From positions 15,313 through 79,312 of the forward strand of contig JBBABZ010000001.1 of assembly GCA_041657385.1 (NCBI GenBank): DNA of 64,000 nucleotides. Direction: 5' to 3'. The position numbers were made by a program, and so were the translations under genes. Numbering within the stretch: the stretch's first letter is position 1; each line of letters begins with the position of its first letter. Under the pieces are notes generated by a model, which searched no databases, was not told where the DNA came from, and saw nothing but the letters and a program-made list of their open reading frames with translations. This stretch comes from Minisyncoccota bacterium (GTDB taxonomy: Bacteria > Patescibacteriota > Minisyncoccia > Minisyncoccales > JAQTVQ01). This document shows positions 1-64,000 of the stretch, piece by piece.

Positions 1-812
1 TCCGCGATCCCCTCTTTGATATTATTCCTTAAGGCCTCGGCATTTTCGAAATTGCCTAAACTTTTAACGAATTCTTCATTGACTTCCGGCAATTGAAGTT
101 TTTTAACAGCTTTTACGACCACCTTAACCTGCAAAACCTTATCCGGCTCCTCCTTGGATCTAAAACCGACTTCTTTTGACTCGCCGGTAATCACTCCGAC
201 CAAGCTGTCTTCAAATTCCTTAGGATATTGGCCCTTGCCGAGTATAAAAGCGTCGTTGCGCACTTTTCCTGCCTCGATCTCCGGGGAAGAAAAATCTATC
301 TCTATAAAATCATCGTTTTGAGCAGGATCTGCCTTATCGGCAAAAGATGCTCTGGATTTTTGGATATTGGAAATGGTCTCTTCCACCTCCTTATCCTCAA
401 TTTTAATTTCTTTTTTTTCGATCTTTTGGGCAATGGTTTTATAATCGGGTAATTTAAATTCCGGCATTATCTCAAACTCGGCTGAAAAAAGAAGCTCATT
501 CTCCTTGGCCATCTTTAACAGCTCTATCTGGGGCTGGGAAATAACCTCTATCATTTGCAGGGCCAATTCTTTAATGGCTTTCGGCCAAAGGTTATCAATG
601 GCCAAAGTTGCGCCTTCGACTAAAAGCTTCGCCGGGTCCAAGCTGGCTTCAACCATAGAAATCGGAGCTTGGCCCTTGCGGAAGCCGGGCAATTCGATCT
701 CTTTGCTGAAATTGGAAAGAGCCTTTTCGTAAAAAGGCTTGAACTCGTCCCAAGCCTGCTCGATCTCGATCTTAACTTTTGTTTTTTTGTTTTCTTTAAT
801 TGTAAGTTTCAT
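1..812 (-). CDS. tig: Trigger factor, N-terminal part (3' end lies beyond the window start)
   Basis: Absent from the ORF track because there is no stop in the window. The reverse strand from the ATG (complement of 810-812) reads MKLTIKENKKTKVKIEIEQAWDEFKPFYEKALSNFSKEIELPGFRKGQAPISMVEASLDP... GFRKGxxP is the trigger-factor N-domain signature. Confidence 0.85.
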   Translation of the reverse strand, partial: MKLTIKENKKTKVKIEIEQAWDEFKPFYEKALSNFSKEIELPGFRKGQAPISMVEASLDPAKLLVEGATLAIDNLWPKAIKELALQMIEVISQPQIELLKMAKENELLFSAEFEIMPEFKLPDYKTIAQKIEKKEIKIEDKEVEETISNIQKSRASFADKADPAQNDDFIEIDFSSPEIEAGKVRNDAFILGKGQYPKEFEDSLVGVITGESKEVGFRSKEEPDKVLQVKVVVKAVKKLQLPEVNEEFVKSLGNFENAEALRNNIKEGIA

Positions 813-894
813 GTAATTTTGATCTCACTATTTATAATCTTCCAAAAAGTTTAAAGGGGTCTAACCCCTTGCACAGAAGTTAAGCTTTTTTATG

Positions 895-992
895 ATTGAC
901 GCGCACTATGTCGCGACAAAATACAATTGTCGCGCACCGTGTCGCGCCAAAATATAATTGACGCGCATTGTCGCGCGTCGTGTCGCGCGTCC
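895..992. repeat. Three tandem ~31-bp units, each with two TG(T/A)CGCG motifs
   Basis: The units are ATTGACGCGCACTATGTCGCGACAAAATACA, ATTGTCGCGCACCGTGTCGCGCCAAAATATA and ATTGACGCGCATTGTCGCGCGTCGTGTCGCGCGTCC. They are GC-rich motifs in an AT-rich spacer between the nusA stop and the tig start. Confidence 0.75.
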
Positions 993-993
993 G

Positions 994-1018
994 CCAGAAA
1001 GGGCTAAACCCTTTCTGG
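994..1018 (-). terminator. Perfect 10-bp hairpin downstream of nusA
   Basis: CCAGAAAGGG-ctaaa-CCCTTTCTGG lies 14 nt after the nusA stop. There is no clear U-tract on the minus strand, so terminator function is uncertain. Confidence 0.4.
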
Positions 1019-1031
1019 AATTTGTCGCGCA

Positions 1032-2357
1032 TTATTTTTCGGTTTTAATTTTGGATTTTTTGGCTTTGGCCGGTTTTTTGGCTTTTTTATCAATCTTGAT
1101 CTCTTTGCTTTCCTCTTCCTTGCTCTCTGTCTGCGCAACGGACTGTGTTTCTTTTTCTTCTTGCCCAGCCTCTGAAATTTCTTCAGCATTTTCTTGTTGG
1201 CCTTCAGCTGCCTTTTCTTCCAATTGCTCCGGGCTTTTAACATCGATCTTCCAGCCGGTCAATTTGGCCGCCAGCCGGACATTTTGCCCCTCGCGGCCGA
1301 TAGCCAAAGACAATTGGTCGCTAGGCACTACCACTAAAGCGGTATTTCTAGGCAAAACCTTGACTTCGATCACTTTGGCCGGAGAAAGCGCATTAGCTAC
1401 ATATTTATCTGTTTGGTCGGAATATTCGACAATGTCGATCTTCTCTCCGCCCAGCTCGGATATAACGGCAGAAACCCTTACTCCCCTTTGGCCGACCATA
1501 GCGCCGATAGGATCAACGCCTTCGGCTAAAGAAGCTACCGACACTTTGGTTCTGGACCCGGCTTCGCGGGCGATTGATTTGATTTCGATCTGGCCGGCGG
1601 AAATTTCAGGCACCTCCAGCTCAAAAAGCCTGGAAATCAATTTTGGATAAGCGCGGGACAATAGAATAAAAGGCCCGCGGGAGCTCTCTTCTACTTTTAA
1701 AACAAAAACTTTCAGCCTTTGGCCGGAACGATAGAATTCCCCTCTCACCTGCTCTTCCCTGGGTAAATAGCCCAAGGTTTTGCCGAGATCCAAATAAAGG
1801 CCGCCGGATTCCACTCTCTGGATAATGCCGGAAATGATGTCCCCTTCCCTGGACCTATATTCCTCCATGATACCGATCCTTTCAGCCTCCCTTATTTTTT
1901 GAAGCACGACCTGTTTCGCTGTTTGCGAAGCAATACGGCCAAAATCGGTCTTTTCTTCCAAAGGAAAGATCAATTCTGTTCCGGATTCGGCTTTTTTGTC
2001 TATTTTCTTGGCTTCGTCAATCATAATATGCTTTTCCGAATTGAACCTGACTTTTTTTACCTCTCCATCGGCAACAGCCTCGGCTGCTTCCAGCTCGGCT
2101 TCAGTTTTGTTCTTCAACTCCTCCAGTTCGGCTTCGGAATAGATCATTGAATCATCAACCACGATCTTTACTTGCCAAAAATTAACCTTGCCGTTTTTAG
2201 GATCAAGCTTGGCTTTGATGATCTGGCCTTTTTGGCCGTATTCCTTTTTATAAGCTGAAGCTAAAGCCTGCTCGGTGATCTCGACCACCTTTTCCTGGGG
2301 CAAAGCCTTTTCTTCCGCGATCTGGGCGATCGCCGACGCGAATGATTTTAGATCCAT
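1032..2357 (-). CDS. nusA: Transcription termination/antitermination factor NusA with a Lys/Glu-rich C-terminal tail
   Basis: 441-aa ORF. The N-terminus reads MDLKSFASAIAQIAEEKALPQEKV. It has an S1-like segment (GDIISGIIQRVESGGLYLDLG) and KH-type segments (VDPIGAMVGQRGVRV, LAIGREGQNVRLAAKLTGWKIDV). Confidence 0.95.
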   Translation of the reverse strand: MDLKSFASAIAQIAEEKALPQEKVVEITEQALASAYKKEYGQKGQIIKAKLDPKNGKVNFWQVKIVVDDSMIYSEAELEELKNKTEAELEAAEAVADGEVKKVRFNSEKHIMIDEAKKIDKKAESGTELIFPLEEKTDFGRIASQTAKQVVLQKIREAERIGIMEEYRSREGDIISGIIQRVESGGLYLDLGKTLGYLPREEQVRGEFYRSGQRLKVFVLKVEESSRGPFILLSRAYPKLISRLFELEVPEISAGQIEIKSIAREAGSRTKVSVASLAEGVDPIGAMVGQRGVRVSAVISELGGEKIDIVEYSDQTDKYVANALSPAKVIEVKVLPRNTALVVVPSDQLSLAIGREGQNVRLAAKLTGWKIDVKSPEQLEEKAAEGQQENAEEISEAGQEEKETQSVAQTESKEEESKEIKIDKKAKKPAKAKKSKIKTEK

Positions 2358-2523
2358 ATTGTTTTGCTAGCCTTCGGCCGGAACGGCCTTTTGGCTTCAC
2401 TAATTATGTTTTACGATTATTTATACTATTTTTTTAAAAAAAAGACCGGGTTCAACCGGGCATGGTCATCAAAATCTGTCATTAACTGTCAATATAATAA
2501 CAGAAAGAGGAAAACTGTCAAGA

Positions 2524-2672
2524 TTAGCGCAAAGCGTAAAGTGCAAAGTGTAAAACAAAAGTGCAAAATTTAAAATATTCGTTTTCCAGTCGTTCGTTAT
2601 TTTTAGCTTTACGCTGTTATTTTACGCTTTTCGCTTTTAGCTTTACTCTTTCTTCCTTTGCTCTTTTCGTTT
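2524..2672. repeat. Heptamer-hairpin element, family A (AAAG units), copy A1
   Basis: The left arm is AGCGCAAAGCGTAAAGTGCAAAGTGTAAAAC, the core is TTTAAAATATTCGTT, and the right arm is TTTTAGCTTTACGCTGTTATTTTACGCTTTTCGCTTTTAGCTTTAC. Arms are period-7 and reverse-complementary. Confidence 0.8.
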
Positions 2673-2736
2673 TTTTTCAACTAAAGTATAATTAAGAAAC
2701 TAACCATAAAAATATTTCAGTTTCACGAAACTGGCA

Positions 2737-4206
2737 ATGAACTTGGAAATCCCCAAAGAAGTAAAATTTGTCCTTGATGGCTTGAAAACAAAAGGCTTTC
2801 AAGCTTATGCCGTTGGCGGCTGCGTCCGCGACATCCTAAGAGGGGAAAAACCTGCCGACTGGGATATAACGACCAATGCCGCTCCCGAGCAGATCGGTTC
2901 GATTTTTTTGGAAAGCTTCAGCAATAATAAATTCGGCACGGTTACGGTGATCGTCGAAAGCGAAGATCCGGCTTTGCGCGAAATAGAAGTTACGCCTTTC
3001 CGCACCGAACAAAACTATTCAGACAAAAGACACCCGGATGAAGTTAAATGGGCCAAAACTATCGAAGAAGACCTAAGCCGCCGGGATTTCACGGTCAATG
3101 CCTTGGCTTTGGACGAAACGGCAGGGAAGATAAGCATTATCGATCTATTCAACGGACAAAAAGACCTGCGTGATCAAATTATACGCACAGTCGGAAGCGC
3201 CGAGGAAAGATTCAACGAGGATGCCTTAAGGATGCTAAGGGCGATCCGTTTTTCCGCTACTTTGGGTGAAGACTGGAAGATCGAACCTCAAACCCAAAAA
3301 GCCATCGAATCAAACGCCCATTGGCTAAAAGCCATCTCTCAAGAAAGGATCAGCGAAGAGCTATGCAAAATAATAAAATCCAGGCAGGCGGCGCAGGGGA
3401 TAGAAACGTTAAGAATATATGGATTGCTGCAATATATCCTTCCGGAATTAATGGAAGGGTATAAAGTCGGGCAGAACAAGCACCATGTCTATGATGTTTA
3501 TGAACATTGCGTGCGCTGTTTGGACTTTACCGCCAAAAAAGATTTTAATTTCCATGTTCGGATGGCCTCTTTGCTCCACGATATCGGCAAGCCGCGTTCC
3601 AAAAGAGGGGAAGGCCTTAATTCCACTTTTTACGGCCATGATATTATCGGAGCCAAAATGTGCGCCCAAGCTTTACAGCGCTTGAAATTTTCCAAAAAAG
3701 ATAATGATAAAGTTACGCTTTTGGTCCGATACCATTTGTTTTATTACAATGTGGACGAAGTAGGGGAATCTTCCATCCGCCGCTTGGTGCGCAATGTCGG
3801 GCCGGAAAATATGGAAGAGCTATTGCAGGTCCGGATGGCCGACCGTATCGGCTCGGGCTGTCCCAAGGCAGAGCCATATAAACTAAGGCATTTGAAATAT
3901 ATCGTCGATAAAGTAGCCCAAGACCCGATCTCGGCCAAAATGCTCAAAGCCGACGGCCAAGATGTGATGAAGATATTGGAAATAAAACCCGGTCCGAAGA
4001 TCGGCGATATTTTGGATATTCTTTTGGGCATAGTTTTATTGGACCCCAAAAAAAATACCAAAAAATTCTTGGAAGGGGAGATCAAAAAATTGGGAAAAAT
4101 GTCCGATGAAGAACTGGCAGTTTTTTCCCAAAAAGCCAAAGAGGAGCGCGGCAAAACCGAAGTGAAGCGGGACGAAATGACGAAGAAGAAGTATTGGGTC
4201 ACTTAG
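2737..4206 (+). CDS. cca: CCA-adding tRNA nucleotidyltransferase with HD domain
   Basis: 489 aa. It has the PolyA-polymerase head motif GGCVRDILRGEKPADWDITT, RRDFTVNA, and an HD region (LLHDIGKP). Confidence 0.9.
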   Translation: MNLEIPKEVKFVLDGLKTKGFQAYAVGGCVRDILRGEKPADWDITTNAAPEQIGSIFLESFSNNKFGTVTVIVESEDPALREIEVTPFRTEQNYSDKRHPDEVKWAKTIEEDLSRRDFTVNALALDETAGKISIIDLFNGQKDLRDQIIRTVGSAEERFNEDALRMLRAIRFSATLGEDWKIEPQTQKAIESNAHWLKAISQERISEELCKIIKSRQAAQGIETLRIYGLLQYILPELMEGYKVGQNKHHVYDVYEHCVRCLDFTAKKDFNFHVRMASLLHDIGKPRSKRGEGLNSTFYGHDIIGAKMCAQALQRLKFSKKDNDKVTLLVRYHLFYYNVDEVGESSIRRLVRNVGPENMEELLQVRMADRIGSGCPKAEPYKLRHLKYIVDKVAQDPISAKMLKADGQDVMKILEIKPGPKIGDILDILLGIVLLDPKKNTKKFLEGEIKKLGKMSDEELAVFSQKAKEERGKTEVKRDEMTKKKYWVT

Positions 4207-4340
4207 AAGCGTAAAGTGCAAAGCGAAAAGCTTAAAGCAGCGAACGATCGTAGGACGAAAAGCGTTTGCAAACGCTTTTCGTCCTTGTTTTTAGCTTTAC
4301 GCTGTTATTTTACGCTTTTCGCTTTACACTTTACGCTTCT
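4207..4340. repeat. Heptamer-hairpin element, family A, copy A2, with a nested perfect 32-bp palindrome
   Basis: The arms are AAGCGTAAAGTGCAAAGCGAAAAGCTTAAAG and TTTTTAGCTTTACGCTGTTATTTTACGCTTTTCGCTTTACACTTTACGCTT. The centre, GGACGAAAAGCGTTTGCAAACGCTTTTCGTCC (4253-4284), is a perfect palindrome. Confidence 0.8.
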
Positions 4341-4402
4341 TGGTTTCACAAATTCCGAAAAATTTGCTAAGCTTTTAAGCGTCCTAAGAATAGAGACGTC
4401 AA

Positions 4403-4473
4403 CGGGGTGTAGTATACCGGCAGTACGTGCCCTTCGGGAGGGTAAAGACTGGGTTCAATTCCCAGCACCCCGA
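4403..4473 (+). tRNA. tRNA-Pro (anticodon CGG), CCA not encoded
   Basis: Hand-folded cloverleaf. Acceptor CGGGGTG/CACCCCG, D stem GTAT/GTAC, anticodon stem TGCCC/GGGTA with loop TTCGGGA, and T arm CTGGG-TTCAATT-CCCAG. The discriminator is A, followed by CTG. Confidence 0.85.
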
Positions 4474-4497
4474 CTGCTTAAATTAAAGTCCTTATCA

Positions 4498-4959
4498 ATG
4501 GAAACCAAGCTAGCCATTTTTGATTTCTCCGGCACTTTGGCTTACGGCAAGATAAGCGGCCAAAAACTTCTTGAAGACATGAGCAACTTAAGCTTCGAGC
4601 TTTTTGGCGACGCCCAAAAAGCTTTTGCTTTGCCTGTCCAAAAAGCGATTTTAACAGCCGCCGATCATTTTTTATTAAAAGGCTGCGACATTCCCAAAGA
4701 TATTAAAATTTTTACGCCTCTGGAAACAAAATATCTCAAGCCCGATCCCAGGGCTTTTCTTTTTGTGCTCGAACAGCTAGGCGTTAGCCCTCAACAAGCT
4801 GCGATGATAGGGGACGAAGTCGAAAGGGATCTGATCCCGGCCGTCGGCCTCGGGATGAAAGCCTTTTTGATTAACAGGGAAAACAAAGATATAAGCGTTT
4901 TGCCGAACGGCATCATAAGAATAAATTCTTTGAAAAAACTGGGAGAATACATCCGTTGA
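4498..4959 (+). CDS. Small HAD-superfamily hydrolase-like protein
   Basis: The track ORF 4216..4959 begins inside repeat A2 and runs through tRNA-Pro. The internal Met at 4498 gives METKLAIFDFSGTLAY (a HAD motif I-like sequence, with Ser in place of the second Asp) and a C-terminal IGDEVERDL. Confidence 0.6.
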   Translation: METKLAIFDFSGTLAYGKISGQKLLEDMSNLSFELFGDAQKAFALPVQKAILTAADHFLLKGCDIPKDIKIFTPLETKYLKPDPRAFLFVLEQLGVSPQQAAMIGDEVERDLIPAVGLGMKAFLINRENKDISVLPNGIIRINSLKKLGEYIR

Positions 4960-5023
4960 CAGGTTTTTCAAGGGTTGATACCCTCTAATAACTCATTAAA
5001 AAAGGAAAAAGGAAGCGATAGCA

Positions 5024-5158
5024 ATGGCATGTCCATATTCTGAAGAAGAGCGGTCAAAAAGAGATCCCAAACATTGTAGAAATGGGAGATCTAAAAAGAA
5101 ATTGCCTCTAGGCGATAACGCTGACTCTCTTCAAGAAGGAGAAAGAAGAAAACGCTAA
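5024..5158 (+). CDS. Possible 44-aa basic small protein
   Basis: ATG preceded by AAAGGAAAAAGGAAG. It reads MACPYSEEERSKRDPKHCRNGRSKKKLPLGDNADSLQEGERRKR and is followed by two hairpins. No homology was recognised, and it is below the size cutoff of the track. Confidence 0.25.
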   Translation: MACPYSEEERSKRDPKHCRNGRSKKKLPLGDNADSLQEGERRKR

Positions 5159-5169
5159 AATAGCGTTTT
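5149..5169 (+). terminator. Hairpin AAAACGCTA-aaa-TAGCGTTTT
   Basis: 9-bp stem overlapping the stop codon of the small ORF. The T-run forms part of the stem. Confidence 0.35.
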
Positions 5170-5210
5170 GAATCGGTGATAAAAGCCGTTCTTTTACAAT
5201 GTTCGCAATG

Positions 5211-5240
5211 CGCGCCTTTCAAAGGCGCGTTTGGGGTTTG
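5211..5240 (+). terminator. GC-rich palindrome CGCGCCTTTcAAAGGCGCG followed by TTTGGGGTTTG
   Basis: Inverted repeat seen directly. A T-rich tail follows it. Confidence 0.4.
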
Positions 5241-5388
5241 CCGGCATTAATTGCTTGCAACCCCGTTTTTTTTACCAAAATAATTGCCAGCCCTTTTTAA
5301 ACCAAGATTTTTTTGATAAACTAAATAAGATTTCAACGTTGCACTTTAGTTTCAAAAAAAAGAGTAAAGGATGGCATCGCCACGCTGA

Positions 5389-5477
5389 GAGCGAAGGAGG
5401 GCTTTGCCTCGCCGTAGCTCTAGCAAGAGCGAAGGAGGGCTTTGCCTCGCCGTAGCTCTAGCAAGAGCGAAGGAGGG
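5389..5477 (+). repeat. 38-bp tandem repeat (2.3 copies) running into the 5' end of tRNA-Ala
   Basis: The unit GAGCGAAGGAGGGCTTTGCCTCGCCGTAGCTCTAGCAA starts at 5389, 5427 and 5465. The third copy diverges exactly where tRNA-Ala begins. Confidence 0.85.
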
Positions 5478-5549
5478 GCCTGTAGTACAGTGGTAACACG
5501 CTGCATTCGCATTGCAGAGACGGGAGTCCGATTCTCCCCAGGTCCACCA
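5476..5549 (+). tRNA. tRNA-Ala (anticodon CGC), CCA encoded
   Basis: Acceptor GGGCCTG/CAGGTCC with the G3:U70 alanine identity pair. The anticodon stem is CTGCA/TGCAG with loop TTCGCAT, and the T arm is GGGAG-TCCGATT-CTCCC, followed by ACCA. The D stem is weak (2 Watson-Crick pairs). Confidence 0.8.
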
Positions 5550-5551
5550 CA

Positions 5552-5662
5552 GCTGGAATTTGGAAGCTGGAATTTGGAATCTAGAATCTAGAATTTAGAA
5601 TTCGGATTCCACATTCCATATTCTAAATTCTAAATTCCAGTTTTGAATTCCAGTCTTGAATT
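5552..5662. repeat. Heptamer-hairpin element, family B (GAAT units), copy B1
   Basis: Reads CTGGAATTTGGAAGCTGGAATTTGGAATCTAGAATCTAGAATTTAGAATTCGGATTCC | ACATTCCATATTCTAAATTCTAAATTCCAGTTTTGAATTCCAGTCTTGAA. Positions 5565-5659 look identical to 6387-6481. Confidence 0.85.
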
Positions 5663-5696
5663 GGTTTTTATAAGGCCAGCTAAAAGTTAGGAGGCT

Positions 5697-6413
5697 ATGA
5701 AAACAAAATTTCTTATTGCCGCGATAATCTTAACGGCCGCCGGGGCGGTATTTTTTCTTTGGTTGGGAAAACCAGATTCTCCGCTGGCCGAGCGAATTGC
5801 GCCGGTCTGGCAGACTCTGGAACAAGGAACGGGAACAATAATAGGGGAGGATATCAAATATTCTCCAAGCCACCCGCTGGTCGAGGCGGCGAAAAAACAG
5901 ATCGGAGTTGTTACGAAATATGACACCAGCTACTATCCGGACGGATATCCGCCAACAGACCGCGGAGCGTGCACTGATGTTATAGCACGGGCTCTAAAAA
6001 CCAACGGCTATGATCTGAAAGAAAAGATCGACGCGGATATGGCAGAATATCCGGACAAATATCCGAACGCATCGGATCCGAATATCAATTTCCGTCGGGT
6101 AACGAATGTAAAAATATTTTTAGATAACCACGCGCAAAAGTTATCTACCTGCATCACATCCGAATGTTTTGCGCAAGGTCTTTGGCAAGCAGGAGACATA
6201 GTAACCTTTGACCAAATTCCGGAAAGCTTATGGCACATTGCCATTGTTTCCAATAAAACGAAAAAAAATAACAACCTCGGAGGAGCAATGGTCCCTTTTT
6301 TGGTGCATAACCACGGAGGAGGCACGGTTGAAGACAATATGCTGTTAACTTGGCCCACGCCCATCACCGGCCATTACCGGACCTCAAGCTGGAATTTGGA
6401 ATCTAGAATCTAG
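5697..6413 (+). CDS. DUF1287 domain protein with N-terminal signal/anchor
   Basis: 238 aa with an AGGAGG SD. It reads YDTSYYPDGYPPTDRGACTDVIARALKTNGYDLKEKIDADM...NINFRRVTNV, which matches my recollection of the DUF1287 family. The last codons (WNLESRI*) are encoded by repeat B2. Confidence 0.7.
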   Translation: MKTKFLIAAIILTAAGAVFFLWLGKPDSPLAERIAPVWQTLEQGTGTIIGEDIKYSPSHPLVEAAKKQIGVVTKYDTSYYPDGYPPTDRGACTDVIARALKTNGYDLKEKIDADMAEYPDKYPNASDPNINFRRVTNVKIFLDNHAQKLSTCITSECFAQGLWQAGDIVTFDQIPESLWHIAIVSNKTKKNNNLGGAMVPFLVHNHGGGTVEDNMLLTWPTPITGHYRTSSWNLESRI

Positions 6414-6487
6414 AATTTAGAATTCGGATTCCACATTCCATATTCTAAATTCTAAATTCCAGTTTTGAATTCCAGTCTTGATTCCAG
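6387..6487. repeat. Heptamer-hairpin element, family B, copy B2
   Basis: 95 bp apparently identical to B1. It overlaps the 3' end and stop codon of the DUF1287 gene. Confidence 0.85.
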
Positions 6488-6515
6488 AAATAACGGCGAG
6501 AATAAATAACTAAAA

Positions 6516-6597
6516 ACGCAAAGCAACGGCGCCTGCCTATCAACAGACAGGTAAAGTTTAAAATATCATTCGTTATTTTGCGCTTTACACTTTTTAA
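6516..6597. repeat. Heptamer-hairpin element, family A, degenerate copy A3
   Basis: Reads CGCAAAGCAACGGCGCCTGCCTATCAACAGACAGGTAAAGTTTAAAATATCATTCGTTATTTTGCGCTTTACAC. It includes a decayed version of the GC palindrome and the family core. Confidence 0.65.
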
Positions 6598-6601
6598 CTC
6601 T

Positions 6602-7552
6602 ATGGCAAACCAACAACTGTTTGATTATATCAAGCAAGAAACCAATAAGGGATCGTCAAAAAACCAGATAAAAAAAGGCTTATCAAGCGCCGGCTGGCGG
6701 GAAGCCGATATCGACGAGGCTTTCGCGGCTGTTGAATCGCCAGATTATATACCGGCCCCCAGGGCGCCGATGGCTGCCGATACTAATCCTATCGAAGATG
6801 GCAATCTGATCGACGCTTTCTCGCTATTGAAAAAATCTTTTAAGGTTTACAAATCCCGCTTTTGGACGCTGATCGGAATATCGGCTGTTCCCGCTTTGCT
6901 GATGTTTCTCTTTTCCCTTGCTTCTATCTCCCTATCAGCAAAAATACAAGCACTGGAGGCGCCTTTCGTTCCAATGATGGGCCTTCTATGGTTCTTGATC
7001 TCCCTGTCTATCCAGTTTTGGTCGCAAATAGCCCTACTCTGCGCCATTAAAGGCAGGAACGAAAAGATAGAAGCCGGGGAATCTTTCCGCCGCGCTTGGC
7101 CAAAAATAAACTCCTTTGCTTGGGTTTCAATATTAACAGGGCTTATCGTAATGGGAGGATTAATGCTTTTCATAATCCCTGGCATTATTTTCTCTATCTG
7201 GTTTTGCTTTGCTTCTTATATCTTAATAAGCGAAAACATCGGCGGAATGGGTGCTTTAACAAGAAGCCGGGCTTATGTCCAAGGCTATTGGTGGGATATT
7301 TTTTGGCGGTTTATTACTTTAGGATTGATTTTGATCGGGCCGTTTATAATATTGGCGATGATCTTAGAGATGGCTACGGCCGGAATAACTCTTACCGCCG
7401 GCAAAGCAAACGCTTCGATCTTTTCCGATTTTATTAATTTTCTGATAACAACCTTTTTAACGCCTTTCTTCGCAACTTATTCTTTCTTGCTCTACGAGAA
7501 CCTGAAACAGCTTAAAGGATTTTCTACTTTTGAACCTAAAAACAAAGCTTAA
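6602..7552 (+). CDS. Polytopic membrane protein, function unknown
   Basis: The track start at 6578 lies in repeat A3. The ATG at 6602 gives MANQQLFDYIKQETNKGSSKNQIKKGLSSAGWREADIDEAF, followed by multiple hydrophobic helices. Confidence 0.6.
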   Translation: MANQQLFDYIKQETNKGSSKNQIKKGLSSAGWREADIDEAFAAVESPDYIPAPRAPMAADTNPIEDGNLIDAFSLLKKSFKVYKSRFWTLIGISAVPALLMFLFSLASISLSAKIQALEAPFVPMMGLLWFLISLSIQFWSQIALLCAIKGRNEKIEAGESFRRAWPKINSFAWVSILTGLIVMGGLMLFIIPGIIFSIWFCFASYILISENIGGMGALTRSRAYVQGYWWDIFWRFITLGLILIGPFIILAMILEMATAGITLTAGKANASIFSDFINFLITTFLTPFFATYSFLLYENLKQLKGFSTFEPKNKA

Positions 7553-7602
7553 TCCGCGGCCATAGTTCTTACGGATCAAGAAGCTATGCAGGCCGCTAAA
7601 TT

Positions 7603-7630
7603 TTGACTTTTGCCATTGAAAACGTAAAAT
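7603..7630 (+). promoter_or_regulatory. Sigma70-like promoter TTGACT-N16-TAAAAT
   Basis: The -35 element is at 7603-7608 and the -10 element at 7625-7630. Only 7 nt separate the -10 from the ATG at 7638. Confidence 0.45.
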
Positions 7631-7637
7631 TAAATCA

Positions 7638-8015
7638 ATGAGAACGATTTTACTTTTCTTTGAATGGTATTATAAAGATATTCCTCAAAAATTCTACAGA
7701 ATCTGGAGAAACTATCTCTGGTTTTGGAGTTATTACTTTTCTTTGGGGGACACTCTCCGAACGTTTTTTTCTCCCTGGAAAAGGATATACGAAAATTATG
7801 GCTCCGGGTTCAATATCCAAAAATGGCTTTCCGCTCTTCTTTTGAATTTATTCTCTTGCTTCATGGGCATGCTTTTTAGAAGCTTCCTGATAGCGGTCTT
7901 TCTGATCGCCGAGCTTCTCACTCTTGTTTCCGGGCTTCTTTTCCTGGTCTTTTGGCTGGTTTTTCCTTTGGCTTTGATAACAGCTTTCGCAGGGGGTTTA
8001 ATTTATATTATTTAA
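7638..8015 (+). CDS. Small membrane protein, unknown function
   Basis: 125 aa with a hydrophobic C-terminal half (LLLNLFSCFMGMLFRSFLIAVFLIAELLTLVSGLLFLVFWLVFPLALI). Confidence 0.55.
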   Translation: MRTILLFFEWYYKDIPQKFYRIWRNYLWFWSYYFSLGDTLRTFFSPWKRIYENYGSGFNIQKWLSALLLNLFSCFMGMLFRSFLIAVFLIAELLTLVSGLLFLVFWLVFPLALITAFAGGLIYII

Positions 8016-8042
8016 ATACGGGCAATTAAATTAGGATATTTT

Positions 8043-10559
8043 ATGCTTGATCTTAAAAATTCGCGGATCTCAAAAGCGATCTTCATTGAAAAATATTTCT
8101 TTCCTGGAGCGCTTGGCCCTCTAAAGACTCTTTTTGAGTTAATCTTTATATTGTTTTCAGCCTCCTACCTTAGCTATTCTTTTCTAGGTCCCATTCCATT
8201 TTCAAAAGAATCCATCTTGGGGGCCGCCTGGATATCGTTCTCTTTATGGGGATTCCTTTGGCTTTTTCTAAGCTTCTTCAGCCAAAAACTGAAAGAGCCT
8301 GCGATAAAAGAATCCGATAACTTGGCTGATTTTTTAGATCTGAACTCGGCCAAAGCCGTGACAAAAGCCATCCATTCTAAAAAATATTCTTTCAGCCTGT
8401 CTCTCTTTCTAATATTGGCGGAAATGCCCGAATTCAAACCGGCTTTTTCAAGACTTTTATTGTCTCGGGAAAAAATTTGCAAGTCTGCCCAAGAAATATG
8501 GGGAAAGGGGGAGGCTGGCGAAGGCAACCGGCTCGAAGAAGCGGAACAGGTTGTTATGTCCGCGCTTAAAATGGCGGCTTCGGAAAATTTGGAAAGAATT
8601 CCTGCTTCCCGCTTGCTGTTCGCCGTTATAGAAAGCCACCCCTTAGCCAAAAAAACTTTGTTTTCGCTCGGCATTTCTAAAAACGATATCGTGGAAACGG
8701 TCCTATGGCAAGAAAAAGCTTTGAACTCCCGAAAGATCGCAAAAAAATTCTGGCTGAAAAAAAATCTCTTGAAAGAAGACAGCATCGGCAGGCACTGGGC
8801 GGCCGGGCATACCTACTTCCTTAATCTTTACTCGCGCGATCTTGCAAATTTCAGAAAGACGCTTCCTTCTCTTGGAGTCATTCTGCATGAAAAACAAATA
8901 AAACAGCTGGAAGACGCTTTAATAGGCTCCAGCGGCGCTACTTCCGCCTTGCTGGTCGGAGAGCCAGGCGTTGGAAGAAAGATGATCTTATCCAATCTGG
9001 CAAATAAAATTTCAGAAGGGCGCAGCTACCGTCCGCTTAATTTCAACAGAATGGTCGAGATCAATATGCCTTCTTTGATAACCGCTTCCCAGAGCATTGA
9101 AGAACTCGAGGTCATTTTGAAATCAATATTCAACGAAGCGATGCGGGCTGGCAACGTCATTCTCGTCATCCGCGAGATCCATAATTACATAGGATCTCAT
9201 TTCGGGGCCAGGGATGTGGCAAAGGTCAACATTTCCGGAATACTGGCGGAATATGCCTCTCTGCCAGGGTTCCGCCTTATCGGCATCGCGACCCCCGAAG
9301 GATTCAACCGCGTTTGGCACCAAACCCAAGAAGTCCTCTCTCATTTCGCGAAAATAGAAGTGCCGCCAGCCACCCCGAAAGAAACGCTGGCAGTTTTGGA
9401 AGAAACAGCTTTGGAAATAGAAAGGCAAACGAAATTTTTGATCACTTTTCCGGCCCTTGAAGAAATAATCGAGCTTGCCGACCGTTATATTTCCGATACT
9501 CCGTTCCCCAAAAAAGCGCTGAATATTTTGGACGGAGTAATTATTTATAAAATAAGGAACGGCAGAAGGGGATCGAACTTGATCTTAAAAAAAGAAGTTG
9601 ATGCCTTGGTCTCCGAAAAGATCGAGATACCGGTAGGAGAAGCGAGTCAAAGGGAAAAAAATGTCCTGCTGAACCTGGAAGACATCATCCACCAGCGGCT
9701 CGTGGGCCAGGAAGAAGCCGTTTCCGAGATCGCTAATGCCCTGCGCCGCGCAAGGGCTGATATTAAAAACGGCAAAAGAACCTTGGGCAGTTTTCTTTTT
9801 CTGGGCCCGACCGGCGTTGGCAAGACAGAAACCGCCAAATGCCTGGCCAGAGCTTATTTCGGCTCGGAAAAAAAAATGATACGGCTCGATATGTCCGAAT
9901 ATCAAGAGATCGGTTCGATCAAAAAATTGATCGGCGACGGAGAAAACCCCGGATACTTTACGACAATGGTCAGGGAAGACCCTTTCTCCCTGATCCTGCT
10001 TGATGAAATTGAAAAGGCCCATCCAAATATCTTAGATCTCTTCCTGCAGATCTTGGACGAAGGACGATCAACCGACGGATCGGGCCGGACCGTTGATTTC
10101 CGAAACACCATTATCATCGCGACCTCGAACGCGGGGGCGGAATTGGTGAGAAACGCCGTTAGAAAAGGTAAAAATCTATCCGAATACAAGCAGGAATTCA
10201 TCGATGAAGTCCTGAAAAAGGGGCTTTTCAGACCGGAATTCCTGAACAGGTTCGATGCGATCGTTCTGTTCCGAACCCTCACGAAAGAACACCTTCAAAA
10301 AATCGCCCGGCTTATGCTTGAAGAGATAAAAAACGGCCTCGACCAAAAGGGAATAGACCTCGCGATCACTTCGGAGCTGGTTGAAAAAATGGCCGAGATC
10401 GGATTTTATCCCGAATTCGGAGCAAGAGAAATGCGAAGGGTCATCCAAGAAAAAGTTGAGAATAGCATTGCCAAAGCAATGTTATCCGGAAACCTCAAAA
10501 CCAGCGACAGCATAAAGATAGACCCCGAAACATTCAAAATACTGGAATCTAGAATTTAG
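8043..10559 (+). CDS. Clp/Hsp100-family double AAA+ ATPase with N-terminal transmembrane segments
   Basis: 838 aa. D2 is canonical (LFLGPTGVGKTETAK, LILLDEIEKAH, the sensor region and ATSN). D1 reads GEPGVGRKM and VILVIREIH. The N-terminal ~80 aa are hydrophobic. The last codons (ILESRI*) come from repeat B3. Confidence 0.8.
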   Translation: MLDLKNSRISKAIFIEKYFFPGALGPLKTLFELIFILFSASYLSYSFLGPIPFSKESILGAAWISFSLWGFLWLFLSFFSQKLKEPAIKESDNLADFLDLNSAKAVTKAIHSKKYSFSLSLFLILAEMPEFKPAFSRLLLSREKICKSAQEIWGKGEAGEGNRLEEAEQVVMSALKMAASENLERIPASRLLFAVIESHPLAKKTLFSLGISKNDIVETVLWQEKALNSRKIAKKFWLKKNLLKEDSIGRHWAAGHTYFLNLYSRDLANFRKTLPSLGVILHEKQIKQLEDALIGSSGATSALLVGEPGVGRKMILSNLANKISEGRSYRPLNFNRMVEINMPSLITASQSIEELEVILKSIFNEAMRAGNVILVIREIHNYIGSHFGARDVAKVNISGILAEYASLPGFRLIGIATPEGFNRVWHQTQEVLSHFAKIEVPPATPKETLAVLEETALEIERQTKFLITFPALEEIIELADRYISDTPFPKKALNILDGVIIYKIRNGRRGSNLILKKEVDALVSEKIEIPVGEASQREKNVLLNLEDIIHQRLVGQEEAVSEIANALRRARADIKNGKRTLGSFLFLGPTGVGKTETAKCLARAYFGSEKKMIRLDMSEYQEIGSIKKLIGDGENPGYFTTMVREDPFSLILLDEIEKAHPNILDLFLQILDEGRSTDGSGRTVDFRNTIIIATSNAGAELVRNAVRKGKNLSEYKQEFIDEVLKKGLFRPEFLNRFDAIVLFRTLTKEHLQKIARLMLEEIKNGLDQKGIDLAITSELVEKMAEIGFYPEFGAREMRRVIQEKVENSIAKAMLSGNLKTSDSIKIDPETFKILESRI

Positions 10560-10675
10560 AATTTGGAATTTGGAATACGGATTCAAGACTGGAATTTGGA
10601 ATCTAGAATTTAGAATTTAGAATTCGGATTCCACATTCCATATTCTAAATTCCAGATTCCAAATTCCAGATTCCA
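10541..10675. repeat. Heptamer-hairpin element, family B, copy B3
   Basis: Reads CTGGAATCTAGAATTTAGAATTTGGAATTTGGAATACGGATTCAAGACTGGAATTTGGAATCTAGAATTTAGAATTTAGAATTCGGATTCCACATTCCATATTCTAAATTCCAGATTCCAAATTCCAGATTCCAG. Confidence 0.85.
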
Positions 10676-10680
10676 GCAGA

Positions 10681-11259
10681 TTATTCTATGCAGCAGTTGA
10701 CGGCTTTTTTGACCATCTCTTTCAGCTTGGCCATTAGGCCATTCTTCTGCGGATCTGGCTGTTTTTCAACAAGATCATCGCTGGCGGCAGAGGCTACAAC
10801 CTGCTCAACGGATTTATCATCCATCTTTTTCACATCGCCGATATTGATCAGCTTCATATTCAATCCCCAAAACAGGGAATAAAGGCTGAACGCTTTATTG
10901 AAAAGACCATAGGCGACATCTTTTTTACCCATCGAAAGCTGTTTGGTCCCAACTTCCATTAATCTCATTGAAGCGGCCAGCAAATGCTTGGAAATGCACC
11001 AAACTTCGCCTTCGTATTCTTTGATGATCTCTTTCAACAGCTCCTTTCTCATCTCCCTCACGATATTTATCAAGTCGTAATACTCGTTCTTGCCGGTTTT
11101 GGCGCCGGTAAAGAAGAAGTGCTCCTCGATACTGATCAAATTCATAATAGCCAAGCTTAAATCCTGGTCCGAAGACAGGTCCATCTTGTCTTTTTTCTTC
11201 ATTTCATCGACTTTGGCCACGAACTCATTAAGGTCTTTGATGGGGTTGTTTGTTTGCAT
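10681..11259 (-). CDS. Hypothetical protein (192 aa) ending in CCIE
   Basis: Long ORF with no recognisable family and a predicted helical composition. The ATG lies 10 nt from the last heptamer of repeat A4. Confidence 0.5.
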   Translation of the reverse strand: MQTNNPIKDLNEFVAKVDEMKKKDKMDLSSDQDLSLAIMNLISIEEHFFFTGAKTGKNEYYDLINIVREMRKELLKEIIKEYEGEVWCISKHLLAASMRLMEVGTKQLSMGKKDVAYGLFNKAFSLYSLFWGLNMKLINIGDVKKMDDKSVEQVVASAASDDLVEKQPDPQKNGLMAKLKEMVKKAVNCCIE

Positions 11260-11267
11260 AGCGATAA

Positions 11268-11398
11268 AAGCGTAAAGCTAAAAGCGTAAAGCTAAAAGCG
11301 AAAAGTGTAAAGCAGCGAACGGATATTTTAAACTTTACCTGCCTACCGGCAGGCAGGCGCTGTTGTTTTGCGCTTTTCGCTTTACACTTTACGCTTTA
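11268..11398. repeat. Heptamer-hairpin element, family A, copy A4, with GC palindrome
   Basis: The left arm is AAAGCGT AAAGCTA AAAGCGT AAAGCTA AAAGCGA AAAGTGT AAAGCAG (exact period 7). The core is CGAACGGATATTTTAA and the palindrome is CCTGCCTACCGGCAGGCAGG (11339-11358). The right arm is TTTTGCGCTTTTCGCTTTACACTTTACGCTTT. Confidence 0.9.
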
Positions 11399-11427
11399 TT
11401 TATTTTGTTAAAAAATATCTCCGATAT

Positions 11428-11940
11428 TTACTTTGTTAAAAAATAAAAAACGATGCTCAATATAACAAGGGGGGCTATCGGCATCGCCATCTTCTCAAAG
11501 GGGAAATGGGCTTTGCCGCCGTTCTTTCCTTTCAAATATTCATACAAAGTTGCGCCAAAGTAAAAAGCGGCTGTTCCGACAATGATGCCAATGATAAGCT
11601 TATCTTTAAAACAAGAACATAAAAAAGCGATCGGATCGCCGACGATCCTGCTAAAGAAAAGGGATCCGATGGTCATGCCGAAATAAAGGGCGCCGACAAC
11701 AGTCCCCATAAAGCGGAATTTGATGTTTTTCCCTGCAAGCCAATTGATCGTCCAAAGGGTAAGGGAAAGCAATAAACCGCCTATCCAGAGGCCGCTTATA
11801 GTATCATCTATACCCAGCCAGCGGGACAATCCAAGGCCTGTTCCTACGGCCAGCGTGCATAAAGGGCATACTGCCAGCGCTTGTTCGGCAAACAACAAAC
11901 CCGCTACGGTAACGAAAGATAATAATGCTTTATTTTTCAT
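11428..11940 (-). CDS. Polytopic membrane protein with CPLC and CSC motifs (candidate thiol-disulfide partner)
   Basis: 170 aa. A signal-like N-terminus ends in ALAVCPLCTLAVG, followed by about 4 further hydrophobic helices and a second Cys pair (FLCSCF). It lies immediately downstream of the CPHC thioredoxin-fold gene on the same strand. Confidence 0.5.
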   Translation of the reverse strand: MKNKALLSFVTVAGLLFAEQALAVCPLCTLAVGTGLGLSRWLGIDDTISGLWIGGLLLSLTLWTINWLAGKNIKFRFMGTVVGALYFGMTIGSLFFSRIVGDPIAFLCSCFKDKLIIGIIVGTAAFYFGATLYEYLKGKNGGKAHFPFEKMAMPIAPLVILSIVFYFLTK

Positions 11941-11960
11941 GGACGTGTTAGGTTAAATGG

Positions 11961-12371
11961 CTAATTTTTCGCTTCTTGATCTTTTATTTTCTGCTCAAAA
12001 AAACCTTCTACCTTCGGCAAGCCGATAAGACAATTTGAGCCGGTCCACAAAAAAGGGATCATTATCTGTTTTGGGTCGGTGATACCGCAAACCTTGGCCG
12101 TAGAAACAAGTTCGTTGGAATTGTCTATATTCTCATAGACCTCTTTTGTCTGGTAGGGAACTTTTGATTGGACATCATTAGTTTCAAGCCAAGCCTCAAC
12201 ATCTTTGCAATGAGGACAGGTTGAACCGTAGTAAAGAACTATCTGTCCGGCTGGCGCCGGAAGGACTGGCTTGGCTTCTGCCGCTAAGGGCTTTTCTGAA
12301 GCCAAAACAAAAATAGCGGCAACGGATGCCAGAAGAAAGATCGCGGTTGAAAGAATTATTTTCTTGTTCAT
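11961..12371 (-). CDS. Exported thioredoxin/glutaredoxin-fold protein with a CPHC active site (DsbA-like)
   Basis: 136 aa. It has an N-terminal signal/anchor (MNKKIILSTAIFLLASVAAIFVLA) and LYYGSTCPHCKDVEAWL, a CPHC motif identical to the DsbA active-site tetrad. Confidence 0.65.
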   Translation of the reverse strand: MNKKIILSTAIFLLASVAAIFVLASEKPLAAEAKPVLPAPAGQIVLYYGSTCPHCKDVEAWLETNDVQSKVPYQTKEVYENIDNSNELVSTAKVCGITDPKQIMIPFLWTGSNCLIGLPKVEGFFEQKIKDQEAKN

Positions 12372-12490
12372 TTTCCTAAGTTGTTTTTAATTCCGTTTAT
12401 TTGCTGTAAAATTAAAATATATCAAAATCAGCCTTAAAGCAAATTTTCAATAAATTAATTATACATTATTTTTCAACAGCCAAACACACT

Positions 12491-12898
12491 ATGCCAACAG
12501 CTAAAGAAACCGGCCAGCTAGGGGAGCAGATGGCTATTGAATATTTGGAAAACAAAGGCTACGAAATACTGGACCGCAATTATGTCTTCCGCGTTCCGCA
12601 AGGGCCGCCGATGGGAGAAATAGATATTGTCGCCAAAAAAAATAAGATAGTTGTTTTTGTCGAGGTCAAAACATTGAGGGTAGACGAAAAGTCGGGAAGC
12701 GAGCCGCTTATCCGGCCCGAAGAAAAAGTCAATTACCAAAAAATGCGGAAATTGGCCAGGGCCGCAGAAAATTGGTTGATAAAAAACGAAATCGGTTTGG
12801 ACAAGCCCTGGCAAATTGATATAATTGCCGTAAAGATTTTTATTGGCCGGACCAAAATCGTCCATTTCGAAAATGCTGTTTCCAATTTTCAGCGATGA
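12491..12898 (+). CDS. yraN: YraN-family (UPF0102) endonuclease-like protein
   Basis: 135 aa. It reads GEQMAIEYLENKGYEILDRNY...GEIDIVAKKNKIVVFVEVKT, typical of this family. Confidence 0.8.
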   Translation: MPTAKETGQLGEQMAIEYLENKGYEILDRNYVFRVPQGPPMGEIDIVAKKNKIVVFVEVKTLRVDEKSGSEPLIRPEEKVNYQKMRKLARAAENWLIKNEIGLDKPWQIDIIAVKIFIGRTKIVHFENAVSNFQR

Positions 12899-12913
12899 TG
12901 TGGACAATCTTCA

Positions 12914-12941
12914 TTGACCTAAAATCTCTTTCAAATATAAT
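12914..12941 (+). promoter_or_regulatory. Sigma70-like promoter TTGACC-N16-TATAAT
   Basis: The -35 element is at 12914-12919 and a perfect -10 at 12936-12941. A nested GC-rich hairpin follows in the predicted 5' UTR (CTTGCC..GGTTGGAAGCCCTTCCGACC..GGCAAG, ~12946-12990). Confidence 0.5.
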
Positions 12942-13018
12942 TACGCTTGCCCGGTTGGAAGCCCTTCCGACCCCTGGCAAGAACAAAAGCTAAACTTAAC
13001 CCGTCAAATACAAAAACT

Positions 13019-13678
13019 ATGGACATTCAACAATACATTTTGCAAGCGCAAGCTCTTTTCGACCAAAGGCTTTCTTTCAGGATTGCGGCGGCGGTTTTCT
13101 TCTTCTTGATCGGCTGGGCCTTTTCTTGCTGGCTTGAAAAAAAATTGTCGCGAGTTTTGGAAAAGACAAATCTCAACAACCTGGCCAAAGGAAGCCAATT
13201 AAATGACGCGCTGGTTAAAAAAAATATCAGCATCAATCTTCCCAAATTCTTGGGCAAAATCCTTAAGTGGTCCCTTTTACTGGTAACCCTGATGATCTCG
13301 ACCGACATCGTGGATCTGCAACAAGTCAGCGGATTTTTAGTTTCTATGATAAAATTCCTGCCAAACATTTACATCTCCCTCTTTATTTTCTTCGTCGCCC
13401 TTTTCGCAGAAAACTTTTCCCGAAAGATCATCGTCGGCAATATTGAAGACGAAAAACTTGTTTATTCCAAAATTTTAGGAGAGGTTCTCAGATTTTCCAT
13501 CCGGGTTCTTGCTGTTTTGGCAATTCTATACCAGCTGAACATAGCCCAAGCTTTGGTATTAAGCATTTTCATCGCTTTTCTGGCCACCTTGGCTTTGGCC
13601 ATCGGCATTTCTTTCGGCATCGGCGGCAAAGATCTGGCCAAGAAAATTTTGGATGAAATTAAAAACAAGCTTTCCTAA
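13019..13678 (+). CDS. Membrane protein with conserved-TM-helix repeats (small mechanosensitive-channel-related?)
   Basis: The internal ATG at 13019 gives MDIQQYILQAQALFDQRLSFRIAAAVFFFLIGW. The region upstream of this ATG in the track ORF covers the promoter and hairpin. Several TM helices are present. Confidence 0.55.
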   Translation: MDIQQYILQAQALFDQRLSFRIAAAVFFFLIGWAFSCWLEKKLSRVLEKTNLNNLAKGSQLNDALVKKNISINLPKFLGKILKWSLLLVTLMISTDIVDLQQVSGFLVSMIKFLPNIYISLFIFFVALFAENFSRKIIVGNIEDEKLVYSKILGEVLRFSIRVLAVLAILYQLNIAQALVLSIFIAFLATLALAIGISFGIGGKDLAKKILDEIKNKLS

Positions 13679-13713
13679 AAATGTTAACAGCGGACCATAA
13701 AGAATAATCAGAC

Positions 13714-13741
13714 AGAGGGCGCGCCCCTCTCTTTTGCTTTT
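13714..13741 (+). terminator. Rho-independent terminator
   Basis: The stem AGAGGGCG/CGCCCCTCT is followed by CTTTTGCTTTT. Confidence 0.6.
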
Positions 13742-13772
13742 ATCAGGGCAATACCCCCTATCGCGGAGCCAA

Positions 13773-15587
13773 ATGGAAATTACAAAATTTATTATGAAAA
13801 CCATCACCCCCAAAGAGCTTAAAAAAATGATCATCTATTCCTGCCAAAGGATAGAAAGAGATAAAGAAAGCATAAACAAGATCAACGTTTTTCCCGTGCC
13901 CGACCAAGACACCGGGAACAATCTGGCCAAGACGCTGGGGGGAATAAAAAAAGCAATTGAAAATAAAAATTACGATTCGGCCGAAACTCTGGCCAACGAT
14001 ATTCTAGAAGCCTCTCTGGCCAGCGCCCAAGGAAACGCCGGAGTTATTTACACCGGCTTTTTGGCCGGATTTTTATCGCAAATAAACAAAAATGAAATTG
14101 ACGCTAAAATTTTGGGAATGGCTTTCCGCAAAGGCGCGGAGAGGGCAAGGCAATCGGTCCAAAATCCAAAAGAAGGAACGATCCTGGACGTGATCGCCGC
14201 CGCGGCTAAAAGCGTTGAGGAAGAAGCGGAAAAAGGAAGCGATGTTCCCTCTGCCCTAAAAACAGCCATCAAAGCCACAAACGAAGCCTTGCTAAAAACC
14301 CGCGAGCAAATGGCTATTTTTAAAAAAGCGAATGTGGTTGATGCCGGAGGCCTGGGTTTTTTAATGGTCATGGAAAGCTACCTTGAGGCTTTAAAAGACA
14401 AAAAAATGTCTTCTTCTGCCGAGGCAAAGCCTTCGGAAAAAGTTAAAAATATCATTCAGATCATCTCCGCCCGTTTTGAAGTAGTAGCTCTTATCGAAAA
14501 TCCCAGGCTCAATGATATTGAGATGCGCAAAGCTTTATCGCGCTTCGGAAACTCTTTGGACATCGTCCAGATCAAAAAGAAAATGAAGATCCATATCCAT
14601 ACCGATCTGCCGGACGATGTGATCGCCGCCATAAAACAAAAAGGCCAAATTCTTACTTTGAGGACGGAAGATATGGCTAAAGAAATTGTCGGCGAGCCTT
14701 CGATAAAAAAAGTTTCCATTGGATTGATCACCGATCCTCTCGCTAATTTAACCGATAAGATCATCGAACGCTACGATATAGAGATCGTCCAATACGTTTA
14801 CGACTGGCCGGAAGAAAATATGCTGCGAGGAGAAAATATCTATCAAAAAATGAGAGATGCCGCGAGCAAGGGAATAGCCAATCTGCCAAAAACTTCCCAG
14901 CCGAGCCCCAAAGATTTTCTGGATGCTTTCAAGAAAAGGCTTAGCCAGGGATATAAAGAGGTCCTTTGTATTAATTTTTCTTCCAAGCTGTCCGGCGGAT
15001 ACAATTCCGCCTGCCAGGCAAGGAACTTGCTCCCCGAAGAGCAAAAACAAAAAATCCATATATTCGACTCCCTTAATGCCGCCGCGGGCCAGGCTTTGAT
15101 CGTTTTAAAAGCCATTGAATTTATCCAAATGCAGAAAAATATAAAAGAAATTTTAATTGAGCTTAAAAAAGAATCCGATCGGGTCAAATTATACGGAATG
15201 CCCCAAGATCCGAAATGGCTGGAGTGGGGAGGCCGCATCAGCCACAGCCAAGCCCAATGGCTAAGGCGCCTTCAAAAGATCAGGGTTAACCCTTTGCTGG
15301 GGATCAAAAATGGAAAAATAGAAAAGATAGGATTCAGCACCGGAACGAAAGAAATGTCCGAAGCCATTTTTAAAAAAATTCTTTCCGAAACTAAAAAACT
15401 TAGAAAAGAGAACAAAAATATCCGAGTGGTCATCACTCATTGCGATAATCTGGAAGGAGCCCAAAAACTTAAAGAGATGCTAAGGCAGGAAAACTTCGAA
15501 GTTTCTTTCGTCAATTTGACCGACTCGATCATCGGAGTCCATGTGGGCCCGGGAGCATTGATAGCGGCATGGACGGAGATCGATTAA
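13773..15587 (+). CDS. DAK2-domain / DegV-domain fusion protein (fatty acid kinase FakA/YloV-like)
   Basis: The N-terminus has the DAK2 signature (INVFPVPDQDTGNNL, GNAGVIY). The C-terminal ~290 aa carry DegV motifs nearly matching the stand-alone DegV at 28381 (SSKLSGGYNSA, IGVHVGPGALIAAW). A GGAG lies 4 nt before the ATG at 13773; 13794 is an alternative start. Confidence 0.7.
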   Translation: MEITKFIMKTITPKELKKMIIYSCQRIERDKESINKINVFPVPDQDTGNNLAKTLGGIKKAIENKNYDSAETLANDILEASLASAQGNAGVIYTGFLAGFLSQINKNEIDAKILGMAFRKGAERARQSVQNPKEGTILDVIAAAAKSVEEEAEKGSDVPSALKTAIKATNEALLKTREQMAIFKKANVVDAGGLGFLMVMESYLEALKDKKMSSSAEAKPSEKVKNIIQIISARFEVVALIENPRLNDIEMRKALSRFGNSLDIVQIKKKMKIHIHTDLPDDVIAAIKQKGQILTLRTEDMAKEIVGEPSIKKVSIGLITDPLANLTDKIIERYDIEIVQYVYDWPEENMLRGENIYQKMRDAASKGIANLPKTSQPSPKDFLDAFKKRLSQGYKEVLCINFSSKLSGGYNSACQARNLLPEEQKQKIHIFDSLNAAAGQALIVLKAIEFIQMQKNIKEILIELKKESDRVKLYGMPQDPKWLEWGGRISHSQAQWLRRLQKIRVNPLLGIKNGKIEKIGFSTGTKEMSEAIFKKILSETKKLRKENKNIRVVITHCDNLEGAQKLKEMLRQENFEVSFVNLTDSIIGVHVGPGALIAAWTEID

Positions 15588-15621
15588 AAATCAAAAAATT
15601 GAAAATTAAAAATTCACACTT
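15586..15621. repeat. Half-copy of heptamer element family D (GAAAATT/CAATTTT units), D2
   Basis: TAAAAATCAAAAAATTGAAAATTAAAAATTCACACT matches the right arm of D1 (GAAATTGAAAATTGTAAATTAAAAATTCACGCT). Confidence 0.6.
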
Positions 15622-15626
15622 ATGTA
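15599..15626 (+). promoter_or_regulatory. Possible promoter inside the D-type arm (TTGAAA-N16-TATGTA)
   Basis: Hexamers seen directly. The equivalent D1 arm reads TTGTAA-N16-TATGAT. The -10 elements are weak. Confidence 0.25.
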
Positions 15627-15642
15627 TATAAAAGGAGTAGGA

Positions 15643-16743
15643 ATGACAAAATTCGATTACAGCCAAAAACCATGGTGGAAATTTGCCTATGAAGCGGCTT
15701 TGGAAGCGCTGGAAGATGCAAAGATGAGATCGTCCCAGCTTGATGCCATTGTTTTAAGCACTATTTCCAATGCAGGAGGCGGAGAGCATCAAACTCATAA
15801 AATTTCTTTGATCTCCGATCTATTCAAAACCCACGTCCCTATCATTGAAACTCCTTCCGTTTGCTCGGGCGGAGGAGTGGCCTTTTGGACGGCTAACCGG
15901 CTCGGCTTTAAAAACATTCTGGTTTTGAGCGGAGAAAAAGCGGTGGATAACCGCACTGAAATTACAACCGACCTGATCATGTCGGCCGCCGAACGCACAG
16001 TAGAACAAACAGAGGGTATGATCTTTCCCGCGCAGAATGCCCTTATCTGGCAGAACTACATGAAAAAATACGGAGCCACAATGGACGATCTTTCCTTGAT
16101 TGCTTACAAAAATCACCAAAATGCGGCCCTTAATCCCAAAGCTTATTACTATAAAAGAACGATGACCCTGGAAGATATTAAAAAATCTCCGGAAGTCGCT
16201 TCGCCCTTGCGCTTGATGGATTGCTCTATGTCGATCAACGGGGGAGCGGCCGTGGTCCTAACCCAGGAAAAAACCGAAGTGGAAGTGGCCGGCTCCGGTT
16301 TTGCCACCGATTATTTGCTTACTTTCGGCCGCGAAGAAACCGACCATTTTAAGGCTACGGAATTGGCAGCCAAGATCGCCTACGAACAAGCGGGCATTTC
16401 TCCAAAAGATATTAATGTCGCCGAACTGCATGATGCTTTCACGCCGATAGAGCTTTTTTCCTACGAAGATCTGGGTTTCGCGCCAAGAGGCCATGGAGCC
16501 GAGCTTATAAGATCCGGCAAGATAAATTTGGGAGGAGAGTTCCCGATCAATTCTTCCGGCGGATTAAAAGCCAAAGGCCATCCGATCTCGGTTACGGGCT
16601 TGGCGCAGATCTACGAAATAACGAAACAGCTTCGAGGGCAGTGCGGCGAACGCCAAGCAAAAAACGCCAGCATCGGATTGTGCCAGAATATCGGCGGAGC
16701 GGGAGGAAGCATTACCGTGAATATTTTGAGAAAGGTTAAATAG
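15643..16743 (+). CDS. Thiolase-fold acetyl-CoA C-acyltransferase, archaeal/SCP-x type
   Basis: The start at 15643 follows an AAGGAG SD. It has the nucleophile Cys context ETPSVCSGGG, GHPISVTG and CQNIGGAGGS at the C-terminus. The overall layout resembles the thiolases that pair with DUF35 proteins. Confidence 0.8.
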   Translation: MTKFDYSQKPWWKFAYEAALEALEDAKMRSSQLDAIVLSTISNAGGGEHQTHKISLISDLFKTHVPIIETPSVCSGGGVAFWTANRLGFKNILVLSGEKAVDNRTEITTDLIMSAAERTVEQTEGMIFPAQNALIWQNYMKKYGATMDDLSLIAYKNHQNAALNPKAYYYKRTMTLEDIKKSPEVASPLRLMDCSMSINGGAAVVLTQEKTEVEVAGSGFATDYLLTFGREETDHFKATELAAKIAYEQAGISPKDINVAELHDAFTPIELFSYEDLGFAPRGHGAELIRSGKINLGGEFPINSSGGLKAKGHPISVTGLAQIYEITKQLRGQCGERQAKNASIGLCQNIGGAGGSITVNILRKVK

Positions 16744-17248
16744 TTTTGAATCTAGAAAGAAGATCGTTGAAATATTTTTTGATCAAGGGGACGACCTCGA
16801 TGACGCAAACGCCTTTACCGGGCTGGCCGTAGACAACGGCCGTTCCTTCTTCGGATAAAAGCACGCAAGGAATGGCAAGCAAGTCTTCTTCCCCTTCAAC
16901 AAAAACATTTTTATTGAAAAAGACGGCTTCCTTGATAACCCCCCAAGCCTCTGACTGGATGGTTCCAGCCGGATTTTTTAGAAAAAGATCATAGCTTATA
17001 TCTTCAGGTATCTTCATCCTCCGGGTCTTGCCGTCAAAAATTTTAACGTTGGAAGATAAATTCAAGGAGCAATAATCTCCGACCGTGATCACTTTCTTAA
17101 ATTTTTTCCGCCAAGCAAGATGATTAAATTTTACCGCCACTTCTTTATCCGAACCGAAAACAGGCAAGCCAATAGGCTCTTGCAGCTCTCCCCTTAAAGA
17201 ATCCGGCAAAATATATGTTTGAAAAAAAATAGGCATAGATATCGGCAA
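16736..17248 (-). CDS. DUF359-family protein = archaeal-type GTP-dependent dephospho-CoA kinase
   Basis: 170 aa. It reads LRGELQEPIGLP, ITVGDYCS, IFDGKTRR, VEGEEDLLAIPCVLL and VVYGQPGKGVCVIEV. This matches the conserved blocks I recall for DUF359. Confidence 0.65.
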   Translation of the reverse strand: MPISMPIFFQTYILPDSLRGELQEPIGLPVFGSDKEVAVKFNHLAWRKKFKKVITVGDYCSLNLSSNVKIFDGKTRRMKIPEDISYDLFLKNPAGTIQSEAWGVIKEAVFFNKNVFVEGEEDLLAIPCVLLSEEGTAVVYGQPGKGVCVIEVVPLIKKYFNDLLSRFKTI

Positions 17249-17298
17249 CAGATTAAAAATTACCCTGTTTAAAAAACAAAATCAATAGAAATTAAAAA

Positions 17299-17317
17299 TT
17301 GCCTGCCGGCAGGCAGG
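17299..17317. repeat. Solo GC palindrome TTGCCTGCCGGCAGGCAGG
   Basis: It carries the same palindrome module found inside A4, A5, A8 and D1, here without heptamer arms. Confidence 0.7.
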
Positions 17318-17330
17318 AAAATTAAAGACT

Positions 17331-18362
17331 ATGTTTTATCAATGTCCGAAATGTAAAAAAACCTGGCAGCACCCGATCGAAAAATGTCCGGATTGTTTTG
17401 AGCTGTTGGAAAGGATGGCCAGCCAAAAAATCAAAGTCTCCGCTGTTTCCAAGATCAGCGTGCCTTCGCTGGCCCACCCGAAAATCCCTTATTTTACTTT
17501 GATCCTGGAAGACGAAGCGGGCAACAAATGGGCGCAAAAAAGCTTTAAAGAATATCAAGCAGGCCAAGAATTTTCTTATGCCTCTTCAAAAGACCCGAAT
17601 GCCGTAGCGATCTGGCGGATTAAATACGACCTGCTGGAAGCCATTGAAAAGCTGGTTGATCTGCTTGGCGGGCTGGAGATAACACCCGAAACGAAAATAT
17701 TGGTCCTTCCTGCTCTAAACGCTCCCAAACATTCTTATTTCGGCGAGAACACCACCCCGGAATTTTTAGAACAAACTATCCAATATTTAATAAGCCGCGG
17801 CGCTGGAAAAGAGAACATCCAGGTCGCCGGCCAAAGCTTCAACGATATTCCGATCGAAGCTTGCGCCCAAAAGTCCGGACTGCTCAAAGTCTGCTTGAAA
17901 TACAATATTGTTCCGCTTGATCTGGCAAAAAACGCTTTTACTAAAAAAAATGGCTTGGAAATCTCTGAAAATATTTTTTCAGCGGACTTGGCCATCAACC
18001 TTGCCGCGCTGAAGATCGGGCAGGCCTGCGCCTCCGAAAATCTGTTTAAGTTTTTGAAAAAAGAAAATTACCTGGGATTGAAATATCTTTACGGCCAAAA
18101 AGAAATTTTTGAAAAAATGGAAAGCGCCCTGCCTAAAATTCTGACCATAGCCGAGGCCGACCGGGTGCAAACTCCGGAAAAATTCATAAGCTTCCTGGGG
18201 CTAGCGCTGGCAGGGTCCAGCTCCCTTAATATAGATGCCGTTTTCAGCCAGCTCCGCCCGGCTAAAGCTTTGCCAGAAATCTTGTCGGATGTTAAAATCG
18301 GAGAGGTTATAATTGTCGGACGCACAATTGAAGAAGCCCAATTTGATAACAAAAATATTTAA
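17331..18362 (+). CDS. DUF35-like (Zn-ribbon + OB fold) fused to a DUF362-like domain
   Basis: The N-terminus is [20 protein letters not shown] followed by an OB-like segment. The C-terminal ~230 aa ([48 protein letters not shown]) resemble DUF362. Confidence 0.55.
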
Positions 18363-18378
18363 TGGTCAAACACAAATT

Positions 18379-19116
18379 ATGAAAAACAAAATTGTTTTGA
18401 TAACCGGAGCGTCGCAGGGAATAGGCAAAGCGATCGCCCTGAAATTCGCAGCGCTTGGCGCGCAAATCGCGCTTAACGACATTCCCAGCCAGGAAGAAAA
18501 TTTAAAGACCGCCAAATCGGAAATAGAAAAGCTCGGAGCCAAAGCCGAATATTTTATGGCCGACGTTTCCAAATTCGATGAAGTGGAAAAAATGATGGCC
18601 GGCATTAAAGAAAAATTCGGAGGCCTGGATGTTCTGGTGAACAACGCCGGCATTGCCAAGGATAGGACATTAGCCAAAATGACCGTTGAAGAATGGCAAA
18701 AAGTGATTGATATTGATTTGACTAGCGTTTTTAATTGCTCCAAACTAGCTTTGCCAATGCTTGTCCCGAACCAAGGAAGCATAGTCAGTCTTTCTTCGGT
18801 AGTCGGGCAGGAAGGAAATTTCGGACAGACCAATTACTCCGCAGCCAAAGCTGGCATTATTGGATTCACTAAATCATTGGCCAAAGAAGTCGGAAGGTTC
18901 GGCGTCAGGGTCAATGCGGTTGCTCCCGGATTTATTGAAACAAAAATGGCTGAAGCCATTCCCGAACAATTGAAAGCTACCGTTAAGCAGCTGACCTCTT
19001 TAGGAAGGTTCGGCCGGCCCGAAGAAGTGGCCAGCGTAATTGCCTTTCTTGCTTCGCCGGATGCTAGCTTTGTGACTGGAGTGGTTCTGAACATTGATGG
19101 AGGGCTGGCGATTTAA
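18379..19116 (+). CDS. fabG: 3-oxoacyl-[ACP/CoA] reductase, SDR family
   Basis: The ATG at 18379 gives [24 protein letters not shown], the Ser-Tyr-Lys context (SSVVG...YSAAKAG), PGFIET and the ending [14 protein letters not shown] are all present. Confidence 0.85.
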
Positions 19117-19222
19117 GCGAAAAGCTAAAAGCGAAAAGTGTAAAATAAACGAACGAATATTTTACGCTTTGCACTTTTGTTTTGCACTTTTCGCTTTACC
19201 TGCCTGCCGGCAGGCAGGCGCT
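19116..19222. repeat. Heptamer-hairpin element, family A, copy A5, with GC palindrome
   Basis: Reads AGCGAAAAGCTAAAAGCGAAAAGTGTAAAATAAACGAACGAATATTTTACGCTTTGCACTTTTGTTTTGCACTTTTCGCTTTA + CCTGCCTGCCGGCAGGCAGG (19199-19218). Confidence 0.85.
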
Positions 19223-19339
19223 TTCCAAAAATTTAAAGATTAAAATAATAAATAATAATTCCAAAAATCGAACAGCCAGTATCAAATAAATAAACAAAGG
19301 TTATTTGACATTAGGATTTTGAAATTTGGATTTAAGCAA

Positions 19340-20320
19340 ATGTTAGTGATAAACCAAAAACAGGTCAAAAAACTTCTTCCTTTAAGCGATATTAAAATCG
19401 TAGTTAAAGCGGTAGAGAACGCTTTCGGCGATTATGGCCGCGAGCTGGTCCAGATGCCCTGCAAGCAATACCTTTATTTCACCGAAAATAACGGCGACTT
19501 AAGGGTCATGCCTTCTTATTCTTCCGTCTTAAAAATGGCCGGAACAAAAATAGTCAATGTTCATCCAGACAATCCTAAAAAGGGCTTAGCCACTGTCATG
19601 GCCAGCATTATTTTGAACGATCCGAAAAACGGCATGCCCGTAGCGATGATGGATGGAAGTTATATCACCGCCATGAGAACCGGCGCCGCCGGGGCTGTTG
19701 CGGCCAAATACCTGGCCCGCGAAGACGCGGCCACTCTCGGAATAGTAGGAGCTGGCGTCCAAGCGATCTATCAAATAGCCGCCACTTCCAAAGTGCGCAA
19801 ATTAAAAGACATTGCTGTTTTCGATCCCAATAAAAAAGCTGCCGACAACCTGATCAAAATTTTAGCCAAAGAAGGGATAAAAGTCCGTGCCGCCGATAGC
19901 ATCGAAGAAGCTTGCGGAATGGATATCGTCACCACAACCACTCCCGTTAGAAAACCGATCGTCAAAAAAGAATGGATCAAGCCGGGAGCCCACATCAACG
20001 CCATCGGAGCCGATGCCGAAGGCAAAGAAGAGATAGAAGCGGAAGCCTTGAAAGGAATGAAAATAATTATCGATGACTGGGCGCAGGCCAGCCACTCGGG
20101 AGAGATCAATGTGCCTCTTAAACAAGGCGTTATAACCAAAGAAGATATTTGGGCCGGATTAGGAGATATAATTGCCGGGAAAAAACAAGGCAGAACCAAC
20201 GCCGAAGAAATAACCATCTTTGATTCCACCGGTCTCGGGCTCCAAGATCTTTATACCGCCGTGGAAGTAATGAAGCTGGCCAAGAAAGAGGGAGTGGGAA
20301 AAGAAATAGAACTGATCTAA
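19340..20320 (+). CDS. Ornithine cyclodeaminase / mu-crystallin family NAD(P) enzyme
   Basis: The ATG at 19340 gives MLVINQKQVKKLL. ITAMRTGAAGAVAAKYLAR and the Rossmann motif LGIVGAGVQA are typical of the family. Confidence 0.75.
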   Translation: MLVINQKQVKKLLPLSDIKIVVKAVENAFGDYGRELVQMPCKQYLYFTENNGDLRVMPSYSSVLKMAGTKIVNVHPDNPKKGLATVMASIILNDPKNGMPVAMMDGSYITAMRTGAAGAVAAKYLAREDAATLGIVGAGVQAIYQIAATSKVRKLKDIAVFDPNKKAADNLIKILAKEGIKVRAADSIEEACGMDIVTTTTPVRKPIVKKEWIKPGAHINAIGADAEGKEEIEAEALKGMKIIIDDWAQASHSGEINVPLKQGVITKEDIWAGLGDIIAGKKQGRTNAEEITIFDSTGLGLQDLYTAVEVMKLAKKEGVGKEIELI

Positions 20321-20335
20321 TAACTGGCAAAACTA

Positions 20336-20462
20336 GGTAAAGTGAAAAAGCGTAAAGTGCAAAGCGAAAAGCGCAAAACAACAGTGCAAAATTTAAAATA
20401 TTCGTTCGCTGTTTTTAGCTTTTCGCTGTTGCTTTACGCTTTGCGCTTTTAGCTTTACGCTT
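20336..20462. repeat. Heptamer-hairpin element, family A, copy A6
   Basis: Reads GGTAAAGTGAAAAAGCGTAAAGTGCAAAGCGAAAAGCGCAAAAC...TTTAAAATATTCGTTCGCTG...TTTTTAGCTTTTCGCTGTTGCTTTACGCTTTGCGCTTTTAGCTTTACGCTT. Confidence 0.9.
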
Positions 20463-20469
20463 AATCTCT

Positions 20470-21969
20470 ATGTTATATTCCAAAGACCAAATCAAAAATA
20501 TCATTCCCTATGATGACCCCTTCCTTTGGGTCGATGAGATCGAGAAGATCGAAGGCGATACAATTTTCGGTTCCAAGCAAACTTCTCCCCAAGATCCGTA
20601 TTTCAAGGGTCATTTCGTTGATTTTCCGATCATGCCGGGCGTTTTGGTCGTAGAAGGGCTTGCCCAAACTGGAACTCTTTTACTTCGCGAAAGGCTTGGC
20701 AGCAGCCACCAGCAAAAACATATCCTAGCCTATCAAGTAAGAAGCGCTATATTCTATTCGCCGATACTGCCCGGAGACAAGATCAAATACAAGGTCCGAT
20801 TGCTCGGTATATACGGCTCCAAGATCGCCAACTTCGTGGGAGAAGCTTATGTGGCAGATACTTTAAAATGCGAGCTTAGATTTTCAGCGGCCATTCTCGA
20901 CAAAAAAGAGATGCAGGAAAAATTCCTGGCCGACAGAACAAATTCCCAGCCGGAAAAGAAAAAACTGTTCGAGCTTCCAGCGCTAAAAGTAGGAAGATTT
21001 ACCGCAAAATTACCGATCATCCAAGGAGGAATGGCTGTCCGCGTTTCCCTTCATAAACTGGCTGGCAATGTCGCCAAAGAAGGCGGGGTAGGAATAATCG
21101 CCGTTTCGGGAATGAAGGATCCGCAGGAAGTAAAAGATGAGATCAGAAAAGCGCGCGCAATTGCCGGAGAAAACGGAGCGATCGGCATCAATATAATGGG
21201 AGTTGTCGGACAATTCAAACAGCTGGTAACCGCGGCGGTTGAAGAAAAAGTCGACCTGATAATCCAGGGAGCGGGATTCCGCACGGACATTTTCGAAATG
21301 ACCAGGGAAAGCTCCATCCCCGTTTTCGCCATGGCTTCATCAGCGAAAGTAGCTAAAAGGGCGGAAGAAGCTGGCGCATCGGCCGTTGTTGTTGAGGGTT
21401 GCGATGCCGGCGGCCACCTTGGATTCCCTCATGGACATCCTTTCCGTAAAACCATAGACATCATAAAGGAGGTCGTTAAAGAAGTGCGCATCCCCGTTAT
21501 CGCCGCTGGAGGCATTTTTGATGGAAAGGATATTGTAGAAATGTTAAGAGCCGGAGCGAAAGGCATTCAAATGGCGACCCGATTCGTTTCGACCGAAGAA
21601 TGCGATGCTGACATAAAATTCAAAGAAGCGCACATCAACGCAAAAAAAGAAGACATCGTTATCATCCATTCGCCAGTGGGCCTGCCCGGCCGAGCGATCA
21701 AAACCCCTTTTGTTGAAAAACTTTTGAAAGGAACTGCGCCCAAGCCCGACCCGATCGAGTGCCAAGGCTGTATAGGACCAGTTTGCGACAAAAGCTATTG
21801 CATCCTGAAAGTACTGGAAAACGCCCGGAAAGGAGACTTGGAAAACGGCCTGGTCTTTGCCGGAGCCAACGTTTGGAGAGTAAACAAAATGACAACGGTC
21901 AAAGCTTTAATAAAAGAACTGGTAGATGAAGCGAATGAAATACTGGCTAAGGAGCCGTTAATATCATAA
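20470..21969 (+). CDS. FabZ-like hot-dog dehydratase fused to a FabK/nitronate-monooxygenase-type enoyl reductase
   Basis: The N-terminus has YFKGHFVDFPIMPGVLVVEGLAQTG (the FabZ/FabA signature). From ~aa 175 it reads LPIIQGGMAVRVS...GVGIIA...VVVEGCDAGGHLG, a TIM-barrel FMN enoyl reductase. Confidence 0.8.
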   Translation: MLYSKDQIKNIIPYDDPFLWVDEIEKIEGDTIFGSKQTSPQDPYFKGHFVDFPIMPGVLVVEGLAQTGTLLLRERLGSSHQQKHILAYQVRSAIFYSPILPGDKIKYKVRLLGIYGSKIANFVGEAYVADTLKCELRFSAAILDKKEMQEKFLADRTNSQPEKKKLFELPALKVGRFTAKLPIIQGGMAVRVSLHKLAGNVAKEGGVGIIAVSGMKDPQEVKDEIRKARAIAGENGAIGINIMGVVGQFKQLVTAAVEEKVDLIIQGAGFRTDIFEMTRESSIPVFAMASSAKVAKRAEEAGASAVVVEGCDAGGHLGFPHGHPFRKTIDIIKEVVKEVRIPVIAAGGIFDGKDIVEMLRAGAKGIQMATRFVSTEECDADIKFKEAHINAKKEDIVIIHSPVGLPGRAIKTPFVEKLLKGTAPKPDPIECQGCIGPVCDKSYCILKVLENARKGDLENGLVFAGANVWRVNKMTTVKALIKELVDEANEILAKEPLIS

Positions 21970-21973
21970 ATAA

Positions 21974-22069
21974 AAAGCGTAAAGTGCAAAGCGAAAAGCG
22001 CAAAACAACAGTGTAAAGCTAAAAGCAACGAACGGATATTTTACACTTTTCGCTTTACGCTTTGCACTT
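21974..22069. repeat. Heptamer-hairpin element, family A, copy A7
   Basis: Reads AAAAGCGTAAAGTGCAAAGCGAAAAGCGCAAAACAACAGTGTAAAGCTAAAAGCAACGAACGGATATTTTACACTTTTCGCTTTACGCTTTGCACTT. Confidence 0.9.
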
Positions 22070-22079
22070 AATATCTCCT

Positions 22080-23018
22080 ATGTTTGAAACTAACAAACTG
22101 ACACAACTTCTCGGCATTGAGTATCCCGTCATCCAAGGCGGTATGGCTGGCATTTCCGAATCAAAACTGGTTTCGGCTGTTTCCAATGCCGGAGGATTAG
22201 GCACCATTGGCGCAGGATTGATGCCGGCTTCTTGGGTGGAGCAGGAGATCCAAAAAACCCGCCAGCTGACTTCAAAACCTTTTGCCGTAAATCTTTTTAT
22301 GCAAAACCAGAAGATTGAAGAAATAGTCAAAGCCATCATCAAAAATAAAGTTCCGATCGTCTTCATCGGAGGCGGCAATCCGATGCTGGTTATGCCTTAT
22401 TTAAAAAGCGCGGGCATCAAAACGATCCCGGTCGTCCCTTCTCCCAGGCTTGCCAAAAAAATGGAAGAAAACGACGCCGACGCAATAGTTGTTGAAGGGG
22501 TAGAATCAGGAGGCCATCTTGGGCCCAACACCACTTTTTGCTTGATCCCGCAAACCGTAGAGCTGGTTAAAAAAATCCCGATTATTGCCGCCGGAGGCAT
22601 TTTTGACGGACAAACCGCGGCGATGGCGATGGCTGCCGGAGCTGACGGCGTCCAAATAGGCACCCGCTTTTTGGCCACCCCTGAATGCATCATCTCCCAA
22701 AGCTATAAGCAAAAGATCGTCGACTCTTCAGCCGATGATATTGAAATTGTTCTGGCTTTTACCGGCCATCCCTTGCGCGTGATCAAAAACAAATGGGCCG
22801 AAGATATGAAAAAATTGGAAACAAAAAATGTTTTTCCCGAAGAGTTGAACGCGGGAAAGATCGCCGGATCCCTAGGAGGAGAAAATGTCGATAATATCCC
22901 TCTTTTAGCCGGGCTTTGCGCGGCCAGCATTAAAGATATAAAATCTTGCCAAGCGATCATTGAAGAGATCGCCAGCTCTTTAAAAAAATATGAACAAAGC
23001 CGTATCAACGATCTGTAA
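22080..23018 (+). CDS. fabK: FabK-type enoyl-[acyl-carrier] reductase II / nitronate monooxygenase family
   Basis: The ATG at 22080 gives MFETNKLTQLLGIEYPVIQGGMAGIS...AIVVEGVESGGHLG...AAGGIFDG. The track start at 22062 is a TTG inside repeat A7. Confidence 0.75.
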   Translation: MFETNKLTQLLGIEYPVIQGGMAGISESKLVSAVSNAGGLGTIGAGLMPASWVEQEIQKTRQLTSKPFAVNLFMQNQKIEEIVKAIIKNKVPIVFIGGGNPMLVMPYLKSAGIKTIPVVPSPRLAKKMEENDADAIVVEGVESGGHLGPNTTFCLIPQTVELVKKIPIIAAGGIFDGQTAAMAMAAGADGVQIGTRFLATPECIISQSYKQKIVDSSADDIEIVLAFTGHPLRVIKNKWAEDMKKLETKNVFPEELNAGKIAGSLGGENVDNIPLLAGLCAASIKDIKSCQAIIEEIASSLKKYEQSRINDL

Positions 23019-23643
23019 AGTATTGCTCAAACCCCTGATCGACCAATTGTTCATTAAAAAAGTGAATGGATTGGAAAATCTGCCAAAAAGTAATTTCATT
23101 TTAGCCGCAAATCACCAAAGCAATTTGGACCATGTGATCATCGGATCGTTTTGCGTGCCAAGAAGTTTCAAATTCATAGGCCAGGTGGATGGGCACAAGG
23201 GAATAAGTAAATTACTGGTTGATTTATTTTACGGTTTTTTCGGAGTTATTCCCTTAGACCGGGGCGACAGCGGATCTAAAAAATCGGCTATTAAAAAAGC
23301 TGTAGAATCTTTAAAAAAAGGCTACATCATTGGAATTTATCCAGAAGGCACTCGTACTCGCAGCGGCGAATTGGGAGAAGCTAAGCCTGGCGTGGCTAAA
23401 ATATTTTTGGGAAGCGGCGCGCCGATCGTTCCAATAGCGATCAAAGGAACTTTCGAATTATTCCCTCCTCACGGAAAATTGAAAATAAAACGCATAGTGG
23501 AAGTCGAGATCGGCCGGCCTATTTATTTTAAAAAAGAATTCAAAGCCGCTCAAAATTTGTCTTACCAGTCAGAAAAATATAAAAAACTTTGCCAAGGGAT
23601 ATCCGATAAAGTAATGGTAAAAATTTCCGATCTGATAAAATAA
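22990..23643 (+). CDS. plsC: 1-acyl-sn-glycerol-3-phosphate acyltransferase
   Basis: 217 aa. It has the NHQSNLD (HX4D) acyltransferase motif and IYPEGTRT. Confidence 0.8.
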   Translation: MNKAVSTICKVLLKPLIDQLFIKKVNGLENLPKSNFILAANHQSNLDHVIIGSFCVPRSFKFIGQVDGHKGISKLLVDLFYGFFGVIPLDRGDSGSKKSAIKKAVESLKKGYIIGIYPEGTRTRSGELGEAKPGVAKIFLGSGAPIVPIAIKGTFELFPPHGKLKIKRIVEVEIGRPIYFKKEFKAAQNLSYQSEKYKKLCQGISDKVMVKISDLIK

Positions 23644-23648
23644 TAGAT

Positions 23649-25184
23649 ATGCCAAAAATAAAAAAAATATTGATCGCCAACAGGGGAGAGGTGGCCCTGC
23701 GGGTCATCCGAACCTGCAAAGAGATGGGGATCAAAACGGTCGCCCTTTGCCCGATGCCGGGCCAGGAAAAATTCTTTTTGGAAACAAAATTAGCCGATGA
23801 ATATCGATTTTTAAATAAAGAAGGGGCTCAAGGCTATCTAGATGCCAAAAAAATCGTCGAAATAGCGAAAGAGGCAGAAGCCGACGCTATCCATCCGGGC
23901 TATGGCTTCCTTTCCGAAAATTGGAAATTCGCCGAACTTTGCCAAAAAAATAAGATCACCTTCATTGGGCCCAGTCCGGCAATTTTGAAAATTTTTGAGG
24001 ATAAGATCAAGGCTAAAAAATTCGCCAAGCTTGCGGGCCTGCCCACCTTGCCGGCCAGCGCCGGGTCTGTCAAAACCCAAAAAGATCTTATGAAATGGGC
24101 GGAAAAGATCGGCTCTCCTTTTGTTCTCAAAGCCCAGCGCGGCGGCGGGGGGATCGGCATAAGAATTATTGATGGAAAAATCACAGTGAACCAAATCTCC
24201 GAGATCTCTTCCGATATCCAAAGACAGATGTCGGTTTCTTTTGCTGACGCCGATTTCTTTTTGGAAAAATATCTGACCGAAGCCAAGCATATTGAATTTC
24301 AAATTCTAGGCGACGGAAAAAATTTCGTCCATCTGGGAGAAAGGGAATGCACCATCCAAAGAAGATTTCAAAAATTGCTGGAGGAAGCCCCGTCTTCTTT
24401 TCTTGATGAAAAATTAAGGAATAAAATGGGAAGCTTGGCGGTCGGCCTCGCCAAAAAATTAGGATATAAGGGCGCCGCCACGGTGGAATTTTTGATAGAT
24501 AAAAACAAAAATTTTTATTTTATGGAGGTCAATCCGCGGCTTCAAGTAGAGCACCCGATCACCGAAGCCATTACCGGAGTTGATATCGTAGCCCAGCAGA
24601 TAAAGATCAGCCAAGGCGAAGAGCTGGATTTCAAGCAAAAAGATATCCGCTTGAACGGCTGGGCTATAGAGGCCAGGATCAACGCCGAAGATCCCCAAAA
24701 AAAATTCCAGCCCGGGCCGGGCACGGTGCAAAAATACCTGCCGCCGGGAGGCCAGGGAATTTTTATGCATACCTTTTTGCAGCAAGGCCAGAAGATATAT
24801 CCTCATTTTGACTCAATGCTGGCCAAGCTGATCGCCTGCGGCAAAACCCGCCAAGAGGCTATTTCCAGGCTCAACCGCGCCTTGGACGAATTGGTCATAG
24901 AAGGAGTACCCACTACCGCTTCGTTCTTTAAAATCGTCCTCGCGGACAAATGTTTTCTAGGGGGAGATTTTTTTACTAATTTTATTGAACGGGAAGAGAT
25001 CGTTCAAAAACTTGCCGAAGGGCCGGCCCAGATCATCTGCGATTCTTGCGACCTAGACGAAGAAGACATCGCCCAGATCATTTTTCAGGTTTATCAAAAA
25101 ATGAAAAAAGAAAAAAAGACCGGATCACCGCAAAAAATTTCCAACTGGATCTTGTCCCAAAGGCTGAAAATGCTGGACAATTAG
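23649..25184 (+). CDS. accC: Biotin carboxylase subunit of an acyl-CoA carboxylase
   Basis: 511 aa. It reads KILIANRGEVALRVIRTCKEMGI, HPGYGFLSEN, the ATP-grasp segment ERECTIQRRFQKLLEEAP, and MEVNPRLQVEHPITE. Confidence 0.9.
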   Translation: MPKIKKILIANRGEVALRVIRTCKEMGIKTVALCPMPGQEKFFLETKLADEYRFLNKEGAQGYLDAKKIVEIAKEAEADAIHPGYGFLSENWKFAELCQKNKITFIGPSPAILKIFEDKIKAKKFAKLAGLPTLPASAGSVKTQKDLMKWAEKIGSPFVLKAQRGGGGIGIRIIDGKITVNQISEISSDIQRQMSVSFADADFFLEKYLTEAKHIEFQILGDGKNFVHLGERECTIQRRFQKLLEEAPSSFLDEKLRNKMGSLAVGLAKKLGYKGAATVEFLIDKNKNFYFMEVNPRLQVEHPITEAITGVDIVAQQIKISQGEELDFKQKDIRLNGWAIEARINAEDPQKKFQPGPGTVQKYLPPGGQGIFMHTFLQQGQKIYPHFDSMLAKLIACGKTRQEAISRLNRALDELVIEGVPTTASFFKIVLADKCFLGGDFFTNFIEREEIVQKLAEGPAQIICDSCDLDEEDIAQIIFQVYQKMKKEKKTGSPQKISNWILSQRLKMLDN

Positions 25185-25185
25185 C

Positions 25186-25621
25186 TAAATCAAATGTCAA
25201 ATCTCAAAAGTCAAAACCACAGCTTAAATCCTAAAAACGAACTAAAATTTCGCCGTTATCGCTTTTCCATTGATATTATCAATGCCAGCAAAGATTTCCC
25301 GAAAGAACGGACATTTGATATTATCGCCAAACAGTTGCTAAGAAGTTCTACCAGTATAGGCGCGAATATTGTTGAGGTAAAATCTTCAAGCTCCCGCAGG
25401 GATTTTATTAAATTTTATGAAATCGCTCTAAAATCCGCTAATGAAACAAAATATTGGCTTGGACTTTTAAGAGATGGTTTGAATTTTGACGGAGAAAAAA
25501 TAAATATATTCTTGGCTGAAGACGATGAGATATCAAAAATGATCGCCGCGAGCCTAATCACATTAAAAGGTAAAAGGCTTTAATCTATATGGTTTTGAGA
25601 TTTGACTTTTGAGTTTTGAAA
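25186..25621 (+). repeat. Heptamer-hairpin element family C (TCAAAA units), copy C1, carrying an ORF in its loop (IVS-like)
   Basis: The left arm is AAATCAAATGTCAAATCTCAAAAGTCAAAACCACAGC (25188-25224). The right arm is GGTTTTGAGATTTGACTTTTGAGTTTTGAAA (25591-25621). TCAAAACC pairs with GGTTTTGA, then arms match 5 of every 7 nt. Confidence 0.8.
25194..25583 (+). CDS. Four-helix-bundle protein (23S rRNA intervening-sequence protein family)
   Basis: 129 aa. It reads AKQLLRSSTSIGANIVEVKSSSSRRDFIKFYEIALKSANETKYWLGLL, matching the family signature (QL.RS..SI.ANI.EG...S..DF..F..IA.GS..E....L). The start codon and first ~14 codons lie in the repeat arm. Confidence 0.8.
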   Translation: MSNLKSQNHSLNPKNELKFRRYRFSIDIINASKDFPKERTFDIIAKQLLRSSTSIGANIVEVKSSSSRRDFIKFYEIALKSANETKYWLGLLRDGLNFDGEKINIFLAEDDEISKMIAASLITLKGKRL

Positions 25622-25628
25622 TAAGCTT

Positions 25629-26003
25629 ATGAAAATAAAGATCAAAGATAAAATTTACGATATTGAGATTTCCGAATCGCAAGAGGGGATCGTTATGATC
25701 AAGGTTAATGATCAAAATTTTGTTTTCCAAGAAAAAAACACTGTTAAAAATATACCGATCAAAGGGTCTAATGAAAGCGCGAAAATAGCTAAAAAAGAAA
25801 TTAGGGCGCCGATAACGGGAACTATTTCCAAAATTTTTACCAAAGAAGGAGAGATGATCGAACCGGGACAGAAAATTTTAAGCCTTTCGGCCATGAAAAT
25901 GGAAAACGAAATAATTTCCGAAGGCAAAGGCAAGATTAAAAAAATCAATGTAAAGGAAGGGCAGCTGGTAAAGGCGAATGAGCTGCTGGCAGAACTTGAA
26001 TAA
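25629..26003 (+). CDS. accB: Biotin carboxyl carrier protein (short form)
   Basis: 124 aa. It has a biotinyl-lysine motif (LSAMKMENEI) in a lipoyl/biotinyl fold C-terminus. Confidence 0.85.
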   Translation: MKIKIKDKIYDIEISESQEGIVMIKVNDQNFVFQEKNTVKNIPIKGSNESAKIAKKEIRAPITGTISKIFTKEGEMIEPGQKILSLSAMKMENEIISEGKGKIKKINVKEGQLVKANELLAELE

Positions 26004-26005
26004 CT

Positions 26006-26158
26006 GCGTAAATTTTCAATTTACAATTCTCAATTTTCCTGCCTACCGGCAGGCAGGCAATGAATGTTTCAATTTTCAAAAATTCCGTTATCGTCATTGA
26101 AGCATTGGAACATTGTAATTTCATTGGAAATTGAAAATTGTAAATTAAAAATTCACGC
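26006..26158. repeat. Heptamer-hairpin element family D (CAATTTT units), copy D1, with GC palindrome
   Basis: The left arm is GCGTAAATTTTCAATTTACAATTCTCAATTTTC. The palindrome is CCTGCCTACCGGCAGGCAGG (26038-26057). The right arm is GAAATTGAAAATTGTAAATTAAAAATTCACGC. Confidence 0.85.
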
Positions 26159-26160
26159 TT

Positions 26161-26691
26161 ATGATCATAAAATCATTCTCTCAGCTAGATTCTACCAACA
26201 CCAAGGCCAAAGAGCTCGCCCAAAACGGCGCCGCGCCTTGGACTGTTGTCATTGCCGATGAACAAACCAACGGTTATGGCAAAGACCAGCGCGGCTGGTT
26301 TTCTCCAAAAGGCGGCCTTTATTTTTCCATCATCCTTCCTGAAAGCAATATCGACGACCTTCAAACGCTAACCATTTTAGCGGCTTTTGCAGCGGCAAAA
26401 ACAATAATGGAAGAATTCAATTTGCAAACTTTTATCAAGCTGCCGAACGATGTCTGGACGAACAATAAAAAAATAGCGGGCATCCTGACCGAAAACATCA
26501 TTTCCGGAAAAAAAATAAAACATTCGGTCATGGGCATAGGCCTCGATACCAATATTGAAAAATTCCCAAAAGAGTTGGCAAGTATCGCCACTTCGCTTAG
26601 AATAGAGCTAGGCAGGGAAGTGGACGATAAAGACCTAATGGAAAAGATAGTAGGAGAACTTAAAAAACAGTTAGAGACGATAAGCAGATAA
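26161..26691 (+). CDS. birA: Biotin--[acetyl-CoA-carboxylase] ligase, catalytic domain only
   Basis: 176 aa. It reads LDSTNTKAKELA, QTNGYGKDQRGWFSPKGGLYFS and NDVWTNNKKIAGILTE. There is no N-terminal HTH. Confidence 0.85.
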   Translation: MIIKSFSQLDSTNTKAKELAQNGAAPWTVVIADEQTNGYGKDQRGWFSPKGGLYFSIILPESNIDDLQTLTILAAFAAAKTIMEEFNLQTFIKLPNDVWTNNKKIAGILTENIISGKKIKHSVMGIGLDTNIEKFPKELASIATSLRIELGREVDDKDLMEKIVGELKKQLETISR

Positions 26692-26695
26692 ATGG

Positions 26696-26824
26696 CTCAA
26701 AAATCAAATCTCAAAATTCAAAACCACAACTAAAAACCAAAAAGCTAAGCGTTATTTAATAAATTATAAAAAGTTAAAAAGTTTTAAATTATAGTTTTGA
26801 GCTTTGACTTTTAAGTTTTGAATT
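26696..26824. repeat. Heptamer-hairpin element family C, copy C2 (ORF-less)
   Basis: The left arm is CTCAAAAATCAAATCTCAAAATTCAAAACCACAAC and the right arm is AGTTTTGAGCTTTGACTTTTAAGTTTTGAATT. The 67-nt loop retains sequence resembling both ends of the C1 insert. Confidence 0.8.
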
Positions 26825-26832
26825 AGAATACT

Positions 26833-28371
26833 ATGTCTTTTGAAAAACAGATCAAAAAACTAAATGAGGAGATCGCGGCGCTCGACAGTCCGGAGATGGC
26901 TGCCAAACAGCACCAAAAAGGAAAGCTGACGGCGCGGGAAAGGATCGGCATCCTCTTAGACAAAGATAGTTTCGTTGAACTTAATCCATTCGTCCAATCC
27001 CGCTTCAATGATTATGGAATGGACCAAAAAAAATTTCCAGGAGACGCGGTGGTCTCCGGTTTTGGCAAGATCAACGGACGGCAAGTCTGCGTCTACAGCC
27101 AGGACTTTTCTAAAATCGGCGGTTCTTTGGGAGAAATGCACGGCCAAAAAATAATTAACGCCATAAAAATGGCCAGGCAAACCGGCTGCCCGACGATCGG
27201 GATCATCGACAGCGGAGGCGCCCGCATCCAAGAAGGAATAGCCAGCCTTGACGGCTATGCCGGAATTTTCAGGGAGATGGTCAAGGCTTCCGGCATTATT
27301 CCTCAAATTTCAATTATCCTGGGCCCTTCAGCCGGCGGAGCTTCTTACGCCCCCGGACTTTCCGACTTTATTTTTATGGTTGAAGGAATTTCTCAAATGT
27401 ATATCACCGGGCCGGAAGTGATAAAATCCGTAACCGGGGAAAATATTTCTTTTAATGATCTTGGCGGAGCTTCAGTCCACTCTTTGCAAAGCGGATGCGC
27501 CCATTTCGTCTCCCAAAATGAAAACGAATGTTTGGAAGGCGTTAAAAAACTTTTGGGTTATCTGCCGCAAAATAATTTGGAAAATCCTCCGGCTAAAAAC
27601 TCTTTCGGCACGGCCGATCTCTGTCCTAAACTCCTGGAAATAGTACCGGAAGAAGAAGGGAAGGGATACGACATGAAAGAAGTGGTTAAGGAAATTTTCG
27701 ATCTTGATTCTTTTTTTGAAGTCCAAGCCGGATTCGCCCCCAACTCTATTGCCGGCTTTGCCCGCTTAGGAGGGCAAACCGTCGGCATCGCGGCCAATCA
27801 GACCAAATCAATGGCCGGAACCCTGGACGTCAATTCTTCGGATAAGATCGCTAGATTTGTCCGGCTTTGCGATGCTTTTAACATCCCCATCATCAATTTG
27901 ATCGATACCCCCGGATATCTTCCCGGCACCGACCAGGAGCACAAAGGCATTATCCGGCACGGCGCTAAAATCCTGTATGCTTATGCCGAAGCCAGCGTTC
28001 CCAAGATCAGTCTTATTTTAAGAAAAGCCTTCGGCGGAGCCTATATCGCCCTGGCTTCCAAAGAGCTGGGATATGACAAAGTCATTGCCTGGCCTTCCGC
28101 CCAGATCGGAGTGATGGGTCCGAAACAAGCGGTAAAAATAATTTTCCACAGAGAATTGGAAAACAGCCAGGACCCGGACAGGCTTGAAAAAGAAAAAATC
28201 CTCGAACTGTCCGAAACTTTTTTGAGCCCGTGGCAAGCGGCCCGGCTAGGAAAATTAGATTTGATCATCGATCCCCAAGAAACCCGGTCCGTATTATTCA
28301 AACTGCTGGAATCCCTGCTCAACAAACGCGAAAGCAAAGCCCCTAGAAAGCACGGTAATATTCCTCTATAA
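26833..28371 (+). CDS. Acyl-CoA carboxylase carboxyltransferase subunit (PccB/AccD5-like, fused alpha+beta CT)
   Basis: 512 aa. It reads GKLTARERI, GDAVVSGFGKINGRQV, IDSGGARIQEG and AFGGAYIA, typical of propionyl/acetyl-CoA carboxyltransferases. Confidence 0.85.
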   Translation: MSFEKQIKKLNEEIAALDSPEMAAKQHQKGKLTARERIGILLDKDSFVELNPFVQSRFNDYGMDQKKFPGDAVVSGFGKINGRQVCVYSQDFSKIGGSLGEMHGQKIINAIKMARQTGCPTIGIIDSGGARIQEGIASLDGYAGIFREMVKASGIIPQISIILGPSAGGASYAPGLSDFIFMVEGISQMYITGPEVIKSVTGENISFNDLGGASVHSLQSGCAHFVSQNENECLEGVKKLLGYLPQNNLENPPAKNSFGTADLCPKLLEIVPEEEGKGYDMKEVVKEIFDLDSFFEVQAGFAPNSIAGFARLGGQTVGIAANQTKSMAGTLDVNSSDKIARFVRLCDAFNIPIINLIDTPGYLPGTDQEHKGIIRHGAKILYAYAEASVPKISLILRKAFGGAYIALASKELGYDKVIAWPSAQIGVMGPKQAVKIIFHRELENSQDPDRLEKEKILELSETFLSPWQAARLGKLDLIIDPQETRSVLFKLLESLLNKRESKAPRKHGNIPL

Positions 28372-28380
28372 TATCAATAT

Positions 28381-29250
28381 ATGACAAAGATCAGCCTTAT
28401 TGTCGGCCAAAGCGCTTCTCTGCCAAAACAAATAATGGAAAGATATTCTCTGACCATGATCCCTTTTATTGTTGATTGGAAAGCCGATAAGGATAACCTT
28501 GACCCGAAAAGCATTTTTCAAAAAATGGCCGATGCCGAAGCTGGCAATGCAAGCGATCTTCCTAAAACATCCCATCCCGCGCCATGGCTCTTCAAGAAAT
28601 TTTTTGAAGAAAAAATTACAAATTCCGATTCGGTTCTTTTTATTTCTCTAAGCTCGAAGCTGTCAGCCACTTCCGAGGCCGCCTCATTTGGAAAAGAAAT
28701 GCTGAAACCGGGAGATAAAAAAAAGGTTTTTATTTTCGATTGCCAAAATGCCAGCGCCGGAGAAGGCTTGATCGCAATTAAAGTTGCGGAGCTGATCAGT
28801 CAAGGCAGGCCGGTTGAGGAGGCTGTTAAAGAGCTGGAAATATTCAGACAAAAAGTCTGCACCTTGGCCAGCCTTAAAGATTTGAAATGGCTGGAAAAAG
28901 GAGGAAGGATAAGCCATTTAACCAAATCAATATTATCCACTTTCCAAAAACTAGGGATCAGCCTTCTTTTCGGGATTAAAAACGGCCGCGTTGAAGCTGT
29001 TAGCTTGGGTTTTAAACAAAAAACTCAAGCCGCGGTTATTTTCGATTTTTTCAAAAAAAACTGCAAAAAGGGGAAATTCCGAATTGCCATAGCTCACGCT
29101 CAAAACGAGCAGGCCGCAGACGAACTTAAAAATTTGATCCAAAAAAAATGTCCCTCATCTGAAATAATTTTCACCGGGCCGATCGATAATATTATTGGAA
29201 TACATGTCGGACCAGGCGCCCTGATTTGCGCCTGGCATCCGCTAGACTAA
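28381..29250 (+). CDS. DegV-family fatty-acid-binding protein (FakB-like)
   Basis: 289 aa. It reads LPKTSHPAP, SLSSKLSATSEAA and IIGIHVGPGALICAW. Confidence 0.85.
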   Translation: MTKISLIVGQSASLPKQIMERYSLTMIPFIVDWKADKDNLDPKSIFQKMADAEAGNASDLPKTSHPAPWLFKKFFEEKITNSDSVLFISLSSKLSATSEAASFGKEMLKPGDKKKVFIFDCQNASAGEGLIAIKVAELISQGRPVEEAVKELEIFRQKVCTLASLKDLKWLEKGGRISHLTKSILSTFQKLGISLLFGIKNGRVEAVSLGFKQKTQAAVIFDFFKKNCKKGKFRIAIAHAQNEQAADELKNLIQKKCPSSEIIFTGPIDNIIGIHVGPGALICAWHPLD

Positions 29251-29254
29251 TACA

Positions 29255-29935
29255 ATGCCCGCTTCTTATTTTTTAATATCCCTTTTCTCTTACCTGCTCG
29301 GTTCAATACCGGCCGCTATTTTAATTGGAAAACTTTTCACCAAGAAAAATTTTCAAGAAGAGGGAAGCGGCAATCTTGGCGCCACCAACGCTTTAAGAAT
29401 CGTCAGCAAAGAAAAAGGGAAATTCTGGGGAACCGCGGCCTTTCTTGCCGTTTTTCTTTTTGACGCCAGCAAAGCAGTGGCCGCTTGTTTGATCGCAACG
29501 AACTTTATTCCCGATCGGACCGCAGCTTTAACTCTGGCCGCCTTTTTTACCGTTCTTGGCCATAATTATTCATTGTTTTTAAAATTCCGGGGAGGGAGGG
29601 GAGCTGCTTCCTTGCTTGGCGTCCTCTTATTTTTCGATTGGCGCGTCTTTTTAGCTTGGGTTGGAACTTTTTTGGCCGTAGCCGTTATCTTTGAGGCTGT
29701 TGAAAGCAAAAAAATCGACAAAAAAATAGTGGCCAGAGCCGCTAACCGCCAAATTATCGGCCGTCTTGTTGGAGAGGTCTTAGCCCTTATTCCCATCTAC
29801 CTTCTCAATCAAACTCTTTTTTGGCCAACCCTTTTCGCTACGCCATTGATCCTTATCAAACATAAAGAAAGGGTGAAAAGACAGTTGCAAGAGATAGCTG
29901 AAAGCGTAAAGCTAAAAGCGCAAAGCGTAAAGTAA
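29255..29935 (+). CDS. plsY: Glycerol-3-phosphate acyltransferase PlsY (acyl-phosphate dependent)
   Basis: 226 aa. It reads YLLGSIP and GSGNLGATNALR. The last ~11 codons (ESVKLKAQSVK*) are encoded by repeat A8. Confidence 0.85.
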   Translation: MPASYFLISLFSYLLGSIPAAILIGKLFTKKNFQEEGSGNLGATNALRIVSKEKGKFWGTAAFLAVFLFDASKAVAACLIATNFIPDRTAALTLAAFFTVLGHNYSLFLKFRGGRGAASLLGVLLFFDWRVFLAWVGTFLAVAVIFEAVESKKIDKKIVARAANRQIIGRLVGEVLALIPIYLLNQTLFWPTLFATPLILIKHKERVKRQLQEIAESVKLKAQSVK

Positions 29936-30063
29936 CAGCGCCTGCCTGCCGGTAGGCAGGTAAAGCTAAAAGCAACGAACGGATATTTTTAGCTTTACGC
30001 TTTTGTTTTGCGCTTTTCGCTTTGCACTTTACGCTTCCTTGCTTTACGCTTCCTTACGCTTTT
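29900..30063. repeat. Heptamer-hairpin element, family A, copy A8, with GC palindrome
   Basis: Reads GAAAGCGTAAAGCTAAAAGCGCAAAGCGTAAAGTAACAGCG + CCTGCCTGCCGGTAGGCAGG (29941-29960) + TAAAGCTAAAAGCAACGAACGGATATTTTTAGCTTTACGCTTTTGTTTTGCGCTTTTCGCTTTGCACTTTACGCTTCCTTGCTTTACGCTT. Confidence 0.9.
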
Positions 30064-30107
30064 TTGATTTTTTGACGGTTTTCTGATAAAATAACCCTAG
30101 AAATTTC

Positions 30108-30181
30108 GCCCTCGTGGTGTAATGGATAACATGTCTGCCTTCGAAGCAGAAGACTTGCAGGTTCGACTCCTGCCGAGGGCA
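30108..30181 (+). tRNA. tRNA-Arg (anticodon TCG), CCA not encoded
   Basis: Acceptor GCCCTCG/CGAGGGC, D stem GTGT/ACAT, anticodon stem TCTGC/GCAGA with loop CTTCGAA, and T arm GCAGG-TTCGACT-CCTGC. The variable region is 6 nt by my fold. Confidence 0.8.
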
Positions 30182-30220
30182 CGTCCGGTCTTGACCGGAC
30201 GCCCGGTCGGATGACCGGGC
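30182..30220 (+). other. Two consecutive GC-rich hairpins directly after tRNA-Arg
   Basis: CGTCCGGTC-tt-GACCGGACG is followed by CCCGGTC-ggat-GACCGGG. Both share the core CCGGTC...GACCGG. Confidence 0.6.
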
Positions 30221-30263
30221 GGATACTGTTGCCGGCTATTAATTTTTAGGTAGCAACCAAACA

Positions 30264-30671
30264 ATGGTCTTGACTAAAAACAAAAAAAATTTCATTATCT
30301 TAGCGGGAGCCCTGTCTCTGTTTTTGTTTTCCGGAGGTGAAGCCTTAGCCGCTGGGATTGTTCCTTGCGGAGGAACGGATTGCACTCTTTGCGATCTCTT
30401 TAAAATGGTTGAGAACATCGTGAACCAGATATTTTATTATCTGGTTCCATCAATCGCCGTTTTGCTTGTTGTTTATGGCGGATTTTTATTAATTACAGCC
30501 AGGGGAGATGGCAACTCTGAAAATGTGAAAAAAGCTAAAGCCGCTTTAACCGCTGTTGCCGTAGGGTTGCTTATAATTTACGGTTCATATATCGCTGTAA
30601 ATGAAATACTAAGAGCCGTGGGCGTAAAAACAGTCTGGCAGCAAGGGTGGTACCAAATTGATTGCCAGTAA
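30264..30671 (+). CDS. TrbC/VirB2-like T4SS pilin-domain protein (CPR type)
   Basis: 135 aa. A signal peptide is followed by GIVPCGGTDCTLCDLFKMVENIVNQIF, two TM helices flanking GDGNSENVKKAK, and a C-terminal Cys. The same layout recurs at 41.6 kb and 42.7 kb. Confidence 0.65.
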   Translation: MVLTKNKKNFIILAGALSLFLFSGGEALAAGIVPCGGTDCTLCDLFKMVENIVNQIFYYLVPSIAVLLVVYGGFLLITARGDGNSENVKKAKAALTAVAVGLLIIYGSYIAVNEILRAVGVKTVWQQGWYQIDCQ

Positions 30672-30676
30672 AAGAA

Positions 30677-30749
30677 GCCCCTATAGCTCAATTGGTAGAG
30701 CAGTTGCCTCTTAAGCAATTGGTTACAGGTTCGAGTCCTGTTGGGGGCA
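30677..30749 (+). tRNA. tRNA-Lys (anticodon CTT), CCA not encoded
   Basis: Acceptor GCCCCTA/TGGGGGC, D arm GCTC-AATTGGTA-GAGC, anticodon stem GTTGC/GCAAT with loop CTCTTAA, and T arm ACAGG-TTCGAGT-CCTGT. Confidence 0.9.
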
Positions 30750-30959
30750 CAAATTAGGAATTAGCTTGTATAAAATTATTGAATATTTAATAAAGGTCGA
30801 CAATTGAAAAGATTAACTGGGGCATACGATCTGAAACCTGAAATGTTTAGCGATTGCCGCGATCAATGGCTAAAGATCTCAAGTTACAGATTGCGAGTTC
30901 CAGAGACCAAACATTATAGAAAAAGAGAAGATAATAAGAATTAAACAAATACACACAAT

Positions 30960-31220
30960 ATGTTCAAACCAGAAGAAAAAGCCAAGATCATTGGCGAATA
31001 TAAAATTCACGAAACCGATACCGGTTCCGTTGATGTCCAGATCGCCTTGCTGACCGAAGAGATCAAAAGGCTTTTGGAACATTTTAAAACCCACAAAAAA
31101 GACCTTCATTCCAAGCGCGGCCTTTTAAAAATGGTTGCCAAAAGAAGAAAACTTTTAAAAGTTTTAGCTAAGGAAGACGAAAAAAGGCATAGCGCCCTTG
31201 TTAAAAAATTAGGCTTATAA
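30960..31220 (+). CDS. rpsO: 30S ribosomal protein S15
   Basis: 86 aa. It reads HETDTGSVDVQIALLTEEIKRLLEHFKTHKKDLHSKRGLLKMVAKRRKLL. Confidence 0.95.
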   Translation: MFKPEEKAKIIGEYKIHETDTGSVDVQIALLTEEIKRLLEHFKTHKKDLHSKRGLLKMVAKRRKLLKVLAKEDEKRHSALVKKLGL

Positions 31221-31225
31221 AATTG

Positions 31226-31732
31226 ATGCCAAAACTTGGACAAAAAGAGCAGAGAGTGGCCGTATTGATCGATGTTCAGAACATGTATTATTCAGCCCGG
31301 AACTTATACCAGGCGAAGGTTAATTTTACCGAATTGCTCAAAAATGCAGTCAATGGCCGGAAACTTATCCGCGCCATTGCTTATGTCGTCAAAAGCGAAG
31401 CCCAGGATTCTGATCCGTTTTTCAAAGCTCTCGAACATATCGGCATTGAACTGAAGATGAAAGATTTGCAAATTTTCCCGGGCGGCCTGAAAAAAGGCGA
31501 CTGGGATGTTGGTATTGCCATGGATGCAGTCAGGCTAAGCTCTTCAGTAGACTCGATCGTTCTGGTTTCCGGAGACGGAGACTTTTTGCCCTTGGTAGAT
31601 TACATCAAAAATGCCACTCCCACCCGCTTAGAAGTAATGGGCTTTGGCCGGACCACTTCCGGAAAGCTGAAAGAAGCGGCTGACAATTATTTTGACTTGG
31701 AAGAAAACAAACAAAAATATTTAATACCTTAA
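31226..31732 (+). CDS. NYN-domain (LabA/DUF88-like) putative RNase
   Basis: It reads RVAVLIDVQNMYYSARNLY...AIAYV...VLVSGDGDFLPLVDYIKN. The ATG is at 31226; the track start at 31223 is a TTG. Confidence 0.75.
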   Translation: MPKLGQKEQRVAVLIDVQNMYYSARNLYQAKVNFTELLKNAVNGRKLIRAIAYVVKSEAQDSDPFFKALEHIGIELKMKDLQIFPGGLKKGDWDVGIAMDAVRLSSSVDSIVLVSGDGDFLPLVDYIKNATPTRLEVMGFGRTTSGKLKEAADNYFDLEENKQKYLIP

Positions 31733-31736
31733 TTTT

Positions 31737-33845
31737 ATGGAAGACAAAATTTTTAAATTAGAGATCGGACCGAAAACGCTAGAGATCAATACGCGCAATT
31801 TCGCCAGAAACGCCAACGGTTCCGTTTTAGTCAAATATGGAGACACAACCGTTTTGGCTACCTGTGTAATGTCAAAAAAACCTTTGGAAAAAATGGATTT
31901 TTTCCCTTTGATGGTTGAATATTCCGAACGGTATTACGCCGCTGGAAAAATTTTAGGATCCAGGTTCATCCGCCGGGAGGGAAGGCCTACCGATGAAGCC
32001 ATTTTAATTTCCAGGATCATTGATCGCACCTTGCGGCCGCTTTTCCCAACAAGCCTCAACCGCGAAGTTCAAATAGTCATCACTTGCTTATCTTGGGACG
32101 GAGAAAACGATCCTGCAACCTTGGGTCTTTTTGCCGCTTCGCTTGGCCTCTTGATCTCAGATATTCCTTGGAATGGGCCAACCGCCGCTGTCCGGCTTTC
32201 CAAAAACGAACAGATCAAGCTTTTCCCGAATTATCAAGAAAGGGAAGAAGGCATATATGACCTGATCGTAGCGGGAGTCGATTCCGAAAAAGGAATCCTT
32301 GTTAATATGATCGAAGGGCAAGCAAAAGAAGCATCCGAGCAGGCTATTTTCGAAGCTTTCGATTTTGCCAAGCCGGAAATAAAAAAACTGCTGGATCTCC
32401 AAAAAACGATCCAAAAAGAAATTGGCAAAGAAAAAATAAAAATAGCCGAAAGAACAATAGACAAAAATTTTAAAGACAGCGTCAAAGAATTTTTGGGCGG
32501 AAAGATAGAACAAGTTATGATGGCCTCGGCAAACAAAGACGGCGCCGCCGATTCCAACGAAATGTCTTTGTCCGATCTTAAAAACAATTTGAAAGAATTT
32601 TTGAAAGATCAGGATCAAGACAAATTAAATTACGCTTCCGAAATATTTGAAAAAGAAGTGGAGAAAACCTTTGAAGGTAATATTTTAAAAAATGAAAGAA
32701 GGCCGGACGGCAGAGGACTGGATCAAGTAAGAGAGCTTTCTTGCGAAGTCGCTTTGTTGCCTCGCATGCATGGTTGCGGACTGTTTTCCCGCGGAGAAAC
32801 CAGCGCCTTGTCTGTTTTGACCTTAGGCGCCCCGGGCGACCAAAAATTAATGGACGGAATGGAAGTCAGAGGGAAAAAAAGATTTATGCACCATTATAAT
32901 TTCCTGCCTTATTGCACCGGAGAAGTAAAACCGATGCGCGGAACCGGCCGCCGCGAGGTAGGGCATGGTATGCTTGGTGAAAAAGCTATTTTGCCAATGC
33001 TCCCGACCGTTGAAGAGTTTCCTTACACTATCCGAATCGTTTCCGAAGTCCTTTCCTCGAACGGATCATCTTCTATGGCTTCAACTTGCGCTGCAAGCTT
33101 AGCCTTAATGGATGCCGGCGTGCCGATCAAGAGACCGGTAGCCGGAATCGCTATGGGATTGGTCACTGACGGAGAAAACTATAAAATCTTAACCGATATC
33201 CAAGGACCGGAAGACCACCACGGACATATGGACTTTAAAGTGGCTGGAACAAAAGATGGCGTAAATGCCATCCAGCTTGATGTAAAAACATTAGGACTGA
33301 CCAAACAGATATTGGAAGAAACCATGATCAAGGCGAAAAAAGCCCGCGAAACGATCCTGGCCAAAATGCAATCTATCATTGCAGAGCCCCGCAAAGAGCT
33401 TTCCAAATACGCCCCCAGGATCTTTATCTTTGTTATAAAGCCGGATAAGATTCGCGAAGTGATCGGTCCCGGAGGCAAAATAATCAATGAGATCATCGAC
33501 CAATGCAATGTTTCCATCGACATTGAAGACGACGGAAAGGTTTTCATTACCGGCGAAAATGAAGAATCGGCTAAAAAAGCTTTAGAATGGGTCAAAAACA
33601 TCGTCCGCGAAGTGGAAGTGGGAGAAATTTTCCCAGAGGGGAAAGTAGTAAGAATTTTGGATTTCGGCGCTTTCGTCGAAATCTTGCCGGGACAAGATGG
33701 AATGGTGCACATCTCCCAGCTGGCTGACCGCCGGGTGGAGAAGGTTACAGATGTGGTAAATATCGGCGATGTCATCCCTGTGAAAGTTATTTCTATTGAC
33801 CAACAGGGCCGAATTAATTTATCATTAAAAGAAGCCAAGAGATAG
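31737..33845 (+). CDS. pnp: Polyribonucleotide nucleotidyltransferase (PNPase)
   Basis: 702 aa with two RNase PH domains, a KH domain (VIGPGGKIINEI) and an S1 domain (GEIFPEGKVVRILDFGAFVEILPGQDGMVHISQL). Confidence 0.95.
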   Translation: MEDKIFKLEIGPKTLEINTRNFARNANGSVLVKYGDTTVLATCVMSKKPLEKMDFFPLMVEYSERYYAAGKILGSRFIRREGRPTDEAILISRIIDRTLRPLFPTSLNREVQIVITCLSWDGENDPATLGLFAASLGLLISDIPWNGPTAAVRLSKNEQIKLFPNYQEREEGIYDLIVAGVDSEKGILVNMIEGQAKEASEQAIFEAFDFAKPEIKKLLDLQKTIQKEIGKEKIKIAERTIDKNFKDSVKEFLGGKIEQVMMASANKDGAADSNEMSLSDLKNNLKEFLKDQDQDKLNYASEIFEKEVEKTFEGNILKNERRPDGRGLDQVRELSCEVALLPRMHGCGLFSRGETSALSVLTLGAPGDQKLMDGMEVRGKKRFMHHYNFLPYCTGEVKPMRGTGRREVGHGMLGEKAILPMLPTVEEFPYTIRIVSEVLSSNGSSSMASTCAASLALMDAGVPIKRPVAGIAMGLVTDGENYKILTDIQGPEDHHGHMDFKVAGTKDGVNAIQLDVKTLGLTKQILEETMIKAKKARETILAKMQSIIAEPRKELSKYAPRIFIFVIKPDKIREVIGPGGKIINEIIDQCNVSIDIEDDGKVFITGENEESAKKALEWVKNIVREVEVGEIFPEGKVVRILDFGAFVEILPGQDGMVHISQLADRRVEKVTDVVNIGDVIPVKVISIDQQGRINLSLKEAKR

Positions 33846-33899
33846 TTCTTGGAAAAAATTCTGCGGCTTAAAAAATAATTAAAAAATCGGCAAACCTCT

Positions 33900-35591
33900 A
33901 TGTCAGAAGAAATCAAAGATCTATTTCAAAGAGAAAATATTAGAACGATGAAAAAAGACTTGAGAGGTCTTGCCGAATTGGAAACTCAAGGCAAAAAAGA
34001 GCAGCTCTTGAATGCTCCGAAAAAAGAAAAAAACGCTGTTCCGATCCCGCCGCTAAACATAAAGATGCCAGTCCCCGGACAGGCAGAAGAAAAGTCTTCA
34101 GTATCTGATGCCTCTCAACAGCTGGCAAACAGATTCTCTCAGATCAAAAAAGAGCAAGAAGAAAAAGCCAGAATTTTTGAAGAACGGCAGCAAAAAGAAT
34201 CGGAAGGGCAAAAAACAGCCGAACAAAAAAAGAAAGAAGAAGAGCAAAAAGAAAAAGAAAGGCTTGAAAAAGCTCTCTCCGCCGCCCAAGAAAATATTAT
34301 TAATACGGCAAAGGTCCCGCCCGCTTCTTCCAAAACAGCGCAAGCTCCAGCTGCCGCAACCTCCTCCTCGCCGATTTCCATTACCGTAAAAACTCCCGAT
34401 CCGGCATCCCTTAAAAACAACCCTGGCAAAGATCAATATAAAGAAGCGGTAGAAACAGCTGGAAAACCAGAAGATCCTAAAATGTTTGCCAAAAAAGGAA
34501 TGCCCTTTTTCAATATTTTCAGACCCCAACAAAAACCAAAAGACCAAGCCTCTCAATCTGCAGCCGTGAAGCAAGAAAACTCAAAAATTCCTTCCGAAGG
34601 ATCTCCAAAGAAAAATCAAGAAGTCCAGCTTAAACCGGCAGACCCAATGCCCCAAAAATCAAACGAAAAAAAAGAAAATATTCCCGAAGGAAAGCCGGCG
34701 GCCCAGCCGATCCAAGCCAAGGCAATTAATCCCATTGATGAAAAAGAGATGATCAGATCATTGGACGAGAGGGAAAAAAATATAGATAAAGACCTTTCAA
34801 AGATCTCTCAAGAAAAAATACCGGTAAAGATCAGATCCGAAGAAATTTCCAAAGAAATAGAAAAAATGAGACAAATGCAGCTGCAAGGGATCTTGGCCAA
34901 AGAAGCGGAGGTGGAGTCGGCTATAAAACAGCTCGATCTTAAAGAAAAATCGGCTGCTTCAGCCGATGAAAAAAGAAAAACAGAAGCTGAAAGGCAAGAG
35001 ATCGAACCGCGCCGAGAGAAAATAGAAGAGCAAAGATATCAAGTTGAAGACAGCATAAAAAGCCTGGAAGCCCAGCTTAATGAGTGCGAAAACAATTATT
35101 TGCGCATTTCAGAAAAAGAGAAAAAATTGCTTAAGGAAAAGGCTGATATAAAAAACCAAAAAGAAATAATCATCCTTTCCGGCAAAAAAAATGCCTTGGA
35201 GCGATCCTTGAAGGAGCTAAATGAAAAGACAGATTCTTTAAAAAACGGCCTGGCTGCCATTTTAAAAGAAAAAAACGAGCTGGAAGAAAAATTGGTTAGA
35301 ACATCTAAGGAAGAGCAAGAAACTGAAGCTAAAATTGAGATACTGGAAAATCAAGAAGCCAGCACCAAAGAACCCATCCATCTTAGAGAGATCGAAGCTC
35401 AAAGAAAAATATTGGCGGGGAAACGCAAAGAAACGGAAAAAACGAGGTGGGAGGCAGAAGACCAAAAAAAAGGGATAGGAACGAAAGAAAGCGAGATCAA
35501 AAAAGAGTACCAATCGGCAGTAAAAAAAATAGAGGAAAGCTCAAAGGAATTAAAAACGATCGAAGATAGATTGGACCAATGCAATGGCTAA
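33900..35591 (+). CDS. Lys/Glu-rich coiled-coil protein, unknown function
   Basis: 563 aa of low-complexity, charged sequence. No family was recognised. The antisense ORFs in the track are artefacts of this composition. Confidence 0.5.
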   Translation: MSEEIKDLFQRENIRTMKKDLRGLAELETQGKKEQLLNAPKKEKNAVPIPPLNIKMPVPGQAEEKSSVSDASQQLANRFSQIKKEQEEKARIFEERQQKESEGQKTAEQKKKEEEQKEKERLEKALSAAQENIINTAKVPPASSKTAQAPAAATSSSPISITVKTPDPASLKNNPGKDQYKEAVETAGKPEDPKMFAKKGMPFFNIFRPQQKPKDQASQSAAVKQENSKIPSEGSPKKNQEVQLKPADPMPQKSNEKKENIPEGKPAAQPIQAKAINPIDEKEMIRSLDEREKNIDKDLSKISQEKIPVKIRSEEISKEIEKMRQMQLQGILAKEAEVESAIKQLDLKEKSAASADEKRKTEAERQEIEPRREKIEEQRYQVEDSIKSLEAQLNECENNYLRISEKEKKLLKEKADIKNQKEIIILSGKKNALERSLKELNEKTDSLKNGLAAILKEKNELEEKLVRTSKEEQETEAKIEILENQEASTKEPIHLREIEAQRKILAGKRKETEKTRWEAEDQKKGIGTKESEIKKEYQSAVKKIEESSKELKTIEDRLDQCNG

Positions 35592-35685
35592 ACAATCATC
35601 TTTCGTAAAAATCTTAATCAGACTTTTAATTTTAATAATTTTAGGGGCAATAACAGCTGCGGCGGTATTTTTATTTAAAAAATAA
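35584..35685 (+). CDS. Possible 33-aa single-pass membrane peptide overlapping the upstream stop (ATGGCTAA)
   Basis: It reads MAKQSSFVKILIRLLILIILGAITAAAVFLFKK. Its start overlaps the stop codon of 33900..35591, and it is below the track cutoff. Confidence 0.3.
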   Translation: MAKQSSFVKILIRLLILIILGAITAAAVFLFKK

Positions 35686-35715
35686 TCCAAGCTGGCATTT
35701 TGTTCCAACTGTAAA

Positions 35716-36075
35716 ATGGCAAATAAGGAATTCTTAGAAAAAATAAAATCGGAACTTGAACAGAAAAAAGATGCTTTGAGAAAAGAACTAAGCGGTTTTG
35801 CCAATGAAAGCCCGGGGGACAAAAAAGATTGGAACGCCCGCTACCCGCAATTTGAGGGGAGCGGACTGGAAGACGAAGCCGACGAGGTGGAAGAATACGG
35901 AAGTCTTCTTTCGATCGAGAAGATCATGGAAAAAAAGCTCAAAGATATCGACGCCGCGCTGGAAAAGATCGAAAAAAATACTTACGGCATCTGCGAAAAA
36001 TGCGGCGTGGAAATTTCCCAAGCCAGGCTGGAAGTCTGCCCGGAAGCCCGATGGTGCTCTAGCTGTATTCAATAA
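35716..36075 (+). CDS. DksA/TraR-family C4 zinc-finger protein
   Basis: 119 aa with a coiled-coil N-terminus and a C-terminal YGICEKCGVEISQARLEVCPEARWCSSC. Confidence 0.75.
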   Translation: MANKEFLEKIKSELEQKKDALRKELSGFANESPGDKKDWNARYPQFEGSGLEDEADEVEEYGSLLSIEKIMEKKLKDIDAALEKIEKNTYGICEKCGVEISQARLEVCPEARWCSSCIQ

Positions 36076-36107
36076 ATTTTTATATCTAACCTTACCCGCA
36101 AAAAGGT

Positions 36108-36140
36108 TTGAAAATTAAAAATTGAAAATTAAAAATTTTT
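36108..36140. repeat. Half-copy of heptamer element family D, D3
   Basis: It reads TTGAAAATTAAAAATTGAAAATTAAAAATTTTT, with period-7 units. Confidence 0.55.
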
Positions 36141-36148
36141 AGCGGAGG

Positions 36149-37684
36149 ATGCCTATTAAAATTTTCTCGGCTGCCCTGAACGGCCTTGATGCGCAGATCA
36201 TAGAAGCGGAGATAGACGCTTCTTATGGTTTGCGCTGTTTTAATATTGTCGGACTGGCCGACAAAACCATCCAAGAATCAAAAGAAAGGATCAGCGCAGC
36301 TATTAAAAGCTCCCATTTAAAAAGCCCCTCATCTCAAGCGATCAAGCTTTTGGTCAGCCTCGCTCCGGCTGGCCTAAAAAAAGAAGGGTCCTTATACGAC
36401 CTGCCCATTGCTCTGGGCTATCTCTTAGCTTCAAAACAAGCTCTTTTTGCAACAACCGGCAAAATAATAATAGGGGAACTGTCCCTTGACGGCGCTCTGC
36501 GGCCGATCAGAGGCAGCCTCATCATCGCCGCCAAAGCCAAAGACGAAGGATTTAAAGAAATAATTTTGCCTCAAGCCAATTCCAAGGAAGCGGCTTTGAT
36601 AGAGGGCATAGAAGTGATCGGGGTTAAAACCCTTGCGGATGCTTTAGCTTATCTGGAAGGCCGGACAGAGATTATTCCGGCTGTTAGCGATCCGCAAAGC
36701 TGTGAAAGCTTATCTTTAGATAAAAATTCTTTTTTAGAAGATTTGGGCTGGATACAAGGCCAAGAACTAGCCAAAAGAGCCTTAGAGGTAGCCGCCGCCG
36801 GCGGGCATAATCTTTTGATGGAGGGACCTCCCGGCACCGGCAAAACATTATTAGCCAAGGCTATGGCTTCCATTTTACCGCCTCTGTCTTTTGAGGAATC
36901 CCTAGAGGTCACTAAAATTTACAGCGCCAGCGGCCTTCTTCTTGAAAATAATTTTATTCTCAAAAACCGGCCTTTCCGCGCCCCGCACCACACTGCTTCA
37001 GGAGCTTCTTTGATCGGCGGCGGCAATCCTTTGATGCCGGGAGAAATAACTTTAGCCCACCGGGGAATTTTATTTTTAGATGAATTCCCGGAATTCCACC
37101 GCGATGTTTTGGAAAGCCTGCGCCAGCCGATGGAAGAGGGGGCTATTTCCATTTTACGCTCCAATAGCCGCGCCAAACTGCCTGCCCGCTTCACCTTAGT
37201 AGCCGCAGCCAATCCTTGCCCTTGCGGCAATTTCGGCGACCCCGAAAAAGAATGCTCCTGTGCCCCAGGGCAGGTCTTGAAATACCGCCGCAAGCTTTCC
37301 GGCCCGATAATGGACCGGATCGACCTGTTTATCAAGGTTCCTCAAATAAAATTCGAAAAACTTACGGCCAAAGAAAACAAGAACCAAAGCGAAAAAATAA
37401 AAGAAAAGGTCAGTCAGGCCAGGATCATCCAAAAACAAAGGCTAGAAAAAATCCCCGGGATATTTACCAATAGCGAATTGGCCGTTCCTCAAATAGAAGA
37501 GTTTTGCCAAATAGACAGCGAGTCAAGGGAAATATTGAAAAAGGCGGTTGACTCCGGCAAGCTTTCAGCCCGCAGCTTTCATAAAGTTTTAAAAGTGGCC
37601 CGCACCATAGCCGATCTGGAAAATTCAACGGGAATAAAAAACTCCCATATAATGGAAGCTTTGATGTATCGGCAAAAAATTTAA
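36149..37684 (+). CDS. comM: YifB/ComM-family Mg-chelatase-like AAA+ ATPase
   Basis: 511 aa with a GGAGG SD. It has a Lon-protease-like N-domain, Walker A (GPPGTGKTLLAK), GILFLDEFPEF and a C-terminal ChlI-like domain. Confidence 0.9.
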   Translation: MPIKIFSAALNGLDAQIIEAEIDASYGLRCFNIVGLADKTIQESKERISAAIKSSHLKSPSSQAIKLLVSLAPAGLKKEGSLYDLPIALGYLLASKQALFATTGKIIIGELSLDGALRPIRGSLIIAAKAKDEGFKEIILPQANSKEAALIEGIEVIGVKTLADALAYLEGRTEIIPAVSDPQSCESLSLDKNSFLEDLGWIQGQELAKRALEVAAAGGHNLLMEGPPGTGKTLLAKAMASILPPLSFEESLEVTKIYSASGLLLENNFILKNRPFRAPHHTASGASLIGGGNPLMPGEITLAHRGILFLDEFPEFHRDVLESLRQPMEEGAISILRSNSRAKLPARFTLVAAANPCPCGNFGDPEKECSCAPGQVLKYRRKLSGPIMDRIDLFIKVPQIKFEKLTAKENKNQSEKIKEKVSQARIIQKQRLEKIPGIFTNSELAVPQIEEFCQIDSESREILKKAVDSGKLSARSFHKVLKVARTIADLENSTGIKNSHIMEALMYRQKI

Positions 37685-37688
37685 AAAC

Positions 37689-38672
37689 TTATTTCTTAAA
37701 AGACAGGTTAGAGCCGTATTTATATTTGGCGATGGGATTGGCAGTGCCGCGGACATCGAAATGCAAATGGCAGCCGGTTACGCCGACAACCTGGCCGGTA
37801 TTGCCTATATATCCGATCAATTGGCCCTGAGAAACATTTTCTCCTGCCAACACCAAAATTTTGGAAAGGTGGGCATAGATAGTGACAACGCTATTCGGAT
37901 GGATGATATTGACATAATTGCCGAACGGCCATTGGTTGGTGGCTATTTGGATTTTCCCGCCGGCGGCGGCAAAAACAGGGGTGCCGCATTGATTGGCAAT
38001 ATCAACAGCATTAAAGAAATGAAGCGTTTGCGTGATCTTTCCGGTTGTCGGGAGAATAAAGAATCCATCCGGTAAAACATTCCCAACGTTTCGGGCTAGA
38101 ACCGGAGCGATGGCGGCCGTAGGAGCCGAGATCTTTCCCTCAGGGACAACTATGATGTCTCCTACCGTTAATGCGGAGTTGGCATTAAGCTGATTAAAAG
38201 CGATGATTTGATCTTGGTCTGCTTTATAGAGCTTGGCTATTTGGGAAATCGTTTCTTTGTCGTTGATAATGTGCATTACGCCCGAAGTCGGCAAAACGAC
38301 CAACTTCTGTCCAGCCTTAACGGCCGATCCTTTTTTTAAGTCGTTAGCCCAAAGAATCGTCTCCAAGCTGATCTTAAACTTCTCGGCAAGGCTGGCTAGA
38401 GTGTCTCCTTCTTTTACGGTATACTGGATAATATCGCGCTCTCCTTGCTCTGCCTGGCTTATTTCTTCGCTCAAATCAGCCATGGTCGCCAATGTTTGAG
38501 GCTTTACAAAAATAGGAGAGGGCACGCTTTTTAAGCTGGTGCCCTCTAATATAACTAAATTTTGAGCTGAATCTACAGTGTTTTGAGCGCTCAAAAGCGC
38601 GCAAGTAAGGGATTTTCCAGTTGTTTTTTTAGGGTCAACGCAACTGCTGCCATCGTTAACGGTTTTTGCCAA
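37689..38672 (-). CDS. LysM-domain M23 family metallopeptidase
   Basis: It has two LysM-like segments (YTVKEGDTLASLAEKF, HIINDKETISQIAKLY) and M23 motifs (NIIHPNSVVTIYAHLS, GNTGQVVGVTGCHLHFDV). The frame stays open upstream to 38762 and encodes a TM helix, so the true start is probably upstream (see findings). Confidence 0.8.
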   Translation of the reverse strand: MAKTVNDGSSCVDPKKTTGKSLTCALLSAQNTVDSAQNLVILEGTSLKSVPSPIFVKPQTLATMADLSEEISQAEQGERDIIQYTVKEGDTLASLAEKFKISLETILWANDLKKGSAVKAGQKLVVLPTSGVMHIINDKETISQIAKLYKADQDQIIAFNQLNANSALTVGDIIVVPEGKISAPTAAIAPVLARNVGNVLPDGFFILPTTGKITQTLHFFNAVDIANQCGTPVFAAAGGKIQIATNQWPFGNYVNIIHPNSVVTIYAHLSKILVLAGENVSQGQLIGYIGNTGQVVGVTGCHLHFDVRGTANPIAKYKYGSNLSFKK

Positions 38673-38826
38673 GCTGAAAAAGGCAAAAACAACGAAGACT
38701 CCTAAAAAGCAAAAAAGAAGGCCCTTTTTGTTTAAGCCGCCTTTCGTTCCTCTTAGATTCAGACCCTTAATTAAAGATTGGAAATAATTAGAAATACGTT
38801 ATATAATTTAAAGGTTTTAAGCTTAA

Positions 38827-39666
38827 ATGTCAAGCCAATTGTCCACAATTAAACAGACTAAGGAGCTTTTGGAAAAATACGGCTTATCCCCTAGAAAAGG
38901 GCTGGGCCAGAACTTTTTGGTAAATAAAGGAGTGGTTGAAAAATTGATCAAGGCCGGGCAGATAGAAAAAACCGACCTTGTCTTGGAAGTCGGGCCGGGC
39001 ATCGGCGTTTTAACCAAAGAGCTGGCCAAAGCATCCCGAAAAGTGATCGCCGTTGAGAAAGATCCTCAAATGGTTGAAATTTTATCCAAAGAGCTAGCCG
39101 AGCTTCAAATTGATAATGTAGAGATCGTCCAAGATGATATTATGGAATTTTTAGAAAAAGGAGGATTGGCCGGCCAAGAGTATAAGGTTGCCGGAAACAT
39201 TCCTTTTTATTTGACCGCCCATTTGATCCGCCTTCTTTTGGAAATGCCCCAGCCGCCCAAAGATATGGTTTTTGTTTTGCAAAAAGAAGTCGGCCAGCGC
39301 ATCGCAAGCCTGCCGCCGAAAATGACCCTGCTCTCCGCATCGGTCCAATTTTACGCCCAGCCCAAGCTGTCCGGCTATATTAAAAGGCATTCCTTCTGGC
39401 CGGTCCCGGCCGTGGACGCGGCAATCATCAGAATCACGCCAAAAAATCCGACGCCGGAGGTTGGCCGCGATCTTTTTTTCAAAATTTTGAAAGCCGGCTT
39501 TTCCCAGCCGCGCAAACAGCTTATTAACAACTTATCAAACTCGTTAAAAACTGATAAAATAGAAATCAATAATTGGCTTTTAAAAAATAACATCCAGCCC
39601 GCCCAAAGAGCGGAAACTTTATCGATAGGGGACTGGATAAATTTAACCCAAAGCTATCATTCTTAA
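38827..39666 (+). CDS. rsmA: 16S rRNA (adenine1518/1519-N6)-dimethyltransferase
   Basis: 279 aa. It reads LGQNFLVNKGVVEKL and VLEVGPGIGVLTKEL. Confidence 0.9.
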   Translation: MSSQLSTIKQTKELLEKYGLSPRKGLGQNFLVNKGVVEKLIKAGQIEKTDLVLEVGPGIGVLTKELAKASRKVIAVEKDPQMVEILSKELAELQIDNVEIVQDDIMEFLEKGGLAGQEYKVAGNIPFYLTAHLIRLLLEMPQPPKDMVFVLQKEVGQRIASLPPKMTLLSASVQFYAQPKLSGYIKRHSFWPVPAVDAAIIRITPKNPTPEVGRDLFFKILKAGFSQPRKQLINNLSNSLKTDKIEINNWLLKNNIQPAQRAETLSIGDWINLTQSYHS

Positions 39667-39669
39667 AAA

Positions 39670-41970
39670 ATGACCCGCCGTTCTATTTATTTCGCCGCGA
39701 TAATAATCCTCTTTTTTTCTTTGGCCGGGCCATGCCTGGCTGCTTGCGGCAGCTCTTGGTACGGATGCGTAGGAGGCCACAGCAATTCCTGCTCGGACGA
39801 TCTTTGGTTTTATACACAATCCTGCGGCGGATATAACGACAAAGGGCAGTGCTTGAGCTGCCTTACCAATCAAGTTTTATCACAGGACTGTTTTGAATGG
39901 GAACAATGCAGCAGCGGCGCGGCTAAATGCCAATGCTGCGGCGATTGCTTCGGCACTCCAAAAAATCCAAGATACTACGACAACCCCACTTATTCCGACC
40001 AGCCGGACAAAAGCCAAAATTCTCAAAGCATCGATCTTCCCTTAAAGCTGGACTGGGATGACGTCCTCGGCTGGAAAGACGGCTGGACGCAAAACGGAAA
40101 CAAACAATCCTGCTCCAGAAACTGCGCGAATTCTTACCGTTTGACTATCTACGACACAAAGGCAAAAAAAGAAGTCATTAATAAAGTCTTAACAAAGTCA
40201 GAATACAATATCCGCGAAGACAAAGGGCCCTGTTTTTTAGAATCCAGCCGCACTTATGAATGGCACGTCCAAGCCTGCTGCGATTCTAATGGAACCACTT
40301 GCGGCCCGGCCAGCAATTGGAGTTTTACCACTAGCCTAGCACCGGAATTGGATTCTCCTTACGATCCAGATTGGGCCGGCCCGGAAAAAATAGAGAATGT
40401 CGATCTTCCGGTTTCTTTGAAATGGTGCAAGATCAACGAAACCAATTCCCACGACATAAGATTCTTTCTTGTAAAAAACGGGGTGGAACAATGTCATCCA
40501 AGCCTTTTGAACGGAACCGAATGCACCACTTATCCTTTCAACTTAAAAACTCAAACCAATTCCGAAATAACGGTTTTCCAAGACACTGACCTGAATTTCT
40601 TTACTAAAAGCAGCGAATACCGCTGGGAAATTTCTTCCTGTAAAGGCTATGTAAATTCCGAATGCGAGCTTTTCGGCCAGAAATGGTCTTTTTCCACCAA
40701 GGACACCAATTTGATTGCCGCTTCGGGCTATCTCCCTTCAAACGATCCGACAGGAGCAACCCCCATCGGCCTTCCGGTAGATTTCAGCTGGGTCAAAACA
40801 CCCGGAGCCAACTCTTATATTTTTGAACTGAACCCCGTGAACATTAAAAAGACTCTCAACTCAACTGGCCTGCAAATCGACTCTCCTTCTTTACAGTTGA
40901 CGTCCTCCTATAATTGGAGAGTAAAACCTTGCTGGGATTTTGAAGGAAAAGACTGCGAAGATTTCAGCCAAACTTATTATTTCACAACCACCGGCCTGCC
41001 GCCGGTTAATATCAATGTCGACGCCGTATCGTTTCCGGTTGAGATCGATTGGGGTAATGTCAGCGGAGCGTCTTCTTACTATTATCAGCTAGCTTCGGAT
41101 GCCGGCTTTCAAAATATCATTGAAGGAAAGGATGCCAGCCAAAACAAAATAAGTTTTGATTATACTAAGATCAAACAGGAAACCGATTATTGGTTCCGCT
41201 TAAAAACCTGCGCCCATCAAAACGGAGAGCTCTGCGGCGATTGGAGCCAGACAAAAAACTTTAAAACGATCAAACTGGCATCCCCCGCAAACATTAAACC
41301 TCAAAATGGCTCCGTTCTTTCGACGAGCCAAGCGCAAACCTTTTCCTGGAACCCGGTTCCGGCCGCGAAGTATTATAAATATTCTTTAAAATACGCCGAG
41401 ATGGCTGCCGAAGAAACCAATGAAAAATGCCCAGCCCTGCTTAACCAACTCCAAGAAAAAATTACAGCCAACACAAATGCCATAGAGATCATGGACTGCA
41501 AAGGAAAATACCAGCTTCAAGCTCAAGCCTGTATGGAAGCAGATTGCAAGGCCGAGACATCGGGCAGCTGGTCTGCGGTGCAAGAGTTTAGTATAAAATC
41601 AGGAGTCGCTTCAAAAGACCTCCAAGGCAAGGGATTCATCCCTTGCGGCTTGTCAGCCGATGATCCAACAACCCCTTGGGACGAAAGCCAAAGATGCGAG
41701 ATAAAACACTTGTTCATTCTATTGAATATGATCATAAATTTCTTGATGTGGACGCTCGTGCCGATCGTCCTTCTCTTCTTGATGCTGGCTTCCGGAGCGA
41801 TCTTTTATTTCTCGATGGGCAGGGAAGACCCCTTGCCGCGGATCAAGTCTTTATGGAAAGCCGCCGGCATCGGCCTTGGCATTATTTTCTTATCTTGGTT
41901 CATTATCAATATCAGCTTGTCATTGGTCGGATTTAAATTCGGCGCCTTTGGCAAATGGTGGAATTTTTAA
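39670..41970 (+). CDS. Large secreted Cys-rich repeat protein with a C-terminal T4SS-pilin-like membrane domain
   Basis: 766 aa. After a signal peptide come at least 5 repeats of the pattern [LF]xW..V.GA..Y...Y.WRV..C....C..WS....F.T. The C-terminus (GFIPCGLSADDPTTPWDESQRCEIKHLFILLNMIINFLMWTLVPIV...) parallels the pilin at 30264. Confidence 0.65.
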   Translation: MTRRSIYFAAIIILFFSLAGPCLAACGSSWYGCVGGHSNSCSDDLWFYTQSCGGYNDKGQCLSCLTNQVLSQDCFEWEQCSSGAAKCQCCGDCFGTPKNPRYYDNPTYSDQPDKSQNSQSIDLPLKLDWDDVLGWKDGWTQNGNKQSCSRNCANSYRLTIYDTKAKKEVINKVLTKSEYNIREDKGPCFLESSRTYEWHVQACCDSNGTTCGPASNWSFTTSLAPELDSPYDPDWAGPEKIENVDLPVSLKWCKINETNSHDIRFFLVKNGVEQCHPSLLNGTECTTYPFNLKTQTNSEITVFQDTDLNFFTKSSEYRWEISSCKGYVNSECELFGQKWSFSTKDTNLIAASGYLPSNDPTGATPIGLPVDFSWVKTPGANSYIFELNPVNIKKTLNSTGLQIDSPSLQLTSSYNWRVKPCWDFEGKDCEDFSQTYYFTTTGLPPVNINVDAVSFPVEIDWGNVSGASSYYYQLASDAGFQNIIEGKDASQNKISFDYTKIKQETDYWFRLKTCAHQNGELCGDWSQTKNFKTIKLASPANIKPQNGSVLSTSQAQTFSWNPVPAAKYYKYSLKYAEMAAEETNEKCPALLNQLQEKITANTNAIEIMDCKGKYQLQAQACMEADCKAETSGSWSAVQEFSIKSGVASKDLQGKGFIPCGLSADDPTTPWDESQRCEIKHLFILLNMIINFLMWTLVPIVLLFLMLASGAIFYFSMGREDPLPRIKSLWKAAGIGLGIIFLSWFIINISLSLVGFKFGAFGKWWNF

Positions 41971-41974
41971 AATT

Positions 41975-42643
41975 ATGCCTAAACTTAAAATAACATTTCT
42001 AATTTTTATAGGCCTTATGGCTGTTCTTTTGGTTTCCAATTGGGCGTCAACGAGCTATCTGAAAAATCAAATAAAAAAAATCCAGCCGCAAAACGGCGAG
42101 GATCAAACTTCTTCCGCAAGCAGCACGCCTCTTTCGATCGAAGAGATTATCAAAGAGAGCAGCTATAAAACCCTTAAAACAGCTGACCAAAAATTATCGA
42201 TCAAGTGCCCGATCGATTGGGTTGAAATAGGGGAAGAAAAAATATTAAAATATTTCGACGCTGAAACGGTCAGCCGATATCAGATAAAAATTCCTTTGGC
42301 CGCTGTAAAAAAAGACGGGGCCCAGCTGATGGTCACGGAAATTTTTATGGACTCGACCAGCACTCTCAAAGACGCTCTGTCTGCAAACGAAGAAATATAC
42401 AAAAAAACAGGGCAAGATGTTAATATTTTGTTGCAAAGCGAAAAAGAAAAAGAGCTGTATTTTGAAGCCGAATATACCCAAAAAGAGGAAAAAATGACCA
42501 GCCAGGAAAAAATATTGGAAACTGCGGACGATCAAGAAAAAAAACATTTTTACATTGTTTCGGTTGTCGTTCCAAGCGATCTGTCAAAAAATTATCAAGA
42601 AACAGGAAGCGAGATGCTAAGCTCTATTCAAATTAATAATTAA
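41975..42643 (+). CDS. Secreted/anchored hypothetical protein
   Basis: The ATG at 41975 gives MPKLKITFLIFIGLMAVLLVSNWAS. The track start at 41876 overlaps the previous gene. Confidence 0.5.
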   Translation: MPKLKITFLIFIGLMAVLLVSNWASTSYLKNQIKKIQPQNGEDQTSSASSTPLSIEEIIKESSYKTLKTADQKLSIKCPIDWVEIGEEKILKYFDAETVSRYQIKIPLAAVKKDGAQLMVTEIFMDSTSTLKDALSANEEIYKKTGQDVNILLQSEKEKELYFEAEYTQKEEKMTSQEKILETADDQEKKHFYIVSVVVPSDLSKNYQETGSEMLSSIQINN

Positions 42644-42663
42644 TTTGTGGTATAATATCGGCA

Positions 42664-43650
42664 ATGAAAATAGCAAAAAAAATTATTTTTTCTTTAATGG
42701 TTTTGGGCCTACTGGCCCCTTTAAAAATTTTTGCGCTGGAAATAGATTGGCCGGCTTCTCCGGCTGGCACAAATCTGTCAGATCAAAGCACTCTCACAGA
42801 GCTGACCAAATACTCTTACGAATGGGCGATAACACTGGGCATCTTGGCTTTTTTTGTTTCAATAGTTATTAACGGAGTTAAGTATATGACCTCAACCGGT
42901 GATCCCGGCAAAACTGCGAATGTGCGCAAAAGAATACAATCCTCGGCCGCGGGACTGGGCTTACTTCTTGGCTCTTGGATCCTTTTAAACTTCTTGAACC
43001 CAAGATTAACCACTCTTTTTATTCCTGATCCAAACCAAGATTTAGCCACGCAAATGATTGAATATGAAGACTTCAGCAAACTTAAAGAAAACTCCTGCGA
43101 TCTTATAATTATTTATCCTAAAAAAAATTACGAAGAAGATAGTAACTTTGATCCACCAAAAGAAGTTCTTTATAACAGCGCAAAATCTCCCATAGATTTC
43201 AAAGTAAGTTTTTTTCCTCATTCTTTAAAAGTGTTGAAACAAATTAAAGGAGACGAACAATTAGTCTTAATGGACCAAGCAAACAGGCTGATCAGGGAAG
43301 AAAATGAAAAAATCAGAAAAGCAAATGAAGAAATGGTAAGATCGGGAGTTCAGGGGCCACCACAAGTGGAAAAACCGGAAAAAACTTTAAACGAGGCCAT
43401 AAAAGAAAAATACGGTTCTGACCCTTTTCCTTATAGTGGGGGGCTTTTTGTTGATGCCCCTCCTGGCTGTGTTGCATACTTCTACAGAAAAGACCCTAAA
43501 TATTTGTCGACGAGCATCTTTGGAACAGAGGATGTTCTAGCTTTTCAAATGTATGGCAGTAATCCTGATTTTAATACTCTTTATTCTGAAAACGAACTGA
43601 ATCAGATTAAAAAATTCAGAGTGGTTATCCCTGGTACTGTGAGTGAGTAA
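42664..43650 (+). CDS. T4SS-pilin-like N-terminal domain protein with an extra C-terminal domain
   Basis: 328 aa. A signal is followed by LEIDWPASPAGTNL...YSYEWAITLGILAFFVSIVINGVKYMTSTGDPGKTANVRKRIQSSAAGLGLLLGSWILLNFL. This gives two TM helices flanking a G-D-P loop, as in TrbC/VirB2-like pilins. Confidence 0.55.
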   Translation: MKIAKKIIFSLMVLGLLAPLKIFALEIDWPASPAGTNLSDQSTLTELTKYSYEWAITLGILAFFVSIVINGVKYMTSTGDPGKTANVRKRIQSSAAGLGLLLGSWILLNFLNPRLTTLFIPDPNQDLATQMIEYEDFSKLKENSCDLIIIYPKKNYEEDSNFDPPKEVLYNSAKSPIDFKVSFFPHSLKVLKQIKGDEQLVLMDQANRLIREENEKIRKANEEMVRSGVQGPPQVEKPEKTLNEAIKEKYGSDPFPYSGGLFVDAPPGCVAYFYRKDPKYLSTSIFGTEDVLAFQMYGSNPDFNTLYSENELNQIKKFRVVIPGTVSE

Positions 43651-43694
43651 TTAATTAACTTCTTGCTTCTATTTTTTTTAGGACTAAAAATAAC

Positions 43695-45917
43695 ATGATC
43701 CCAAAAAAATATTATTATTTTCTCGCAATTTTCATCGCTTTTTTTGGCTTGTTTTTTGTTGTAAAAACAGCTTCCGCCGGCGGGATACCTTTTATTTCAG
43801 AGCTTCCCTCCAGTGAAGGATTTTTAAGCTCAATCGAAGAAATAGCCGGCCCCATCCTGCAAGAAGCAATAGGTCTTTTTACTGCGATCATCAAAGCCTT
43901 TGTAATGGTTTTTGTATCCGCCCATCTCTTGGATTGGGCGATGACCCAGCCCATAGGCCTTGATGATAAACTCGTGACAACAGGCTGGGCCTTTACTTTA
44001 GCTCTGACAAATTTGATCTTTATTTTTATCATCCTTTATATCGCCATAAAGCAGATCGTCAGCGACGAAGGAGATATGAACTCTATTAAAAAATACCTTC
44101 CCAGATTAATAACCACTATTCTACTGGTAAATTTTGGCGTGGTTTTTATAAAAATGGCGATCGATATCGCCTTTATTTTGCAAAGGAGCATGGTTCCCTC
44201 TGATTCAAGCCTGGCTTTTAACAGCCTATCCGGATTGGAACAACAGATTAGCGGGATTTTAATAAGTTATGGACTCTACTTTGGCGCAGGGATTCTTGCT
44301 TCTTTCCTGCCGTCAGCCGCAGCTGTCTGGCAAGGATTAGCCTGGCCGACATATATTTTAATGGCGCCGGCAAGGATCAGCGCCGAGATCCAAATTTATG
44401 TTTGCAACACTTTGGCAGGCATTTATTTTCTTTATGCCTTATATTTTATAATAAGGATCTATGTAATTAAAATTTTAACCATAATTTTCCCTTTAGCTTT
44501 TGCCTGTTACGCCATCCCAAGCGAAGGCGCCCAAAAATTATGGAAACAATGGTCTAACTTTTTTATCACTTGGGTCTTTTTCCCTATACCCTTGCTCTTT
44601 TTCCTGGTCCTCGGGCTTAAATTGCTTCAAGACATAATGCCGGCTGGAATGGCTGCAATGGCAACCCCCCTTGCTTTCTGGCAAATAGCTACAAATGGAA
44701 ATTTGCTCAGCCCAGCTGTAAACTACTATATCGCCCTTATCGCTTACCTTGCCACTTTAGCTTATCTGAAAGTTAAATTTTCGCCAAGCCTCGATATTGG
44801 AGGAATAAAGGGAGGGGCACTGATAGACAAGGGGAAAAACTTTGTTCTTAACAGGGCTAAACAATCCTTCGCCGGGGCCGCTGTCAACCAGCGGGCAAGA
44901 GAAAAAACCGTACAGGCAGAAGAAGCAAGCGGCAAAAAATCAGGATGGATGAAAAGAACGGGGATGATGGCCGGCTCTCTTGCTGCGGGAGTGGTAGAAA
45001 ATGAATTTAGAAGCTCCGGAACTACTTCCAACATAGAGCTTGCCAAGGCTATTAAAGAAAAAAAAGAAGAATACAAAAAACAATTCGGAGAAGATATGGA
45101 AAGCGCCTCAAAATTTTTCAACGACCCTTCGTCAGCTCCGAAGACAGATCTCGAAAAAAGAGCTTTTTCTTCATACCTTGTTGATAATGCCAAAAGCGGC
45201 GAAGACTTAAAAAAGGCTTTGGACGGCGGCGGATTTTTAAAGAGATCTTTTAAGATAGAAAATCTCAAAGAAAGAAAAGCCAGAGTAACGATGAAAGTGG
45301 AGGACCTGCTCAAGGCCTCGGACGAAAAAACCGCAGATGCCTTAAAAAGGAGTATGATCGGCGAAACAGTTGTTGAATCAAAATTGTGGAATTTGACCGG
45401 CGGCAGCAAAGATATCAAGTCAAAATTCACACTCGCTGAAGAAGAGGTTAAAAAGGTCGTTGGAGGAGCCAAAAGCGAGGAAGACATGAAGCAGTTTATC
45501 CCAGGCTTTGAAAAAGACCCAGCCGCTCTTGAAAAAATAATGGAATTTGACGTTGAACAGCTTACGGCGCTAGCGAAAACCCATCGCTCCGCGCTTAAAG
45601 AATATGTCAAAAAGGTCAATGAAAAAGGCGTTGAAGATTTTGCAAAAGACCACGCCAGCCAGATGATGTTTATAGTTGGAACCGCCGGCCAAGCCGTCTT
45701 GCGGGATAAAGACAACAATGTCCTTGATAAAAAAGCGATTCAAGAAATGATAAGCGGAGTTAAAAAACACCAAGAGGACCCACCTATAGCTGGGTTTGCG
45801 CCAGAGAAAAAAGAGGCCTCGCCCGAACCTCCCAAAACGACAGAAGAAAAGGTAGAAGGGACGGGGGGCAGAAAATCTACAGCCGAAAGGATAAACGAAA
45901 AAAGAAATAAGGGATAA
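43695..45917 (+). CDS. Polytopic membrane protein, putative VirB6/TrbL/PrgH-like T4SS channel component with a long charged C-terminal tail
   Basis: 740 aa with about 8 hydrophobic helices in the first 370 aa, then a Lys/Glu-rich tail. The call rests on its position between the pilin-like genes and PrgI/VirB4, with no motif-level match. Confidence 0.4.
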   Translation: MIPKKYYYFLAIFIAFFGLFFVVKTASAGGIPFISELPSSEGFLSSIEEIAGPILQEAIGLFTAIIKAFVMVFVSAHLLDWAMTQPIGLDDKLVTTGWAFTLALTNLIFIFIILYIAIKQIVSDEGDMNSIKKYLPRLITTILLVNFGVVFIKMAIDIAFILQRSMVPSDSSLAFNSLSGLEQQISGILISYGLYFGAGILASFLPSAAAVWQGLAWPTYILMAPARISAEIQIYVCNTLAGIYFLYALYFIIRIYVIKILTIIFPLAFACYAIPSEGAQKLWKQWSNFFITWVFFPIPLLFFLVLGLKLLQDIMPAGMAAMATPLAFWQIATNGNLLSPAVNYYIALIAYLATLAYLKVKFSPSLDIGGIKGGALIDKGKNFVLNRAKQSFAGAAVNQRAREKTVQAEEASGKKSGWMKRTGMMAGSLAAGVVENEFRSSGTTSNIELAKAIKEKKEEYKKQFGEDMESASKFFNDPSSAPKTDLEKRAFSSYLVDNAKSGEDLKKALDGGGFLKRSFKIENLKERKARVTMKVEDLLKASDEKTADALKRSMIGETVVESKLWNLTGGSKDIKSKFTLAEEEVKKVVGGAKSEEDMKQFIPGFEKDPAALEKIMEFDVEQLTALAKTHRSALKEYVKKVNEKGVEDFAKDHASQMMFIVGTAGQAVLRDKDNNVLDKKAIQEMISGVKKHQEDPPIAGFAPEKKEASPEPPKTTEEKVEGTGGRKSTAERINEKRNKG

Positions 45918-45930
45918 AAACGTCAAAACA

Positions 45931-45962
45931 AAAGAGGCCGATTAAATTGGCCTCTTTTTTGT
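45931..45962. terminator. Bidirectional rho-independent terminator between convergent genes
   Basis: AAAAGAGGCC-gattaaatt-GGCCTCTTTTTT, with an A-run and a T-run on either side. Confidence 0.75.
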
Positions 45963-45968
45963 TGTTCT

Positions 45969-47048
45969 TTAACCCTTTCTTTTGTCTGGCTTTTTCGTCA
46001 AGCTCTTAGCAATTTCGGGGAAATTAGATCCTATCCCGCGTATATGCTCGCTCTTCAAATCCACCACTAAAGATGAGACTGTAAGCAACGCCGTCTGATA
46101 AATAGCCGCTCCTTCTTCCTTCCCAAACCTTTCTATCAACATCTTGATCATCGCCTCTTCTCCATCTTTATAGAGAAACGCTGCCGCCTTACTTCCCTCC
46201 GCTTTCAAGATAGCGGCTTTTTTTTCTCCTTCAGCCTTTTCGATTGCTGCCTCCTTTTCTTTGGTCGCGATATATTTCGCGGCAATGATCTTCTCCCAAT
46301 CTGGCGGAGGCATGATATTCTGCACTTGAATATCGGAAAGTTCTATTCCATAATCAATCAACAATTCCTCAATAATGGACCTTTCGTTGGAATATCCGGC
46401 TCCTTTTTTCTTTTCTTCACTGTTGCCTTTAGAATCTTCGGGCAGTCTTTTTTCTCTTAACATCTTCATAAAAGTAGCACCCAAATCTCCCTTTTCTTTG
46501 ACCATTGATTCTAGCGTCTTCTCTCCGATAACGTCTCGGATAACCGGTCCGGTTTTGTTAACCAACATTTCCATCCAATTTTCACAGTCGAAAAGCGCTT
46601 TCTTGGGGTTAACCACTTTGGCCGTATAAATTATCCCCACTGAAGCTAGCCTGACCTGGTTAGAATCTAATGGCGCAAGAATATCCGCATAATACAAGTC
46701 ACTTTTGAGGAAGACATAATCTATTATTCTCAAGTCATGGTGATCTTTTTCTCCTCTCTGATTGACCGACGTCCATTCCCAAGGATATTCATAAATATAA
46801 TCCAGCGGATTAATGCTGAAAAATCTTATTCCTCCTAAAAAATGGCCATGACTTTTCTCTCCAGGGGAGAGGGGAACTATATTCCATTCACGATCAAACT
46901 TATACCCGTCATAATTCAAAAGCCCTCCTCTGAATTCTCCATATCTTACAATAATTTTGCAATAACCATTCTCGATTTGCGTATAGAATCTCCGCTTTTT
47001 ATAATCAGCTATTTTTTCCTTTGACTTTAGTGTTGCTTCTCCTTCCAT
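45969..47048 (-). CDS. SPFH/band-7 (prohibitin/flotillin-like) domain protein
   Basis: 359 aa. The C-terminal region (IQVQNIMPPPDWEKIIAAKYIATKEKEAAIEKAEGEKKAAILKAEGSKAAA) is typical of SPFH proteins. Confidence 0.6.
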   Translation of the reverse strand: MEGEATLKSKEKIADYKKRRFYTQIENGYCKIIVRYGEFRGGLLNYDGYKFDREWNIVPLSPGEKSHGHFLGGIRFFSINPLDYIYEYPWEWTSVNQRGEKDHHDLRIIDYVFLKSDLYYADILAPLDSNQVRLASVGIIYTAKVVNPKKALFDCENWMEMLVNKTGPVIRDVIGEKTLESMVKEKGDLGATFMKMLREKRLPEDSKGNSEEKKKGAGYSNERSIIEELLIDYGIELSDIQVQNIMPPPDWEKIIAAKYIATKEKEAAIEKAEGEKKAAILKAEGSKAAAFLYKDGEEAMIKMLIERFGKEEGAAIYQTALLTVSSLVVDLKSEHIRGIGSNFPEIAKSLTKKPDKRKG

Positions 47049-47320
47049 ATTTCTTTCTTTAAAAGATCTTCTTCAGCCTTGGCGTTACCCTTGGCTGAAA
47101 AGATAACCCTTTAAAGGTTACGTTTATTATTTCAGCCTTGGTTTAAGCCAAGTTTAGATGATTATTTTATACAATATTTTAGTTATTCTGTCAAATATTT
47201 TTATAAACTAAAAACCCTCCAAAAAACACGCTCAACTCTGCGAGTAAGTTGAAATTTTTACAGGATAGGGGAAAAATCTGCTTTTGACAAAAGCGGATTT
47301 ATGTTAAAATATTTTTAAGC

Positions 47321-47821
47321 ATGCAAAAAGAAATTTCAGAACAACAATTTTGGGAGGCATACGATGCTATCCCCGCTGAATTGCAGGATGCGATTTTTTC
47401 CGAAAAAACGGCAAAAGCCATTTTCAATGCTTGTGTCGAAAATGGCATAGAAGATGAAAGAATATCTAAGGTCGCTAAAAACGTCGGAGATGTCCTTTTG
47501 GGCCTTCTTTCTCCTGAACAATTACAGCCAACGCTGGAACTTGATCTAAATTTAGAGTCGCAAGCATCGGAAAATATCTGCCAAGCGATATATAATACTA
47601 TCTTTGAACCAGTCCGCTCGCAGCTCGCAGAGCTTTATCTCCATAATAATGAAGAGAGAAAAGAAACAAAAATAAAAATAGAGGTCGAACCAAAAATAGA
47701 GAAACCTTCATCTGAAGATGTACTAGGTAACAATCCTAAAAAAGAAGACAAAAAACCTATCCCTGCCAAATCGGCGACAGAAAAGTCTTCTTCTGTTTCC
47801 TACCGCGAGCCAATCGGCTAA
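47321..47821 (+). CDS. Hypothetical protein
   Basis: 166-aa ORF with an acidic N-terminal half and a Lys-rich C-terminal tail. No family was recognised. Confidence 0.45.
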   Translation: MQKEISEQQFWEAYDAIPAELQDAIFSEKTAKAIFNACVENGIEDERISKVAKNVGDVLLGLLSPEQLQPTLELDLNLESQASENICQAIYNTIFEPVRSQLAELYLHNNEERKETKIKIEVEPKIEKPSSEDVLGNNPKKEDKKPIPAKSATEKSSSVSYREPIG

Positions 47822-47835
47822 CCTCAAATCAAACT

Positions 47836-48252
47836 ATGCAATTCCAAGTTCCTCAATTCATAGAACACGAAGCAAAAATTTTAGGACCCCTGACTTTCAG
47901 GCAGACTATTTTTATGGGCATTGCCGCCATGGTCTGCTTTATGCTTTATTTTGCTTTTGGCAAAACTAATTTCTTTTTATTCATCTTGTCATCTATCTTG
48001 ATCGTAGGAGGAACGGCAGCTCTGGCTTTTGTCAAAATTAGCGGGCAGACCTTATCTTTGATCGTAAAAAATTTTTTCATTTTCAGCCTAGCCCCGAAAC
48101 TCTATCTTTGGAAAAGGAAGGAGACTGCGGTATATTTTGAAAAATCTCCAATTAAGCCCGTTGGAAAAGAAGAGCCGAAAAACTCTCCGCTTAAAATAGT
48201 GAAAGGCAGCAATATAAAAGATTTAAGTAAAAAATTGGATTTCGGCGGATAA
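47836..48252 (+). CDS. PrgI-family (VirB3-like) T4SS membrane protein
   Basis: It reads MQFQVPQFIEHEAKILGPLTFRQTIFMGIAAMVCFMLYF, the characteristic PrgI-family N-terminus, followed by two TM helices. Confidence 0.7.
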   Translation: MQFQVPQFIEHEAKILGPLTFRQTIFMGIAAMVCFMLYFAFGKTNFFLFILSSILIVGGTAALAFVKISGQTLSLIVKNFFIFSLAPKLYLWKRKETAVYFEKSPIKPVGKEEPKNSPLKIVKGSNIKDLSKKLDFGG

Positions 48253-48259
48253 ATTTATT

Positions 48260-48901
48260 ATGGCAAAGATCGCAACCCAACAATTTCTTCCCATCGACCA
48301 AATCAGAGAAGGAGTACTGCTCTTAAAAGACAGATCTATGAGGGGGGTCATTATGATCTCTTCTTTGAATTTCGCCTTGAAATCGGAAGATGAACAAACG
48401 GCCATCATCTACCAATTCCAAAATTTCCTAAATTCTCTGGATTTTTCCTGCCAAATAATCGCTCAATCTCGAAAATTAAACATAACCGGATACCTCGAAA
48501 AGCTCAAAGAGATAGAAAAGGCCCAGCAAAACGAACTTCTCAAAACGCAGACGGCTGAATATCGCAAATTCATTGAACAAATAATAAGCGGGGGATCGAT
48601 CATGTCAAAAAGTTTTTATACCGTTGTCCCTTATTATCCTTTAATAGATATTCCTGGAGCTCCTGGAGCAAAACAAAAAAAAGATGCCAGCAGGGCTAGT
48701 TTGACCGAAGAAAAATTCCAGCGCGGAAAATATCAGTTATGGCAAAGGATGGAATATGTTGTTTTGGGGTTAAGGCGCTGCGGCTTAAGAGGAAGCCCTC
48801 TCAACACCCCTGAACTGATCGAATTGCTTTGGGCCCATCATCATCCAAAAGAAGCAGAATCCGGATATTATCCTGAATTGCCCCCGGAAATGTTAATTTA
48901 A
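48260..48901 (+). CDS. VirB4/TraE-type N-terminal domain as a separate ORF
   Basis: It reads TQQFLPIDQIREGVLLLKDRSMRGVIMISSLNFALKSEDEQTAIIYQFQNFLNSLDFSCQIIAQS, which resembles the N-terminus of Gram-positive VirB4-like ATPases. Confidence 0.5.
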   Translation: MAKIATQQFLPIDQIREGVLLLKDRSMRGVIMISSLNFALKSEDEQTAIIYQFQNFLNSLDFSCQIIAQSRKLNITGYLEKLKEIEKAQQNELLKTQTAEYRKFIEQIISGGSIMSKSFYTVVPYYPLIDIPGAPGAKQKKDASRASLTEEKFQRGKYQLWQRMEYVVLGLRRCGLRGSPLNTPELIELLWAHHHPKEAESGYYPELPPEMLI

Positions 48902-48924
48902 TATATTAAAAAGCCTTAATCTCA

Positions 48925-50694
48925 ATGAATTTTCTTAAAAAAGGTGAACGGGAGAAATTTTTTGAAGCGGAAAAGATGGACGCAAAAGACATCATCGCCC
49001 CCGCCTCGATCGAGATCAAACAAAGCAATATAAAGTTAGGCGAAAAATTAGCTAAAACCTACTTTGTTTTTTCCTATCCAAGATACCTTACTACCGGCTG
49101 GCTTTCCCCGATCATTAATTTAGATATTCCCCTGGATATCTCTTTCTTTTTTCATCCAGTGGAAACCGGCGATGTCTTAAAAAAAATGCGTCGCAAAGTT
49201 ACCGAAATACAGGCCGAACTTTTAGAGAGGGAAGAAAAAGGGTTGGTTCGCGATCCTTCGCTCGAAACCGCTTACAATGACTTGGAGAACCTGCGCGACA
49301 GCCTCCAAACCGCGCAAGAAAAAATGTTTAAATTTGGATTATATATTACCGTCTACGCCGACACCGAAGCCCAGCTCACAGATGTTGAGACGACCCTAAG
49401 ATCAGTGCTTGAATCGCGTTTGATCTATCTAAAGCCGGCTCTCTGCCAGCAAAAAGAAGGATTTATCTCTGTCTCGCCATACGCTATAGACCAATTGCAA
49501 GTCCACACCAGCATCAATACCGGCCCATTGTCTTCTGTTTTTCCTTTTGTTTCTTTTGACCTTAGCTCTAATGAAGGAATTTTGTACGGCATGAATAAGC
49601 ATAATAATTCCCTGGTTCTGTTCGACCGCTTTACCCTGGAAAACGCCAATATGGTCATTTTCGCCAAATCCGGATCAGGAAAATCTTACGCGGTCAAACT
49701 AGAGGTATTGCGATCTTTAATGATGGGAGTGGAAGGGATTATCGTTGACCCGGAAAACGAATATGAAATGCTTTCCGATTCGGTTGGAGGCTCCTTTTTT
49801 AAAATCTCTTTAAGCTCGGATGATCATATCAATCCTTTTGATCTGCCGATCCCCCGCGAAGATGAAAAAGCGGAAGATGTTTTAAGGTCAAACATCATCA
49901 ACCTTGTTGGGCTTATCAGGATCATGCTTGGAGGGCTGAACCCGGAGGAGGATGCGATCATCGACCGCGCGCTGGCTGAAACTTATGCCGCCAAAGATAT
50001 CACGCCGGATTCCGACCAATCAAAATGGAAAGAGAATACCCCGATCTTATCGGATTTGGAATCAGTTTTGGAAACAATGCAAGGAGCGGAATCACTGGTC
50101 CAAAGAATAAGAAAATTCACTCGCGGAACATTTTCTTCTTTCTTTAATCAGCAATCCAATATTTCTATGGATAAACAGTTGGTTGTTTTCGGGATCAGAG
50201 ATATGGAAGACGAGTTAAGGCCGATGGCAATGTTTATTATTATGCGCTATATTTGGAACGAGATCCGATCCGAATTGAAAAAAAGGATATTAGTGATCGA
50301 TGAGGCTTGGTGGCTGATGCAGTCCGAAGACGGAGCCTCTTTCTTATATGGCATGGCCAAGCGCGCCCGCAAATATTGGCTGGGAGTAACCACTATCACT
50401 CAAGATGTTTCCGATTTTATGAAATCTTCCTATGGCAAACCGATCATCACTAATTCCTCTCTCCAGCTTCTTCTCAAACAGAGCCCAGCTACTGTTGATA
50501 TTCTTCAGCAAACTTTTAACCTGACCGACCAAGAAAAATTTTTACTGCTTGAAACGCCGATAGGAGAGGGAATTTTTTTCGCCGGACAAAAACATGTATC
50601 TATTAAAATAGTCGCTTCTTATACAGAGGACCAGATTATAACCTCCAGTCCAGAGCAAATCTTAAAGATCAAAGAAGCTAAAAAAAATATCTGA
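48925..50694 (+). CDS. virB4: VirB4/TraC/TrbE-family T4SS ATPase (AAA-like, DUF87 type)
   Basis: 589 aa. It reads DIIAPASIEIKQSNIKLGEKLAKTYFVFSYPRYLTTGWL, with Walker A (IFAKSGSGKSYAVK) and Walker B (ILVIDEAWWLM). Confidence 0.8.
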   Translation: MNFLKKGEREKFFEAEKMDAKDIIAPASIEIKQSNIKLGEKLAKTYFVFSYPRYLTTGWLSPIINLDIPLDISFFFHPVETGDVLKKMRRKVTEIQAELLEREEKGLVRDPSLETAYNDLENLRDSLQTAQEKMFKFGLYITVYADTEAQLTDVETTLRSVLESRLIYLKPALCQQKEGFISVSPYAIDQLQVHTSINTGPLSSVFPFVSFDLSSNEGILYGMNKHNNSLVLFDRFTLENANMVIFAKSGSGKSYAVKLEVLRSLMMGVEGIIVDPENEYEMLSDSVGGSFFKISLSSDDHINPFDLPIPREDEKAEDVLRSNIINLVGLIRIMLGGLNPEEDAIIDRALAETYAAKDITPDSDQSKWKENTPILSDLESVLETMQGAESLVQRIRKFTRGTFSSFFNQQSNISMDKQLVVFGIRDMEDELRPMAMFIIMRYIWNEIRSELKKRILVIDEAWWLMQSEDGASFLYGMAKRARKYWLGVTTITQDVSDFMKSSYGKPIITNSSLQLLLKQSPATVDILQQTFNLTDQEKFLLLETPIGEGIFFAGQKHVSIKIVASYTEDQIITSSPEQILKIKEAKKNI

Positions 50695-50700
50695 AAACAA

Positions 50701-50727
50701 AAAAGCCCTTAAGGGCTTTTTTGTTTT
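50701..50727. terminator. Bidirectional terminator AAAAGCCCTTAAGGGCTTTTTTGTTTT
   Basis: A perfect palindrome flanked by A- and T-runs, between convergent virB4 and jag. Confidence 0.75.
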
Positions 50728-50811
50728 CAGAATAAATTTTATAATTTCCATTTGGCTCTGCTGTCGGGAGGGGCAACTCGCTCCCCGAGGCGGAAGCCCG
50801 CCCCGATAAAA

Positions 50812-51255
50812 TTAAACTGGTCTGACCACGATTCTCCTCTCTGGATTTTCTCCCACGCTTTCTGTTTTTATATCGGTTCGGTTGGCCAGCTCCATATGGA
50901 CTATGCGGCGGTCAAAAGCGGAAAGGGGAGGCATCAACTTTTCTCTCTTAGATGAAGCCACTTCATCCGCCGCGGTTCGAGCAATGTCTTTTAAATAATC
51001 TATTTTCCTTTTTTTGTAATCTTCTATATCTAAATTTAAAAATATTTCTTCTTTTAAGGCTTTTTTAATGATCTTGGCTAAAAGATGCTGAAGGTCGGCC
51101 AATGTTTGGCCGTTTTGCCCGATCAAGATCCTGGCTTCCTCCGATTTTAGGCCAATATTCAAAACTCCGTCTTTTAAAGAAACTTCCGCGGACACAAGGC
51201 AATCCATTTTTTCAAAAAAAGTTCTTACTATTTCTTCTGAAATTTTTATGTCCAT
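50812..51255 (-). CDS. jag: Jag/KhpB-like RNA-binding protein (KH + R3H)
   Basis: 147 aa. It reads IGQNGQTLADLQHL (KH) and LSAFDRRIVHMELANRTDIKTESVGENPERRIVVRP (R3H). Confidence 0.85.
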   Translation of the reverse strand: MDIKISEEIVRTFFEKMDCLVSAEVSLKDGVLNIGLKSEEARILIGQNGQTLADLQHLLAKIIKKALKEEIFLNLDIEDYKKRKIDYLKDIARTAADEVASSKREKLMPPLSAFDRRIVHMELANRTDIKTESVGENPERRIVVRPV

Positions 51256-51256
51256 T

Positions 51257-51982
51257 TTATTGAACTGTTTTTTTATTAAAAACCAAATAATTTTGGCCGA
51301 TGGAAAGAACCGTGTTCACCAGCCAATAAAGCCCTAAGCCGGATGGAAGGGAGGCTAATATCATTATAGTCATAATGGGGAAGAAATAAAGGATATATTT
51401 TTGCATCATAGAAGAGAACTGGCCCATTTGGTCGCCGCTAACCGGTTTTGGAGGATTGGCTGGCAGGCTGGTTTTAGTTTGAAAGTATTGCGCAATGCCG
51501 ACTACAACCGCAAGAAAAATATTAGCCTTGGAAAGATCCATGCCTAAGAACATCTGGTTTATCTCTTGAGGCCTCGGCACGAAAGAGTACAAAAGATCTA
51601 AATGGCTTTGGCCTATTCCAGTTTGGAATATTTGATAGAGCGCTATAAAAATCGGCAGTTGGATCAAAAGGGGTAAAAATCCGGCAAAGGGATTGAACTT
51701 TTTTTCTTTGTAAAGCTTCATCATCTCCTCTGCCTGTTTTTGCTTGTCATCCTTGTATTTTTTTTGGAGATCGTTTATCTTCGGCTGCAACTCATTCATT
51801 GTTTTCTGGGACTTTAAAGATTGCTGGGTGGAAGGGAAAAGGACTATTTTAAGCAATAAAGTGATCAAAATGATCGCGATTCCTAAATTTTGGCCGGGGA
51901 TAAAAACATAAAGAGCTATTAAAAGATTGACCAGCGGCTGATAGAAAAAAAGATGAAAAAAATTGCCGATAAACTGAAACAT
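51257..51982 (-). CDS. yidC: Membrane protein insertase YidC (short form)
   Basis: 241 aa. It reads LKIVLFPSTQQSLKSQKTMNELQPKINDLQKKYKDDKQKQAEEMMKLYKEKKFNPFAGFLPLLIQLPIFIALY. Confidence 0.9.
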   Translation of the reverse strand: MFQFIGNFFHLFFYQPLVNLLIALYVFIPGQNLGIAIILITLLLKIVLFPSTQQSLKSQKTMNELQPKINDLQKKYKDDKQKQAEEMMKLYKEKKFNPFAGFLPLLIQLPIFIALYQIFQTGIGQSHLDLLYSFVPRPQEINQMFLGMDLSKANIFLAVVVGIAQYFQTKTSLPANPPKPVSGDQMGQFSSMMQKYILYFFPIMTIMILASLPSGLGLYWLVNTVLSIGQNYLVFNKKTVQ

Positions 51983-51985
51983 AGG

Positions 51986-52330
51986 TTATTTTTTTAAAAA
52001 ACTGATTTTTTGAAGGCTGCTTTCTATGATAGAAAGCTTTTCTTGATACCCTTCGTTTTTTATAAGGGGCCAGGCTATAAAAACCAGATCATATCCCTTC
52101 TTTATTTTATTAATGTTTTTCCAAATAATTTCTCTTATTTGGCGCTTGATCTTGTTGCGGTCAACCGCTTTTTTCGCCGTCTTCTTACTGACGATTATCC
52201 CAAAACGGCTCTGGGGAAGATTATTTTCAACGGTTTTTAAAAAAAGGGTTTTTTGTTTAAACCCTTTTCCTTGTTTCAAAACTTTTTCAAAGTCCCTCTT
52301 TTTTACTAGCCTGTTCTCTTTCGGCAGCAT
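51986..52330 (-). CDS. rnpA: Ribonuclease P protein component
   Basis: 114 aa. It reads LPKENRLVKKRDFEKVLKQGK...GIIVSKKTAKKAVDRNKIKRQIREI. Confidence 0.9.
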   Translation of the reverse strand: MLPKENRLVKKRDFEKVLKQGKGFKQKTLFLKTVENNLPQSRFGIIVSKKTAKKAVDRNKIKRQIREIIWKNINKIKKGYDLVFIAWPLIKNEGYQEKLSIIESSLQKISFLKK

Positions 52331-52383
52331 ATTGAGTCTTTTTGGCTTTGACTAAAATTAAAACCGCCTTGATAAAAAAGATC

Positions 52384-52518
52384 CTAGACGGTTAATTGCC
52401 AGCGGCCCTTTTGTCTTCTTCTTGCTAAAGTCCTTTGGCCTCCTTTGGTGTTTTTTCTAGCCAAAAATCCATGGGTCCTTGCTCTTTTTTTCTTTTTGGG
52501 ATTATAGGTTACGCTCAT
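52384..52518 (-). CDS. rpmH: 50S ribosomal protein L34
   Basis: Not in the ORF track (44 aa). The reverse strand reads [44 protein letters not shown]. The stop is the complement of 52384-52386. Confidence 0.9.
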
Positions 52519-52585
52519 GCACCTAAATATAGCAAAAATTGGGTTTTTGTCAATTTGTTTTTACCAGAGAAAAGATAATAACAGT

Positions 52586-52651
52586 TTTTCCACAGCTCTT
52601 GCACAGAAATTTAAAAAACATAAAGAATGCCTCATTCTTTACTTATCCACA
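52586..52651. promoter_or_regulatory. DnaA boxes upstream of dnaA
   Basis: There is a perfect TTATCCACA at 52643-52651 and a TTTTCCACA at 52586-52594, in the rpmH-dnaA divergent spacer. Confidence 0.65.
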
Positions 52652-52782
52652 GCTTATGCTCTATAATAATTTCACCCGCTAAAAGTTTCATTTTTTGCTG
52701 AAATATCTTCTAAAAATCATCCCAGCGATTAGCCGATCCTAAAAATTAACAGGTAACTTCATTTAAGATTTAAGGCAAATCT

Positions 52783-54147
52783 ATGACATACCAAGAACTC
52801 TGGCAAACCGTATTGGCGCAAATCCAGCTTAATATTTCTCCTGCTAATTTCGCGACGTGGTTCGCAAGCACCAAGATCGCTTCCCAGGAAGAGGGGATGA
52901 TAATCGTTTCTGTGCCAAACTCCTTTGCCAAAGAATGGCTGGAGCAAAAATACAACAAAGAGATCTTAAAAATATTAAGGGCCTTAGATTCAAGCATTAA
53001 AGAAATAAGCTATCAAATAGATTTTCCGGCGGTAAAAATAAAGGAGCTAGTAAAGCAGCCCGAGCCCCAAGAACTTCCAATGGAGCAGCTCGGGTTTGCC
53101 GAGCTGGAAACAGATAAAGAAACAAACCTTAATCCAAAATATAATTTTCAAAATTTTATAGTCGGACCCTTTAATGAATTGGCATATGCCGCAGCCAAAG
53201 CTATTGTTAAGGAGCCTGGAAAGGTTTATAACCCGCTGTTTATTTACGGCGGGGTAGGATTGGGAAAAACCCATTTATTACAAGCTGTCGGGAACGAGCT
53301 GTCTAAAAAAAATCCGCCGTGCAAGGTTAAATACGTCCCGTCCGACAAATTGATCTCCGCTATCGTTAGTTCTATCCGAAACAATAGCATTGAAGATTTA
53401 AAAGCCAGCTTAAGAAAGGTTGATGTTTTAATAGTAGATGATGTCCAATTTTTTGCCGGAAAAGAAAAAACCCAAGAAGAATTTTTCCACACGTTTAACG
53501 ATCTCTACCAAAGAGGAAAACAAATAATCCTTTCTTCCGACCGCCCTCCTAAAGCCATCCCGGCGATCACGGAAAGATTAAAATCAAGATTTGAGGGGGG
53601 GATGGTGGCCGATGTCAGCCTGCCGGATTACGAAACAAGGCTGGCTATTTTAAAGCAAAAAACAGTGGAAAAAAACGCTGAAGTCCCGGAAAAGGCCTTG
53701 GAATATATCGCGGCTAATATCCAAAAAAACGTCAGAGAGATTGAAAGCGCTTTGAATAGGCTTTTGATTTTTCAAAAGATAAACAATAAGGTTCCCAGTT
53801 TTGAAGAAGCAAAAAAACTTTTAAGGAATATTATTGTTTCTCCGTCTAAATTCACCAATCCAACCCATATACTCCAAACCATAAGCGAATTTTACGACCT
53901 TGACGACAAAAATTTATTTTATTCTTCCCGCAAAAAAGAGTTTGTTAAACCTCGCCAACTGGCTATGTATTTATTGAGAAAAGAATTAAGCTTCTCTTTT
54001 CCGGCTATCGGCCGAAAATTCGGAGGAAAAGACCACACAACTGTAATGCATGCCTGCCAATTAATAGACCGCGAAATACAAGAAAGTGAAAAATTTTCCC
54101 AGGAAGTTGATTTGATCCTGCAAAAAATTTACACGCTGGACGCATAG
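52783..54147 (+). CDS. dnaA: Chromosomal replication initiator DnaA
   Basis: 454 aa. It reads NPLFIYGGVGLGKTHLLQAVGN, VLIVDDVQFFAGKEKTQEEFFHTFN, and a C-terminal DNA-binding domain (GGKDHTTVMHA). Confidence 0.95.
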   Translation: MTYQELWQTVLAQIQLNISPANFATWFASTKIASQEEGMIIVSVPNSFAKEWLEQKYNKEILKILRALDSSIKEISYQIDFPAVKIKELVKQPEPQELPMEQLGFAELETDKETNLNPKYNFQNFIVGPFNELAYAAAKAIVKEPGKVYNPLFIYGGVGLGKTHLLQAVGNELSKKNPPCKVKYVPSDKLISAIVSSIRNNSIEDLKASLRKVDVLIVDDVQFFAGKEKTQEEFFHTFNDLYQRGKQIILSSDRPPKAIPAITERLKSRFEGGMVADVSLPDYETRLAILKQKTVEKNAEVPEKALEYIAANIQKNVREIESALNRLLIFQKINNKVPSFEEAKKLLRNIIVSPSKFTNPTHILQTISEFYDLDDKNLFYSSRKKEFVKPRQLAMYLLRKELSFSFPAIGRKFGGKDHTTVMHACQLIDREIQESEKFSQEVDLILQKIYTLDA

Positions 54148-54420
54148 TTATTTTTAAAAAACTGTGGATTATTTGTTAAGAAAACATTCATAACTCATTG
54201 TGAGAAATAGGGGATAAAAAGGGCTTATTTTTTTTCTAAATTATCACCTCGATTTCTATCCATTAATTCAACACGGCTTCCCACTTATTTTTCCACCATC
54301 TATCCATAAATATTTTTTACCATAAGGCTTTCAAAGATTGGATTTCCAGATATTATCCACAGAAAAAAAGCTCAATATAATAACAATAAATAAAATAAAT
54401 TTTTAATAAATTATTATATT
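54148..54420. other. Candidate oriC (DnaA boxes plus AT-rich unwinding region)
   Basis: TGTGGATTA lies at 54163-54171 and a perfect TTATCCACA at 54353-54361. Weaker boxes are also present (TCTATCCAT x2, TTTTCCACC). A nearly pure A/T stretch at 54371-54420 abuts dnaN. Confidence 0.6.
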
Positions 54421-55566
54421 ATGAAAATTACTTTATTAACCAAGACTCTGAAAAAAGGGCTGGCCGTGGTCGAAAAAATTGCCGGCAGGGTTTCGACCTT
54501 GCCCATCTTAAATAACGTTTTAATTGAGGTGTCTCCGAATTTTATAAAATTATCCACAACTGATTTGGAGTTGGGAGCTCAATGGTGGGGTCTTTGCAAG
54601 ACCGAAAAAGACGGAAAAATAACCATTCCGGCCAAGTTTTTTTCACAACTGGTAAACTCCTTAAGCGATGAGAAAATAGAGATTGAAGAGAAAAATAAAA
54701 CAATTTTTATTGAAAGCAAAAATTATAAAACCCAAATTAAGGGTTTTTCCGCCGACGACTTTCCAATTATCCCCTCTTTTTCCAAAGATACCTTTATTGA
54801 AATAAATAGTAAAAAACTAAAAGACGGATTATCTGAAGTTATTGATTTTACCAGCCTGTCCCAAGTTAGGCCGGAAATTTCCGGAGTCTATTTTTTATTC
54901 AACAATGATGGATTAAAACTAGTGACTACCGACAGTTTTCGTTTAGCTGAAAAAACAATAACCTTTTCGGAAAAAAAAGAAGAATATAAAAATCTTTTTG
55001 AGAAAGAAATAAACTTTATACTTCCGCAAAAAACAGCAAAAGAATTAATTGCTATTCTGGGCGATACCGTAAAAAACACTAGAATTTATTTATCCGAATC
55101 GCAGGTTATGTTTGAAACGTTATTGCAAGAAACAGACCACCCGGAAGTTAATCTGGTTTCCCGCCTAATAGAAGGGGAATACCCGACCTATCAAGAGATC
55201 ATCCCAAAAGAAAGCCAGACAAAAATAACGATCAATAAAGATGAATTTATCAAACAGTTGAAAATAGCCAGCTTATTTGGAGGGAAAATAAATGAAATAA
55301 AAATAAAAGCCGATGCCGAAACGAAAGAATTTGAAATTTTAAGCCAAGACCCCGACCTGGGAGAAAGCAAGTCTAATATTGCCGCCAAAATAGAAGGGGA
55401 AAAAGCGGATATTTCTTTTAATTGGAGATTTGTTTTAGACGGTCTGGCCCATATTAAAAGCTCGGAAGTATTTTTCGGCCTGCATGATAATAAGGGCCCG
55501 GCGATATTAAAGCCGATCGGCGACGCAAGCTATCTTTACGTGGTAATGCCGATCAATCCTGACTAA
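54421..55566 (+). CDS. dnaN: DNA polymerase III beta sliding clamp
   Basis: 381 aa. The N-terminus reads LKKGLAVVEKIAGRVSTLPILNNVLIEV. The length is typical for a three-domain clamp, and the ending is LYVVMPI. Confidence 0.9.
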   Translation: MKITLLTKTLKKGLAVVEKIAGRVSTLPILNNVLIEVSPNFIKLSTTDLELGAQWWGLCKTEKDGKITIPAKFFSQLVNSLSDEKIEIEEKNKTIFIESKNYKTQIKGFSADDFPIIPSFSKDTFIEINSKKLKDGLSEVIDFTSLSQVRPEISGVYFLFNNDGLKLVTTDSFRLAEKTITFSEKKEEYKNLFEKEINFILPQKTAKELIAILGDTVKNTRIYLSESQVMFETLLQETDHPEVNLVSRLIEGEYPTYQEIIPKESQTKITINKDEFIKQLKIASLFGGKINEIKIKADAETKEFEILSQDPDLGESKSNIAAKIEGEKADISFNWRFVLDGLAHIKSSEVFFGLHDNKGPAILKPIGDASYLYVVMPINPD

Positions 55567-55614
55567 TCGCGATTAGAATTTTTAATTCCGCCGAATGGCG
55601 GATCAATTTTCAAA

Positions 55615-55643
55615 CAAAAAAATCCGCTATAGCGGATTTTTTT
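55615..55643. terminator. Bidirectional terminator AAAAAAATCCGCTatAGCGGATTTTTTT
   Basis: A hairpin with flanking A- and T-runs between convergent dnaN and the PBP gene. A second small hairpin, TCCGCC-gaat-GGCGGA, lies at 55587-55602. Confidence 0.75.
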
Positions 55644-55649
55644 ACTTTT

Positions 55650-57683
55650 TTAGAGTTTTTCTCCAGTTGTAGTATTGTAAAGGGCTTTGACCGGGGCGGT
55701 TATGGGCGTTCCGGTTGTTGTTGTGGCTGTTGTAGAGGAGTTATTCTCTATTGGCAGGTTTATCATCGGCTCTCCTAGCTTAGGCAGCGCCTGGAGCATA
55801 AATGCTCGCCAGATCGGGCCGGCCATGGCCTCGCTGATCTTTTGCATTGGGGCGCGGTTATTGTTCCCAGTCCAAACTCCGACAGCTAAACGGGGGGTGA
55901 ATCCGATGGTCCAGCCGTCTTTATTCTCTTGGGTGGTTCCGGTCTTAACTGAAACCTTATAGTTTTCAAAATAAAGATTTGAATGGTACCCGAATATCGG
56001 AGCCCGGGCATTATTATCCGACAAAATATCGGTCATAAGGTCGCAGACATTTTTTTCCAAAACTTTTTTTGGAGTGGGATTGTTCTCGTAAAGAACATTT
56101 TTGTCGGCGTCTTCTATTTTTAATATGGCCGAGGCGGGAATGCGGTATCCGCCATTGGCAAAAACACTGTAGCCGGAAACCATATCGATCAATTTAACGT
56201 CTCCTGCGCCGAGCACTAATGGCAAGCCATAAAAAGAAGACGGCTCATTGAGGGTCGAAATACCCATTGATTTTGCCAGGGCGATGCTATCATCTAGTCC
56301 AGCCATATCCCGTAAGACCTTTAAGGCTGGAATATTTAATGATTGGGCTAGCGCGTTTCTTAAAGTGATGGGGCCGCGAAACCTGCCATCGTAATTTGAA
56401 GGGATATAATGTTTGCCTCCGAAAACTCCAAAATCTGTCTGCTCGTCAACAACAATACTGTTGCCGGTGAAGCCTTTGCGAAAAGCTTCAGCGTAAACAA
56501 AAGGTTTAAAAGATGAACCAGGCTGGCGGTTTCCTTGGGTGGCAACATTAAAGTCGGGGACGAATTTACAGGTGGTTGCCGGATCGCATCCTTCAGGGTA
56601 AGGACTTCCTTCTGGATCGGCCGAGCCAACCATGGCGAGCACTTCTCCGGTTTTTGGATCAATTGCAACTAGGGCGCCGTTATATGCGCCATAAGCTTTG
56701 TTCTTTTCTGTTCCTTCTTTAACTTCTTTTTCCGCGGCGCGCTGCAGATCCCAATCAAGGGTGGTATAGATCTTTAATCCTTTGGTTTCTAAAAAGGATT
56801 GGCCGTATTTATTTTCCAGCTGCTGTTTAACGTAATTAACAAAATGAGGGGAAAGGGTTTTGGGAAGTTTGTCAAAAGTTAAAACTTCTTTTTTAGCCGT
56901 TTCAGCTTCATCTTTTGTTATATAGTTTTCTTGGGCCATTCTGTCTAAAACATAATCTTTCCTTATTAAAAGACCGTCCAAGTGGCTGCCATAAGGATTG
57001 TAATAGCTAGGGATTTGAATAACCGCAGCTAAAAGGGCGGCTTGGGCCAGGCTTATTTCAGAAACAGGCTTATTAAAATAAGATAAAGAAGCTTCTTGAG
57101 CGCCGTAAATATTTACGCCAAACGGCACTTGGTTTAAATACCATTCTAATATTTGCGTTTTGGAATATTTACTGTCCAGCTCAATCGACAAGACAGCCTC
57201 TTTAATTTTTCTGTCGATACTTTTTGTATTAGTTAATAGAGAAGACCTGATCAGCTGTTGGGTAATAGTGGAAGCTCCTTGCTTAGCTTCTTTGGTCTCG
57301 ATGTCTACTTTTATCGCCCTGGCTAATCCTTGAAAATCAATGCCGTGATGCTGGTAAAATCTGGCATCTTCAACAGCCACTACCGCTTCTTGTAAATTTT
57401 TAGGAAGTTTATCAATGGTCAAATATGTCCTTTTCTCTTCTCCGTAAATGCTGGATAAAACAATTGCTCCAGTCCGGTCGTAAATTTTTGTCGCTTGATT
57501 GATTATGTTTTCGTTGAAATTTTCAGGCCTAGGCAAGTCTTTTGTGTAAATAAAAAATAAAGTTGCGGTCAAGAGGCCCCCAAGCACGATCGCGCCAAGG
57601 GTGATCTTTAAAATAAAAAACAGGCCTTTTCCGAGACCGTTTATCGTTTTATAAACTATTAAAGATCTTTTTCTCTGAACCAT
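55650..57683 (-). CDS. Bifunctional class A penicillin-binding protein (glycosyltransferase + transpeptidase)
   Basis: 677 aa with an N-terminal TM. It has GT51 motifs (EDARFYQHHGID, GASTITQQL) and transpeptidase motifs SSFKP, SNY and KTGT. Confidence 0.9.
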   Translation of the reverse strand: MVQRKRSLIVYKTINGLGKGLFFILKITLGAIVLGGLLTATLFFIYTKDLPRPENFNENIINQATKIYDRTGAIVLSSIYGEEKRTYLTIDKLPKNLQEAVVAVEDARFYQHHGIDFQGLARAIKVDIETKEAKQGASTITQQLIRSSLLTNTKSIDRKIKEAVLSIELDSKYSKTQILEWYLNQVPFGVNIYGAQEASLSYFNKPVSEISLAQAALLAAVIQIPSYYNPYGSHLDGLLIRKDYVLDRMAQENYITKDEAETAKKEVLTFDKLPKTLSPHFVNYVKQQLENKYGQSFLETKGLKIYTTLDWDLQRAAEKEVKEGTEKNKAYGAYNGALVAIDPKTGEVLAMVGSADPEGSPYPEGCDPATTCKFVPDFNVATQGNRQPGSSFKPFVYAEAFRKGFTGNSIVVDEQTDFGVFGGKHYIPSNYDGRFRGPITLRNALAQSLNIPALKVLRDMAGLDDSIALAKSMGISTLNEPSSFYGLPLVLGAGDVKLIDMVSGYSVFANGGYRIPASAILKIEDADKNVLYENNPTPKKVLEKNVCDLMTDILSDNNARAPIFGYHSNLYFENYKVSVKTGTTQENKDGWTIGFTPRLAVGVWTGNNNRAPMQKISEAMAGPIWRAFMLQALPKLGEPMINLPIENNSSTTATTTTGTPITAPVKALYNTTTGEKL

Positions 57684-57708
57684 ATTTTAGGCCTTTTAAC
57701 TTTGTTTG

Positions 57709-57803
57709 TTGGGGCAAGCATTCGAGGCTTGCACCAAGAGGATTCCAAAGGGGCGGTTTCCTTTGGCCGCAAGATCGGGGCTAAGACCCCGATCGAGGAA
57801 TCC
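57709..57803. ncRNA. Unclassified GC-rich structured segment (hairpin plus three-way junction)
   Basis: H1 is TTGG-G-GCAAGC-attcgag-GCTTGC-A-CCAA. P1 is GGATTCC (57740-46) paired with GGAATCC (57797-803), enclosing AAAGG-ggcggttt-CCTTT and GATCGGGG-ctaaga-CCCCGATC. Strand and identity are unknown. Confidence 0.35.
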
Positions 57804-57904
57804 GTGGAAATTATAAGATTTATTTTATCACTATAAGCCAAAACATCAACCGGAAAATTTTTACAAAAACTATTTTTTAAGATAAGCTGGAAAAGTAAAA
57901 TTAT

Positions 57905-59122
57905 ATGAAAAACAACATTTCTAAACAAGAAAAAATAGAAGAGATATTAACCAGGGGAGTAGAGCAGGTTTTTGATCTTGAGCATTTGAAAAAAGCGCTG
58001 GCTGGCGAAAAATTGAATATTAAGCATGGCGTGGACCCGACCGGGCCGAAGATCCATCTAGGCAGAGCTTCTGCTCTTTTGAAATTAAAGGATCTGCAAG
58101 ACCTCGGACATCAGATCATTTTGATCATCGGCGACTTTACCGCCCAGATTGGCGATGCTTCCGATAAAACAGCTATGCGGAAAGATCTTTCAGAAGAAGA
58201 AATAAAGAAAAATATGGCCGATTATTTGCCTCAAATCGGAAGAGTTTTGGACATGGAAAAGACGAAGGTCTATTATAATGGAGAATGGTTAAGCCGTCTT
58301 GCCATCAAAAACCTATTTTTGATCGCGCAGAATTTTACCGCCCAGCAAATGATCCAGCGCAGGAATTTTAAAGAGCGTTGGGACCAAGATAAGCCGATCG
58401 GGCTGCACGAACTCTTATATCCTCTTTTCCAAGGGTATGATTCAGTGGCGATCAGGGCTGACTTGGAAGTGGGCGGGTATGACCAGCTATTTAATATTCA
58501 AACGGGCCGCGAGGTTCAAAAGTTTTTCGGCCAAAAACAGCAAGATATAATGTCTTTAAAAATGCTTATCGGGCCGGATGGGCGCAAAATGTCAACGAGT
58601 TGGGGGAATGTTATTAATATTATTGATGCTCCCCAGCAAATATACGGGATGATCATGTCTATGAGAGACGAGCTGATGTTTGATTATTTTGAGATATGCA
58701 CCCGCGTCCCAATGTCCAGAGTCGCTGAATTAAAAAAGGAAATGAAAGAAGAAAAGATCAACCCTCGCGACATTAAAAAAGAGCTGGCCAGGGAGATCGT
58801 AAATATCTTCCACGGGCCAGAGGCAGCGGCTTTAGCCGAGCAGGAATTTGAGAATGTTTTTAAAGACAAAAAGCTCCCTTCGGAAATTACTCAAATAGGA
58901 ATAAGCGGTAAAGAAGATATTGGCATTTCAGATTTGCTTGTGGCTTTAGGTTTGGCGCCGTCAAAAGCCGAAGCCAAGCGCTTAATAGGGCAAAAAGGAG
59001 TAAAAATGGGAGAAGGAGAAAACCTTATAGTTAAAGAAGATTGGCAGGAGAAAATAAAGATCGAGGATGGGATGATCATCCAGGTGGGAAAAAGGAAATT
59101 TGCTAAAATTAAAAAAGTTTAG
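57905..59122 (+). CDS. tyrS: Tyrosine--tRNA ligase
   Basis: 405 aa. It reads GVDPTGPKIHLGRA (HIGH-type) and KMSTS (KMSKS-type), with a C-terminal S4-like domain (LLVALGLAPSKAEAKRLIGQKGVKM). Confidence 0.9.
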   Translation: MKNNISKQEKIEEILTRGVEQVFDLEHLKKALAGEKLNIKHGVDPTGPKIHLGRASALLKLKDLQDLGHQIILIIGDFTAQIGDASDKTAMRKDLSEEEIKKNMADYLPQIGRVLDMEKTKVYYNGEWLSRLAIKNLFLIAQNFTAQQMIQRRNFKERWDQDKPIGLHELLYPLFQGYDSVAIRADLEVGGYDQLFNIQTGREVQKFFGQKQQDIMSLKMLIGPDGRKMSTSWGNVINIIDAPQQIYGMIMSMRDELMFDYFEICTRVPMSRVAELKKEMKEEKINPRDIKKELAREIVNIFHGPEAAALAEQEFENVFKDKKLPSEITQIGISGKEDIGISDLLVALGLAPSKAEAKRLIGQKGVKMGEGENLIVKEDWQEKIKIEDGMIIQVGKRKFAKIKKV

Positions 59123-59619
59123 CGTTTTATAATTTTCAAGGCATCAGATCCGCAAATCGCAGCTGCTAGAGCGTCCGCCGCATCGTCGGGCTTTGGCAGC
59201 TCTTTTAAATTTAAAAGAAGCTGGACCATTTTTTGGACTTGCATTTTTTCCGCCCGTCCGTATCCGCAAACACTGCTTTTTATTTGCAAAGGAGTGAACT
59301 CGTAGATATCAACTCCTTTTTTAGCTATTTCCAATAAAATAACCCCGCGCGCTTGGCTGACGGGCAGAGCTGTTTTTAAGTTTTTGAAAAAAAAGAGGCT
59401 TTCAACAACTACGGCTTGCGGCTTGTATCTTTCCAGCAGTTTTATCAGATCAGAGCTGATCTGCATCAGTCTTTTTGCCGTTTCTATCTTCGGACTGGTT
59501 TTAATGACGCCATAGCCGATACAGGCCAAAGTTTTTTCTTTTTTATTTTTTGGGATCTTGCTTTCAATGATCCCATAGCCGGTAGTGGCTGTGCCCGGAT
59601 CGATTCCCAGAATGATCAT
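59119..59619 (-). CDS. ruvC: Crossover junction endodeoxyribonuclease RuvC
   Basis: MIILGIDPGTATTGYGII from the ATG at 59619. The track start at 59649 lies inside the upstream hairpin. Confidence 0.85.
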   Translation of the reverse strand: MIILGIDPGTATTGYGIIESKIPKNKKEKTLACIGYGVIKTSPKIETAKRLMQISSDLIKLLERYKPQAVVVESLFFFKNLKTALPVSQARGVILLEIAKKGVDIYEFTPLQIKSSVCGYGRAEKMQVQKMVQLLLNLKELPKPDDAADALAAAICGSDALKIIKR

Positions 59620-59637
59620 TTTTGGGCCAATTAGCAA

Positions 59638-59660
59638 TTTGTCCCGCATAGCGGGACAAA
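59638..59660. other. Perfect 10-bp hairpin TTTGTCCCGC-ata-GCGGGACAAA between yebC and ruvC
   Basis: Inverted repeat seen directly, with no U-tract. It may be an intra-operon processing or attenuation site. Confidence 0.5.
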
Positions 59661-59668
59661 CAATTTAT

Positions 59669-60400
59669 TTAGAATTTTAAATTTGAGAAAGCCCTTGAGA
59701 TATCATCTCCGCCCTCTAGCTCCTCCAGAAGTTTTTGATTGGCAGCCATAATTTTTTCATCAGCGGCAACTTCTTCTTTTGGAAACCAGCCAAGAGAAAC
59801 TTCTTCGGTCTTTATTCCTTTTGCTTCAATAGTTTTTTTAATCTGTCCCAGTTCTTCTGATTTTGTGTAAATTTCCAAGATGTCTTCATCCCAGCTGGTA
59901 TTTTCCGCTCCAGCCTCAATAGCCACCATTTCAAGATCTTCTTTCGATTGGTTCTCGGGGGATTGATTTTTAGCATCGATAACTATATATCCTTTGTTGT
60001 CAAACATCCAGCGGATAGCTCCTTCATTTACAATCTTGCCATTATTTTTATTAAGAACCATCCTTGCTTCGCCCAAGGATCTGTTTTTGTTGTCGGTGAT
60101 GCCTTCTGCTATTATCGCTATCCCTCCGGGGCCATAGGCTTCCACGGAAAATTCTTCAAGGGCCGCTCCCGGCAGTTTGCCGGCTCCTCTTAAAATTGCG
60201 CGTTCAATATTTTCGCGAGGCATATTAAAGCCATGAGCTTTATCAATGACCGCTTTTAGCTTGTAGTTAGTCTCCGGGTTTTCGCCGGATTTAGCTTCAA
60301 CTGAAATTTCCCTAGCTAATTTGGAAAAAACAGAACTGCGCTGCGCATCGGCTAACCCTTTTTTATGTTTTATTCCTGCCCAATGAGAATGACCGCTCAT
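59669..60400 (-). CDS. yebC: YebC/PmpR-family DNA-binding regulator
   Basis: 243 aa. It reads MSGHSHWAGIKHKKGLADAQRSSVFSKLAREI. Confidence 0.9.
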   Translation of the reverse strand: MSGHSHWAGIKHKKGLADAQRSSVFSKLAREISVEAKSGENPETNYKLKAVIDKAHGFNMPRENIERAILRGAGKLPGAALEEFSVEAYGPGGIAIIAEGITDNKNRSLGEARMVLNKNNGKIVNEGAIRWMFDNKGYIVIDAKNQSPENQSKEDLEMVAIEAGAENTSWDEDILEIYTKSEELGQIKKTIEAKGIKTEEVSLGWFPKEEVAADEKIMAANQKLLEELEGGDDISRAFSNLKF

Positions 60401-60413
60401 AAGTTCTTCGCCT

Positions 60414-60455
60414 CGCCGTAGTCCTGAGTTTATCGAAGGACGAAGGCGGGTTTTT
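60414..60455. other. Hairpin related to the 38-bp tRNA-Ala-associated repeat
   Basis: CGCCGTAGTCCT-gagtttatcga-AGGACGAAGGCG is followed by GGTTTTT. It shares GCCTCGCCGTAG...CGAAGG with the unit at 5389-5477. Confidence 0.5.
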
Positions 60456-60461
60456 AATTAT

Positions 60462-61217
60462 TTAATTAATTTTTTGTTTTAAACTCCTTTTTAAAACTAT
60501 AATAATTATTCCGTTGAAAATTGCAAGGATAAACGCCCAAACTTTTGTTTTCAAACTGATCATTTGGAAATTCTTGGCACTATTATCCATACTGGCATTA
60601 AGATCGGCAGAGTTAATCGTTTCGATTTTTTCCAGTTTTGCTGATCCAAGCTTAGCTTTTTGGACAACCAAGCTGTTTTGAAATTTAGGCGTGCCCCCGA
60701 GGGGAATGCTCGTTTGCCAGTTGCTGGCGGAGGATCCATCTTTTTCAGGGCTGATCCTTTCCATGGTTTGTTTGGAGACATTGTCGCCGCCAAACCAACC
60801 TTGGGAGCAATCGATTTCGTCAACAAGAATTCCTGCCTTATTATAGAGACCGATTTTTTGCCCCTTATTAACTAAAGAGCCCTTAAAGATCATATCAGCT
60901 GGGATATTTGGTAAAGTTTGGTCGTCAGATCTTTCTAAAAGGTAAAAACCCTTAGCGGGAATCATCCCTTTTAAATTAACCTGAAAAGAGTCTTGGACCA
61001 TTAAGCTCCAGCCGTTTAAGTTTATACCATAATTAGCGTTATTGTAAAGCTCCAGCCACTCGTCGCTGGCTGTTTTTTCGGTTCCCATCCAGGACACTTC
61101 ATTAATTGCGATTTCTTTATTTTCCGCGGCAGAACATTGAGAAGCCAGGGAAAAAACCCAAGAAGAGAAAACAAAAACCAAGATTAGATCAAGTAAAACT
61201 GTTGGTCTTGCTGCCAT
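60462..61217 (-). CDS. Lamin-tail-domain (LTD) protein with signal peptide and C-terminal TM anchor
   Basis: 251 aa. It reads INEVSWMGTEKTASDEWLELYNNANYGINLNGWSL, the LTD signature, with a hydrophobic C-terminus (VWAFILAIFNGIIIIVL). The start overlaps the ruvB 3' end by 34 nt. Confidence 0.7.
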   Translation of the reverse strand: MAARPTVLLDLILVFVFSSWVFSLASQCSAAENKEIAINEVSWMGTEKTASDEWLELYNNANYGINLNGWSLMVQDSFQVNLKGMIPAKGFYLLERSDDQTLPNIPADMIFKGSLVNKGQKIGLYNKAGILVDEIDCSQGWFGGDNVSKQTMERISPEKDGSSASNWQTSIPLGGTPKFQNSLVVQKAKLGSAKLEKIETINSADLNASMDNSAKNFQMISLKTKVWAFILAIFNGIIIIVLKRSLKQKIN

Positions 61218-62200
61218 TTTATTTTTAGATGGTCATATGCCAGCTTAGTGGCGACGCGGCCCTGGGTTGTCCTTTCGACCAGCCCTAATTGCATTAAATA
61301 AGGCTCGTAGAGATTTAAAATAGTATCTTCTTCTTCTGCCGAGGCCGCGGCCAATGATTTTATCCCTACCGGCCCCCCTTGGAATTTATTGATCAGAATT
61401 TCTAAAAGCCTTCGATCGGACGGTCCCAACCCGATCTCGTCGATCTCTAAAAATCCCAGAGAGCTTTTGACGATTTCTTTAGTGACGATCCCTTGTCCTT
61501 CCACTTCGGCAAAATCGCGGACGCGTTTTAACAAGTTATTGGCTATGCGGGGAGTGAAACGGGAACTGCGGGCTAAAATATACAAAGCGTCAGATTCGAT
61601 CTTTACCTTGAGAATGTCGGCTGATCTTTGTAATATTTTTTCCAGCTCCGTCTGCCCGTAAAAATTCAATTGATAAACTCCGCCAAAGCGGCTGCGAAGA
61701 GGAGGGGAGATGAGCCCCACTCTGGTGGTGGCTCCGATCAAGGTGAATTTCGGCAAATTAAGCTCAAGCGTTTTAGCCATCGGGCCCTTGCCAAGAACGA
61801 TGTTCATTCTAAAATCTTCAATGGCCGGGTAGAGATATTCTTCAACGGTTTTGCAGATGCGGTGGATCTCATCAATAAATAAAACATCCCCTTCGGAAAG
61901 GTTGGTTAAAAGGGCGGCCAAGTCTCCGATTTTTTCGATGGCTGGACCGGAGGTTGTCTTTATGTTAGAATCTAGCTCCTTAGCAATAAGATAAGCTAGG
62001 CTGGTTTTTCCTAAGCCCGCATTGCCGTAAAAAAGCAGGTGGTCGGGCGGTTCTTTTCGTTTCTTCGCCGCGTCGATCATCACCTTAACATTCTTTTTTA
62101 TTTTCTCCTGGCCAATATAATCATTCCAAGCTTGAGGCCTTAAAGTTGAATCTATTTTTTCGTCCACTTCTTCGATTGAGAGTTTTTTCTTGACAGACAT
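61184..62200 (-). CDS. ruvB: Holliday junction branch migration helicase RuvB
   Basis: 338 aa. It reads LRPQAWNDYIGQEKIK, LFYGNAGLGKTSLA, LFIDEIHR and ATTRVGLISPPLRSRFG. Confidence 0.95.
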   Translation of the reverse strand: MSVKKKLSIEEVDEKIDSTLRPQAWNDYIGQEKIKKNVKVMIDAAKKRKEPPDHLLFYGNAGLGKTSLAYLIAKELDSNIKTTSGPAIEKIGDLAALLTNLSEGDVLFIDEIHRICKTVEEYLYPAIEDFRMNIVLGKGPMAKTLELNLPKFTLIGATTRVGLISPPLRSRFGGVYQLNFYGQTELEKILQRSADILKVKIESDALYILARSSRFTPRIANNLLKRVRDFAEVEGQGIVTKEIVKSSLGFLEIDEIGLGPSDRRLLEILINKFQGGPVGIKSLAAASAEEEDTILNLYEPYLMQLGLVERTTQGRVATKLAYDHLKIKWQQDQQFYLI

Positions 62201-62228
62201 TTTGAATTGTGTTATATTGGGAAAACAA

Positions 62229-62357
62229 AAACAACTTCTAGACTGGGGGTAGGGATTTCTTCTGATTTGGACAATCTGGATTCGTCTGGGCTGCTCCTCA
62301 AAGAAATTCTGCGCCTTAGTAAGCCTATACTAAAGTCCCCCAGTCCAGGGGTTGTTT
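62229..62357. ncRNA. Unclassified structured element closed by a long-range helix
   Basis: AAACAAC..GACTGGGGG (62229-62249) pairs with CCCCCAGTC..GTTGTTT (62337-62357). Internal helices are ATTTCTT/AAGAAAT and TTAGTA-agccta-TACTAA. A T-run follows on the plus strand. Confidence 0.35.
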
Positions 62358-62370
62358 TTTTATATAAAAA

Positions 62371-63666
62371 CTAACCGACCGCTTTTTCTATCTCTTCGAT
62401 AGTGGTTGATCCTTCTAAGACCTTTAAAAATCCGTCTGTTTTCATCGGGATCATCCCTTTTTCTTTAGCTTTTTTGGCTAGCTCAGAGATAGTGGGGTTA
62501 ATGGCTATGAAGTTTTCCAGCTCGCTATCCATTTTAATAGCTTCGTATATGCCGATCCGGCCCTTGTATCCGGTAGAATTACAGTATTCGCAGCCCTTTG
62601 GTTCATAAACAACAAGGTCTTCTGTTTTTGGATAGTTTTTAAGGACCTCTGCTGGAGCGTCTTTCAGAAATTCTTCCACCTTTTTAATTTCTTCCGGAGC
62701 GGCCGGCCGAGGCTCTGCGCATTTTTTGCAAATTTTTCTAACCAGTCTTTGGGCAATGATCAAATTGATAGCCGGCCCAATGTTGTAAGCCTTTACTTCC
62801 ATGCTGGTCAAACGGGAGATAGTGCCGGCGGCATTGTTCGTGTGTAGAGTGCTGAAAACCAAATGTCCGGTCAAGGAAGCTTGAAGGGATATCTCGGCAG
62901 TCTCCAAATCTCTTATTTCTCCGACCAGTATGACGTCGGGGTCCTGCCTCACGATCGATTTCAGGCCGGAAGCGAAGTCATAGCCTTTTTCCGGAGCTAC
63001 CTGCGTTTGGGAAATATCGTCTAAATGGTATTCGATCGGATCTTCAATGGTAATGATCTTAATTTCAGGATCCCTTATCTTTTTTAAAAAGGCGTAAAGG
63101 GTGGTTGTTTTTCCTGATCCTGTCGGTCCGGTAACGATGATCATTCCGTTGGGTTTTTTGATCTCTTTAGTAAATATCTCATAAAGATCGTTTCTTAACC
63201 CAAGGTCTTCCAAACTGATCAAACTTTTCGGATTTAAAATTCTTAAGACAGCCGTTTCGCCGTATTGAGTGGGGAGGGTTGAGGATCTTATCTCTATCTC
63301 AAGGTCGGGCAGAGAGATCGAGAACCGTCCATCTTGAGGTTTGTCTTCAATGTTGAGCTTGAGCCCGGATAAGAGCTTGATCCTTGAAGTCAATAAAGCC
63401 TGTTTTTCAGGTTCGAAAATTATAACATCATGCAGGCAGCCGTCTAATCTGACCCTTAATTTGGCTTGTTTCTCTTGGGCTTCCAAATGCAAGTCGGAGC
63501 AGCCGAGAGAGATGGCCCCGGCTAAAATAGTTTTCAGGATAGAAGAAGTATCTTTTTCCAGCGATGCGTTAATAGATCCTTGGAAATCAGTTAAATTTTT
63601 GACTTCAATGTCCACTTGGTCCAAGAGGTCTTTTTCGATTTGAATTTTTCCGCTGATTTGCTGCAT
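62371..63666 (-). CDS. pilB: GspE/PilB-family type II/IV secretion (type IV pilus assembly) ATPase, short form
   Basis: 431 aa. It has Walker A (VTGPTGSGKTTTLYA), the Asp box (VRQDPDVILVGEIRD), the His box (TGHLVFSTLHTN) and a tetracysteine region (CKKC...CEYC). Confidence 0.9.
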   Translation of the reverse strand: MQQISGKIQIEKDLLDQVDIEVKNLTDFQGSINASLEKDTSSILKTILAGAISLGCSDLHLEAQEKQAKLRVRLDGCLHDVIIFEPEKQALLTSRIKLLSGLKLNIEDKPQDGRFSISLPDLEIEIRSSTLPTQYGETAVLRILNPKSLISLEDLGLRNDLYEIFTKEIKKPNGMIIVTGPTGSGKTTTLYAFLKKIRDPEIKIITIEDPIEYHLDDISQTQVAPEKGYDFASGLKSIVRQDPDVILVGEIRDLETAEISLQASLTGHLVFSTLHTNNAAGTISRLTSMEVKAYNIGPAINLIIAQRLVRKICKKCAEPRPAAPEEIKKVEEFLKDAPAEVLKNYPKTEDLVVYEPKGCEYCNSTGYKGRIGIYEAIKMDSELENFIAINPTISELAKKAKEKGMIPMKTDGFLKVLEGSTTIEEIEKAVG

Positions 63667-63703
63667 GTGATTAATTTACCACAGATGAAGCCGGCGGCCT
63701 AGC

Positions 63704-64000
63704 TTATTGGCGGCCGATAGCGTTCAGCGCTTCTTTTTTAGCTGACGCCAGATCTGATTGCCGGGACAAAAAGACAAGGCCCGTTCCCTTTTTCCTCCCT
63801 TCGAAATATTGATTCATTTTTTCAACGTATTCCTCTTTGTCCGAGTAAAAAATACCCATGATCTTATTTGATCCGTTTTTAGCTTCCGCTTTCCATAGGA
63901 GCAGAAAAGACGGGAGGAAAAGCCGTGTCTTGATCTTGGAGATAACAAACCCAAGATCTTTTGGCGACGCTCCGGCCGATTCAAAATCTTTTTCAGCCAA
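63704..64000 (-). CDS. C-terminal fragment of an unidentified protein (5' end beyond the window)
   Basis: The frame is open to the window edge, so the leading M in the track is probably not the real start. No family was recognised. Confidence 0.35.
   Translation of the reverse strand: MAEKDFESAGASPKDLGFVISKIKTRLFLPSFLLLWKAEAKNGSNKIMGIFYSDKEEYVEKMNQYFEGRKKGTGLVFLSRQSDLASAKKEALNAIGRQ

Follow-up and report, generated by a model that had tools for sequence, protein, structure and literature searches.

To our knowledge, tandem heptamer repeats have served cyanobacterial fingerprinting since 1990 without an explanation, and we know of no function outside DGRs for the PF05635 family of '23S rRNA intervening-sequence (IVS) proteins' (here IVP), abundant as it is across bacteria. 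Heterocystous cyanobacteria carry STRR1-3, with the units CCCCAGT, TTGGTCA and CAACAGT; such short tandemly repeated heptanucleotides (STRR) were reportedly described in cyanobacteria by Mazel et al. in 1990. Small dispersed repeats (SDR) of 21-27 nt are said to lie nested in the heptamer arrays of Nostoc, as reported by Elhai et al. in 2008 in Genome Res 18:1484.

Heptamer repeats with the unit TAACTGA occur in Beggiatoaceae, Cyanobacteria and Bacteroidetes, and excerpts of MacGregor's study mention one inverted set among 170 (PMC4679880). According to extracts from work on Coxiella, its IVS with an S23p ORF has a 28-bp terminal stem that is cleaved in vitro by RNase III; the same extracts cite the intercistronic RNase III sites of phage T7 (Dunn & Studier 1973, as cited in PMC4990558). 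Insertions in CPR rRNA genes harbour IVP ORFs as well (PMC11270868). Since heptamer repeats are known in cyanobacteria, Beggiatoaceae and Bacteroidetes, and stem-flanked IVS with a PF05635 gene are known too, the hairpin design that the first-pass annotation of the present locus took to be without precedent does have described counterparts. Here we analyse a 64-kb stretch of DNA (the window, meaning the whole stretch) whose heptamer-armed hairpins look as if they are tied to the long-unexplained cyanobacterial heptamer repeats through a cassette that carries a PF05635 gene.

Results

An objective detector, set to at least 16 of 21 matches at lag k and run for periods 4-12, returned 26 arrays of period 7 from the window, against 4, 1, 0, 0, 0, 0, 0 and 0 arrays for the other periods and a mean of 0.2 period-7 arrays in 20 Markov shuffles. 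The period-7 signal on which the first-pass annotation was built is thus well above shuffled background. All 26 arrays are intergenic and confined to 2525-36141, and the scan of the whole 64-kb window found no elements in its 36-64 kb part; the genome-wide system suggested at first pass is at most conjectural on the roughly 64 kb of this genome that the analysis covers. Assembly recovered the identical sequence from three independent samples, which rules out an assembly artefact as the source of the elements. By inverted-repeat search the arrays are arranged as inverted pairs; super-periods of 14 and 21 nt are also present in them (21 bp corresponds to roughly two turns of the helix). The four unit families described at first pass, A (AAAGCGN), B (GGAATNT), C (TCAAANN) and D (CAATTTN), are present where that annotation had placed them, and the split D-type heptads and the lone 3'-arm-like array of Table 1 are two further sites. 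The inventory of the window is one full-length copy (C1), one clear internal-deletion derivative (C2), about 12 other gene-less hairpins in three sequence families besides C, and collapsed remnants, which had earlier been called 'half copies'.

Table 1. Heptamer-armed elements of the window, with associated cores and palindromes (fold z against dinucleotide shuffles)
Feature	Position	Strand	Fold z	Description
A1	2524..2660	-	-2.1	arrays 2525-2555 and 2621-2652; degenerate arms
A1 core	2572-2598	-		interrupted by a 13-nt insertion
A2	4207..4340	+	-9.5	gap of CCA/poly(A)-polymerase gene and tRNA-Pro; -71.5 kcal/mol; inverted repeat
A2 loop core	4253-4284			truncated; nested 32-nt perfect hairpin in its place
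A3 (partial)	6512..6598	-	-1.7	variant 20-nt palindrome 6532-6551
A4	11264..11400	+	-7.1	gap of two minus-strand genes
A4 palindrome	11338-11357			20 nt inserted in 3' arm (TTTA^CGC)
A5	19113..19222	+	-6.2	palindrome 19199-19218, in outermost 3' heptad
A6	20336..20466	-	-5.1	fills OCD / FabZ-FabK gap; inverted repeat
A7	21970..22072	+	-5.4	fills FabZ-FabK / FabK gap
A8	29896..30056	+	-6.4	palindrome 29941-29960 in 5' arm (GCG^TAAA); PlsY ORF ends in 5' arm at 29935; promoter-like site for tRNA-Arg downstream
B1	5551..5665	.	-6.6	2 nt after tRNA-Ala; units NNGGAAT / ATTCCNN; arrays 5553-5610 and 5603-5643; found by TRF
B2	6385..6490	.	-9.2	about 95% identical to B1 and B3
B3	10541..10680	.	-11.2	gap of convergent genes; duplicated 5' arm and one 3' arm; -63.3 kcal/mol; TRF period 47 nt; inverted repeats
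C1 (full-length cassette)	25185..25628	+		accC / accB gap; heptad arms 25187-25218 and 25591-25622
C2	26692..26832	+	-0.9 (+ strand)	both arms and last ~20 nt of ORF kept; 120/131 aligned positions identical to C1 ends; -30.1 kcal/mol on minus strand
Collapsed D-type 'half copy'	15588..15621	+		fills FakA-DegV / thiolase gap
Split D-type heptads	17287..17330	+		20-nt palindrome 17298-17317; directly upstream of DUF362 gene
Lone 3'-arm-like array	19305..19336	+		just upstream of OCD gene; TTTGGAT / TTAGGAT; TRF 19304-19333
D1	26004..26160	.	-5.7	accB / biotin ligase gap; CAATTTN / NAAATTG; inverted repeat; palindrome 26038-26057
Lone D-type 3'-arm array	36106..36141	+		upstream of Mg-chelatase-like (ComM-type) gene; last in window

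Family A is one homologous element of about 125 nt with its heptad variants in a fixed order, not a set of independent arrays. Its asymmetric core, CGAACGRATATTTT, is exact in five copies, four in plus and one in minus orientation (11316+, 19150+, 20395-, 22029+ and 29976+), and degenerate or interrupted in A1, A2 and A3; the core thus occurs in both orientations, and the polarity that had been read from it at first pass holds. The gene-less copies of the family lie in either orientation. The STRR unit CAACAGT is present once within the inner arm of family A. A separate 20-nt palindrome, CCTGCCTRCCGGYAGGCAGG, known from CPR and Omnitrophota, is inserted into several elements, at a fixed TTTA^CGC target in family A and between TTTT and CAAT in D1. 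It is present in some and absent from other orthologous copies, the D1 palindrome being missing from the copy in the relative L085, and it leaves no target duplication.

A 22-mer from the family-A arm recurs in 81 stretches (chance expectation about 1) from Omnitrophota, many CPR classes, Bacteroidota, Planctomycetia, Acidobacteria and others. These arms elsewhere have a pairing partner within 220 nt in only 36 of 78 cases, a figure that falls to 12 of 78 once the upstream sequence is shuffled. In four CPR genomes, one and the same small Zn-ribbon gene has a single family-A-type array directly upstream. Family-A arms surround IVP genes in other genomes only; within the window, no copy of family A, B or D carries an ORF. 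Family B was not found elsewhere in about 0.9 Mb of fetched loci. A DUF1287 ORF runs into the 5' arm of B2, with its stop at 6413, and a ClpB-like ORF terminates inside B3 at 10559.

The full-length copy C1 has arms of 30 nt that are 80% complementary by inverted-repeat search, and they enclose an ORF (25194-25583, 129 aa) with its start codon already within the 5' arm. Its product belongs to PF05635, 23S_rRNA_IVP (Pfam E 8.6e-23, 81 bits), and matches PDB 2RLD (E 3e-17). The first-pass annotation had rightly placed a heptamer-armed element here, but what it described as a small hairpin is a pair of arms around this gene, which it overlooked. IVP is a four-helix-bundle protein related to the DGR accessory protein Avd; its solved homologues 2RLD and 2GSC have five chains each as deposited, and it has no recognised DNA-binding motif. 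The PF05635 gene, for which no transposase activity is known, is the sole coding content of the parent cassette, and neither in the elements nor beside them is there a gene for a transposase, recombinase or reverse transcriptase. C2, judged by its alignment to the C1 ends, is a MITE-like derivative that arose from a C1-type cassette by internal deletion.

As had been predicted at first pass, the arms of most elements fold far better than dinucleotide-shuffled controls, with z from -5 to -11; A1, the partial copy A3 and, on its plus strand, C2 fold weakly. The stems are not built of five paired and two unpaired positions, as had been proposed. Instead, the arms are true inverted repeats in which the variable positions are mirrored, so that the stems are nearly continuous over 32-60 bp. 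Both strands fold equally well, with no RNA-specific signature; arm mismatches on the sense strand comprise 90 of G·U type and 85 of A·C type (p = 0.76), the majority of mismatches being transversions, and a left arm pairs no better with its own right arm than with that of another copy. The arms may therefore be complementary as terminal inverted repeats, at the level of the DNA, and not because an RNA stem was under selection. Neither strand bears a G·U-tolerant RNA signature by the mismatch count, and the role in transcript punctuation or processing put forward at first pass stays conjectural.

Several known classes of sequence were compared with the elements. None of the elements reaches an Rfam gathering threshold, in line with the first-pass annotation, which did not recognise them as any repeat family that it knew; only tRNAs pass in the window, and the sole Rfam matches of the elements are to miRNA-precursor hairpin models, far below threshold. 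The first-pass annotation also correctly set them apart from REP/BIME and CRISPR sequences: REP/BIME/REPIN are imperfect palindromes of 20-40 nt with a GTAG/CGTC head, which the heptad arms lack, and CRISPR arrays have direct repeats of 24-48 nt and unique spacers of similar length, whereas here contiguous 7-nt units form inverted pairs. No RAYT (Y1 transposase) gene was found among the scanned window proteins. Intrinsic terminators, which have a short GC-rich stem and then a T-run where a transcription unit ends, are ruled out, since the elements sit inside an operon and, bar the palindrome at 17298, are not among the terminator-like sites; the classical terminators at 45918, 50695 and 55567 have no elements.

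The link between PF05635 genes and heptad arms extends to other genomes. In a first set of loci, all seven IVP ORFs have heptad arms. Among 71 metagenomic IVP (PF05635) genes picked by protein homology alone, 64 have complementary flanks (z of at least 4), a period-7 flank is present in 50 (periods 5, 6, 8 and 9 together yield 5), and 47 have both. On plasmids of cultured organisms (Nostoc, Dolichospermum, Planktothrix, Gloeocapsa, Euhalothece, Anabaena, Bernardetia, Chondrinema, Treponema and Chlorohelix), heptamer arrays stand on both flanks of 12 of 12 IVP genes, with complementary units evident in most. These arrays are STRR-like in Nostoc, Planktothrix, Dolichospermum and others, and within 50 kb of the Nostoc punctiforme plasmid pNPUN01 five of the seven period-7 arrays flank the two IVP genes of that segment. 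The unit sequence varies between cassettes and the two arms within each cassette stay complementary. IVP shares its strand with the upstream neighbour in 62 of 66 cases and with the downstream one in 58 of 68, which points to a dependence on transcription. Nearly all IVP genes thus have complementary heptad arrays as flanks and run in the direction of their neighbours, and the full-length form consists of two inverted arms, each of about 4-7 tandem heptamers (about 43 nt), around a promoter-less PF05635 gene. Out of 20 sampled IVP cassettes, none lies inside an rRNA gene.

Comparison with the syntenic operons of four relatives (L085, L086, L087 and L088) bears on mobility. Array density per 10 kb is 4.1 in the window, 3.3 in L085, 0.5 in L086 and 0 in both L087 and L088. 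Filled junctions measure 100-444 nt and empty ones 1-4 nt, and different families occupy one site in different genomes. The accC / accB junction that holds C1 is 1-4 nt long in L085, L087 and L088; the site of A6 is 55 nt in L085 and 2 nt in L087; and the site of A7 holds a different family in L085 and L086 and measures 1 nt in L087 and 10 nt in L088. Where the window has only the collapsed D-type copy between FakA-DegV and thiolase, L085 and L086 have elements of 157-161 nt. Three genomes have family-D copies at three different junctions, and the lone array upstream of the OCD gene is similar to the 3' arm of the FabZK-FabK element of L085. The elements have thus been inserted between cistrons, at junctions of 1-4 nt in the relatives, and beside tRNA genes; they occupy precisely the interval from stop to start codon and in many cases finish 1-15 nt short of the following ATG. 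These orthologous gaps, empty or occupied by another family, bear out the shared, non-random and mobile architecture suggested at first pass, including presence/absence in sister loci, with one family at different loci in different genomes. Filled and empty junctions show no clear target-site duplication, their flanks being strongly diverged and AT-rich.

Discussion

The elements are probably cross-phylum, selfish and apparently mobile palindromic cassettes of IVS type with a PF05635 gene, together with MITE-like gene-less derivatives. They would be co-transcribed with the host operon, and the long stem would form in the transcript and then be cut by RNase III, as experiments have established for rRNA-borne IVS elements with this gene. 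Such cutting would split the operon into processed segments with stem-capped ends and thereby neutralise the insert at the RNA level; since none of the sampled cassettes lies in rRNA, the RNase III analogy is here extrapolated to mRNA. The gene-less copies may rely on functions supplied in trans. It is possible, and we propose it tentatively, that PF05635/Avd-like genes and inverted heptamer arrays form an unrecognised cross-phylum class of mobile elements without a known transposase, in which IVP recognises the arms and promotes spread, and that STRR, TAACTGA repeats and the CPR hairpins are arms or footprints of one system. Perhaps RNase III excises a self-priming hairpin RNA, of which a reverse transcriptase then makes a copy, on the model of Avd-RT in DGRs.

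It is rather unlikely that the elements are instead host-beneficial regulatory RNA (processing or stabiliser sites, attenuators or stop-start coupling devices) under selection for operon expression. Their exact fit between stop and start, with ends often so close to the ATG, their long, stable stems and the family-A-type array before the same Zn-ribbon gene in four CPR genomes would suit such a role, and excerpts of MacGregor's study contain a similar proposal for the TAACTGA repeats (PMC4679880). However, the same operon works without elements in L087 and L088, where the junctions are 1-4 nt long, and unrelated families occupy one junction in sister genomes. The lack of G·U bias on the transcribed strand, the placement of gene-less family-A copies in either orientation and the decay by internal deletion argue against this role as well.

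Strand-symmetric complementarity without wobble bias would be more natural for putative DNA-level binding sites, recognised by IVP or by a nucleoid or replication factor as a cruciform or single-stranded hairpin, with RNA folding being irrelevant. The super-periods of 14 and 21 nt, units that differ by cassette and still leave the arms of each cassette complementary, and the five chains of both deposited homologues are consistent with such sites. They seem quite improbable to us nonetheless, given that IVP is without a recognised DNA-binding motif and that its strong co-orientation with neighbours suggests a dependence on transcription; yet this reading overlaps with the selfish cassette, because binding to the arms might be the very means of mobility. 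Perfect tandem units in cyanobacteria, for example (AATTCGT)4 and (CACTGGT)12, show slippage at work on the arms, and unit number is unequal between the two arms. That the arrays arose by microsatellite-like slippage in situ in AT-rich spacers, their inverted arrangement being incidental, is however highly improbable: it is largely refuted by the enrichment at period 7 only, the complementary arms of 64 of 71 cassettes, the homology of family A over about 125 nt with its fixed variant order and asymmetric core, the identical 22-mers across phyla and the dispersal of one family to different loci.

With the selfish heptad-armed cassette and its gene-less derivatives, the tight link between heptamers and PF05635 offers one testable model for two puzzles. 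CPR genomes are small and tightly packed, yet the junctions of an essential-looking lipid operon tolerate palindromic inserts of 100-440 nt, which bears on translation and transcript processing in CPR. Gene calling is affected because ORFs read into the arms, and binning and assembly because identical repeats are common to several phyla.

Comparison with known systems

The 20-nt palindrome resembles the Nostoc SDR, likened here by description only, in sitting inside heptad arms and in its presence or absence between orthologous copies, but it differs in sequence and in phyla (CPR, Omnitrophota). The units AAAGCGN, GGAATNT, TCAAANN and CAATTTN differ from those of STRR1-3, and their host belongs to Paceibacterota. 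Like STRR, and like the TAACTGA repeats of PMC4679880, the arrays are intergenic tandem 7-nt units of many sequences, often a few nucleotides before a start codon, with a patchy cross-phylum distribution that suggests horizontal spread. The text portions searched, however, report direct repeats with no link to PF05635 genes or hairpin pairs, whereas the units here are degenerate, in fixed order and in a CPR host.

With MITEs and REPINs, as outlined in part of PMC3116915, the gene-less copies of 100-160 nt share inverted arms, several families per genome and intergenic dispersal, and with MITEs also presence/absence polymorphism and, to judge from C2, a probable origin by internal deletion of a parent with an ORF. 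Unlike them, they have heptad arms without the GTAG/CGTC REP head, a parent without known transposase or RAYT, and no detected target-site duplication in their diverged, AT-rich flanks. The RNase III sites of phage T7, as summarised in extracts, serve as a working analogy only: they too are hairpins between cistrons, cut without harm to expression, but they are short, unique and host-exploiting, with neither mobile repetition nor heptads (PMC4990558).

The 23S rRNA IVS of Leptospira, Coxiella and Xanthomonas lies in helix 25 or 45 of the 23S gene, whereas the present elements lie between protein-coding genes or beside tRNAs, and most have lost the ORF. Their arms are tandem heptamers, a structure absent from the passages of the IVS literature consulted, and their cleavage by RNase III is suggested by analogy. 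Nevertheless, the IVS as described there is a 0.4-kb insert with complementary, stem-forming termini and a PF05635 ORF in the loop (PMC4990558), and it is regarded as selfish and horizontally spread; C1 has exactly this layout.

Period-7 arrays and the hairpins they form

The heptad periodicity that the first-pass annotation had read from the intergenic gaps rises far above background. A sliding 42-nt autocorrelation test over the whole window gave 93 windows with at least 0.75 identity at lag 7, 30 at lag 14 (a multiple of 7) and none at any other lag from 3 to 13, and in Markov shuffles no lag reached this value. A 3-unit detector picks up 26 period-7 arrays in the window, where each of the other periods from 4 to 12 yields 0-4 and 20 shuffles average 0.2; Tandem Repeats Finder recovers these arrays too, frequently with a super-period of 14 or 21 nt. 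All 26 are intergenic, they are organised as inverted pairs, and the last 28 kb of the window holds none despite several gaps of 150-450 nt. An assembly artefact is excluded, since the elements are identical wherever three independently sampled assemblies overlap the window; these near-identical assemblies show no strain-level differences in the elements covered.

The expectation that the arms fold better than controls holds for 10 of the 13 short elements (z -5.1 to -11.2 against dinucleotide shuffles) but not for A1, the partial A3 and C2, which do not fold much better than such shuffles. Stems of five paired and two unpaired positions per heptad had also been proposed; the predicted stems are instead nearly continuous, with 32-60 pairs, because each variable position in the 5' arm has its mirror counterpart in the 3' arm. 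Family A is a homologous element of about 125 nt with its heptad variants in fixed order and an asymmetric loop core (consensus AAGCGTAAAGCTAAAAGCGAAAAGCGTAAAATAACAG..AAAGC.AAAA..A.CGAACG.ATATTTTAAACTTTGCGCTGTTGTTTTGCGCTTTTCGCTTTACACTTT.CGCTT), and this core, correctly noted as occurring in both orientations, is exact in five copies. The elements match no known RNA family in Rfam, at either gathering or E-value thresholds. A scan for terminator and promoter consensus sites lent such functions no support.

Positions of the features, in window coordinates unless a locus of another genome is named
Position	Feature	Remark
895-1031	31-nt repeats, 2.4 copies, rich in palindromic motif TGTCGCGC/GCGCGACA	downstream of NusA gene 3' end; GC-stem hairpin follows
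2525-36141	span of the 26 arrays	
4253-4284	perfect 32-nt hairpin (GGACGAAAAGCGTTTGCAAACGCTTTTCGTCC)	takes the place of most of the A2 loop core
5388-5477	perfect 38-nt tandem repeat, 2.4 copies, 100% identity; unit ...GGAGGGCTTTGCCTCGCCGTAG...	extends into tRNA-Ala 5' end; unit resembles that gene's own start GGAGGGGCCTGTAG
6413	end of DUF1287 ORF	within a 5' arm
6532	variant of the CCTGCCTRCCGGYAGGCAGG palindrome	
10559	end of ClpB-like ORF	within a 5' arm
12947-29935	near-complete fatty-acid/phospholipid gene cluster	
15588	34-nt spacer opening with AAATCAAAA	
17287-17330	heptad array	beyond those first listed
19305-19336	heptad array	beyond those first listed
25187-25218	family-C arm of C1	
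25591-25622	family-C arm of C1	
26692-26832	C2	
29935	end of PlsY ORF	within a 5' arm
36200-64000	no heptad arrays	
45918, 50695, 55567	classical GC-stem/T-run terminators	array-free second half
60401-60461	motif GCCTCGCCGTAG...GAAGGCGGG	related to the 38-nt repeat unit near tRNA-Ala
L004:7275-7296, L008:4313-4334, L038:6651-6672, L056:4350-4371	single family-A-type array GYGTAAAGTGYAAAGCGAAAAG	four CPR MAGs
L033:1877-1898	family-A 22-mer	Omnitrophica MAG

Insertion polymorphism at operon junctions

We compared the window with four syntenic fatty-acid-synthesis operons of relatives (L085, L086, L087 and L088), in which FabZ-FabK is 91, 87, 79 and 77% identical to that of the window. In the more distant L087 and L088 most operon genes are separated by 0-10 nt, as in taa|AAAT|atg, and in the window, L085 and L086 inserts of 50-444 nt exactly fill the interval from stop to start. 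The presence/absence polymorphism at orthologous loci that the first-pass annotation had named as a sign of mobility is thus seen, and it includes different families at the same junction. Family-D copies at three junctions in three genomes align with a mean column identity of 74%. The spacer at 15588 opens like the 157-161-nt elements at the same junction in L085 and L086; the D-type arrays that had been called half copies are collapsed remnants.

Contents of three operon junctions, and array density, in the window and its relatives
Item	Window	L085	L086	L087	L088
FabZK-FabK	family A	AAATCC/TCAAA-type hairpin	D-type hairpin with palindrome	1 nt	10 nt
AccC-BCCP	444-nt IVP cassette	4 nt	52 nt	4 nt	1 nt
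BPL-AccAD	C2	D copy nearly identical to its own BCCP-BPL copy	AAAATGN-type hairpin	3 nt	65 nt without array
Arrays per 10 kb	4.1	3.3	0.5	0	0

No convincing target-site duplications were found on comparing filled and empty junctions of these operons, and no transposase, recombinase or reverse transcriptase is present with the elements. The operon belongs to a gene cluster (FakA-DegV fusion, thiolase-like, FabG, FabZ-FabK fusion, FabK, PlsC, AccC, BCCP, biotin ligase, fused AccA/D, DegV and PlsY) of a MAG that NCBI names Candidatus Paceibacterota (CPR); CPR bacteria are usually described as being without lipid synthesis. Homologues of the FabZ-FabK fusion number 7868 at E <= 1e-30, and many of them are labelled Paceibacterota.

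A PF05635 gene within the heptad shell

The first-pass annotation missed a PF05635 gene inside C1. The two C1 arms flank a 129-aa ORF that encodes this 23S rRNA intervening-sequence (IVS)/four-helix-bundle protein (IVP; E 8.6e-23, with 81 bits where the cut-off is 33.8); its ATG lies within the 5' arm, and its closest solved relative, 2RLD, is an uncharacterised protein. C2 matches both ends of C1 and retains ~20 nt from the end of the ORF; the two sequences agree at 120 of the 131 positions aligned. C2 is an internal-deletion derivative that stands to C1 as a classical MITE stands to its parent.

A family-A arm 22-mer, CTTTTCGCTTTRCRCTTTRCRC, scanned across a 596-Gb genome collection where about one chance match is expected, matched 81 stretches, about 34 of them in Omnitrophota and about 28 in many CPR classes; the other hosts include Bacteroidota, Planctomycetia, Acidobacteria, Gemmatimonadota and further groups. 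Among viral contigs, which would point to phages as carriers, only three hold the 22-mer. In a folding-based test a partner lies within 220 nt upstream for 36 of 78 family-A arms, and for 12 of 78 once the upstream sequence is shuffled; a strict left-arm search finds a partner for only 21 of 80. All seven IVP ORFs that an iterated HMM detects in these loci and the window lie between heptad arms, one of them with the unrelated unit GATGAGT/ACTCATC. A test set free of DNA-based selection came from 80 metagenomic loci found by IVP protein alignment, 71 with usable flanks: the 5' and 3' flanks are significantly complementary at 64 of the 71, a flank carries a period-7 array at 50 (against 5 for control periods 5, 6, 8 and 9 combined), and both hold at 47. 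The IVP gene shares its direction with the upstream neighbour in 62 of 66 cases and with the downstream one in 58 of 68; no cassette among 20 sampled lies in an rRNA gene, and a tRNA gene occurs within the 1.5-kb flanks of 3 of 60 loci. The link between IVP and heptad arms is a general one.

It extends to cultured organisms. A tblastn search places IVP homologues on 34 plasmid records, 19 from Nostoc, and heptamer arrays flank the gene in all 12 inspected, in most with complementary units on the two flanks; four of the 12 (Chondrinema, Treponema, Chlorohelix and Anabaena) are less clean. In a 50-kb stretch of N. punctiforme pNPUN01 period 7 is again enriched, with seven arrays where period 4 has two and periods 5-6 and 8-11 have none, and five of the seven flank the two annotated four-helix-bundle genes.

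Heptamer units flanking IVP genes on plasmids
Host	5' flank	3' flank
Dolichospermum	(AATTCGT)4 (AATTTGG)7	(TTACGAA)4
Nostoc flagelliforme	(AATTCGT)4	(TTACGAA)4
Nostoc sp. N6	(AATTCGC)4	(TTGCGAA)4
N. punctiforme	GTCGGAG-type	CTCCGAC-type
Planktothrix	AATCCCC / AATCGTA	CGATTTA
Gloeocapsa	TTTTAGA	TCTAAAA
Euhalothece	ACCAGTG-type	(CACTGGT)12
Bernardetia	(TAGTGAT)15	ATCACTA
Chondrinema	heptad-like	heptad-like
Treponema	heptad-like, gene-nearest in same orientation as 3'; complementary GGAAAG-type units further upstream	heptad-like
Chlorohelix	GGATTTT/TAGATTT-type; complementary AATCCAAAATC units nearby	GGATTTT/TAGATTT-type, mainly same orientation
Anabaena	AAGTAAA-type	AAGTAAA-type, same orientation; complementary units CTTTTTACTTTTTAC further downstream

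Several loci show other settings. On cyanobacterial and Chloroflexota plasmids (L175, L178, L180 and L183) IVP cassettes sit within defence operons: two separate a DUF1156 gene from a Swt1-HEPN gene, one lies between drmD and an MmeI-type R-M gene, and one separates cas2 from cas1. In the four CPR MAGs the GYGTAAAGTGYAAAGCGAAAAG array, preceded by a conserved GSATATT, lies 2-3 nt before the ATG of a small Zn-ribbon protein that is the same in all four (MKDAKEVEMKGKGG...CPxCG); a heptad array seems to have a conserved use in the 5' UTR here. In the Omnitrophica MAG the 22-mer abuts the apparent middle of a FolC/Mur-ligase-like coding sequence, which suggests an in-gene insertion or a split gene.

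Nested palindromes and other small repeats

The heptad elements themselves receive inserts. A perfect 20-nt palindrome, CCTGCCTRCCGGYAGGCAGG, has five copies in the window, where zero would be expected, and in the family-A alignment it stands at three different places, each time interrupting a CTTTA|CGC heptad or the complement of one. D1 carries it between CAATTTT and CAATGAATG; the orthologous D copy of L085, the closest relative, is without it there, and no target duplication is seen. The same palindrome is found within heptad arms of Omnitrophota MAGs. Elhai et al. (2008) reportedly described small dispersed repeats (SDR) of 21-27 nt nested in the heptamer arrays of Nostoc, and this nesting parallels the palindrome in the heptad arms. 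The 32-nt hairpin in A2 is a third kind of nested insert, and loops of Omnitrophota elements contain CCGCCGTAGCC..GCGAAGGCGG hairpins. The 31-nt repeats behind NusA could be operators, iterons or another repeat family.

Origin of the arm pairing and a possible mechanism

Minimum free energies are similar on both strands, and arm mismatches of the G·U type (90) and A·C type (85) lend strand-specific RNA selection no support; the mismatches include 295 transversions, and wobble-compatible types are not in excess on the sense strand. The equal folding of both strands and the missing wobble excess weaken the RNA-level argument and favour an origin of the symmetry at the DNA level, as terminal inverted repeats. 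Nor do the arms evolve by compensation copy by copy: left arms pair equally well with the right arms of other copies, and the pairing thus stems from the palindromic consensus of the family. The idea that a 7-nt unit serves to place stops in all three frames fails as well, the first stop in the worst frame falling at 75 nt against 71 nt in shuffles. That the 21-nt super-period approximates two helical turns is only suggestive. Binding of the units by HutP-, CsrA- or Csp-like proteins was considered and dropped.

The elements are repeated, recently inserted and decaying palindromic cassettes that cross phyla; they carry no cargo but a promoter-less IVP gene, which is kept in sense orientation to the host operons, and most copies are gene-less. 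Such cassettes would be co-transcribed with the host operon, and by analogy with rRNA-borne IVS elements that carry the same gene their 30-60-bp stem may be a substrate of RNase III. Processing of this kind would neutralise the insert at the RNA level, which would explain its tolerance at tight operon junctions. In the Coxiella IVS a terminal stem of 28 bp is cut mid-stem in vitro (PMC4990558), and the same source also cites the Leptospira and Salmonella IVS. PF05635 is also related to Avd, a DGR accessory protein that works with a reverse transcriptase (PMC10053308). Given this kinship, an RNA-mediated insertion route is conceivable, though unsupported here.

Relation to known repeats

Heptamer repeats of cyanobacteria are known as the STRR type (short tandemly repeated heptanucleotides). 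TAACTGA heptamer repeats are described for Beggiatoaceae and Bacteroidetes (PMC4679880). Since heptamers flank IVP in cultured organisms too, the window elements are a CPR instance of this STRR-type/TAACTGA phenomenon. In the literature searched, no paper links heptamer repeats to PF05635, a result that does not establish novelty. The finding is genuine and not trivial. It cannot be called categorically new, as earlier work has described heptamer repeats, IVS elements and nested small palindromes. What appears to be undescribed is the paired-hairpin organisation of the heptamer arrays, the way these form a shell around PF05635 cassettes outside rRNA, the MITE-like gene-less derivatives of these cassettes and the colonised operon junctions in CPR and Omnitrophota; taken together, these four features provide a concrete model for two old puzzles, the heptamer repeats and PF05635.

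Follow-up and report, generated by a model that had tools for sequence, protein, structure and literature searches.

Heptamer-array hairpins in the window

The window, i.e., the whole stretch of 64,000 nucleotides that was analysed, carries approximately 15 hairpins built from tandem heptamers, which lie between 2.5 and 36 kb and belong to at least four sequence families. The analysis centred on the three copies of family B (B1, B2, and B3), which all fall within 5.1 kb, and on the genes whose 3′ ends are overlapped by such hairpins. The relevant features are as follows.

5476..5549, + strand: tRNA-Ala(CGC), identified by ARAGORN and the Rfam tRNA model, adjoining the B1 region and forming the left edge of a variable slot
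5550..5563, + strand: 14-nt (two-heptamer) tandem duplication CAGCTGGAATTTGG, 5′ of B1 (TRF period 14, 2.6 copies, 5551-5587)
5564..5659, + strand: B1, 96-nt heptamer-array hairpin with the same sequence as B2 and followed by UUGGUUUUU (fold −44.9 kcal/mol, z −6.4)
5660..5696, + strand: leader preceding the DUF1287 ORF, containing the ribosome-binding site AGGAGG
5697..6413, + strand: DUF1287 gene, 238 aa (Pfam PF06940, 9e-42, aa 62-228 corresponding to model positions 1-162 of 163)
6384..6481, + strand: B2, complete copy with TCAAG...CTTGA termini, of which 6386-6481 equals B1 (fold −43.0 kcal/mol, z −7.8)
6488..6600, + strand: small A-family element between B2 and the next gene, with short heptamer arms around CCTGCCTATCAACAGACAGG
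8043..10559, + strand: Clp/ClpC-like AAA+ ATPase, 838 aa (Pfam AAA_2 and ClpB_D2-small, aa 746-826)
10542..10676, no strand assigned: B3, copy of 135 nt whose left arm is duplicated, at 1.9 copies of a 47-nt period
10681..11259, − strand: convergent gene, 192 aa, with orthologues 91-97% identical in four of five relatives (L005, L041, L042, and L044)
29255..29935, + strand: PlsY, 226 aa (Pfam PF02660, aa 12-209)
29897..30055, no strand assigned: A-family heptamer-array hairpin built from AAAGCGT/AAAGCTA units and having the GC-rich CCTGCCTGCCGGTAGGCAGG at its apex

The arms of the B copies are degenerate arrays of the heptamers GGAATTT, GGAATCT, AGAATCT, and AGAATTT, for which TRF returned periods of 7, 14, and 21 at 5554-5639, 6392-6461, and 10545-10676. 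The copies are imperfect palindromes with stems of approximately 40 bp, inverted arms separated by 4-9 nt, and z-scores of −6.4 to −10.4, and their stems are equally stable when folded on the opposite strand. B3, which occupies the gap between the two convergent genes from stop to stop, folds with −63.3 kcal/mol on the + strand and −61.9 kcal/mol on the − strand (z about −10) and is approximately 95% identical to B1 and B2 over 73-79 nt. Its homology begins at 6384 in B2, two bases earlier than in B1 (5564), and thus B2 is the copy with complete termini.

The heptamer units of the four families are given below.

Family A: AAAGCGT/AAAGTGC
Family B: GGAATTT/AGAATCT
Family C: TCAAATG/TCAAAAC
Family D: ATTGAAA/ATTAAAA

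Several of the hairpins share the GC-rich apex CCTGCCTRCCGGCAGGCAGG. Every element sits at a gene boundary, and three also overlap the 3′ ends of coding sequences. Among the A elements, the one at 2526-2680 is located between divergent genes, those at 20345 and 21972 enclose one gene and match each other at 98% over 46 nt, and the one at 6488..6600 matches 11322-11401 in inverted orientation (80 nt at 75%). Hairpins are present in close relatives and absent from the loci of more distant CPR bacteria. A search of the whole window with Rfam 15 at the gathering score returned four tRNAs and no other match. Family B is one of at least four palindromic intergenic repeat families (A-D) in this lineage of Candidatus Paceibacterota (CPR), represented here by a MAG.

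Identity of the B1/B2 pair

A repeat search of the window showed that 5564-5659 and 6386-6481 are direct repeats identical at 96 of 96 nt, with a start-to-start distance of 822 nt. The preliminary description of this DNA, made by eye, had given an identity of 95 nt (5565-5659 and 6387-6481) and had placed the repeats on either side of the DUF1287 gene as the single gene between them; the identity held and proved one base longer, and the arrangement was recovered in three independent assemblies. L001 and L003 match the window at 100%, and L002, in which a single SNP and one tandem unit of 38 nt differ from it, also retains B1-DUF1287-B2. Four contigs encode exactly this DUF1287 protein and all keep the gene; three of them were compared base by base. 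As the same arrangement appears in three assemblies, one of which was built with k141 (longer than the 96-nt repeat), an assembly artefact was rejected as the source of the pair.

In pairwise alignments of the elements in the window, the identity of B1 and B2 is an outlier, the runner-up pair reaching 95% over 79 nt. By our own arithmetic, the chance of 96 matches in 96 positions at the family divergence of about 5% is roughly 0.7%. Since the identity lies far above that of the other element pairs, recent duplication or conversion can fairly be inferred, and B1 and B2 would be the products of a single recent local copy or conversion event, in either direction. The exact B core had no match in the metagenome contig collection, which therefore does not contain this genome.

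C-termini supplied by the elements

Orthologue comparison was the check proposed in the preliminary description, which held that the elements had landed on or replaced native 3′ ends and now supply the stop codons. It had read the ends of three proteins as lying inside repeats: FKILESRI* of the Clp-like ATPase and TSSWNLESRI* of the DUF1287 protein inside B elements, and ESVKLKAQSVK* of PlsY inside an A element. All three readings were borne out, and the comparison supports replacement for the Clp-like protein and PlsY.

In the Clp-like ORF, codons 834-838 and the TAG lie within B3 (CTG GAA TCT AGA ATT TAG). Eight orthologues with 78-93% identity end in IDPETF[KE]I[IV]K followed by 2-7 residues (e.g., ETFKIIKIGKDT), and the LESRI tail occurs in none of them; the typical end is ETFKIIKxxKxx, compared with ETFKI/LESRI in the window. 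The proteins diverge exactly where the repeat begins, and at the DNA level the divergence from relatives starts with the first base of B3 (CTGG, 10542). The native tail was not found again downstream of B3, and 4 nt separate the end of B3 from the stop of the convergent 192-aa gene, the product of which keeps its C-terminus (VNCCIE*) intact. Tail and spacer, approximately 165 nt, were thus replaced and not interrupted. As judged from the orthologous sequences, B3 took the place of a 7-residue Clp-like tail and a predicted bidirectional terminator that relatives have kept.

The same comparison shows that the native C-terminus of PlsY was likewise replaced. The A-family array begins at approximately 29897, and its left arm encodes the last 11 residues and the TAA. 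Orthologues with 74-83% identity end in QL[RK]EI[AK] plus 2-3 residues, and none carries a KLKAQSVK tail; the window protein reads QLQEIA/ESVKLKAQSVK, the added part being translated from GAAAGCG TAAAGCT AAAAGCG.... At the gene for the CCA-adding enzyme, the native TAG is kept and an A-family element merely abuts it.

For the DUF1287 protein, the claim of a replaced end stood in a narrower form. B2 caps the gene: codons 230-238 and the TAG (TTG GAA TCT AGA ATC TAG) lie within it. Conservation among 39 homologues stops at GHYR (R228), after which the tails vary from 2 to approximately 17 residues, and B2 starts at codon 230, two codons past the end of the Pfam match and of family conservation. 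The best homologue other than the protein itself reaches 72% identity, which is too distant to place the ancestral stop.

Stop codons in every frame and the recurrence of LESRI

The TAG triplets of B2 lie at offsets 21, 28, and 35, so that all three frames are closed within 21-35 nt, and all three are also closed on the reverse strand. This follows from 7 being coprime to 3 together with three consecutive TAG-bearing heptamers. LESRI* is the translation of (C/T)TG GAA TCT AGA ATY TAG, one of the three possible phases of the array, so that a shared phase is expected for one pair of ORFs in three. Unrelated metagenomic ORFs that enter GGAATCT-type arrays end in WNLESRI*, RNLESRI*, and WNLESGI*. 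The observation that B copies give the same C-terminus to two unrelated proteins was thus correct, and the phase count and the metagenomic parallels remove the appearance of a special coincidence.

Gene replacement downstream of tRNA-Ala

The segment downstream of tRNA-Ala varies among relatives. The related locus L040 has the order HAD, tRNA-Ala, an unrelated 159-aa gene, a UPF0259-like gene, a 125-aa gene, and Clp; L044 has the same 159-aa gene as L040 (64% identity) where the window has DUF1287; and L005 has scars of the tRNA end and a different 282-aa gene in the slot. No DUF1287 gene was found by tblastn in seven related loci. The homology to L040 ends at the CCA of tRNA-Ala and picks up again at the ATG of the next gene, and hence the replaced segment is 5550-6601 and does not run from B to B. 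These comparisons show that the slot underwent gene replacement and that DUF1287 is its lineage-specific occupant. The gene has a GC content of 0.47 and a GC3 of 0.49, both typical for the genome; composition gives no hint of a recent import, and a foreign origin argued from it was rejected. Integration targeted to the tRNA with att repeats was likewise rejected for the window, in which GGTCCACC occurs just once; L005 does show such scars.

The flanking repeats had led to the suggestion that the DUF1287 gene is a potentially excisable cassette. In its full form, this reading makes B1-DUF1287-B2 a mobile single-gene cassette, whose circular form of one B and the gene recombines at the B hairpins in the manner of attC sites. 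The 96-bp perfect direct repeats around one gene with its own ribosome-binding site are what such a cassette would look like, and the slot beside tRNA-Ala is occupied by different single genes across relatives. DUF1287 homologues have no conserved neighbourhood, their surroundings being unrelated. However, the gene is retained on all four contigs that carry it, no deletion variant from B to B was found among the assemblies compared, and the relatives' slots contain no solitary or empty B site; where DUF1287 is missing from a relative, B is missing too. The edges of the variable segment are the tRNA end and the next ATG. Furthermore, no integrase was detected by Pfam in approximately 50 of the approximately 63 ORFs of 70 aa or more in the window, B contains no attC core motifs, and other hairpins lie between housekeeping genes (fab, acc, and plsY). 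The cassette reading is unsupported, and we regard it as improbable.

Distribution beyond the window and possible cis functions

A degenerate scan limited to the GGAATYT unit identified such arrays in at least 120 metagenomic contigs, and an inverted partner was present within 150 nt in 27 of the 132 fetched loci, a total to which 12 viral contigs from this pattern scan contribute. Many of the loci with inverted partners come from contigs of 64-67% GC, and one locus clusters with a Thermoanaerobaculia protein, which hints at a wider class. Hairpins with a GGAAT core are found in Patescibacteria, an Acidobacteriota-like contig, other contigs of 64-67% GC, and Xanthomonas (GGGAATC). These occurrences could be members of one cross-phylum, self-propagating class that systematically takes over intergenic space, terminators and the 3′ ends of genes being replaced, through a heptamer-specific mechanism or factor and not through slippage in each genome separately; we consider this unlikely, and if it is true, the wider class merits a systematic survey.

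The relatives' Clp spacer contains a palindrome of an A-tract, a GC stem, and a U-tract (−19.5 kcal/mol, z −7.8 in L005; −16.7 kcal/mol, z −5.6 in L044), which has the architecture of a putative bidirectional intrinsic terminator. In the window, B1 is followed by UUGGUUUUU, and B2 and B3 have no clean U-tract. A simple terminator scanner made no call at B2 or B3; it also missed the palindromes of the relatives, in which the A and U tracts pair, and folding was used instead. From their position, the hairpins most likely now act as transcript-end hairpins, i.e., as terminators or 3′ stabilisers, although the divergent genes on either side of the A element at 2526-2680 speak against such a role.

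A stronger version would have the hairpins be functional cis-elements (protein-binding arrays, portable terminator or promoter modules, or RNase III sites), with B1 and B2 kept identical by selection or concerted evolution. Such a role would account for GGAATYT-type hairpins at gene boundaries of unrelated contigs, even at 64-67% GC, with at least one such contig clustering with an Acidobacteriota protein, and for the conservation in position of Xanthomonas GGGAATC inverted pairs across species. B3 stands at the position of the relatives' terminator, and the arrays give promoter-like matches (TTGGAA-N16-TAGAAT). However, the promoter and terminator matches are consensus matches only, no candidate binding protein was identified, and the symmetric folding of both strands would be equally expected of a palindrome acting as DNA or as RNA. 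The orthologous site beside the 192-aa gene carries an A-type hairpin in the window, a D-like hairpin in L041 and L042, and none in L044 and L005. As the family differs or is absent among close relatives, no specific sequence is required there. We therefore give the cis-element explanation a low probability.

Proposed origin and spread

The preliminary description had attributed the identity of B1 and B2 to recent transposition, duplication, or gene conversion. Duplication and conversion agree with the outlying identity of the pair; transposition was not supported. The searches for enzymes and B copies covered the 64-kb window, and among approximately 50 of its approximately 63 ORFs of at least 70 aa, Pfam matched no transposase, integrase, RAYT (Y1 HUH), or Nop-domain protein. 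No direct repeat that could represent a target-site duplication is shared by the flanks of B1 (CCACCAC/ATTGG), B2 (GGACC/TTCCAG), or B3 (AAAATA/CAGATT).

Transposition could still take the form of a conventional MITE mobilised in trans by a transposase whose gene lies elsewhere, B2 (or B1) being a fresh insertion. The copying of a full 96-nt unit with sharp borders would suit such an element, as would its palindromic, multi-copy nature with stops in all frames, which recalls RUP or Correia elements, and the overlap of gene 3′ ends is typical of MITEs. Besides the missing duplications and transposase, this explanation has to contend with the restriction of the three copies to 5.1 kb, the replacement of approximately 165 nt at Clp where an insertion would interrupt, and differences between copies that consist of entire heptamer or arm duplications, as in SSRs. 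In view of these, a MITE is a doubtful candidate.

Local copying or conversion of hairpins combined with slippage, overwriting dispensable gene ends, is the best explanation and probably the correct one. The arrays would lengthen and shorten by slippage of 7 or 14 nt. Slippage is evident at three places, namely, 5550-5577 (a duplication of 14 nt), an arm of B3 (47 nt duplicated), and L002, which is polymorphic for a 38-nt unit. Entire hairpin units may be copied or converted among nearby intergenic sites by recombination, with no dedicated transposase, and the turnover of A-type, D-like, and absent hairpins at the orthologous site beside the 192-aa gene is consistent with such exchange. Incoming units would overwrite dispensable sequence between coding regions, such as native terminators and unconserved last codons. 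An ORF deprived of its stop would then be rescued by a short array-encoded tail, as heptamers bearing TAG or TAA close the frames within approximately 35 nt.

The locus provides a base-precise, orthologue-controlled case in which repeats reshape C-termini and replace terminators in a streamlined CPR genome with scarce intergenic DNA. It explains odd, recurring C-terminal peptides (NLESRI and KLKAQSVK) that annotation pipelines will pass on as real protein. The elements also break assemblies (the L002 contig ends shortly past the Clp gene) and flag fast-evolving sites of use in strain typing.

Comparison with known systems

Among the closest parallels are the intergenic heptamer repeats of Xanthomonas (GGGAATC), 70-75 of which per genome are inverted pairs in convergent orientation, and those of Nostoc (GGGGAYT) (Rehm et al. 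2015, PMC4692102). Xanthomonas arrays keep their position and vary in length and sequence among close relatives, for which polymerase slippage was proposed (PMC4692102). Like them, the B elements are tandem intergenic heptamers in inverted pairs capable of forming stem-loops, and GGGAATC is one base from the GGAATCT of B in register. B shares the 7-nt units and the convergent arrays, and for the most part also the intergenic location and the kept position with variable content. Unlike the near-perfect SSRs of Xanthomonas, the B arms mix related heptamers in degenerate form, and the B hairpin is copied as a whole unit (96/96 between B1 and B2; 95% to B3). Several unrelated heptamer families coexist here, some with a GC-rich apex hairpin, and the overlap of coding 3′ ends and the replacement of a terminator are unreported for Xanthomonas. 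The emphasis on G-quadruplexes in Xanthomonas (PMC4692102) is inapplicable to the AT-rich B unit.

Overlap of gene 3′ ends is known from MITEs, which are also among the closest parallels, namely, QMITE1/2 of Coxiella (PMC5896051), and Correia, RUP, and RU-3 elements have been reviewed (Delihas 2008, PMC2229807). MITEs at 3′ ends overlap the C-terminal 1-50 bp of functional genes, EnhC gaining 33 C-terminal residues, and proteins are barely extended or truncated (PMC5896051, PMC2229807). B resembles MITEs in being short and palindromic, with stops in all frames and overlap of gene 3′ ends. However, MITEs are characterised by target-site duplications, a parent IS element, and well-defined inverted repeats at their termini, none of which was found for B, and the interior of B is a 7-nt periodic array unlike that of MITEs.

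REPs are 20-40 nt long with GTAG or CGTC tags (PMC3733652). The B elements resemble REPs and BIMEs as extragenic imperfect palindromes at gene ends, for which roles in termination or mRNA stabilisation have been proposed. A REP/RAYT identity was rejected, as B is 96-135 nt long and without terminal GTAG/CGTC tags, and the window ORFs scanned with Pfam included no RAYT (Y1 HUH) gene. Integron attC sites are similar in that an imperfect palindrome lies 3′ of a single, promoterless-looking gene with the stop within or near the hairpin. This identity was also rejected: RYYYAAC/GTTRRRY is absent from the 96-nt B, the window ORFs scanned gave no Pfam match to an integrase, and the comparisons yielded neither an empty nor an alternative cassette array.

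Rickettsia palindromic elements (RPE) add coding sequence to unrelated proteins, lying in frame within ORFs and being translated through. B is likewise a palindrome that codes for parts of unrelated proteins; unlike RPE, it stops translation within approximately 10 codons. TIGR arrays (TIGR-Tas), which are frequent in CPR, consist of tandem dual-spacer units of approximately 36 nt beside a Tas gene with a Nop domain. The 7-nt period, the single dispersed hairpins, and the absence of a Nop-domain match among the window ORFs scanned led us to reject a TIGR array.

A literature search for GGAATTTGGAATTT-type arrays returned nothing relevant, and the papers searched contained no account of heptamer-array hairpins combined with 3′-end overlap in CPR bacteria. 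The case described here joins inverted heptamer arrays and palindromes that overlap gene 3′ ends in a CPR genome, and it plainly exemplifies a type of event already known and does not amount to a new system.

B arrays and the B3 site

Sigma-70-like matches of the form TTGGAA-N16-TAGAAT (9/12) arise from the family-B arrays and are directed into the downstream gene, as consensus matches only. In the window, they are located as follows:
5560-5601, match at B1, upstream of the DUF1287 gene
6396-6423, match at B2, which overlaps the 3' end of the DUF1287 gene
10596-10623, match at B3, between the Clp-like ATPase gene and the convergent 192-aa gene

AT-rich hairpins of GGAATYT heptamer arrays were also found wedged intergenically in high-GC (0.64-0.67) metagenomic contigs (L068, L112/L145, L116, L124, L133, L148, L150, and L158). 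One protein encoded by a further contig from the array scan, L095, clusters with a protein of a Thermoanaerobaculia (Acidobacteriota) MAG.

Between the Clp and 192-aa genes, some related loci carry a block of ~6 kb encoding a TrwB/DUF87-like ATPase and four ORFs (L042, 12592-18698; L044, 5472-10907; L004, 8943 onward). Neither the window nor L005 or L041 has this block, which makes the B3-occupied site a recurrent indel junction.

Repeats around tRNA-Ala

A further motif family with dispersed copies, ...CTTTGCC(T/C)GCCGTAGC-[variable hairpin]-GCGAAGGNGGG, retrieved no match in Rfam. Its sites are the following:
Window 5388-5477, 2.4 perfect 38-nt tandem copies, directly adjoining tRNA-Ala upstream (one copy fewer in L002, an assembly with the same locus)
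Window 60406-60440
L005 7400-7460
L041 1612-1665
L042 18735-18775
L044 10965-11015

Downstream of tRNA-Ala in L005 (8336-8570), the tRNA 3' end is repeated as two more partial copies, GATTCTCCCCAGGTCCACC and GGTCCACCA, with inserts of ~100 nt between them; the copies resemble scars left by successive integrations at tRNA-Ala.

Gene calls and gene content

The mechanical ORF at 4216-4959 (247 aa) runs too far upstream of the HAD hydrolase gene, across tRNA-Pro (4403-4474) and into an A-family element; according to the gene calls of L001 and L002, which carry the same locus, the true gene is 4498..4959 (153 aa). The window also encodes dnaA and dnaN, a T4SS-type pilin, a PrgI-like protein, and a TraG/VirB4-like ATPase (together at 52783-55566, 30264-30671, and 42664-50694). 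As dnaA and dnaN are present, the window is probably near the replication origin.

A-, C-, and D-family hairpins

At their apex, A and D heptamer hairpins repeatedly carry a GC-rich palindrome, CCTGCCTRCCGGCAGGCAGG (6524-6549, 11338-11357, 19199-19219, 26039-26058, and 29943-29962), which is also found in relatives, e.g., at ~7430 of L005. Two A-family hairpins match at 98% identity across 46 nt of their left arms, and the gene flanked by these hairpins is a second instance of a single gene between the most similar element copies:
20345-20390, A-family left arm
20470..21969, FabA/NMO-domain gene
21972-22017, A-family left arm

A family-C heptamer hairpin with inverted arms encloses a gene, and an intact C hairpin lacks one:
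25190-25241, first family-C arm
25194..25583, 23S_rRNA_IVP (PF05635) gene
25591-25622, second, inverted family-C arm
26696-26821, intact C hairpin without an enclosed gene

The position of the IVP gene between the family-C arms resembles the layout of rRNA intervening sequences, in which the IVP ORF lies inside the stem.

What the first reader, a model, noticed from the sequence alone, without database searches (positions are those of the whole stretch)
11428..12371. Candidate non-canonical disulfide-bond formation pair: exported CPHC thioredoxin-fold protein plus a polytopic membrane protein with CPLC and CSC motifs
Two co-directional, adjacent genes are involved. The first has a signal/anchor and a CPHC motif, the exact DsbA active-site tetrad. 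The second is a 170-aa, ~5-helix membrane protein with a CxxC right after its signal-like segment (ALAVCPLCT) and a second Cys pair (FLCSCF). By my reading it resembles neither DsbB nor VKOR. The window also encodes many Cys-pair-containing extracytoplasmic proteins, including the 766-aa repeat protein and pilin-domain proteins with PCG...C..C. Those would need an oxidative folding system. The inference is that the membrane protein reoxidises the DsbA-like protein.
Basis: inference. Interest (0 to 1): 0.55.

Follow-up and report, generated by a model that had tools for sequence, protein, structure and literature searches.

The report
Three-gene membrane cysteine relay module
The two genes are real and work together, but they belong to a three-gene set found in many ultra-small bacteria (an exported thioredoxin-like protein, a membrane protein of no known family, and an overlooked, very conserved cytoplasmic cysteine protein) that probably passes thiol chemistry across the membrane in a way not yet described.

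Summary
An anchored 136-aa CPHC thioredoxin-fold gene (11961-12371, minus) abuts a 170-aa membrane gene (11428-11940, minus) carrying CPLC and CSC.

- **No known family.** The membrane protein matches no Pfam or NCBIfam model. Profile-profile tests against VKOR, DsbB, a DsbD_2/ArsG set and a MerTP-like protein are at noise level, while the VKOR-DsbB control scores 83%. A pLDDT 87.5 model has no PDB match above Z 6.9.
- **Linked to the thioredoxin gene.** The two are adjacent in 56 of 80 related loci and fused in at least 14 protein clusters.
The 192-aa soluble gene at 10681-11259 has an invariant Cys88 and a C-terminal Cys-Cys tail. It follows the membrane gene in 75 of 80 loci and occurs in 32 of 33 genomes that carry the membrane gene. 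Elsewhere it is fused to NADP-binding and thioredoxin domains.
- **CSC is optional.** About half the family lacks it.
- **Context.** 31 of 80 loci sit among ArsR, ArsP-like, ArsG-family or CopA genes.

Best reading: a trans-membrane cysteine relay tied to the cytoplasm. A simple quinone-type DsbB analogue is less likely. Whether it carries electrons or soft metals, and in which direction, is unresolved. Earlier follow-ups in this scan described the same module on other DNA.

The parts
11961..12371 (-). Exported, N-terminally anchored thioredoxin/glutaredoxin-fold protein (136 aa). Active site CPHC at residues 52-55, cis-Pro loop at 105-106, second invariant Cys pair C95/C114.
   Evidence: ORF. 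Weak Glutaredoxin/Thioredoxin matches. Family alignment A2 has C52, P53, H54, C55, C95, P106 and C114 invariant. The profile hits PDB glutaredoxin 7c10 at E 4.8e-8. Lipobox variants in relatives (L084-L086) and signal peptides in the fusions place it outside the cell.
11428..11940 (-). Membrane protein of an unannotated family (170 aa). Probable cleavable signal peptide (1-23), outward CPLC (25-28) at the start of a Gly-rich helix, four further helices, optional outward CSC (108-110), and two conserved positively charged cytoplasmic loops (70-78, 137-150).
   Evidence: No Pfam or NCBIfam match. At least 858 homologue clusters. Alignments A1 and A3. AlphaFold model pLDDT 87.5. No PDB fold match above Z 6.9. 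Charge and signal-peptide statistics. hhalign to VKOR, DsbB, a DsbD_2/ArsG set and a MerTP-like protein gives 0.2-3.4% probability.
10681..11259 (-). Invariant residues are E45, E46, H47, E85, C88, K91, H92, R99 and E102. A variable linker leads to a conserved C-terminal helix ending Cys-Cys-Ile-Glu.
   Evidence: Directly downstream of the membrane gene in 75 of 80 loci and present in 32 of 33 genomes that carry the membrane gene. Alignment A4 has 52% mean column identity. No Pfam, NCBIfam or PDB match. Fusions and an intein inserted just before C88.
11260..11427 (.). 168-nt spacer between the membrane gene and the third gene. It is filled by a hairpin whose arms are built of 7-base units (GCGTAAA/GCTAAAA...) around a GC-rich palindrome at 11338-11357. 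In related loci this spacer is usually 2-22 nt.
   Evidence: Sequence and repeats. Typical spacing. The palindrome is also flagged as terminator-like.
12468..12497 (-). Promoter-like hexamer pair upstream of the thioredoxin-like gene, in the 119-nt divergent gap before the plus-strand UPF0102 gene. This is a consensus match only.
   Evidence: TTGGCA-18-AAAAAT, 9 of 12. The number of such sites in the region equals the shuffled expectation, so support is weak.

Best explanation
The locus is a three-gene operon encoding a cysteine relay that spans the cytoplasmic membrane.

**Components**
- An exported, membrane-anchored glutaredoxin-sized thioredoxin-fold protein (CPHC).
- A small membrane protein of a new family. 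Its invariant CPxC sits at the outer membrane face, at the N-terminus of a Gly-rich helix. In this genome and about half its relatives, a CxC in an outer loop is also present.
- A very conserved soluble helical protein with an invariant Cys88 site and a tethered C-terminal Cys-Cys. The two conserved, positively charged cytoplasmic loops of the membrane protein probably dock it.

**Proposed mechanism**
The module moves thiol-disulfide redox equivalents between the cytoplasm and the cell surface, following the logic of CcdA/DsbD/ScsB with their thioredoxin-like partners. The reducing direction is favoured. It is often used in operons that respond to soft-metal or metalloid stress.

**Shown**
- The three families exist and are conserved.
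- The genes are adjacent and, in some organisms, fused.
- There is no detectable homology to known families.

**Inferred**
- The topology.
- Signal-peptide cleavage.
- Docking of the third protein on the cytoplasmic loops.
- The redox cargo and its direction.
For: **Gene linkage**
- Trx-Mem adjacency in 56 of 80 loci.
- Mem followed by the third gene in 75 of 80 loci, including 23 of the 24 loci without Trx.
- The third gene is present in 32 of 33 genomes that carry Mem.

**Fusions**
- Signal peptide, Grx-like domain, TM helix and Mem domain in one protein.
- Soluble proteins with the third domain, a Trx domain of the same family and the CC tail. Some also carry an N-terminal NADP-binding domain (PF03807; npdG-like, E 3.5e-8).
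- A cytoplasmic Thioredoxin domain fused to the third protein in L134.

**Interchangeable membrane partner**
- The same Trx type is fused to DsbD_2/DsbD_TM-like domains (L085, L087, L090).
- In genomes without Mem, the third gene sits beside SfLAP/DsbD-like or ArsG-like proteins (L132, L133).

**Topology**
- Loops 70-78 and 137-150 carry 3.5 and 3.9 K/R on average. The turn at 43-47 carries 1.8 D/E.

**Functional importance of C88**
- An intein is inserted exactly before it in more than 15 clusters.

**CxC and the separate Trx gene**
- 29 of 30 loci with CxC have a separate adjacent Trx gene.
- All 14 Trx fusions lack CxC.

**Genome background**
- One canonical thioredoxin is present.
- No DsbB, VKOR, DsbD, MauE or DsbA match was found.
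- In 301 Patescibacteria genomes, VKOR or DsbB occurs in 8 of 33 Mem carriers and 140 of 268 others. The naive test gives p 0.003 and is not corrected for kinship.
Against: - In the favoured topology Mem has no cytoplasm-facing or mid-membrane cysteine, so how equivalents cross the membrane is unexplained.
- Mem shows no cofactor motif and no conserved His.
- The third protein resembles no known redox enzyme.
- The single Mem-third fusion (P0284) would put the Mem C-terminus inside, against the charge-based topology. It looks like a stop-loss read-through.
- NCBIfam names the 'CcdA-like' stand-ins as ArsG-family efflux permeases (296 bits against a cut-off of 200). The analogy may therefore be to permeases rather than electron carriers.
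- 31 of 80 loci lie with ArsR, ArsP/SaoE-like, ArsG or CopA genes, and one relative pairs the third gene with a MerTP-like protein. This fits the metal rival at least as well.
- Invariant CPHC is the classic oxidising motif, which argues against a reducing direction.
- The link between CxC and a separate Trx gene has no phylogenetically independent support: only 2-3 supported pairs, p = 1.
Confidence: 0.4

Rival explanations
1. Soft-metal or metalloid hand-over relay, following MerP-MerT-MerA or CopZ-CopA logic. The cysteine pairs act as ligands rather than redox centres. A thiophilic species such as Cu(I), Hg(II), As(III) or an organoarsenical passes by ligand exchange between the exported CPHC protein, the outward CPxC (and CxC) of the membrane protein and the Cys-Cys tail of the cytoplasmic protein. 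The purpose would be uptake for detoxification, or export.
For: - 31 of 80 loci carry ArsR, an ArsP_1/SaoE-like permease, Thioredoxin_3, an ArsG-family protein, a CopA-type P1B ATPase (TIGR01511, 605 bits) or MIP within 4 kb. These are mostly co-directional with gaps of a few bases.
- In G204 the third gene overlaps a MerTP-like gene (NCBIfam E 1e-23, below its cut-off). In G228 it abuts a P-type ATPase with a CPC motif.
- C-terminal vicinal Cys-Cys tails are typical of metal handlers such as SaoC and HgcB (bioRxiv 10.1101/2022.07.06.499078) and MerA (my own knowledge).
- CxC, CC and CPxC are all classic soft-metal motifs.
- The Trx domain keeps four invariant Cys even in the cytoplasmic fusions.
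Against: - 49 of 80 loci, including this window, have no metal gene nearby.
- Mem has no Cys, Met or His lining a path through the membrane.
- The exported partner has a full thioredoxin-fold signature with a cis-Pro loop.
- The third protein is fused to thioredoxin and NADP-binding domains.
- Thiol-redox modules such as Scs also sit in copper loci (my own knowledge), so context does not discriminate.
- No homology to MerT (hhalign 0.2%).
Confidence: 0.3
2. One reading: a DsbA/DsbB-type oxidative folding pair. The membrane protein makes disulfides de novo using a membrane-soluble or other electron acceptor and reoxidises the CPHC protein, which then oxidises secreted Cys-rich proteins. The third protein would be an accessory, for example handling the acceptor.
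For: - Invariant CPHC.
- The outward CxxC sits at the N-terminus of a membrane helix, and there is an outer-loop Cys pair in this genome. DsbB and VKOR share this design (my own knowledge).
- MauE, a newly reported DsbB substitute, uses a CxC in the loop between TM3 and TM4 (bioRxiv 10.64898/2026.03.05.709764).
- The genome lacks DsbB, VKOR, MauE and DsbA yet encodes a 34-Cys secreted protein.
- Mem carriers have VKOR or DsbB less often: 8 of 33 against 140 of 268.
Against: - The Trx partner is absent near Mem in 24 of 80 loci, and neither adjacent nor fused in 18 of 33 genomes.
- CxC is missing in about half the family.
- 8 of 33 carriers also have VKOR or DsbB, and 3 of 5 non-Patescibacteria-labelled carriers checked have DsbB.
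- No quinone-site or cofactor signature is visible, and Patescibacteria generally lack quinone synthesis (my own knowledge).
- The model does not explain the near-obligate cytoplasmic Cys partner or its NADP and Trx fusions.
- 128 of 301 Patescibacteria have none of the three systems, so a gap is not unusual.
Confidence: 0.2
3. The genes are neighbours without a shared mechanism: an unrelated small membrane protein sitting next to a generic exported thioredoxin.
For: No experiment links them. Roughly 30-55% of Mem genes lack the Trx neighbour, depending on the sample.
Against: Repeated adjacency across proteins only 30-60% identical, gene fusions in at least 14 clusters, and invariant Cys motifs in all three families.
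Confidence: 0.03

Closest known systems
CcdA / DsbD / ScsB membrane electron transporters with their exported thioredoxin-like partners (ResA, CcmG, DsbC, ScsC)
   Same: - An exported Trx-fold protein paired or fused with a small Cys-bearing membrane protein that has a cytoplasmic thiol partner.
- The same Trx type is found fused either to Mem or to DsbD_2/DsbD_TM-like domains.
- Scs-type modules also sit in copper loci (my own knowledge).
   Different: - No sequence or profile similarity.
- Mem has one CPxC at the outer face rather than two single cysteines buried in TM1 and TM4.
- The cytoplasmic partner is a new helical Cys protein with a CC tail, not thioredoxin.
DsbB-DsbA (E. coli), BdbC-BdbD, and VKOR with MdbA or fused Trx domains (Actinobacteria, cyanobacteria; reported in CPR by Meheust et al. 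2019, PMC6744442)
   Same: - An exported CPHC/CxxC Trx-fold protein next to or fused with a small polytopic membrane protein.
- The membrane protein's CxxC starts a helix at the outer face.
- An outer-loop second Cys pair is present in this genome.
   Different: - hhalign probability 1-3% against 83% for the VKOR-DsbB control.
- No fold match.
- The second Cys pair is not conserved.
- A near-obligate cytoplasmic partner exists.
- The Trx-fold protein is glutaredoxin-sized and has no DsbA helical insert.
MerP-MerT-MerA mercury relay
   Same: - Three tiers: an exported CxxC protein, a membrane protein with a Cys pair in its first membrane segment, and a cytoplasmic protein with a C-terminal Cys-Cys.
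- One relative pairs the third gene with a MerTP-like gene.
   Different: - No homology.
- The exported protein has a Trx fold, not an HMA fold.
- Mem lacks MerT's cytoplasmic Cys pair.
- No MerA-type flavoenzyme is present.
MauE (reported in 2026 as a DsbB substitute; bioRxiv 10.64898/2026.03.05.709764)
   Same: [quoted passage not shown]
   Different: - No PF07291 match for any of 102 family members at E up to 1.
- Here CxC is optional and CPxC is the invariant motif.
C-terminal Cys-Cys proteins next to transporters (SaoC, HgcB, DUF466 YbdD/YjiX; Haft preprint 10.1101/2022.07.06.499078)
   Same: A conserved Cys-Cys at or near the C-terminus of an otherwise uncharacterised protein encoded beside a membrane protein.
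   Different: - SaoC is exported and unrelated in sequence; no NCBIfam hit for the third protein.
- The third protein ends CC-I-E and has an additional invariant Cys/His/Glu site.

Membership tests
DsbB (PF02600) | Sequence or profile match to the DsbB family | tested here: not met
   No Pfam hit for the window protein or for any of 102 relatives at E up to 1. hhalign of A1/A3 against 20 Patescibacteria and other DsbB sequences gives 0.9-1.3% probability, while the VKOR-DsbB control reaches 83%.
DsbB (PF02600) | Two essential extracytoplasmic Cys pairs (CxxC in loop 1, a pair in loop 2) | tested here: not met
   CPxC is nearly universal. The second motif (CxC) is absent in about half of standalone members and in all fusions. 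Both pairs are present in the window protein itself.
DsbB (PF02600) | Four-helix DsbB/VKOR-type fold with a quinone site | tested here: inconclusive
   Foldseek and VIA-align searches with two models (pLDDT 73.7 and 87.5) list no DsbB chain. The best Z is 6.9, to unrelated helical proteins. Quinone binding cannot be tested here.
VKOR (PF07884) | Sequence or profile match; CxxC at the start of the last core helix plus a loop Cys pair | tested here: not met
   No Pfam hit. hhalign gives 2.1-3.4% probability over 11-14 columns around the CxxC only. Fold comparison is inconclusive.
CcdA / DsbD_TM / DsbD_2 (PF02683, PF13386) | Sequence or profile match; two single cysteines in TM1 and TM4 | tested here: not met
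   No Pfam hit. hhalign against the ten DsbD_2/ArsG-family neighbours gives 1.5%. Mem has no intramembrane single Cys pair (A3).
MauE / DoxX (PF07291, PF07681) | Pfam match; conserved CxC active site | tested here: not met
   Neither family is among the 25 listed of 65 Pfam families hit by any of 102 members at E up to 1. CxC is not conserved. No profile-profile test was run because no MauE alignment was available.
MerT | NCBIfam/Pfam match; Cys pair in TM1 and a cytoplasmic Cys pair | tested here: not met
   No NCBIfam hit. hhalign to the one MerTP-like sequence in hand gives 0.2%, though a single sequence gives low power. No cytoplasmic Cys pair in Mem.
Thioredoxin-fold oxidoreductases (the 136-aa protein) | CxxC at a helix N-terminus plus a cis-Pro loop in a Trx/Grx-sized domain | tested here: met
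   CPHC and V/I-P106 are invariant in A2. The profile matches glutaredoxin 7c10 at E 4.8e-8. Pfam Glutaredoxin scores E 4.8e-4, below its cut-off. The fold itself was not modelled.
DsbA (PF01323, PF13462) | Trx fold with an inserted helical domain; family profile match | tested here: not met
   No match to PF01323 or PF13462 in the whole genome. The soluble part is about 90 residues, too short for a DsbA insert. NCBIfam DsbA scores E 0.009 against a cut-off of 279 bits.

The most novel reading that the evidence does not exclude
Two protein families with no recognisable relatives form a previously undescribed machine. They are the CPxC membrane protein and the Cys88/Cys-Cys-tail cytoplasmic protein. 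Together with an exported CPHC thioredoxin-fold protein, they couple cytoplasmic reducing or oxidising power to thiol chemistry at the cell surface without quinones or DsbD-type carriers. This would be a third design beside DsbB/VKOR and DsbD/CcdA. It is spread across Patescibacteria and also found in MAGs that NCBI labels Gammaproteobacteria, some with a gammaproteobacterial gene context. A soluble NADP-linked version exists in other bacteria.
Probability: 0.4. Interest if true: 0.8.

Novelty: new variant of a known kind. Interest (0 to 1): 0.66.

Why it matters
Disulfide and thiol handling outside the cytoplasm is known to have unexplained gaps. In the sample searched here, 128 of 301 Patescibacteria had neither DsbB, VKOR nor this module. 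The 2026 MauE preprint states that further pathways remain to be found.

This module adds two unannotated families, one membrane and one cytoplasmic. Their invariant cysteines, fusions and gene order make a concrete, testable hypothesis for organisms that lack quinones and respiratory chains.

The soluble fusions of an NADP-binding domain, the third domain, a Trx domain and the CC tail suggest that the third protein is itself a new kind of redox or metal-handling enzyme. The frequent placement among ArsR, CopA and ArsP-like genes links it to metal or metalloid stress.

All three proteins are small and could be expressed and assayed in E. coli.

Tried and rejected
**Membership of known families.**
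- Pfam and NCBIfam scans of all three proteins found nothing, as did Pfam scans of 102 Mem and 29 third-protein relatives.
- PDB profile searches found nothing for Mem or the third protein.
- Foldseek and two VIA-align wide searches found only generic helical matches with Z up to 6.9. No DsbB, VKOR, CcdA or Mer chain was listed.
- The ESM Atlas returned only unnamed clusters and holds no structure.
- hhalign against VKOR, DsbB, ArsG/DsbD_2 and MerTP sets was at noise level.

**Strict replacement of VKOR or DsbB.** Rejected, because 8 of 33 carriers have one of them.

**The Trx-Mem pair as the conserved core.** Rejected in favour of Mem plus the third protein.

**Six-span topology with CxC and the C-terminus inside.** The single Mem-third fusion P0284 suggests it. 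I judged it less likely because it would put 7-8 K/R outside and because the fusion looks like a read-through.

**Independent test of the link between CxC and a separate Trx gene.** Underpowered: 2-3 supported pairs, p = 1.

**Context of the soluble fusions.** Uninformative: a tautomerase, a short-chain dehydrogenase and a CitMHS/ArsB-like permease.

**SaoC (a CC-COOH protein).** Considered as a relative of the third protein and rejected. SaoC is exported and there is no NCBIfam hit.

- Model coordinates are not exposed, so Cys-Cys distances could not be measured.
Full report
**1. What is there**

Three minus-strand ORFs form the unit.
- **Trx**, 11961-12371, 136 aa.
- **Mem**, 11428-11940, 170 aa.

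The unit is flanked on both sides by plus-strand genes. These are a Clp/Hsp100-like ATPase ending at 10559 and a UPF0102 gene starting at 12491, so it stands alone.

Trx and Mem are 20 nt apart. Mem and the third gene are 168 nt apart. That spacer is filled by a hairpin whose arms are built of 7-base units around a GC palindrome. In related loci the same two genes are usually 2-22 nt apart.

**2. The Trx-like protein**

It has a positively charged start and a 20-residue anchor. A roughly 90-residue domain follows, with invariant CPHC, an invariant cis-Pro-type proline and a second invariant Cys pair (A2).
- Relatives carry lipoboxes or signal peptides, so the domain is outside the cell.
- It is glutaredoxin-sized. 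The profile matches PDB glutaredoxin 7c10 at E 4.8e-8, and that protein itself has CPHC.
- It matches no DsbA model.
- CPHC therefore does not by itself mark a DsbA-type oxidase.

**3. The membrane protein**

*Family and conservation*
- Mem has no Pfam or NCBIfam family.
- Its own family is large: at least 858 clusters at 90% identity and 425 representatives at 50% identity. The few members that carry a source name are labelled hypothetical, and they come mostly from Patescibacteria.
- C28, W52 and G122 are invariant in 102 diverse members. C25, P26, A23, G43, D46, G54, F146, K150 and P154 are nearly so.

*Signal peptide.* The first hydrophobic stretch has a short h-region of about 14 residues and an AxA-type site just before the CPxC. 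I infer a cleavable signal peptide and a mature N-terminus X-C-P-x-C.

*Topology*
- Loops 70-78 and 137-150 carry 3.5 and 3.9 K/R on average.
- The turn at 43-47 carries 1.8 D/E, and loop 97-114 is roughly neutral.
- By the positive-inside rule, CPxC and the CxC loop face out and the two most conserved loops face the cytoplasm.
- The natural fusions have the order signal peptide, Grx-like domain, TM helix, K/R-rich loop, hydrophobic segment, AxA, CPxC. They independently place CPxC on the same side as the exported Trx domain.

*Structure.* A model built on 102 sequences reaches pLDDT 87.5. It finds nothing in the PDB above Z 6.9.

*Homology tests*
- hhalign against 20 VKOR and 20 DsbB sequences, taken mostly from Patescibacteria genomes, gives 1-3% probability. 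The VKOR-DsbB control gives 83%.
- The DsbD_2/ArsG and MerTP comparisons are also at noise level.

**4. Linkage of Trx and Mem**

*The 80 best genomic loci.* A Trx homologue lies directly upstream on the same strand in 56. The other 24 have none within 4 kb.

*An even sample of 301 Patescibacteria genomes*
- 33 carry Mem.
- In 15 of those the Trx is adjacent or fused.

*Fusion clusters.* At least 14 fuse the Grx-like domain to Mem.

*The CxC motif*
- It occurs in 112 of about 215 standalone members and in none of the fusions.
- Among the loci, 29 of 30 genes with CxC have a separate Trx next door, against 24 of 48 without CxC.
- This fits a shuttle pair needed only for a separate partner.
- The tree-based test had only 2-3 supported independent pairs, so this remains a description.

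**5. The third protein is the tighter partner**

*Linkage*
- A homologue follows Mem in 75 of 80 loci at E 1e-37 to 1e-86. This includes 23 of the 24 loci without Trx.
- 32 of the 33 genomes that carry Mem have it.

*Sequence features*
- It is soluble and more conserved than either neighbour, with 52% mean column identity.
- E45, E46, H47, E85, C88, K91, H92, R99 and E102 are invariant.
- A variable linker leads to a conserved C-terminal helix ending C-C-I/L/K-E.
- It has no Pfam, NCBIfam or PDB relative.

*Longer forms*
- Tandem duplicates.
- An intein inserted exactly before C88 in more than 15 clusters. Inteins usually sit in conserved functional sites (my own knowledge).
- Soluble proteins in which a Trx domain of the A2 type is inserted between the helical domain and the CC tail. 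Some of these also have an N-terminal NADP-binding domain (PF03807; npdG-like).
- One Mem-third fusion that looks like a read-through.

*Other arrangements*
- The soluble fusions come from high-GC metagenome contigs with no Mem nearby.
- In L134 a cytoplasmic thioredoxin domain is fused to the third protein.
- In Patescibacteria with the third gene but no Mem, it sits beside other membrane proteins:
  - weak SfLAP/DsbD-like and ArsG-like proteins (L132, L133);
  - a MerTP-like protein (L137, E 1e-23, below its cut-off);
  - a P-type ATPase with a CPC motif (L135).
- The A2-type Trx is also found fused to DsbD_2/DsbD_TM-like domains.

**6. Genomic context**

In 31 of 80 loci the trio lies with one or more of ArsR, Thioredoxin_3, an ArsP_1/SaoE-like permease, an ArsG-family (DsbD_2) protein, a CopA-type ATPase or MIP. 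These genes usually share its strand, with gaps of a few bases. The other 49 loci, including this window, have unrelated neighbours.

**7. Distribution**

*The 301-genome sample*
- VKOR occurs in 94 genomes and DsbB in 66.
- The DsbB count includes one unpublished genome, G154. No other claim rests on it.
- Mem carriers have VKOR or DsbB in 8 of 33 cases, against 140 of 268 for the rest. The odds ratio is 0.29 and the naive p is 0.003, not corrected for kinship.
- 128 genomes have none of the three.

*Close relatives of this genome*
- None of the 15 sampled genomes of the window's own order or class has Mem.
- Two of them have the third gene with another membrane partner.
- The trio may therefore have been acquired by this lineage.

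*Beyond Patescibacteria*
- The module also occurs in MAGs that NCBI labels Gammaproteobacteria, some with a pheT-ihfA-type context.
- Of 5 carriers labelled as non-Patescibacteria that I checked (4 Gammaproteobacteria, 1 Betaproteobacteria), 3 also have DsbB.

*The window's genome*
- It is 97.6% complete.
- It has one canonical thioredoxin.
- It shows no DsbB, VKOR, DsbD_TM, Thioredoxin_4, MauE or DSBA match.
- It encodes a 34-Cys secreted protein.

**8. Interpretation**

The data establish a conserved three-tier arrangement of cysteine proteins across the membrane.

*Against a simple DsbB analogue*
- The cytoplasmic partner is near-obligate and is fused elsewhere to NADP-binding and thioredoxin domains.
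- The second Cys pair is optional.
- Mem can be exchanged for DsbD-superfamily proteins between the same two partners.
- The module co-exists with VKOR or DsbB in some genomes.

*For a relay coupled to the cytoplasm*
- I favour thiol-disulfide exchange with reducing flow (0.4).
- A soft-metal or metalloid hand-over relay is a strong rival (0.3), because of the operon contexts, the MerTP neighbour and the CC tail.
This genome lacks every known oxidase yet secretes Cys-rich proteins, and CPHC is invariant.

*The main gap in every model.* Mem has no cysteine or obvious ligand on the cytoplasmic side, so how anything passes between the cytoplasmic face of Mem and the outward CPxC is unexplained.

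**9. Literature and earlier notes**

- CPR bacteria are reported to use MdbA-like oxidoreductases with VKOR (PMC6744442).
- MauE was reported in 2026 as a further DsbB substitute, and its authors state that gaps remain.
- My searches of the held library found no paper on this module.
- Earlier follow-ups in this scan described the same three-gene module on other genomes. One of them gave me the lead to the third gene, which I then tested here.

Noticed in passing
window 11260-11427: A hairpin with arms made of 7-base units (GCGTAAA/GCTAAAA/GCGAAAA...) around the palindrome CCTGCCTACC/GGCAGGCAGG fills the spacer between the membrane gene and the third gene. It runs up to the third gene's start codon. 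Related loci have only 2-22 nt here, so it looks like an insertion that splits an otherwise tight operon.
   Followed up: partly
proteins P0283-P0300 (metagenomic relatives of window 10681-11259): An intein with a LAGLIDADG homing endonuclease is inserted in the third-protein family exactly between W87 and the invariant C88 (...GEVW / C-L-P...H-N / C-I-S-K-H...). An uncharacterised protein hosting an intein at its only invariant internal cysteine is unusual.
   Followed up: partly
L140-L153 (metagenome contigs, 54-61% GC); proteins P0301-P0308: Soluble proteins in which a CPHC/CPDC thioredoxin domain sits between the third-protein helical domain and the Cys-Cys tail. Some also have an N-terminal F420/NADP-oxidoreductase-like domain. 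No membrane partner is nearby. This may be a new NADPH-linked thiol or metal reductase.
   Followed up: partly
L088:1422-2657, L089:1510-2817, L091:1202-2422: Proteins of 400-435 aa in other Patescibacteria. They have a signal peptide, a CPHC Trx-like domain and a roughly 250-aa polytopic domain with a conserved DGFNPC motif that Pfam does not recognise. This is another unannotated Trx-membrane fusion family.
   Followed up: no
proteins P0271-P0282: Tandem duplication of the third protein within one polypeptide (about 342 aa). The first copy has lost C88 and the CC tail; the second keeps both.
   Followed up: no
window 39670-41970 (+) and 30264-30671 (+): A 766-aa secreted protein with 34 cysteines, and a 135-aa secreted protein starting ...GIVPCGGTDCTLC. 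Both lie in a genome with no recognisable disulfide-forming enzyme.
   Followed up: partly
L038, L058, L065, L075 (MAGs labelled Gammaproteobacteria): The Mem-third module, with or without Trx, also occurs in small low-GC gammaproteobacterial MAGs. In L065 and L075 a gammaproteobacterial-type context lies upstream (an IHF-like and a MerR-like gene, plus pheT in L075). Two of these four genomes also encode DsbB.
   Followed up: partly
L001-L049 (many loci): Recurrent operon ArsR - Thioredoxin_3 - ArsP_1/SaoE-like permease - (A2-type Trx - ArsG-family protein) - Trx - Mem - third - (CopA). A second A2-type exported Trx is paired with the ArsG-family (DsbD_2) protein, mirroring the Trx-DsbD_2 fusions.
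   Followed up: partly
protein P0011: A 245-aa relative labelled Pacearchaeota carries an internal duplication of about 75 residues of the membrane domain (helices 2-3 and the CxC loop).
   Followed up: no
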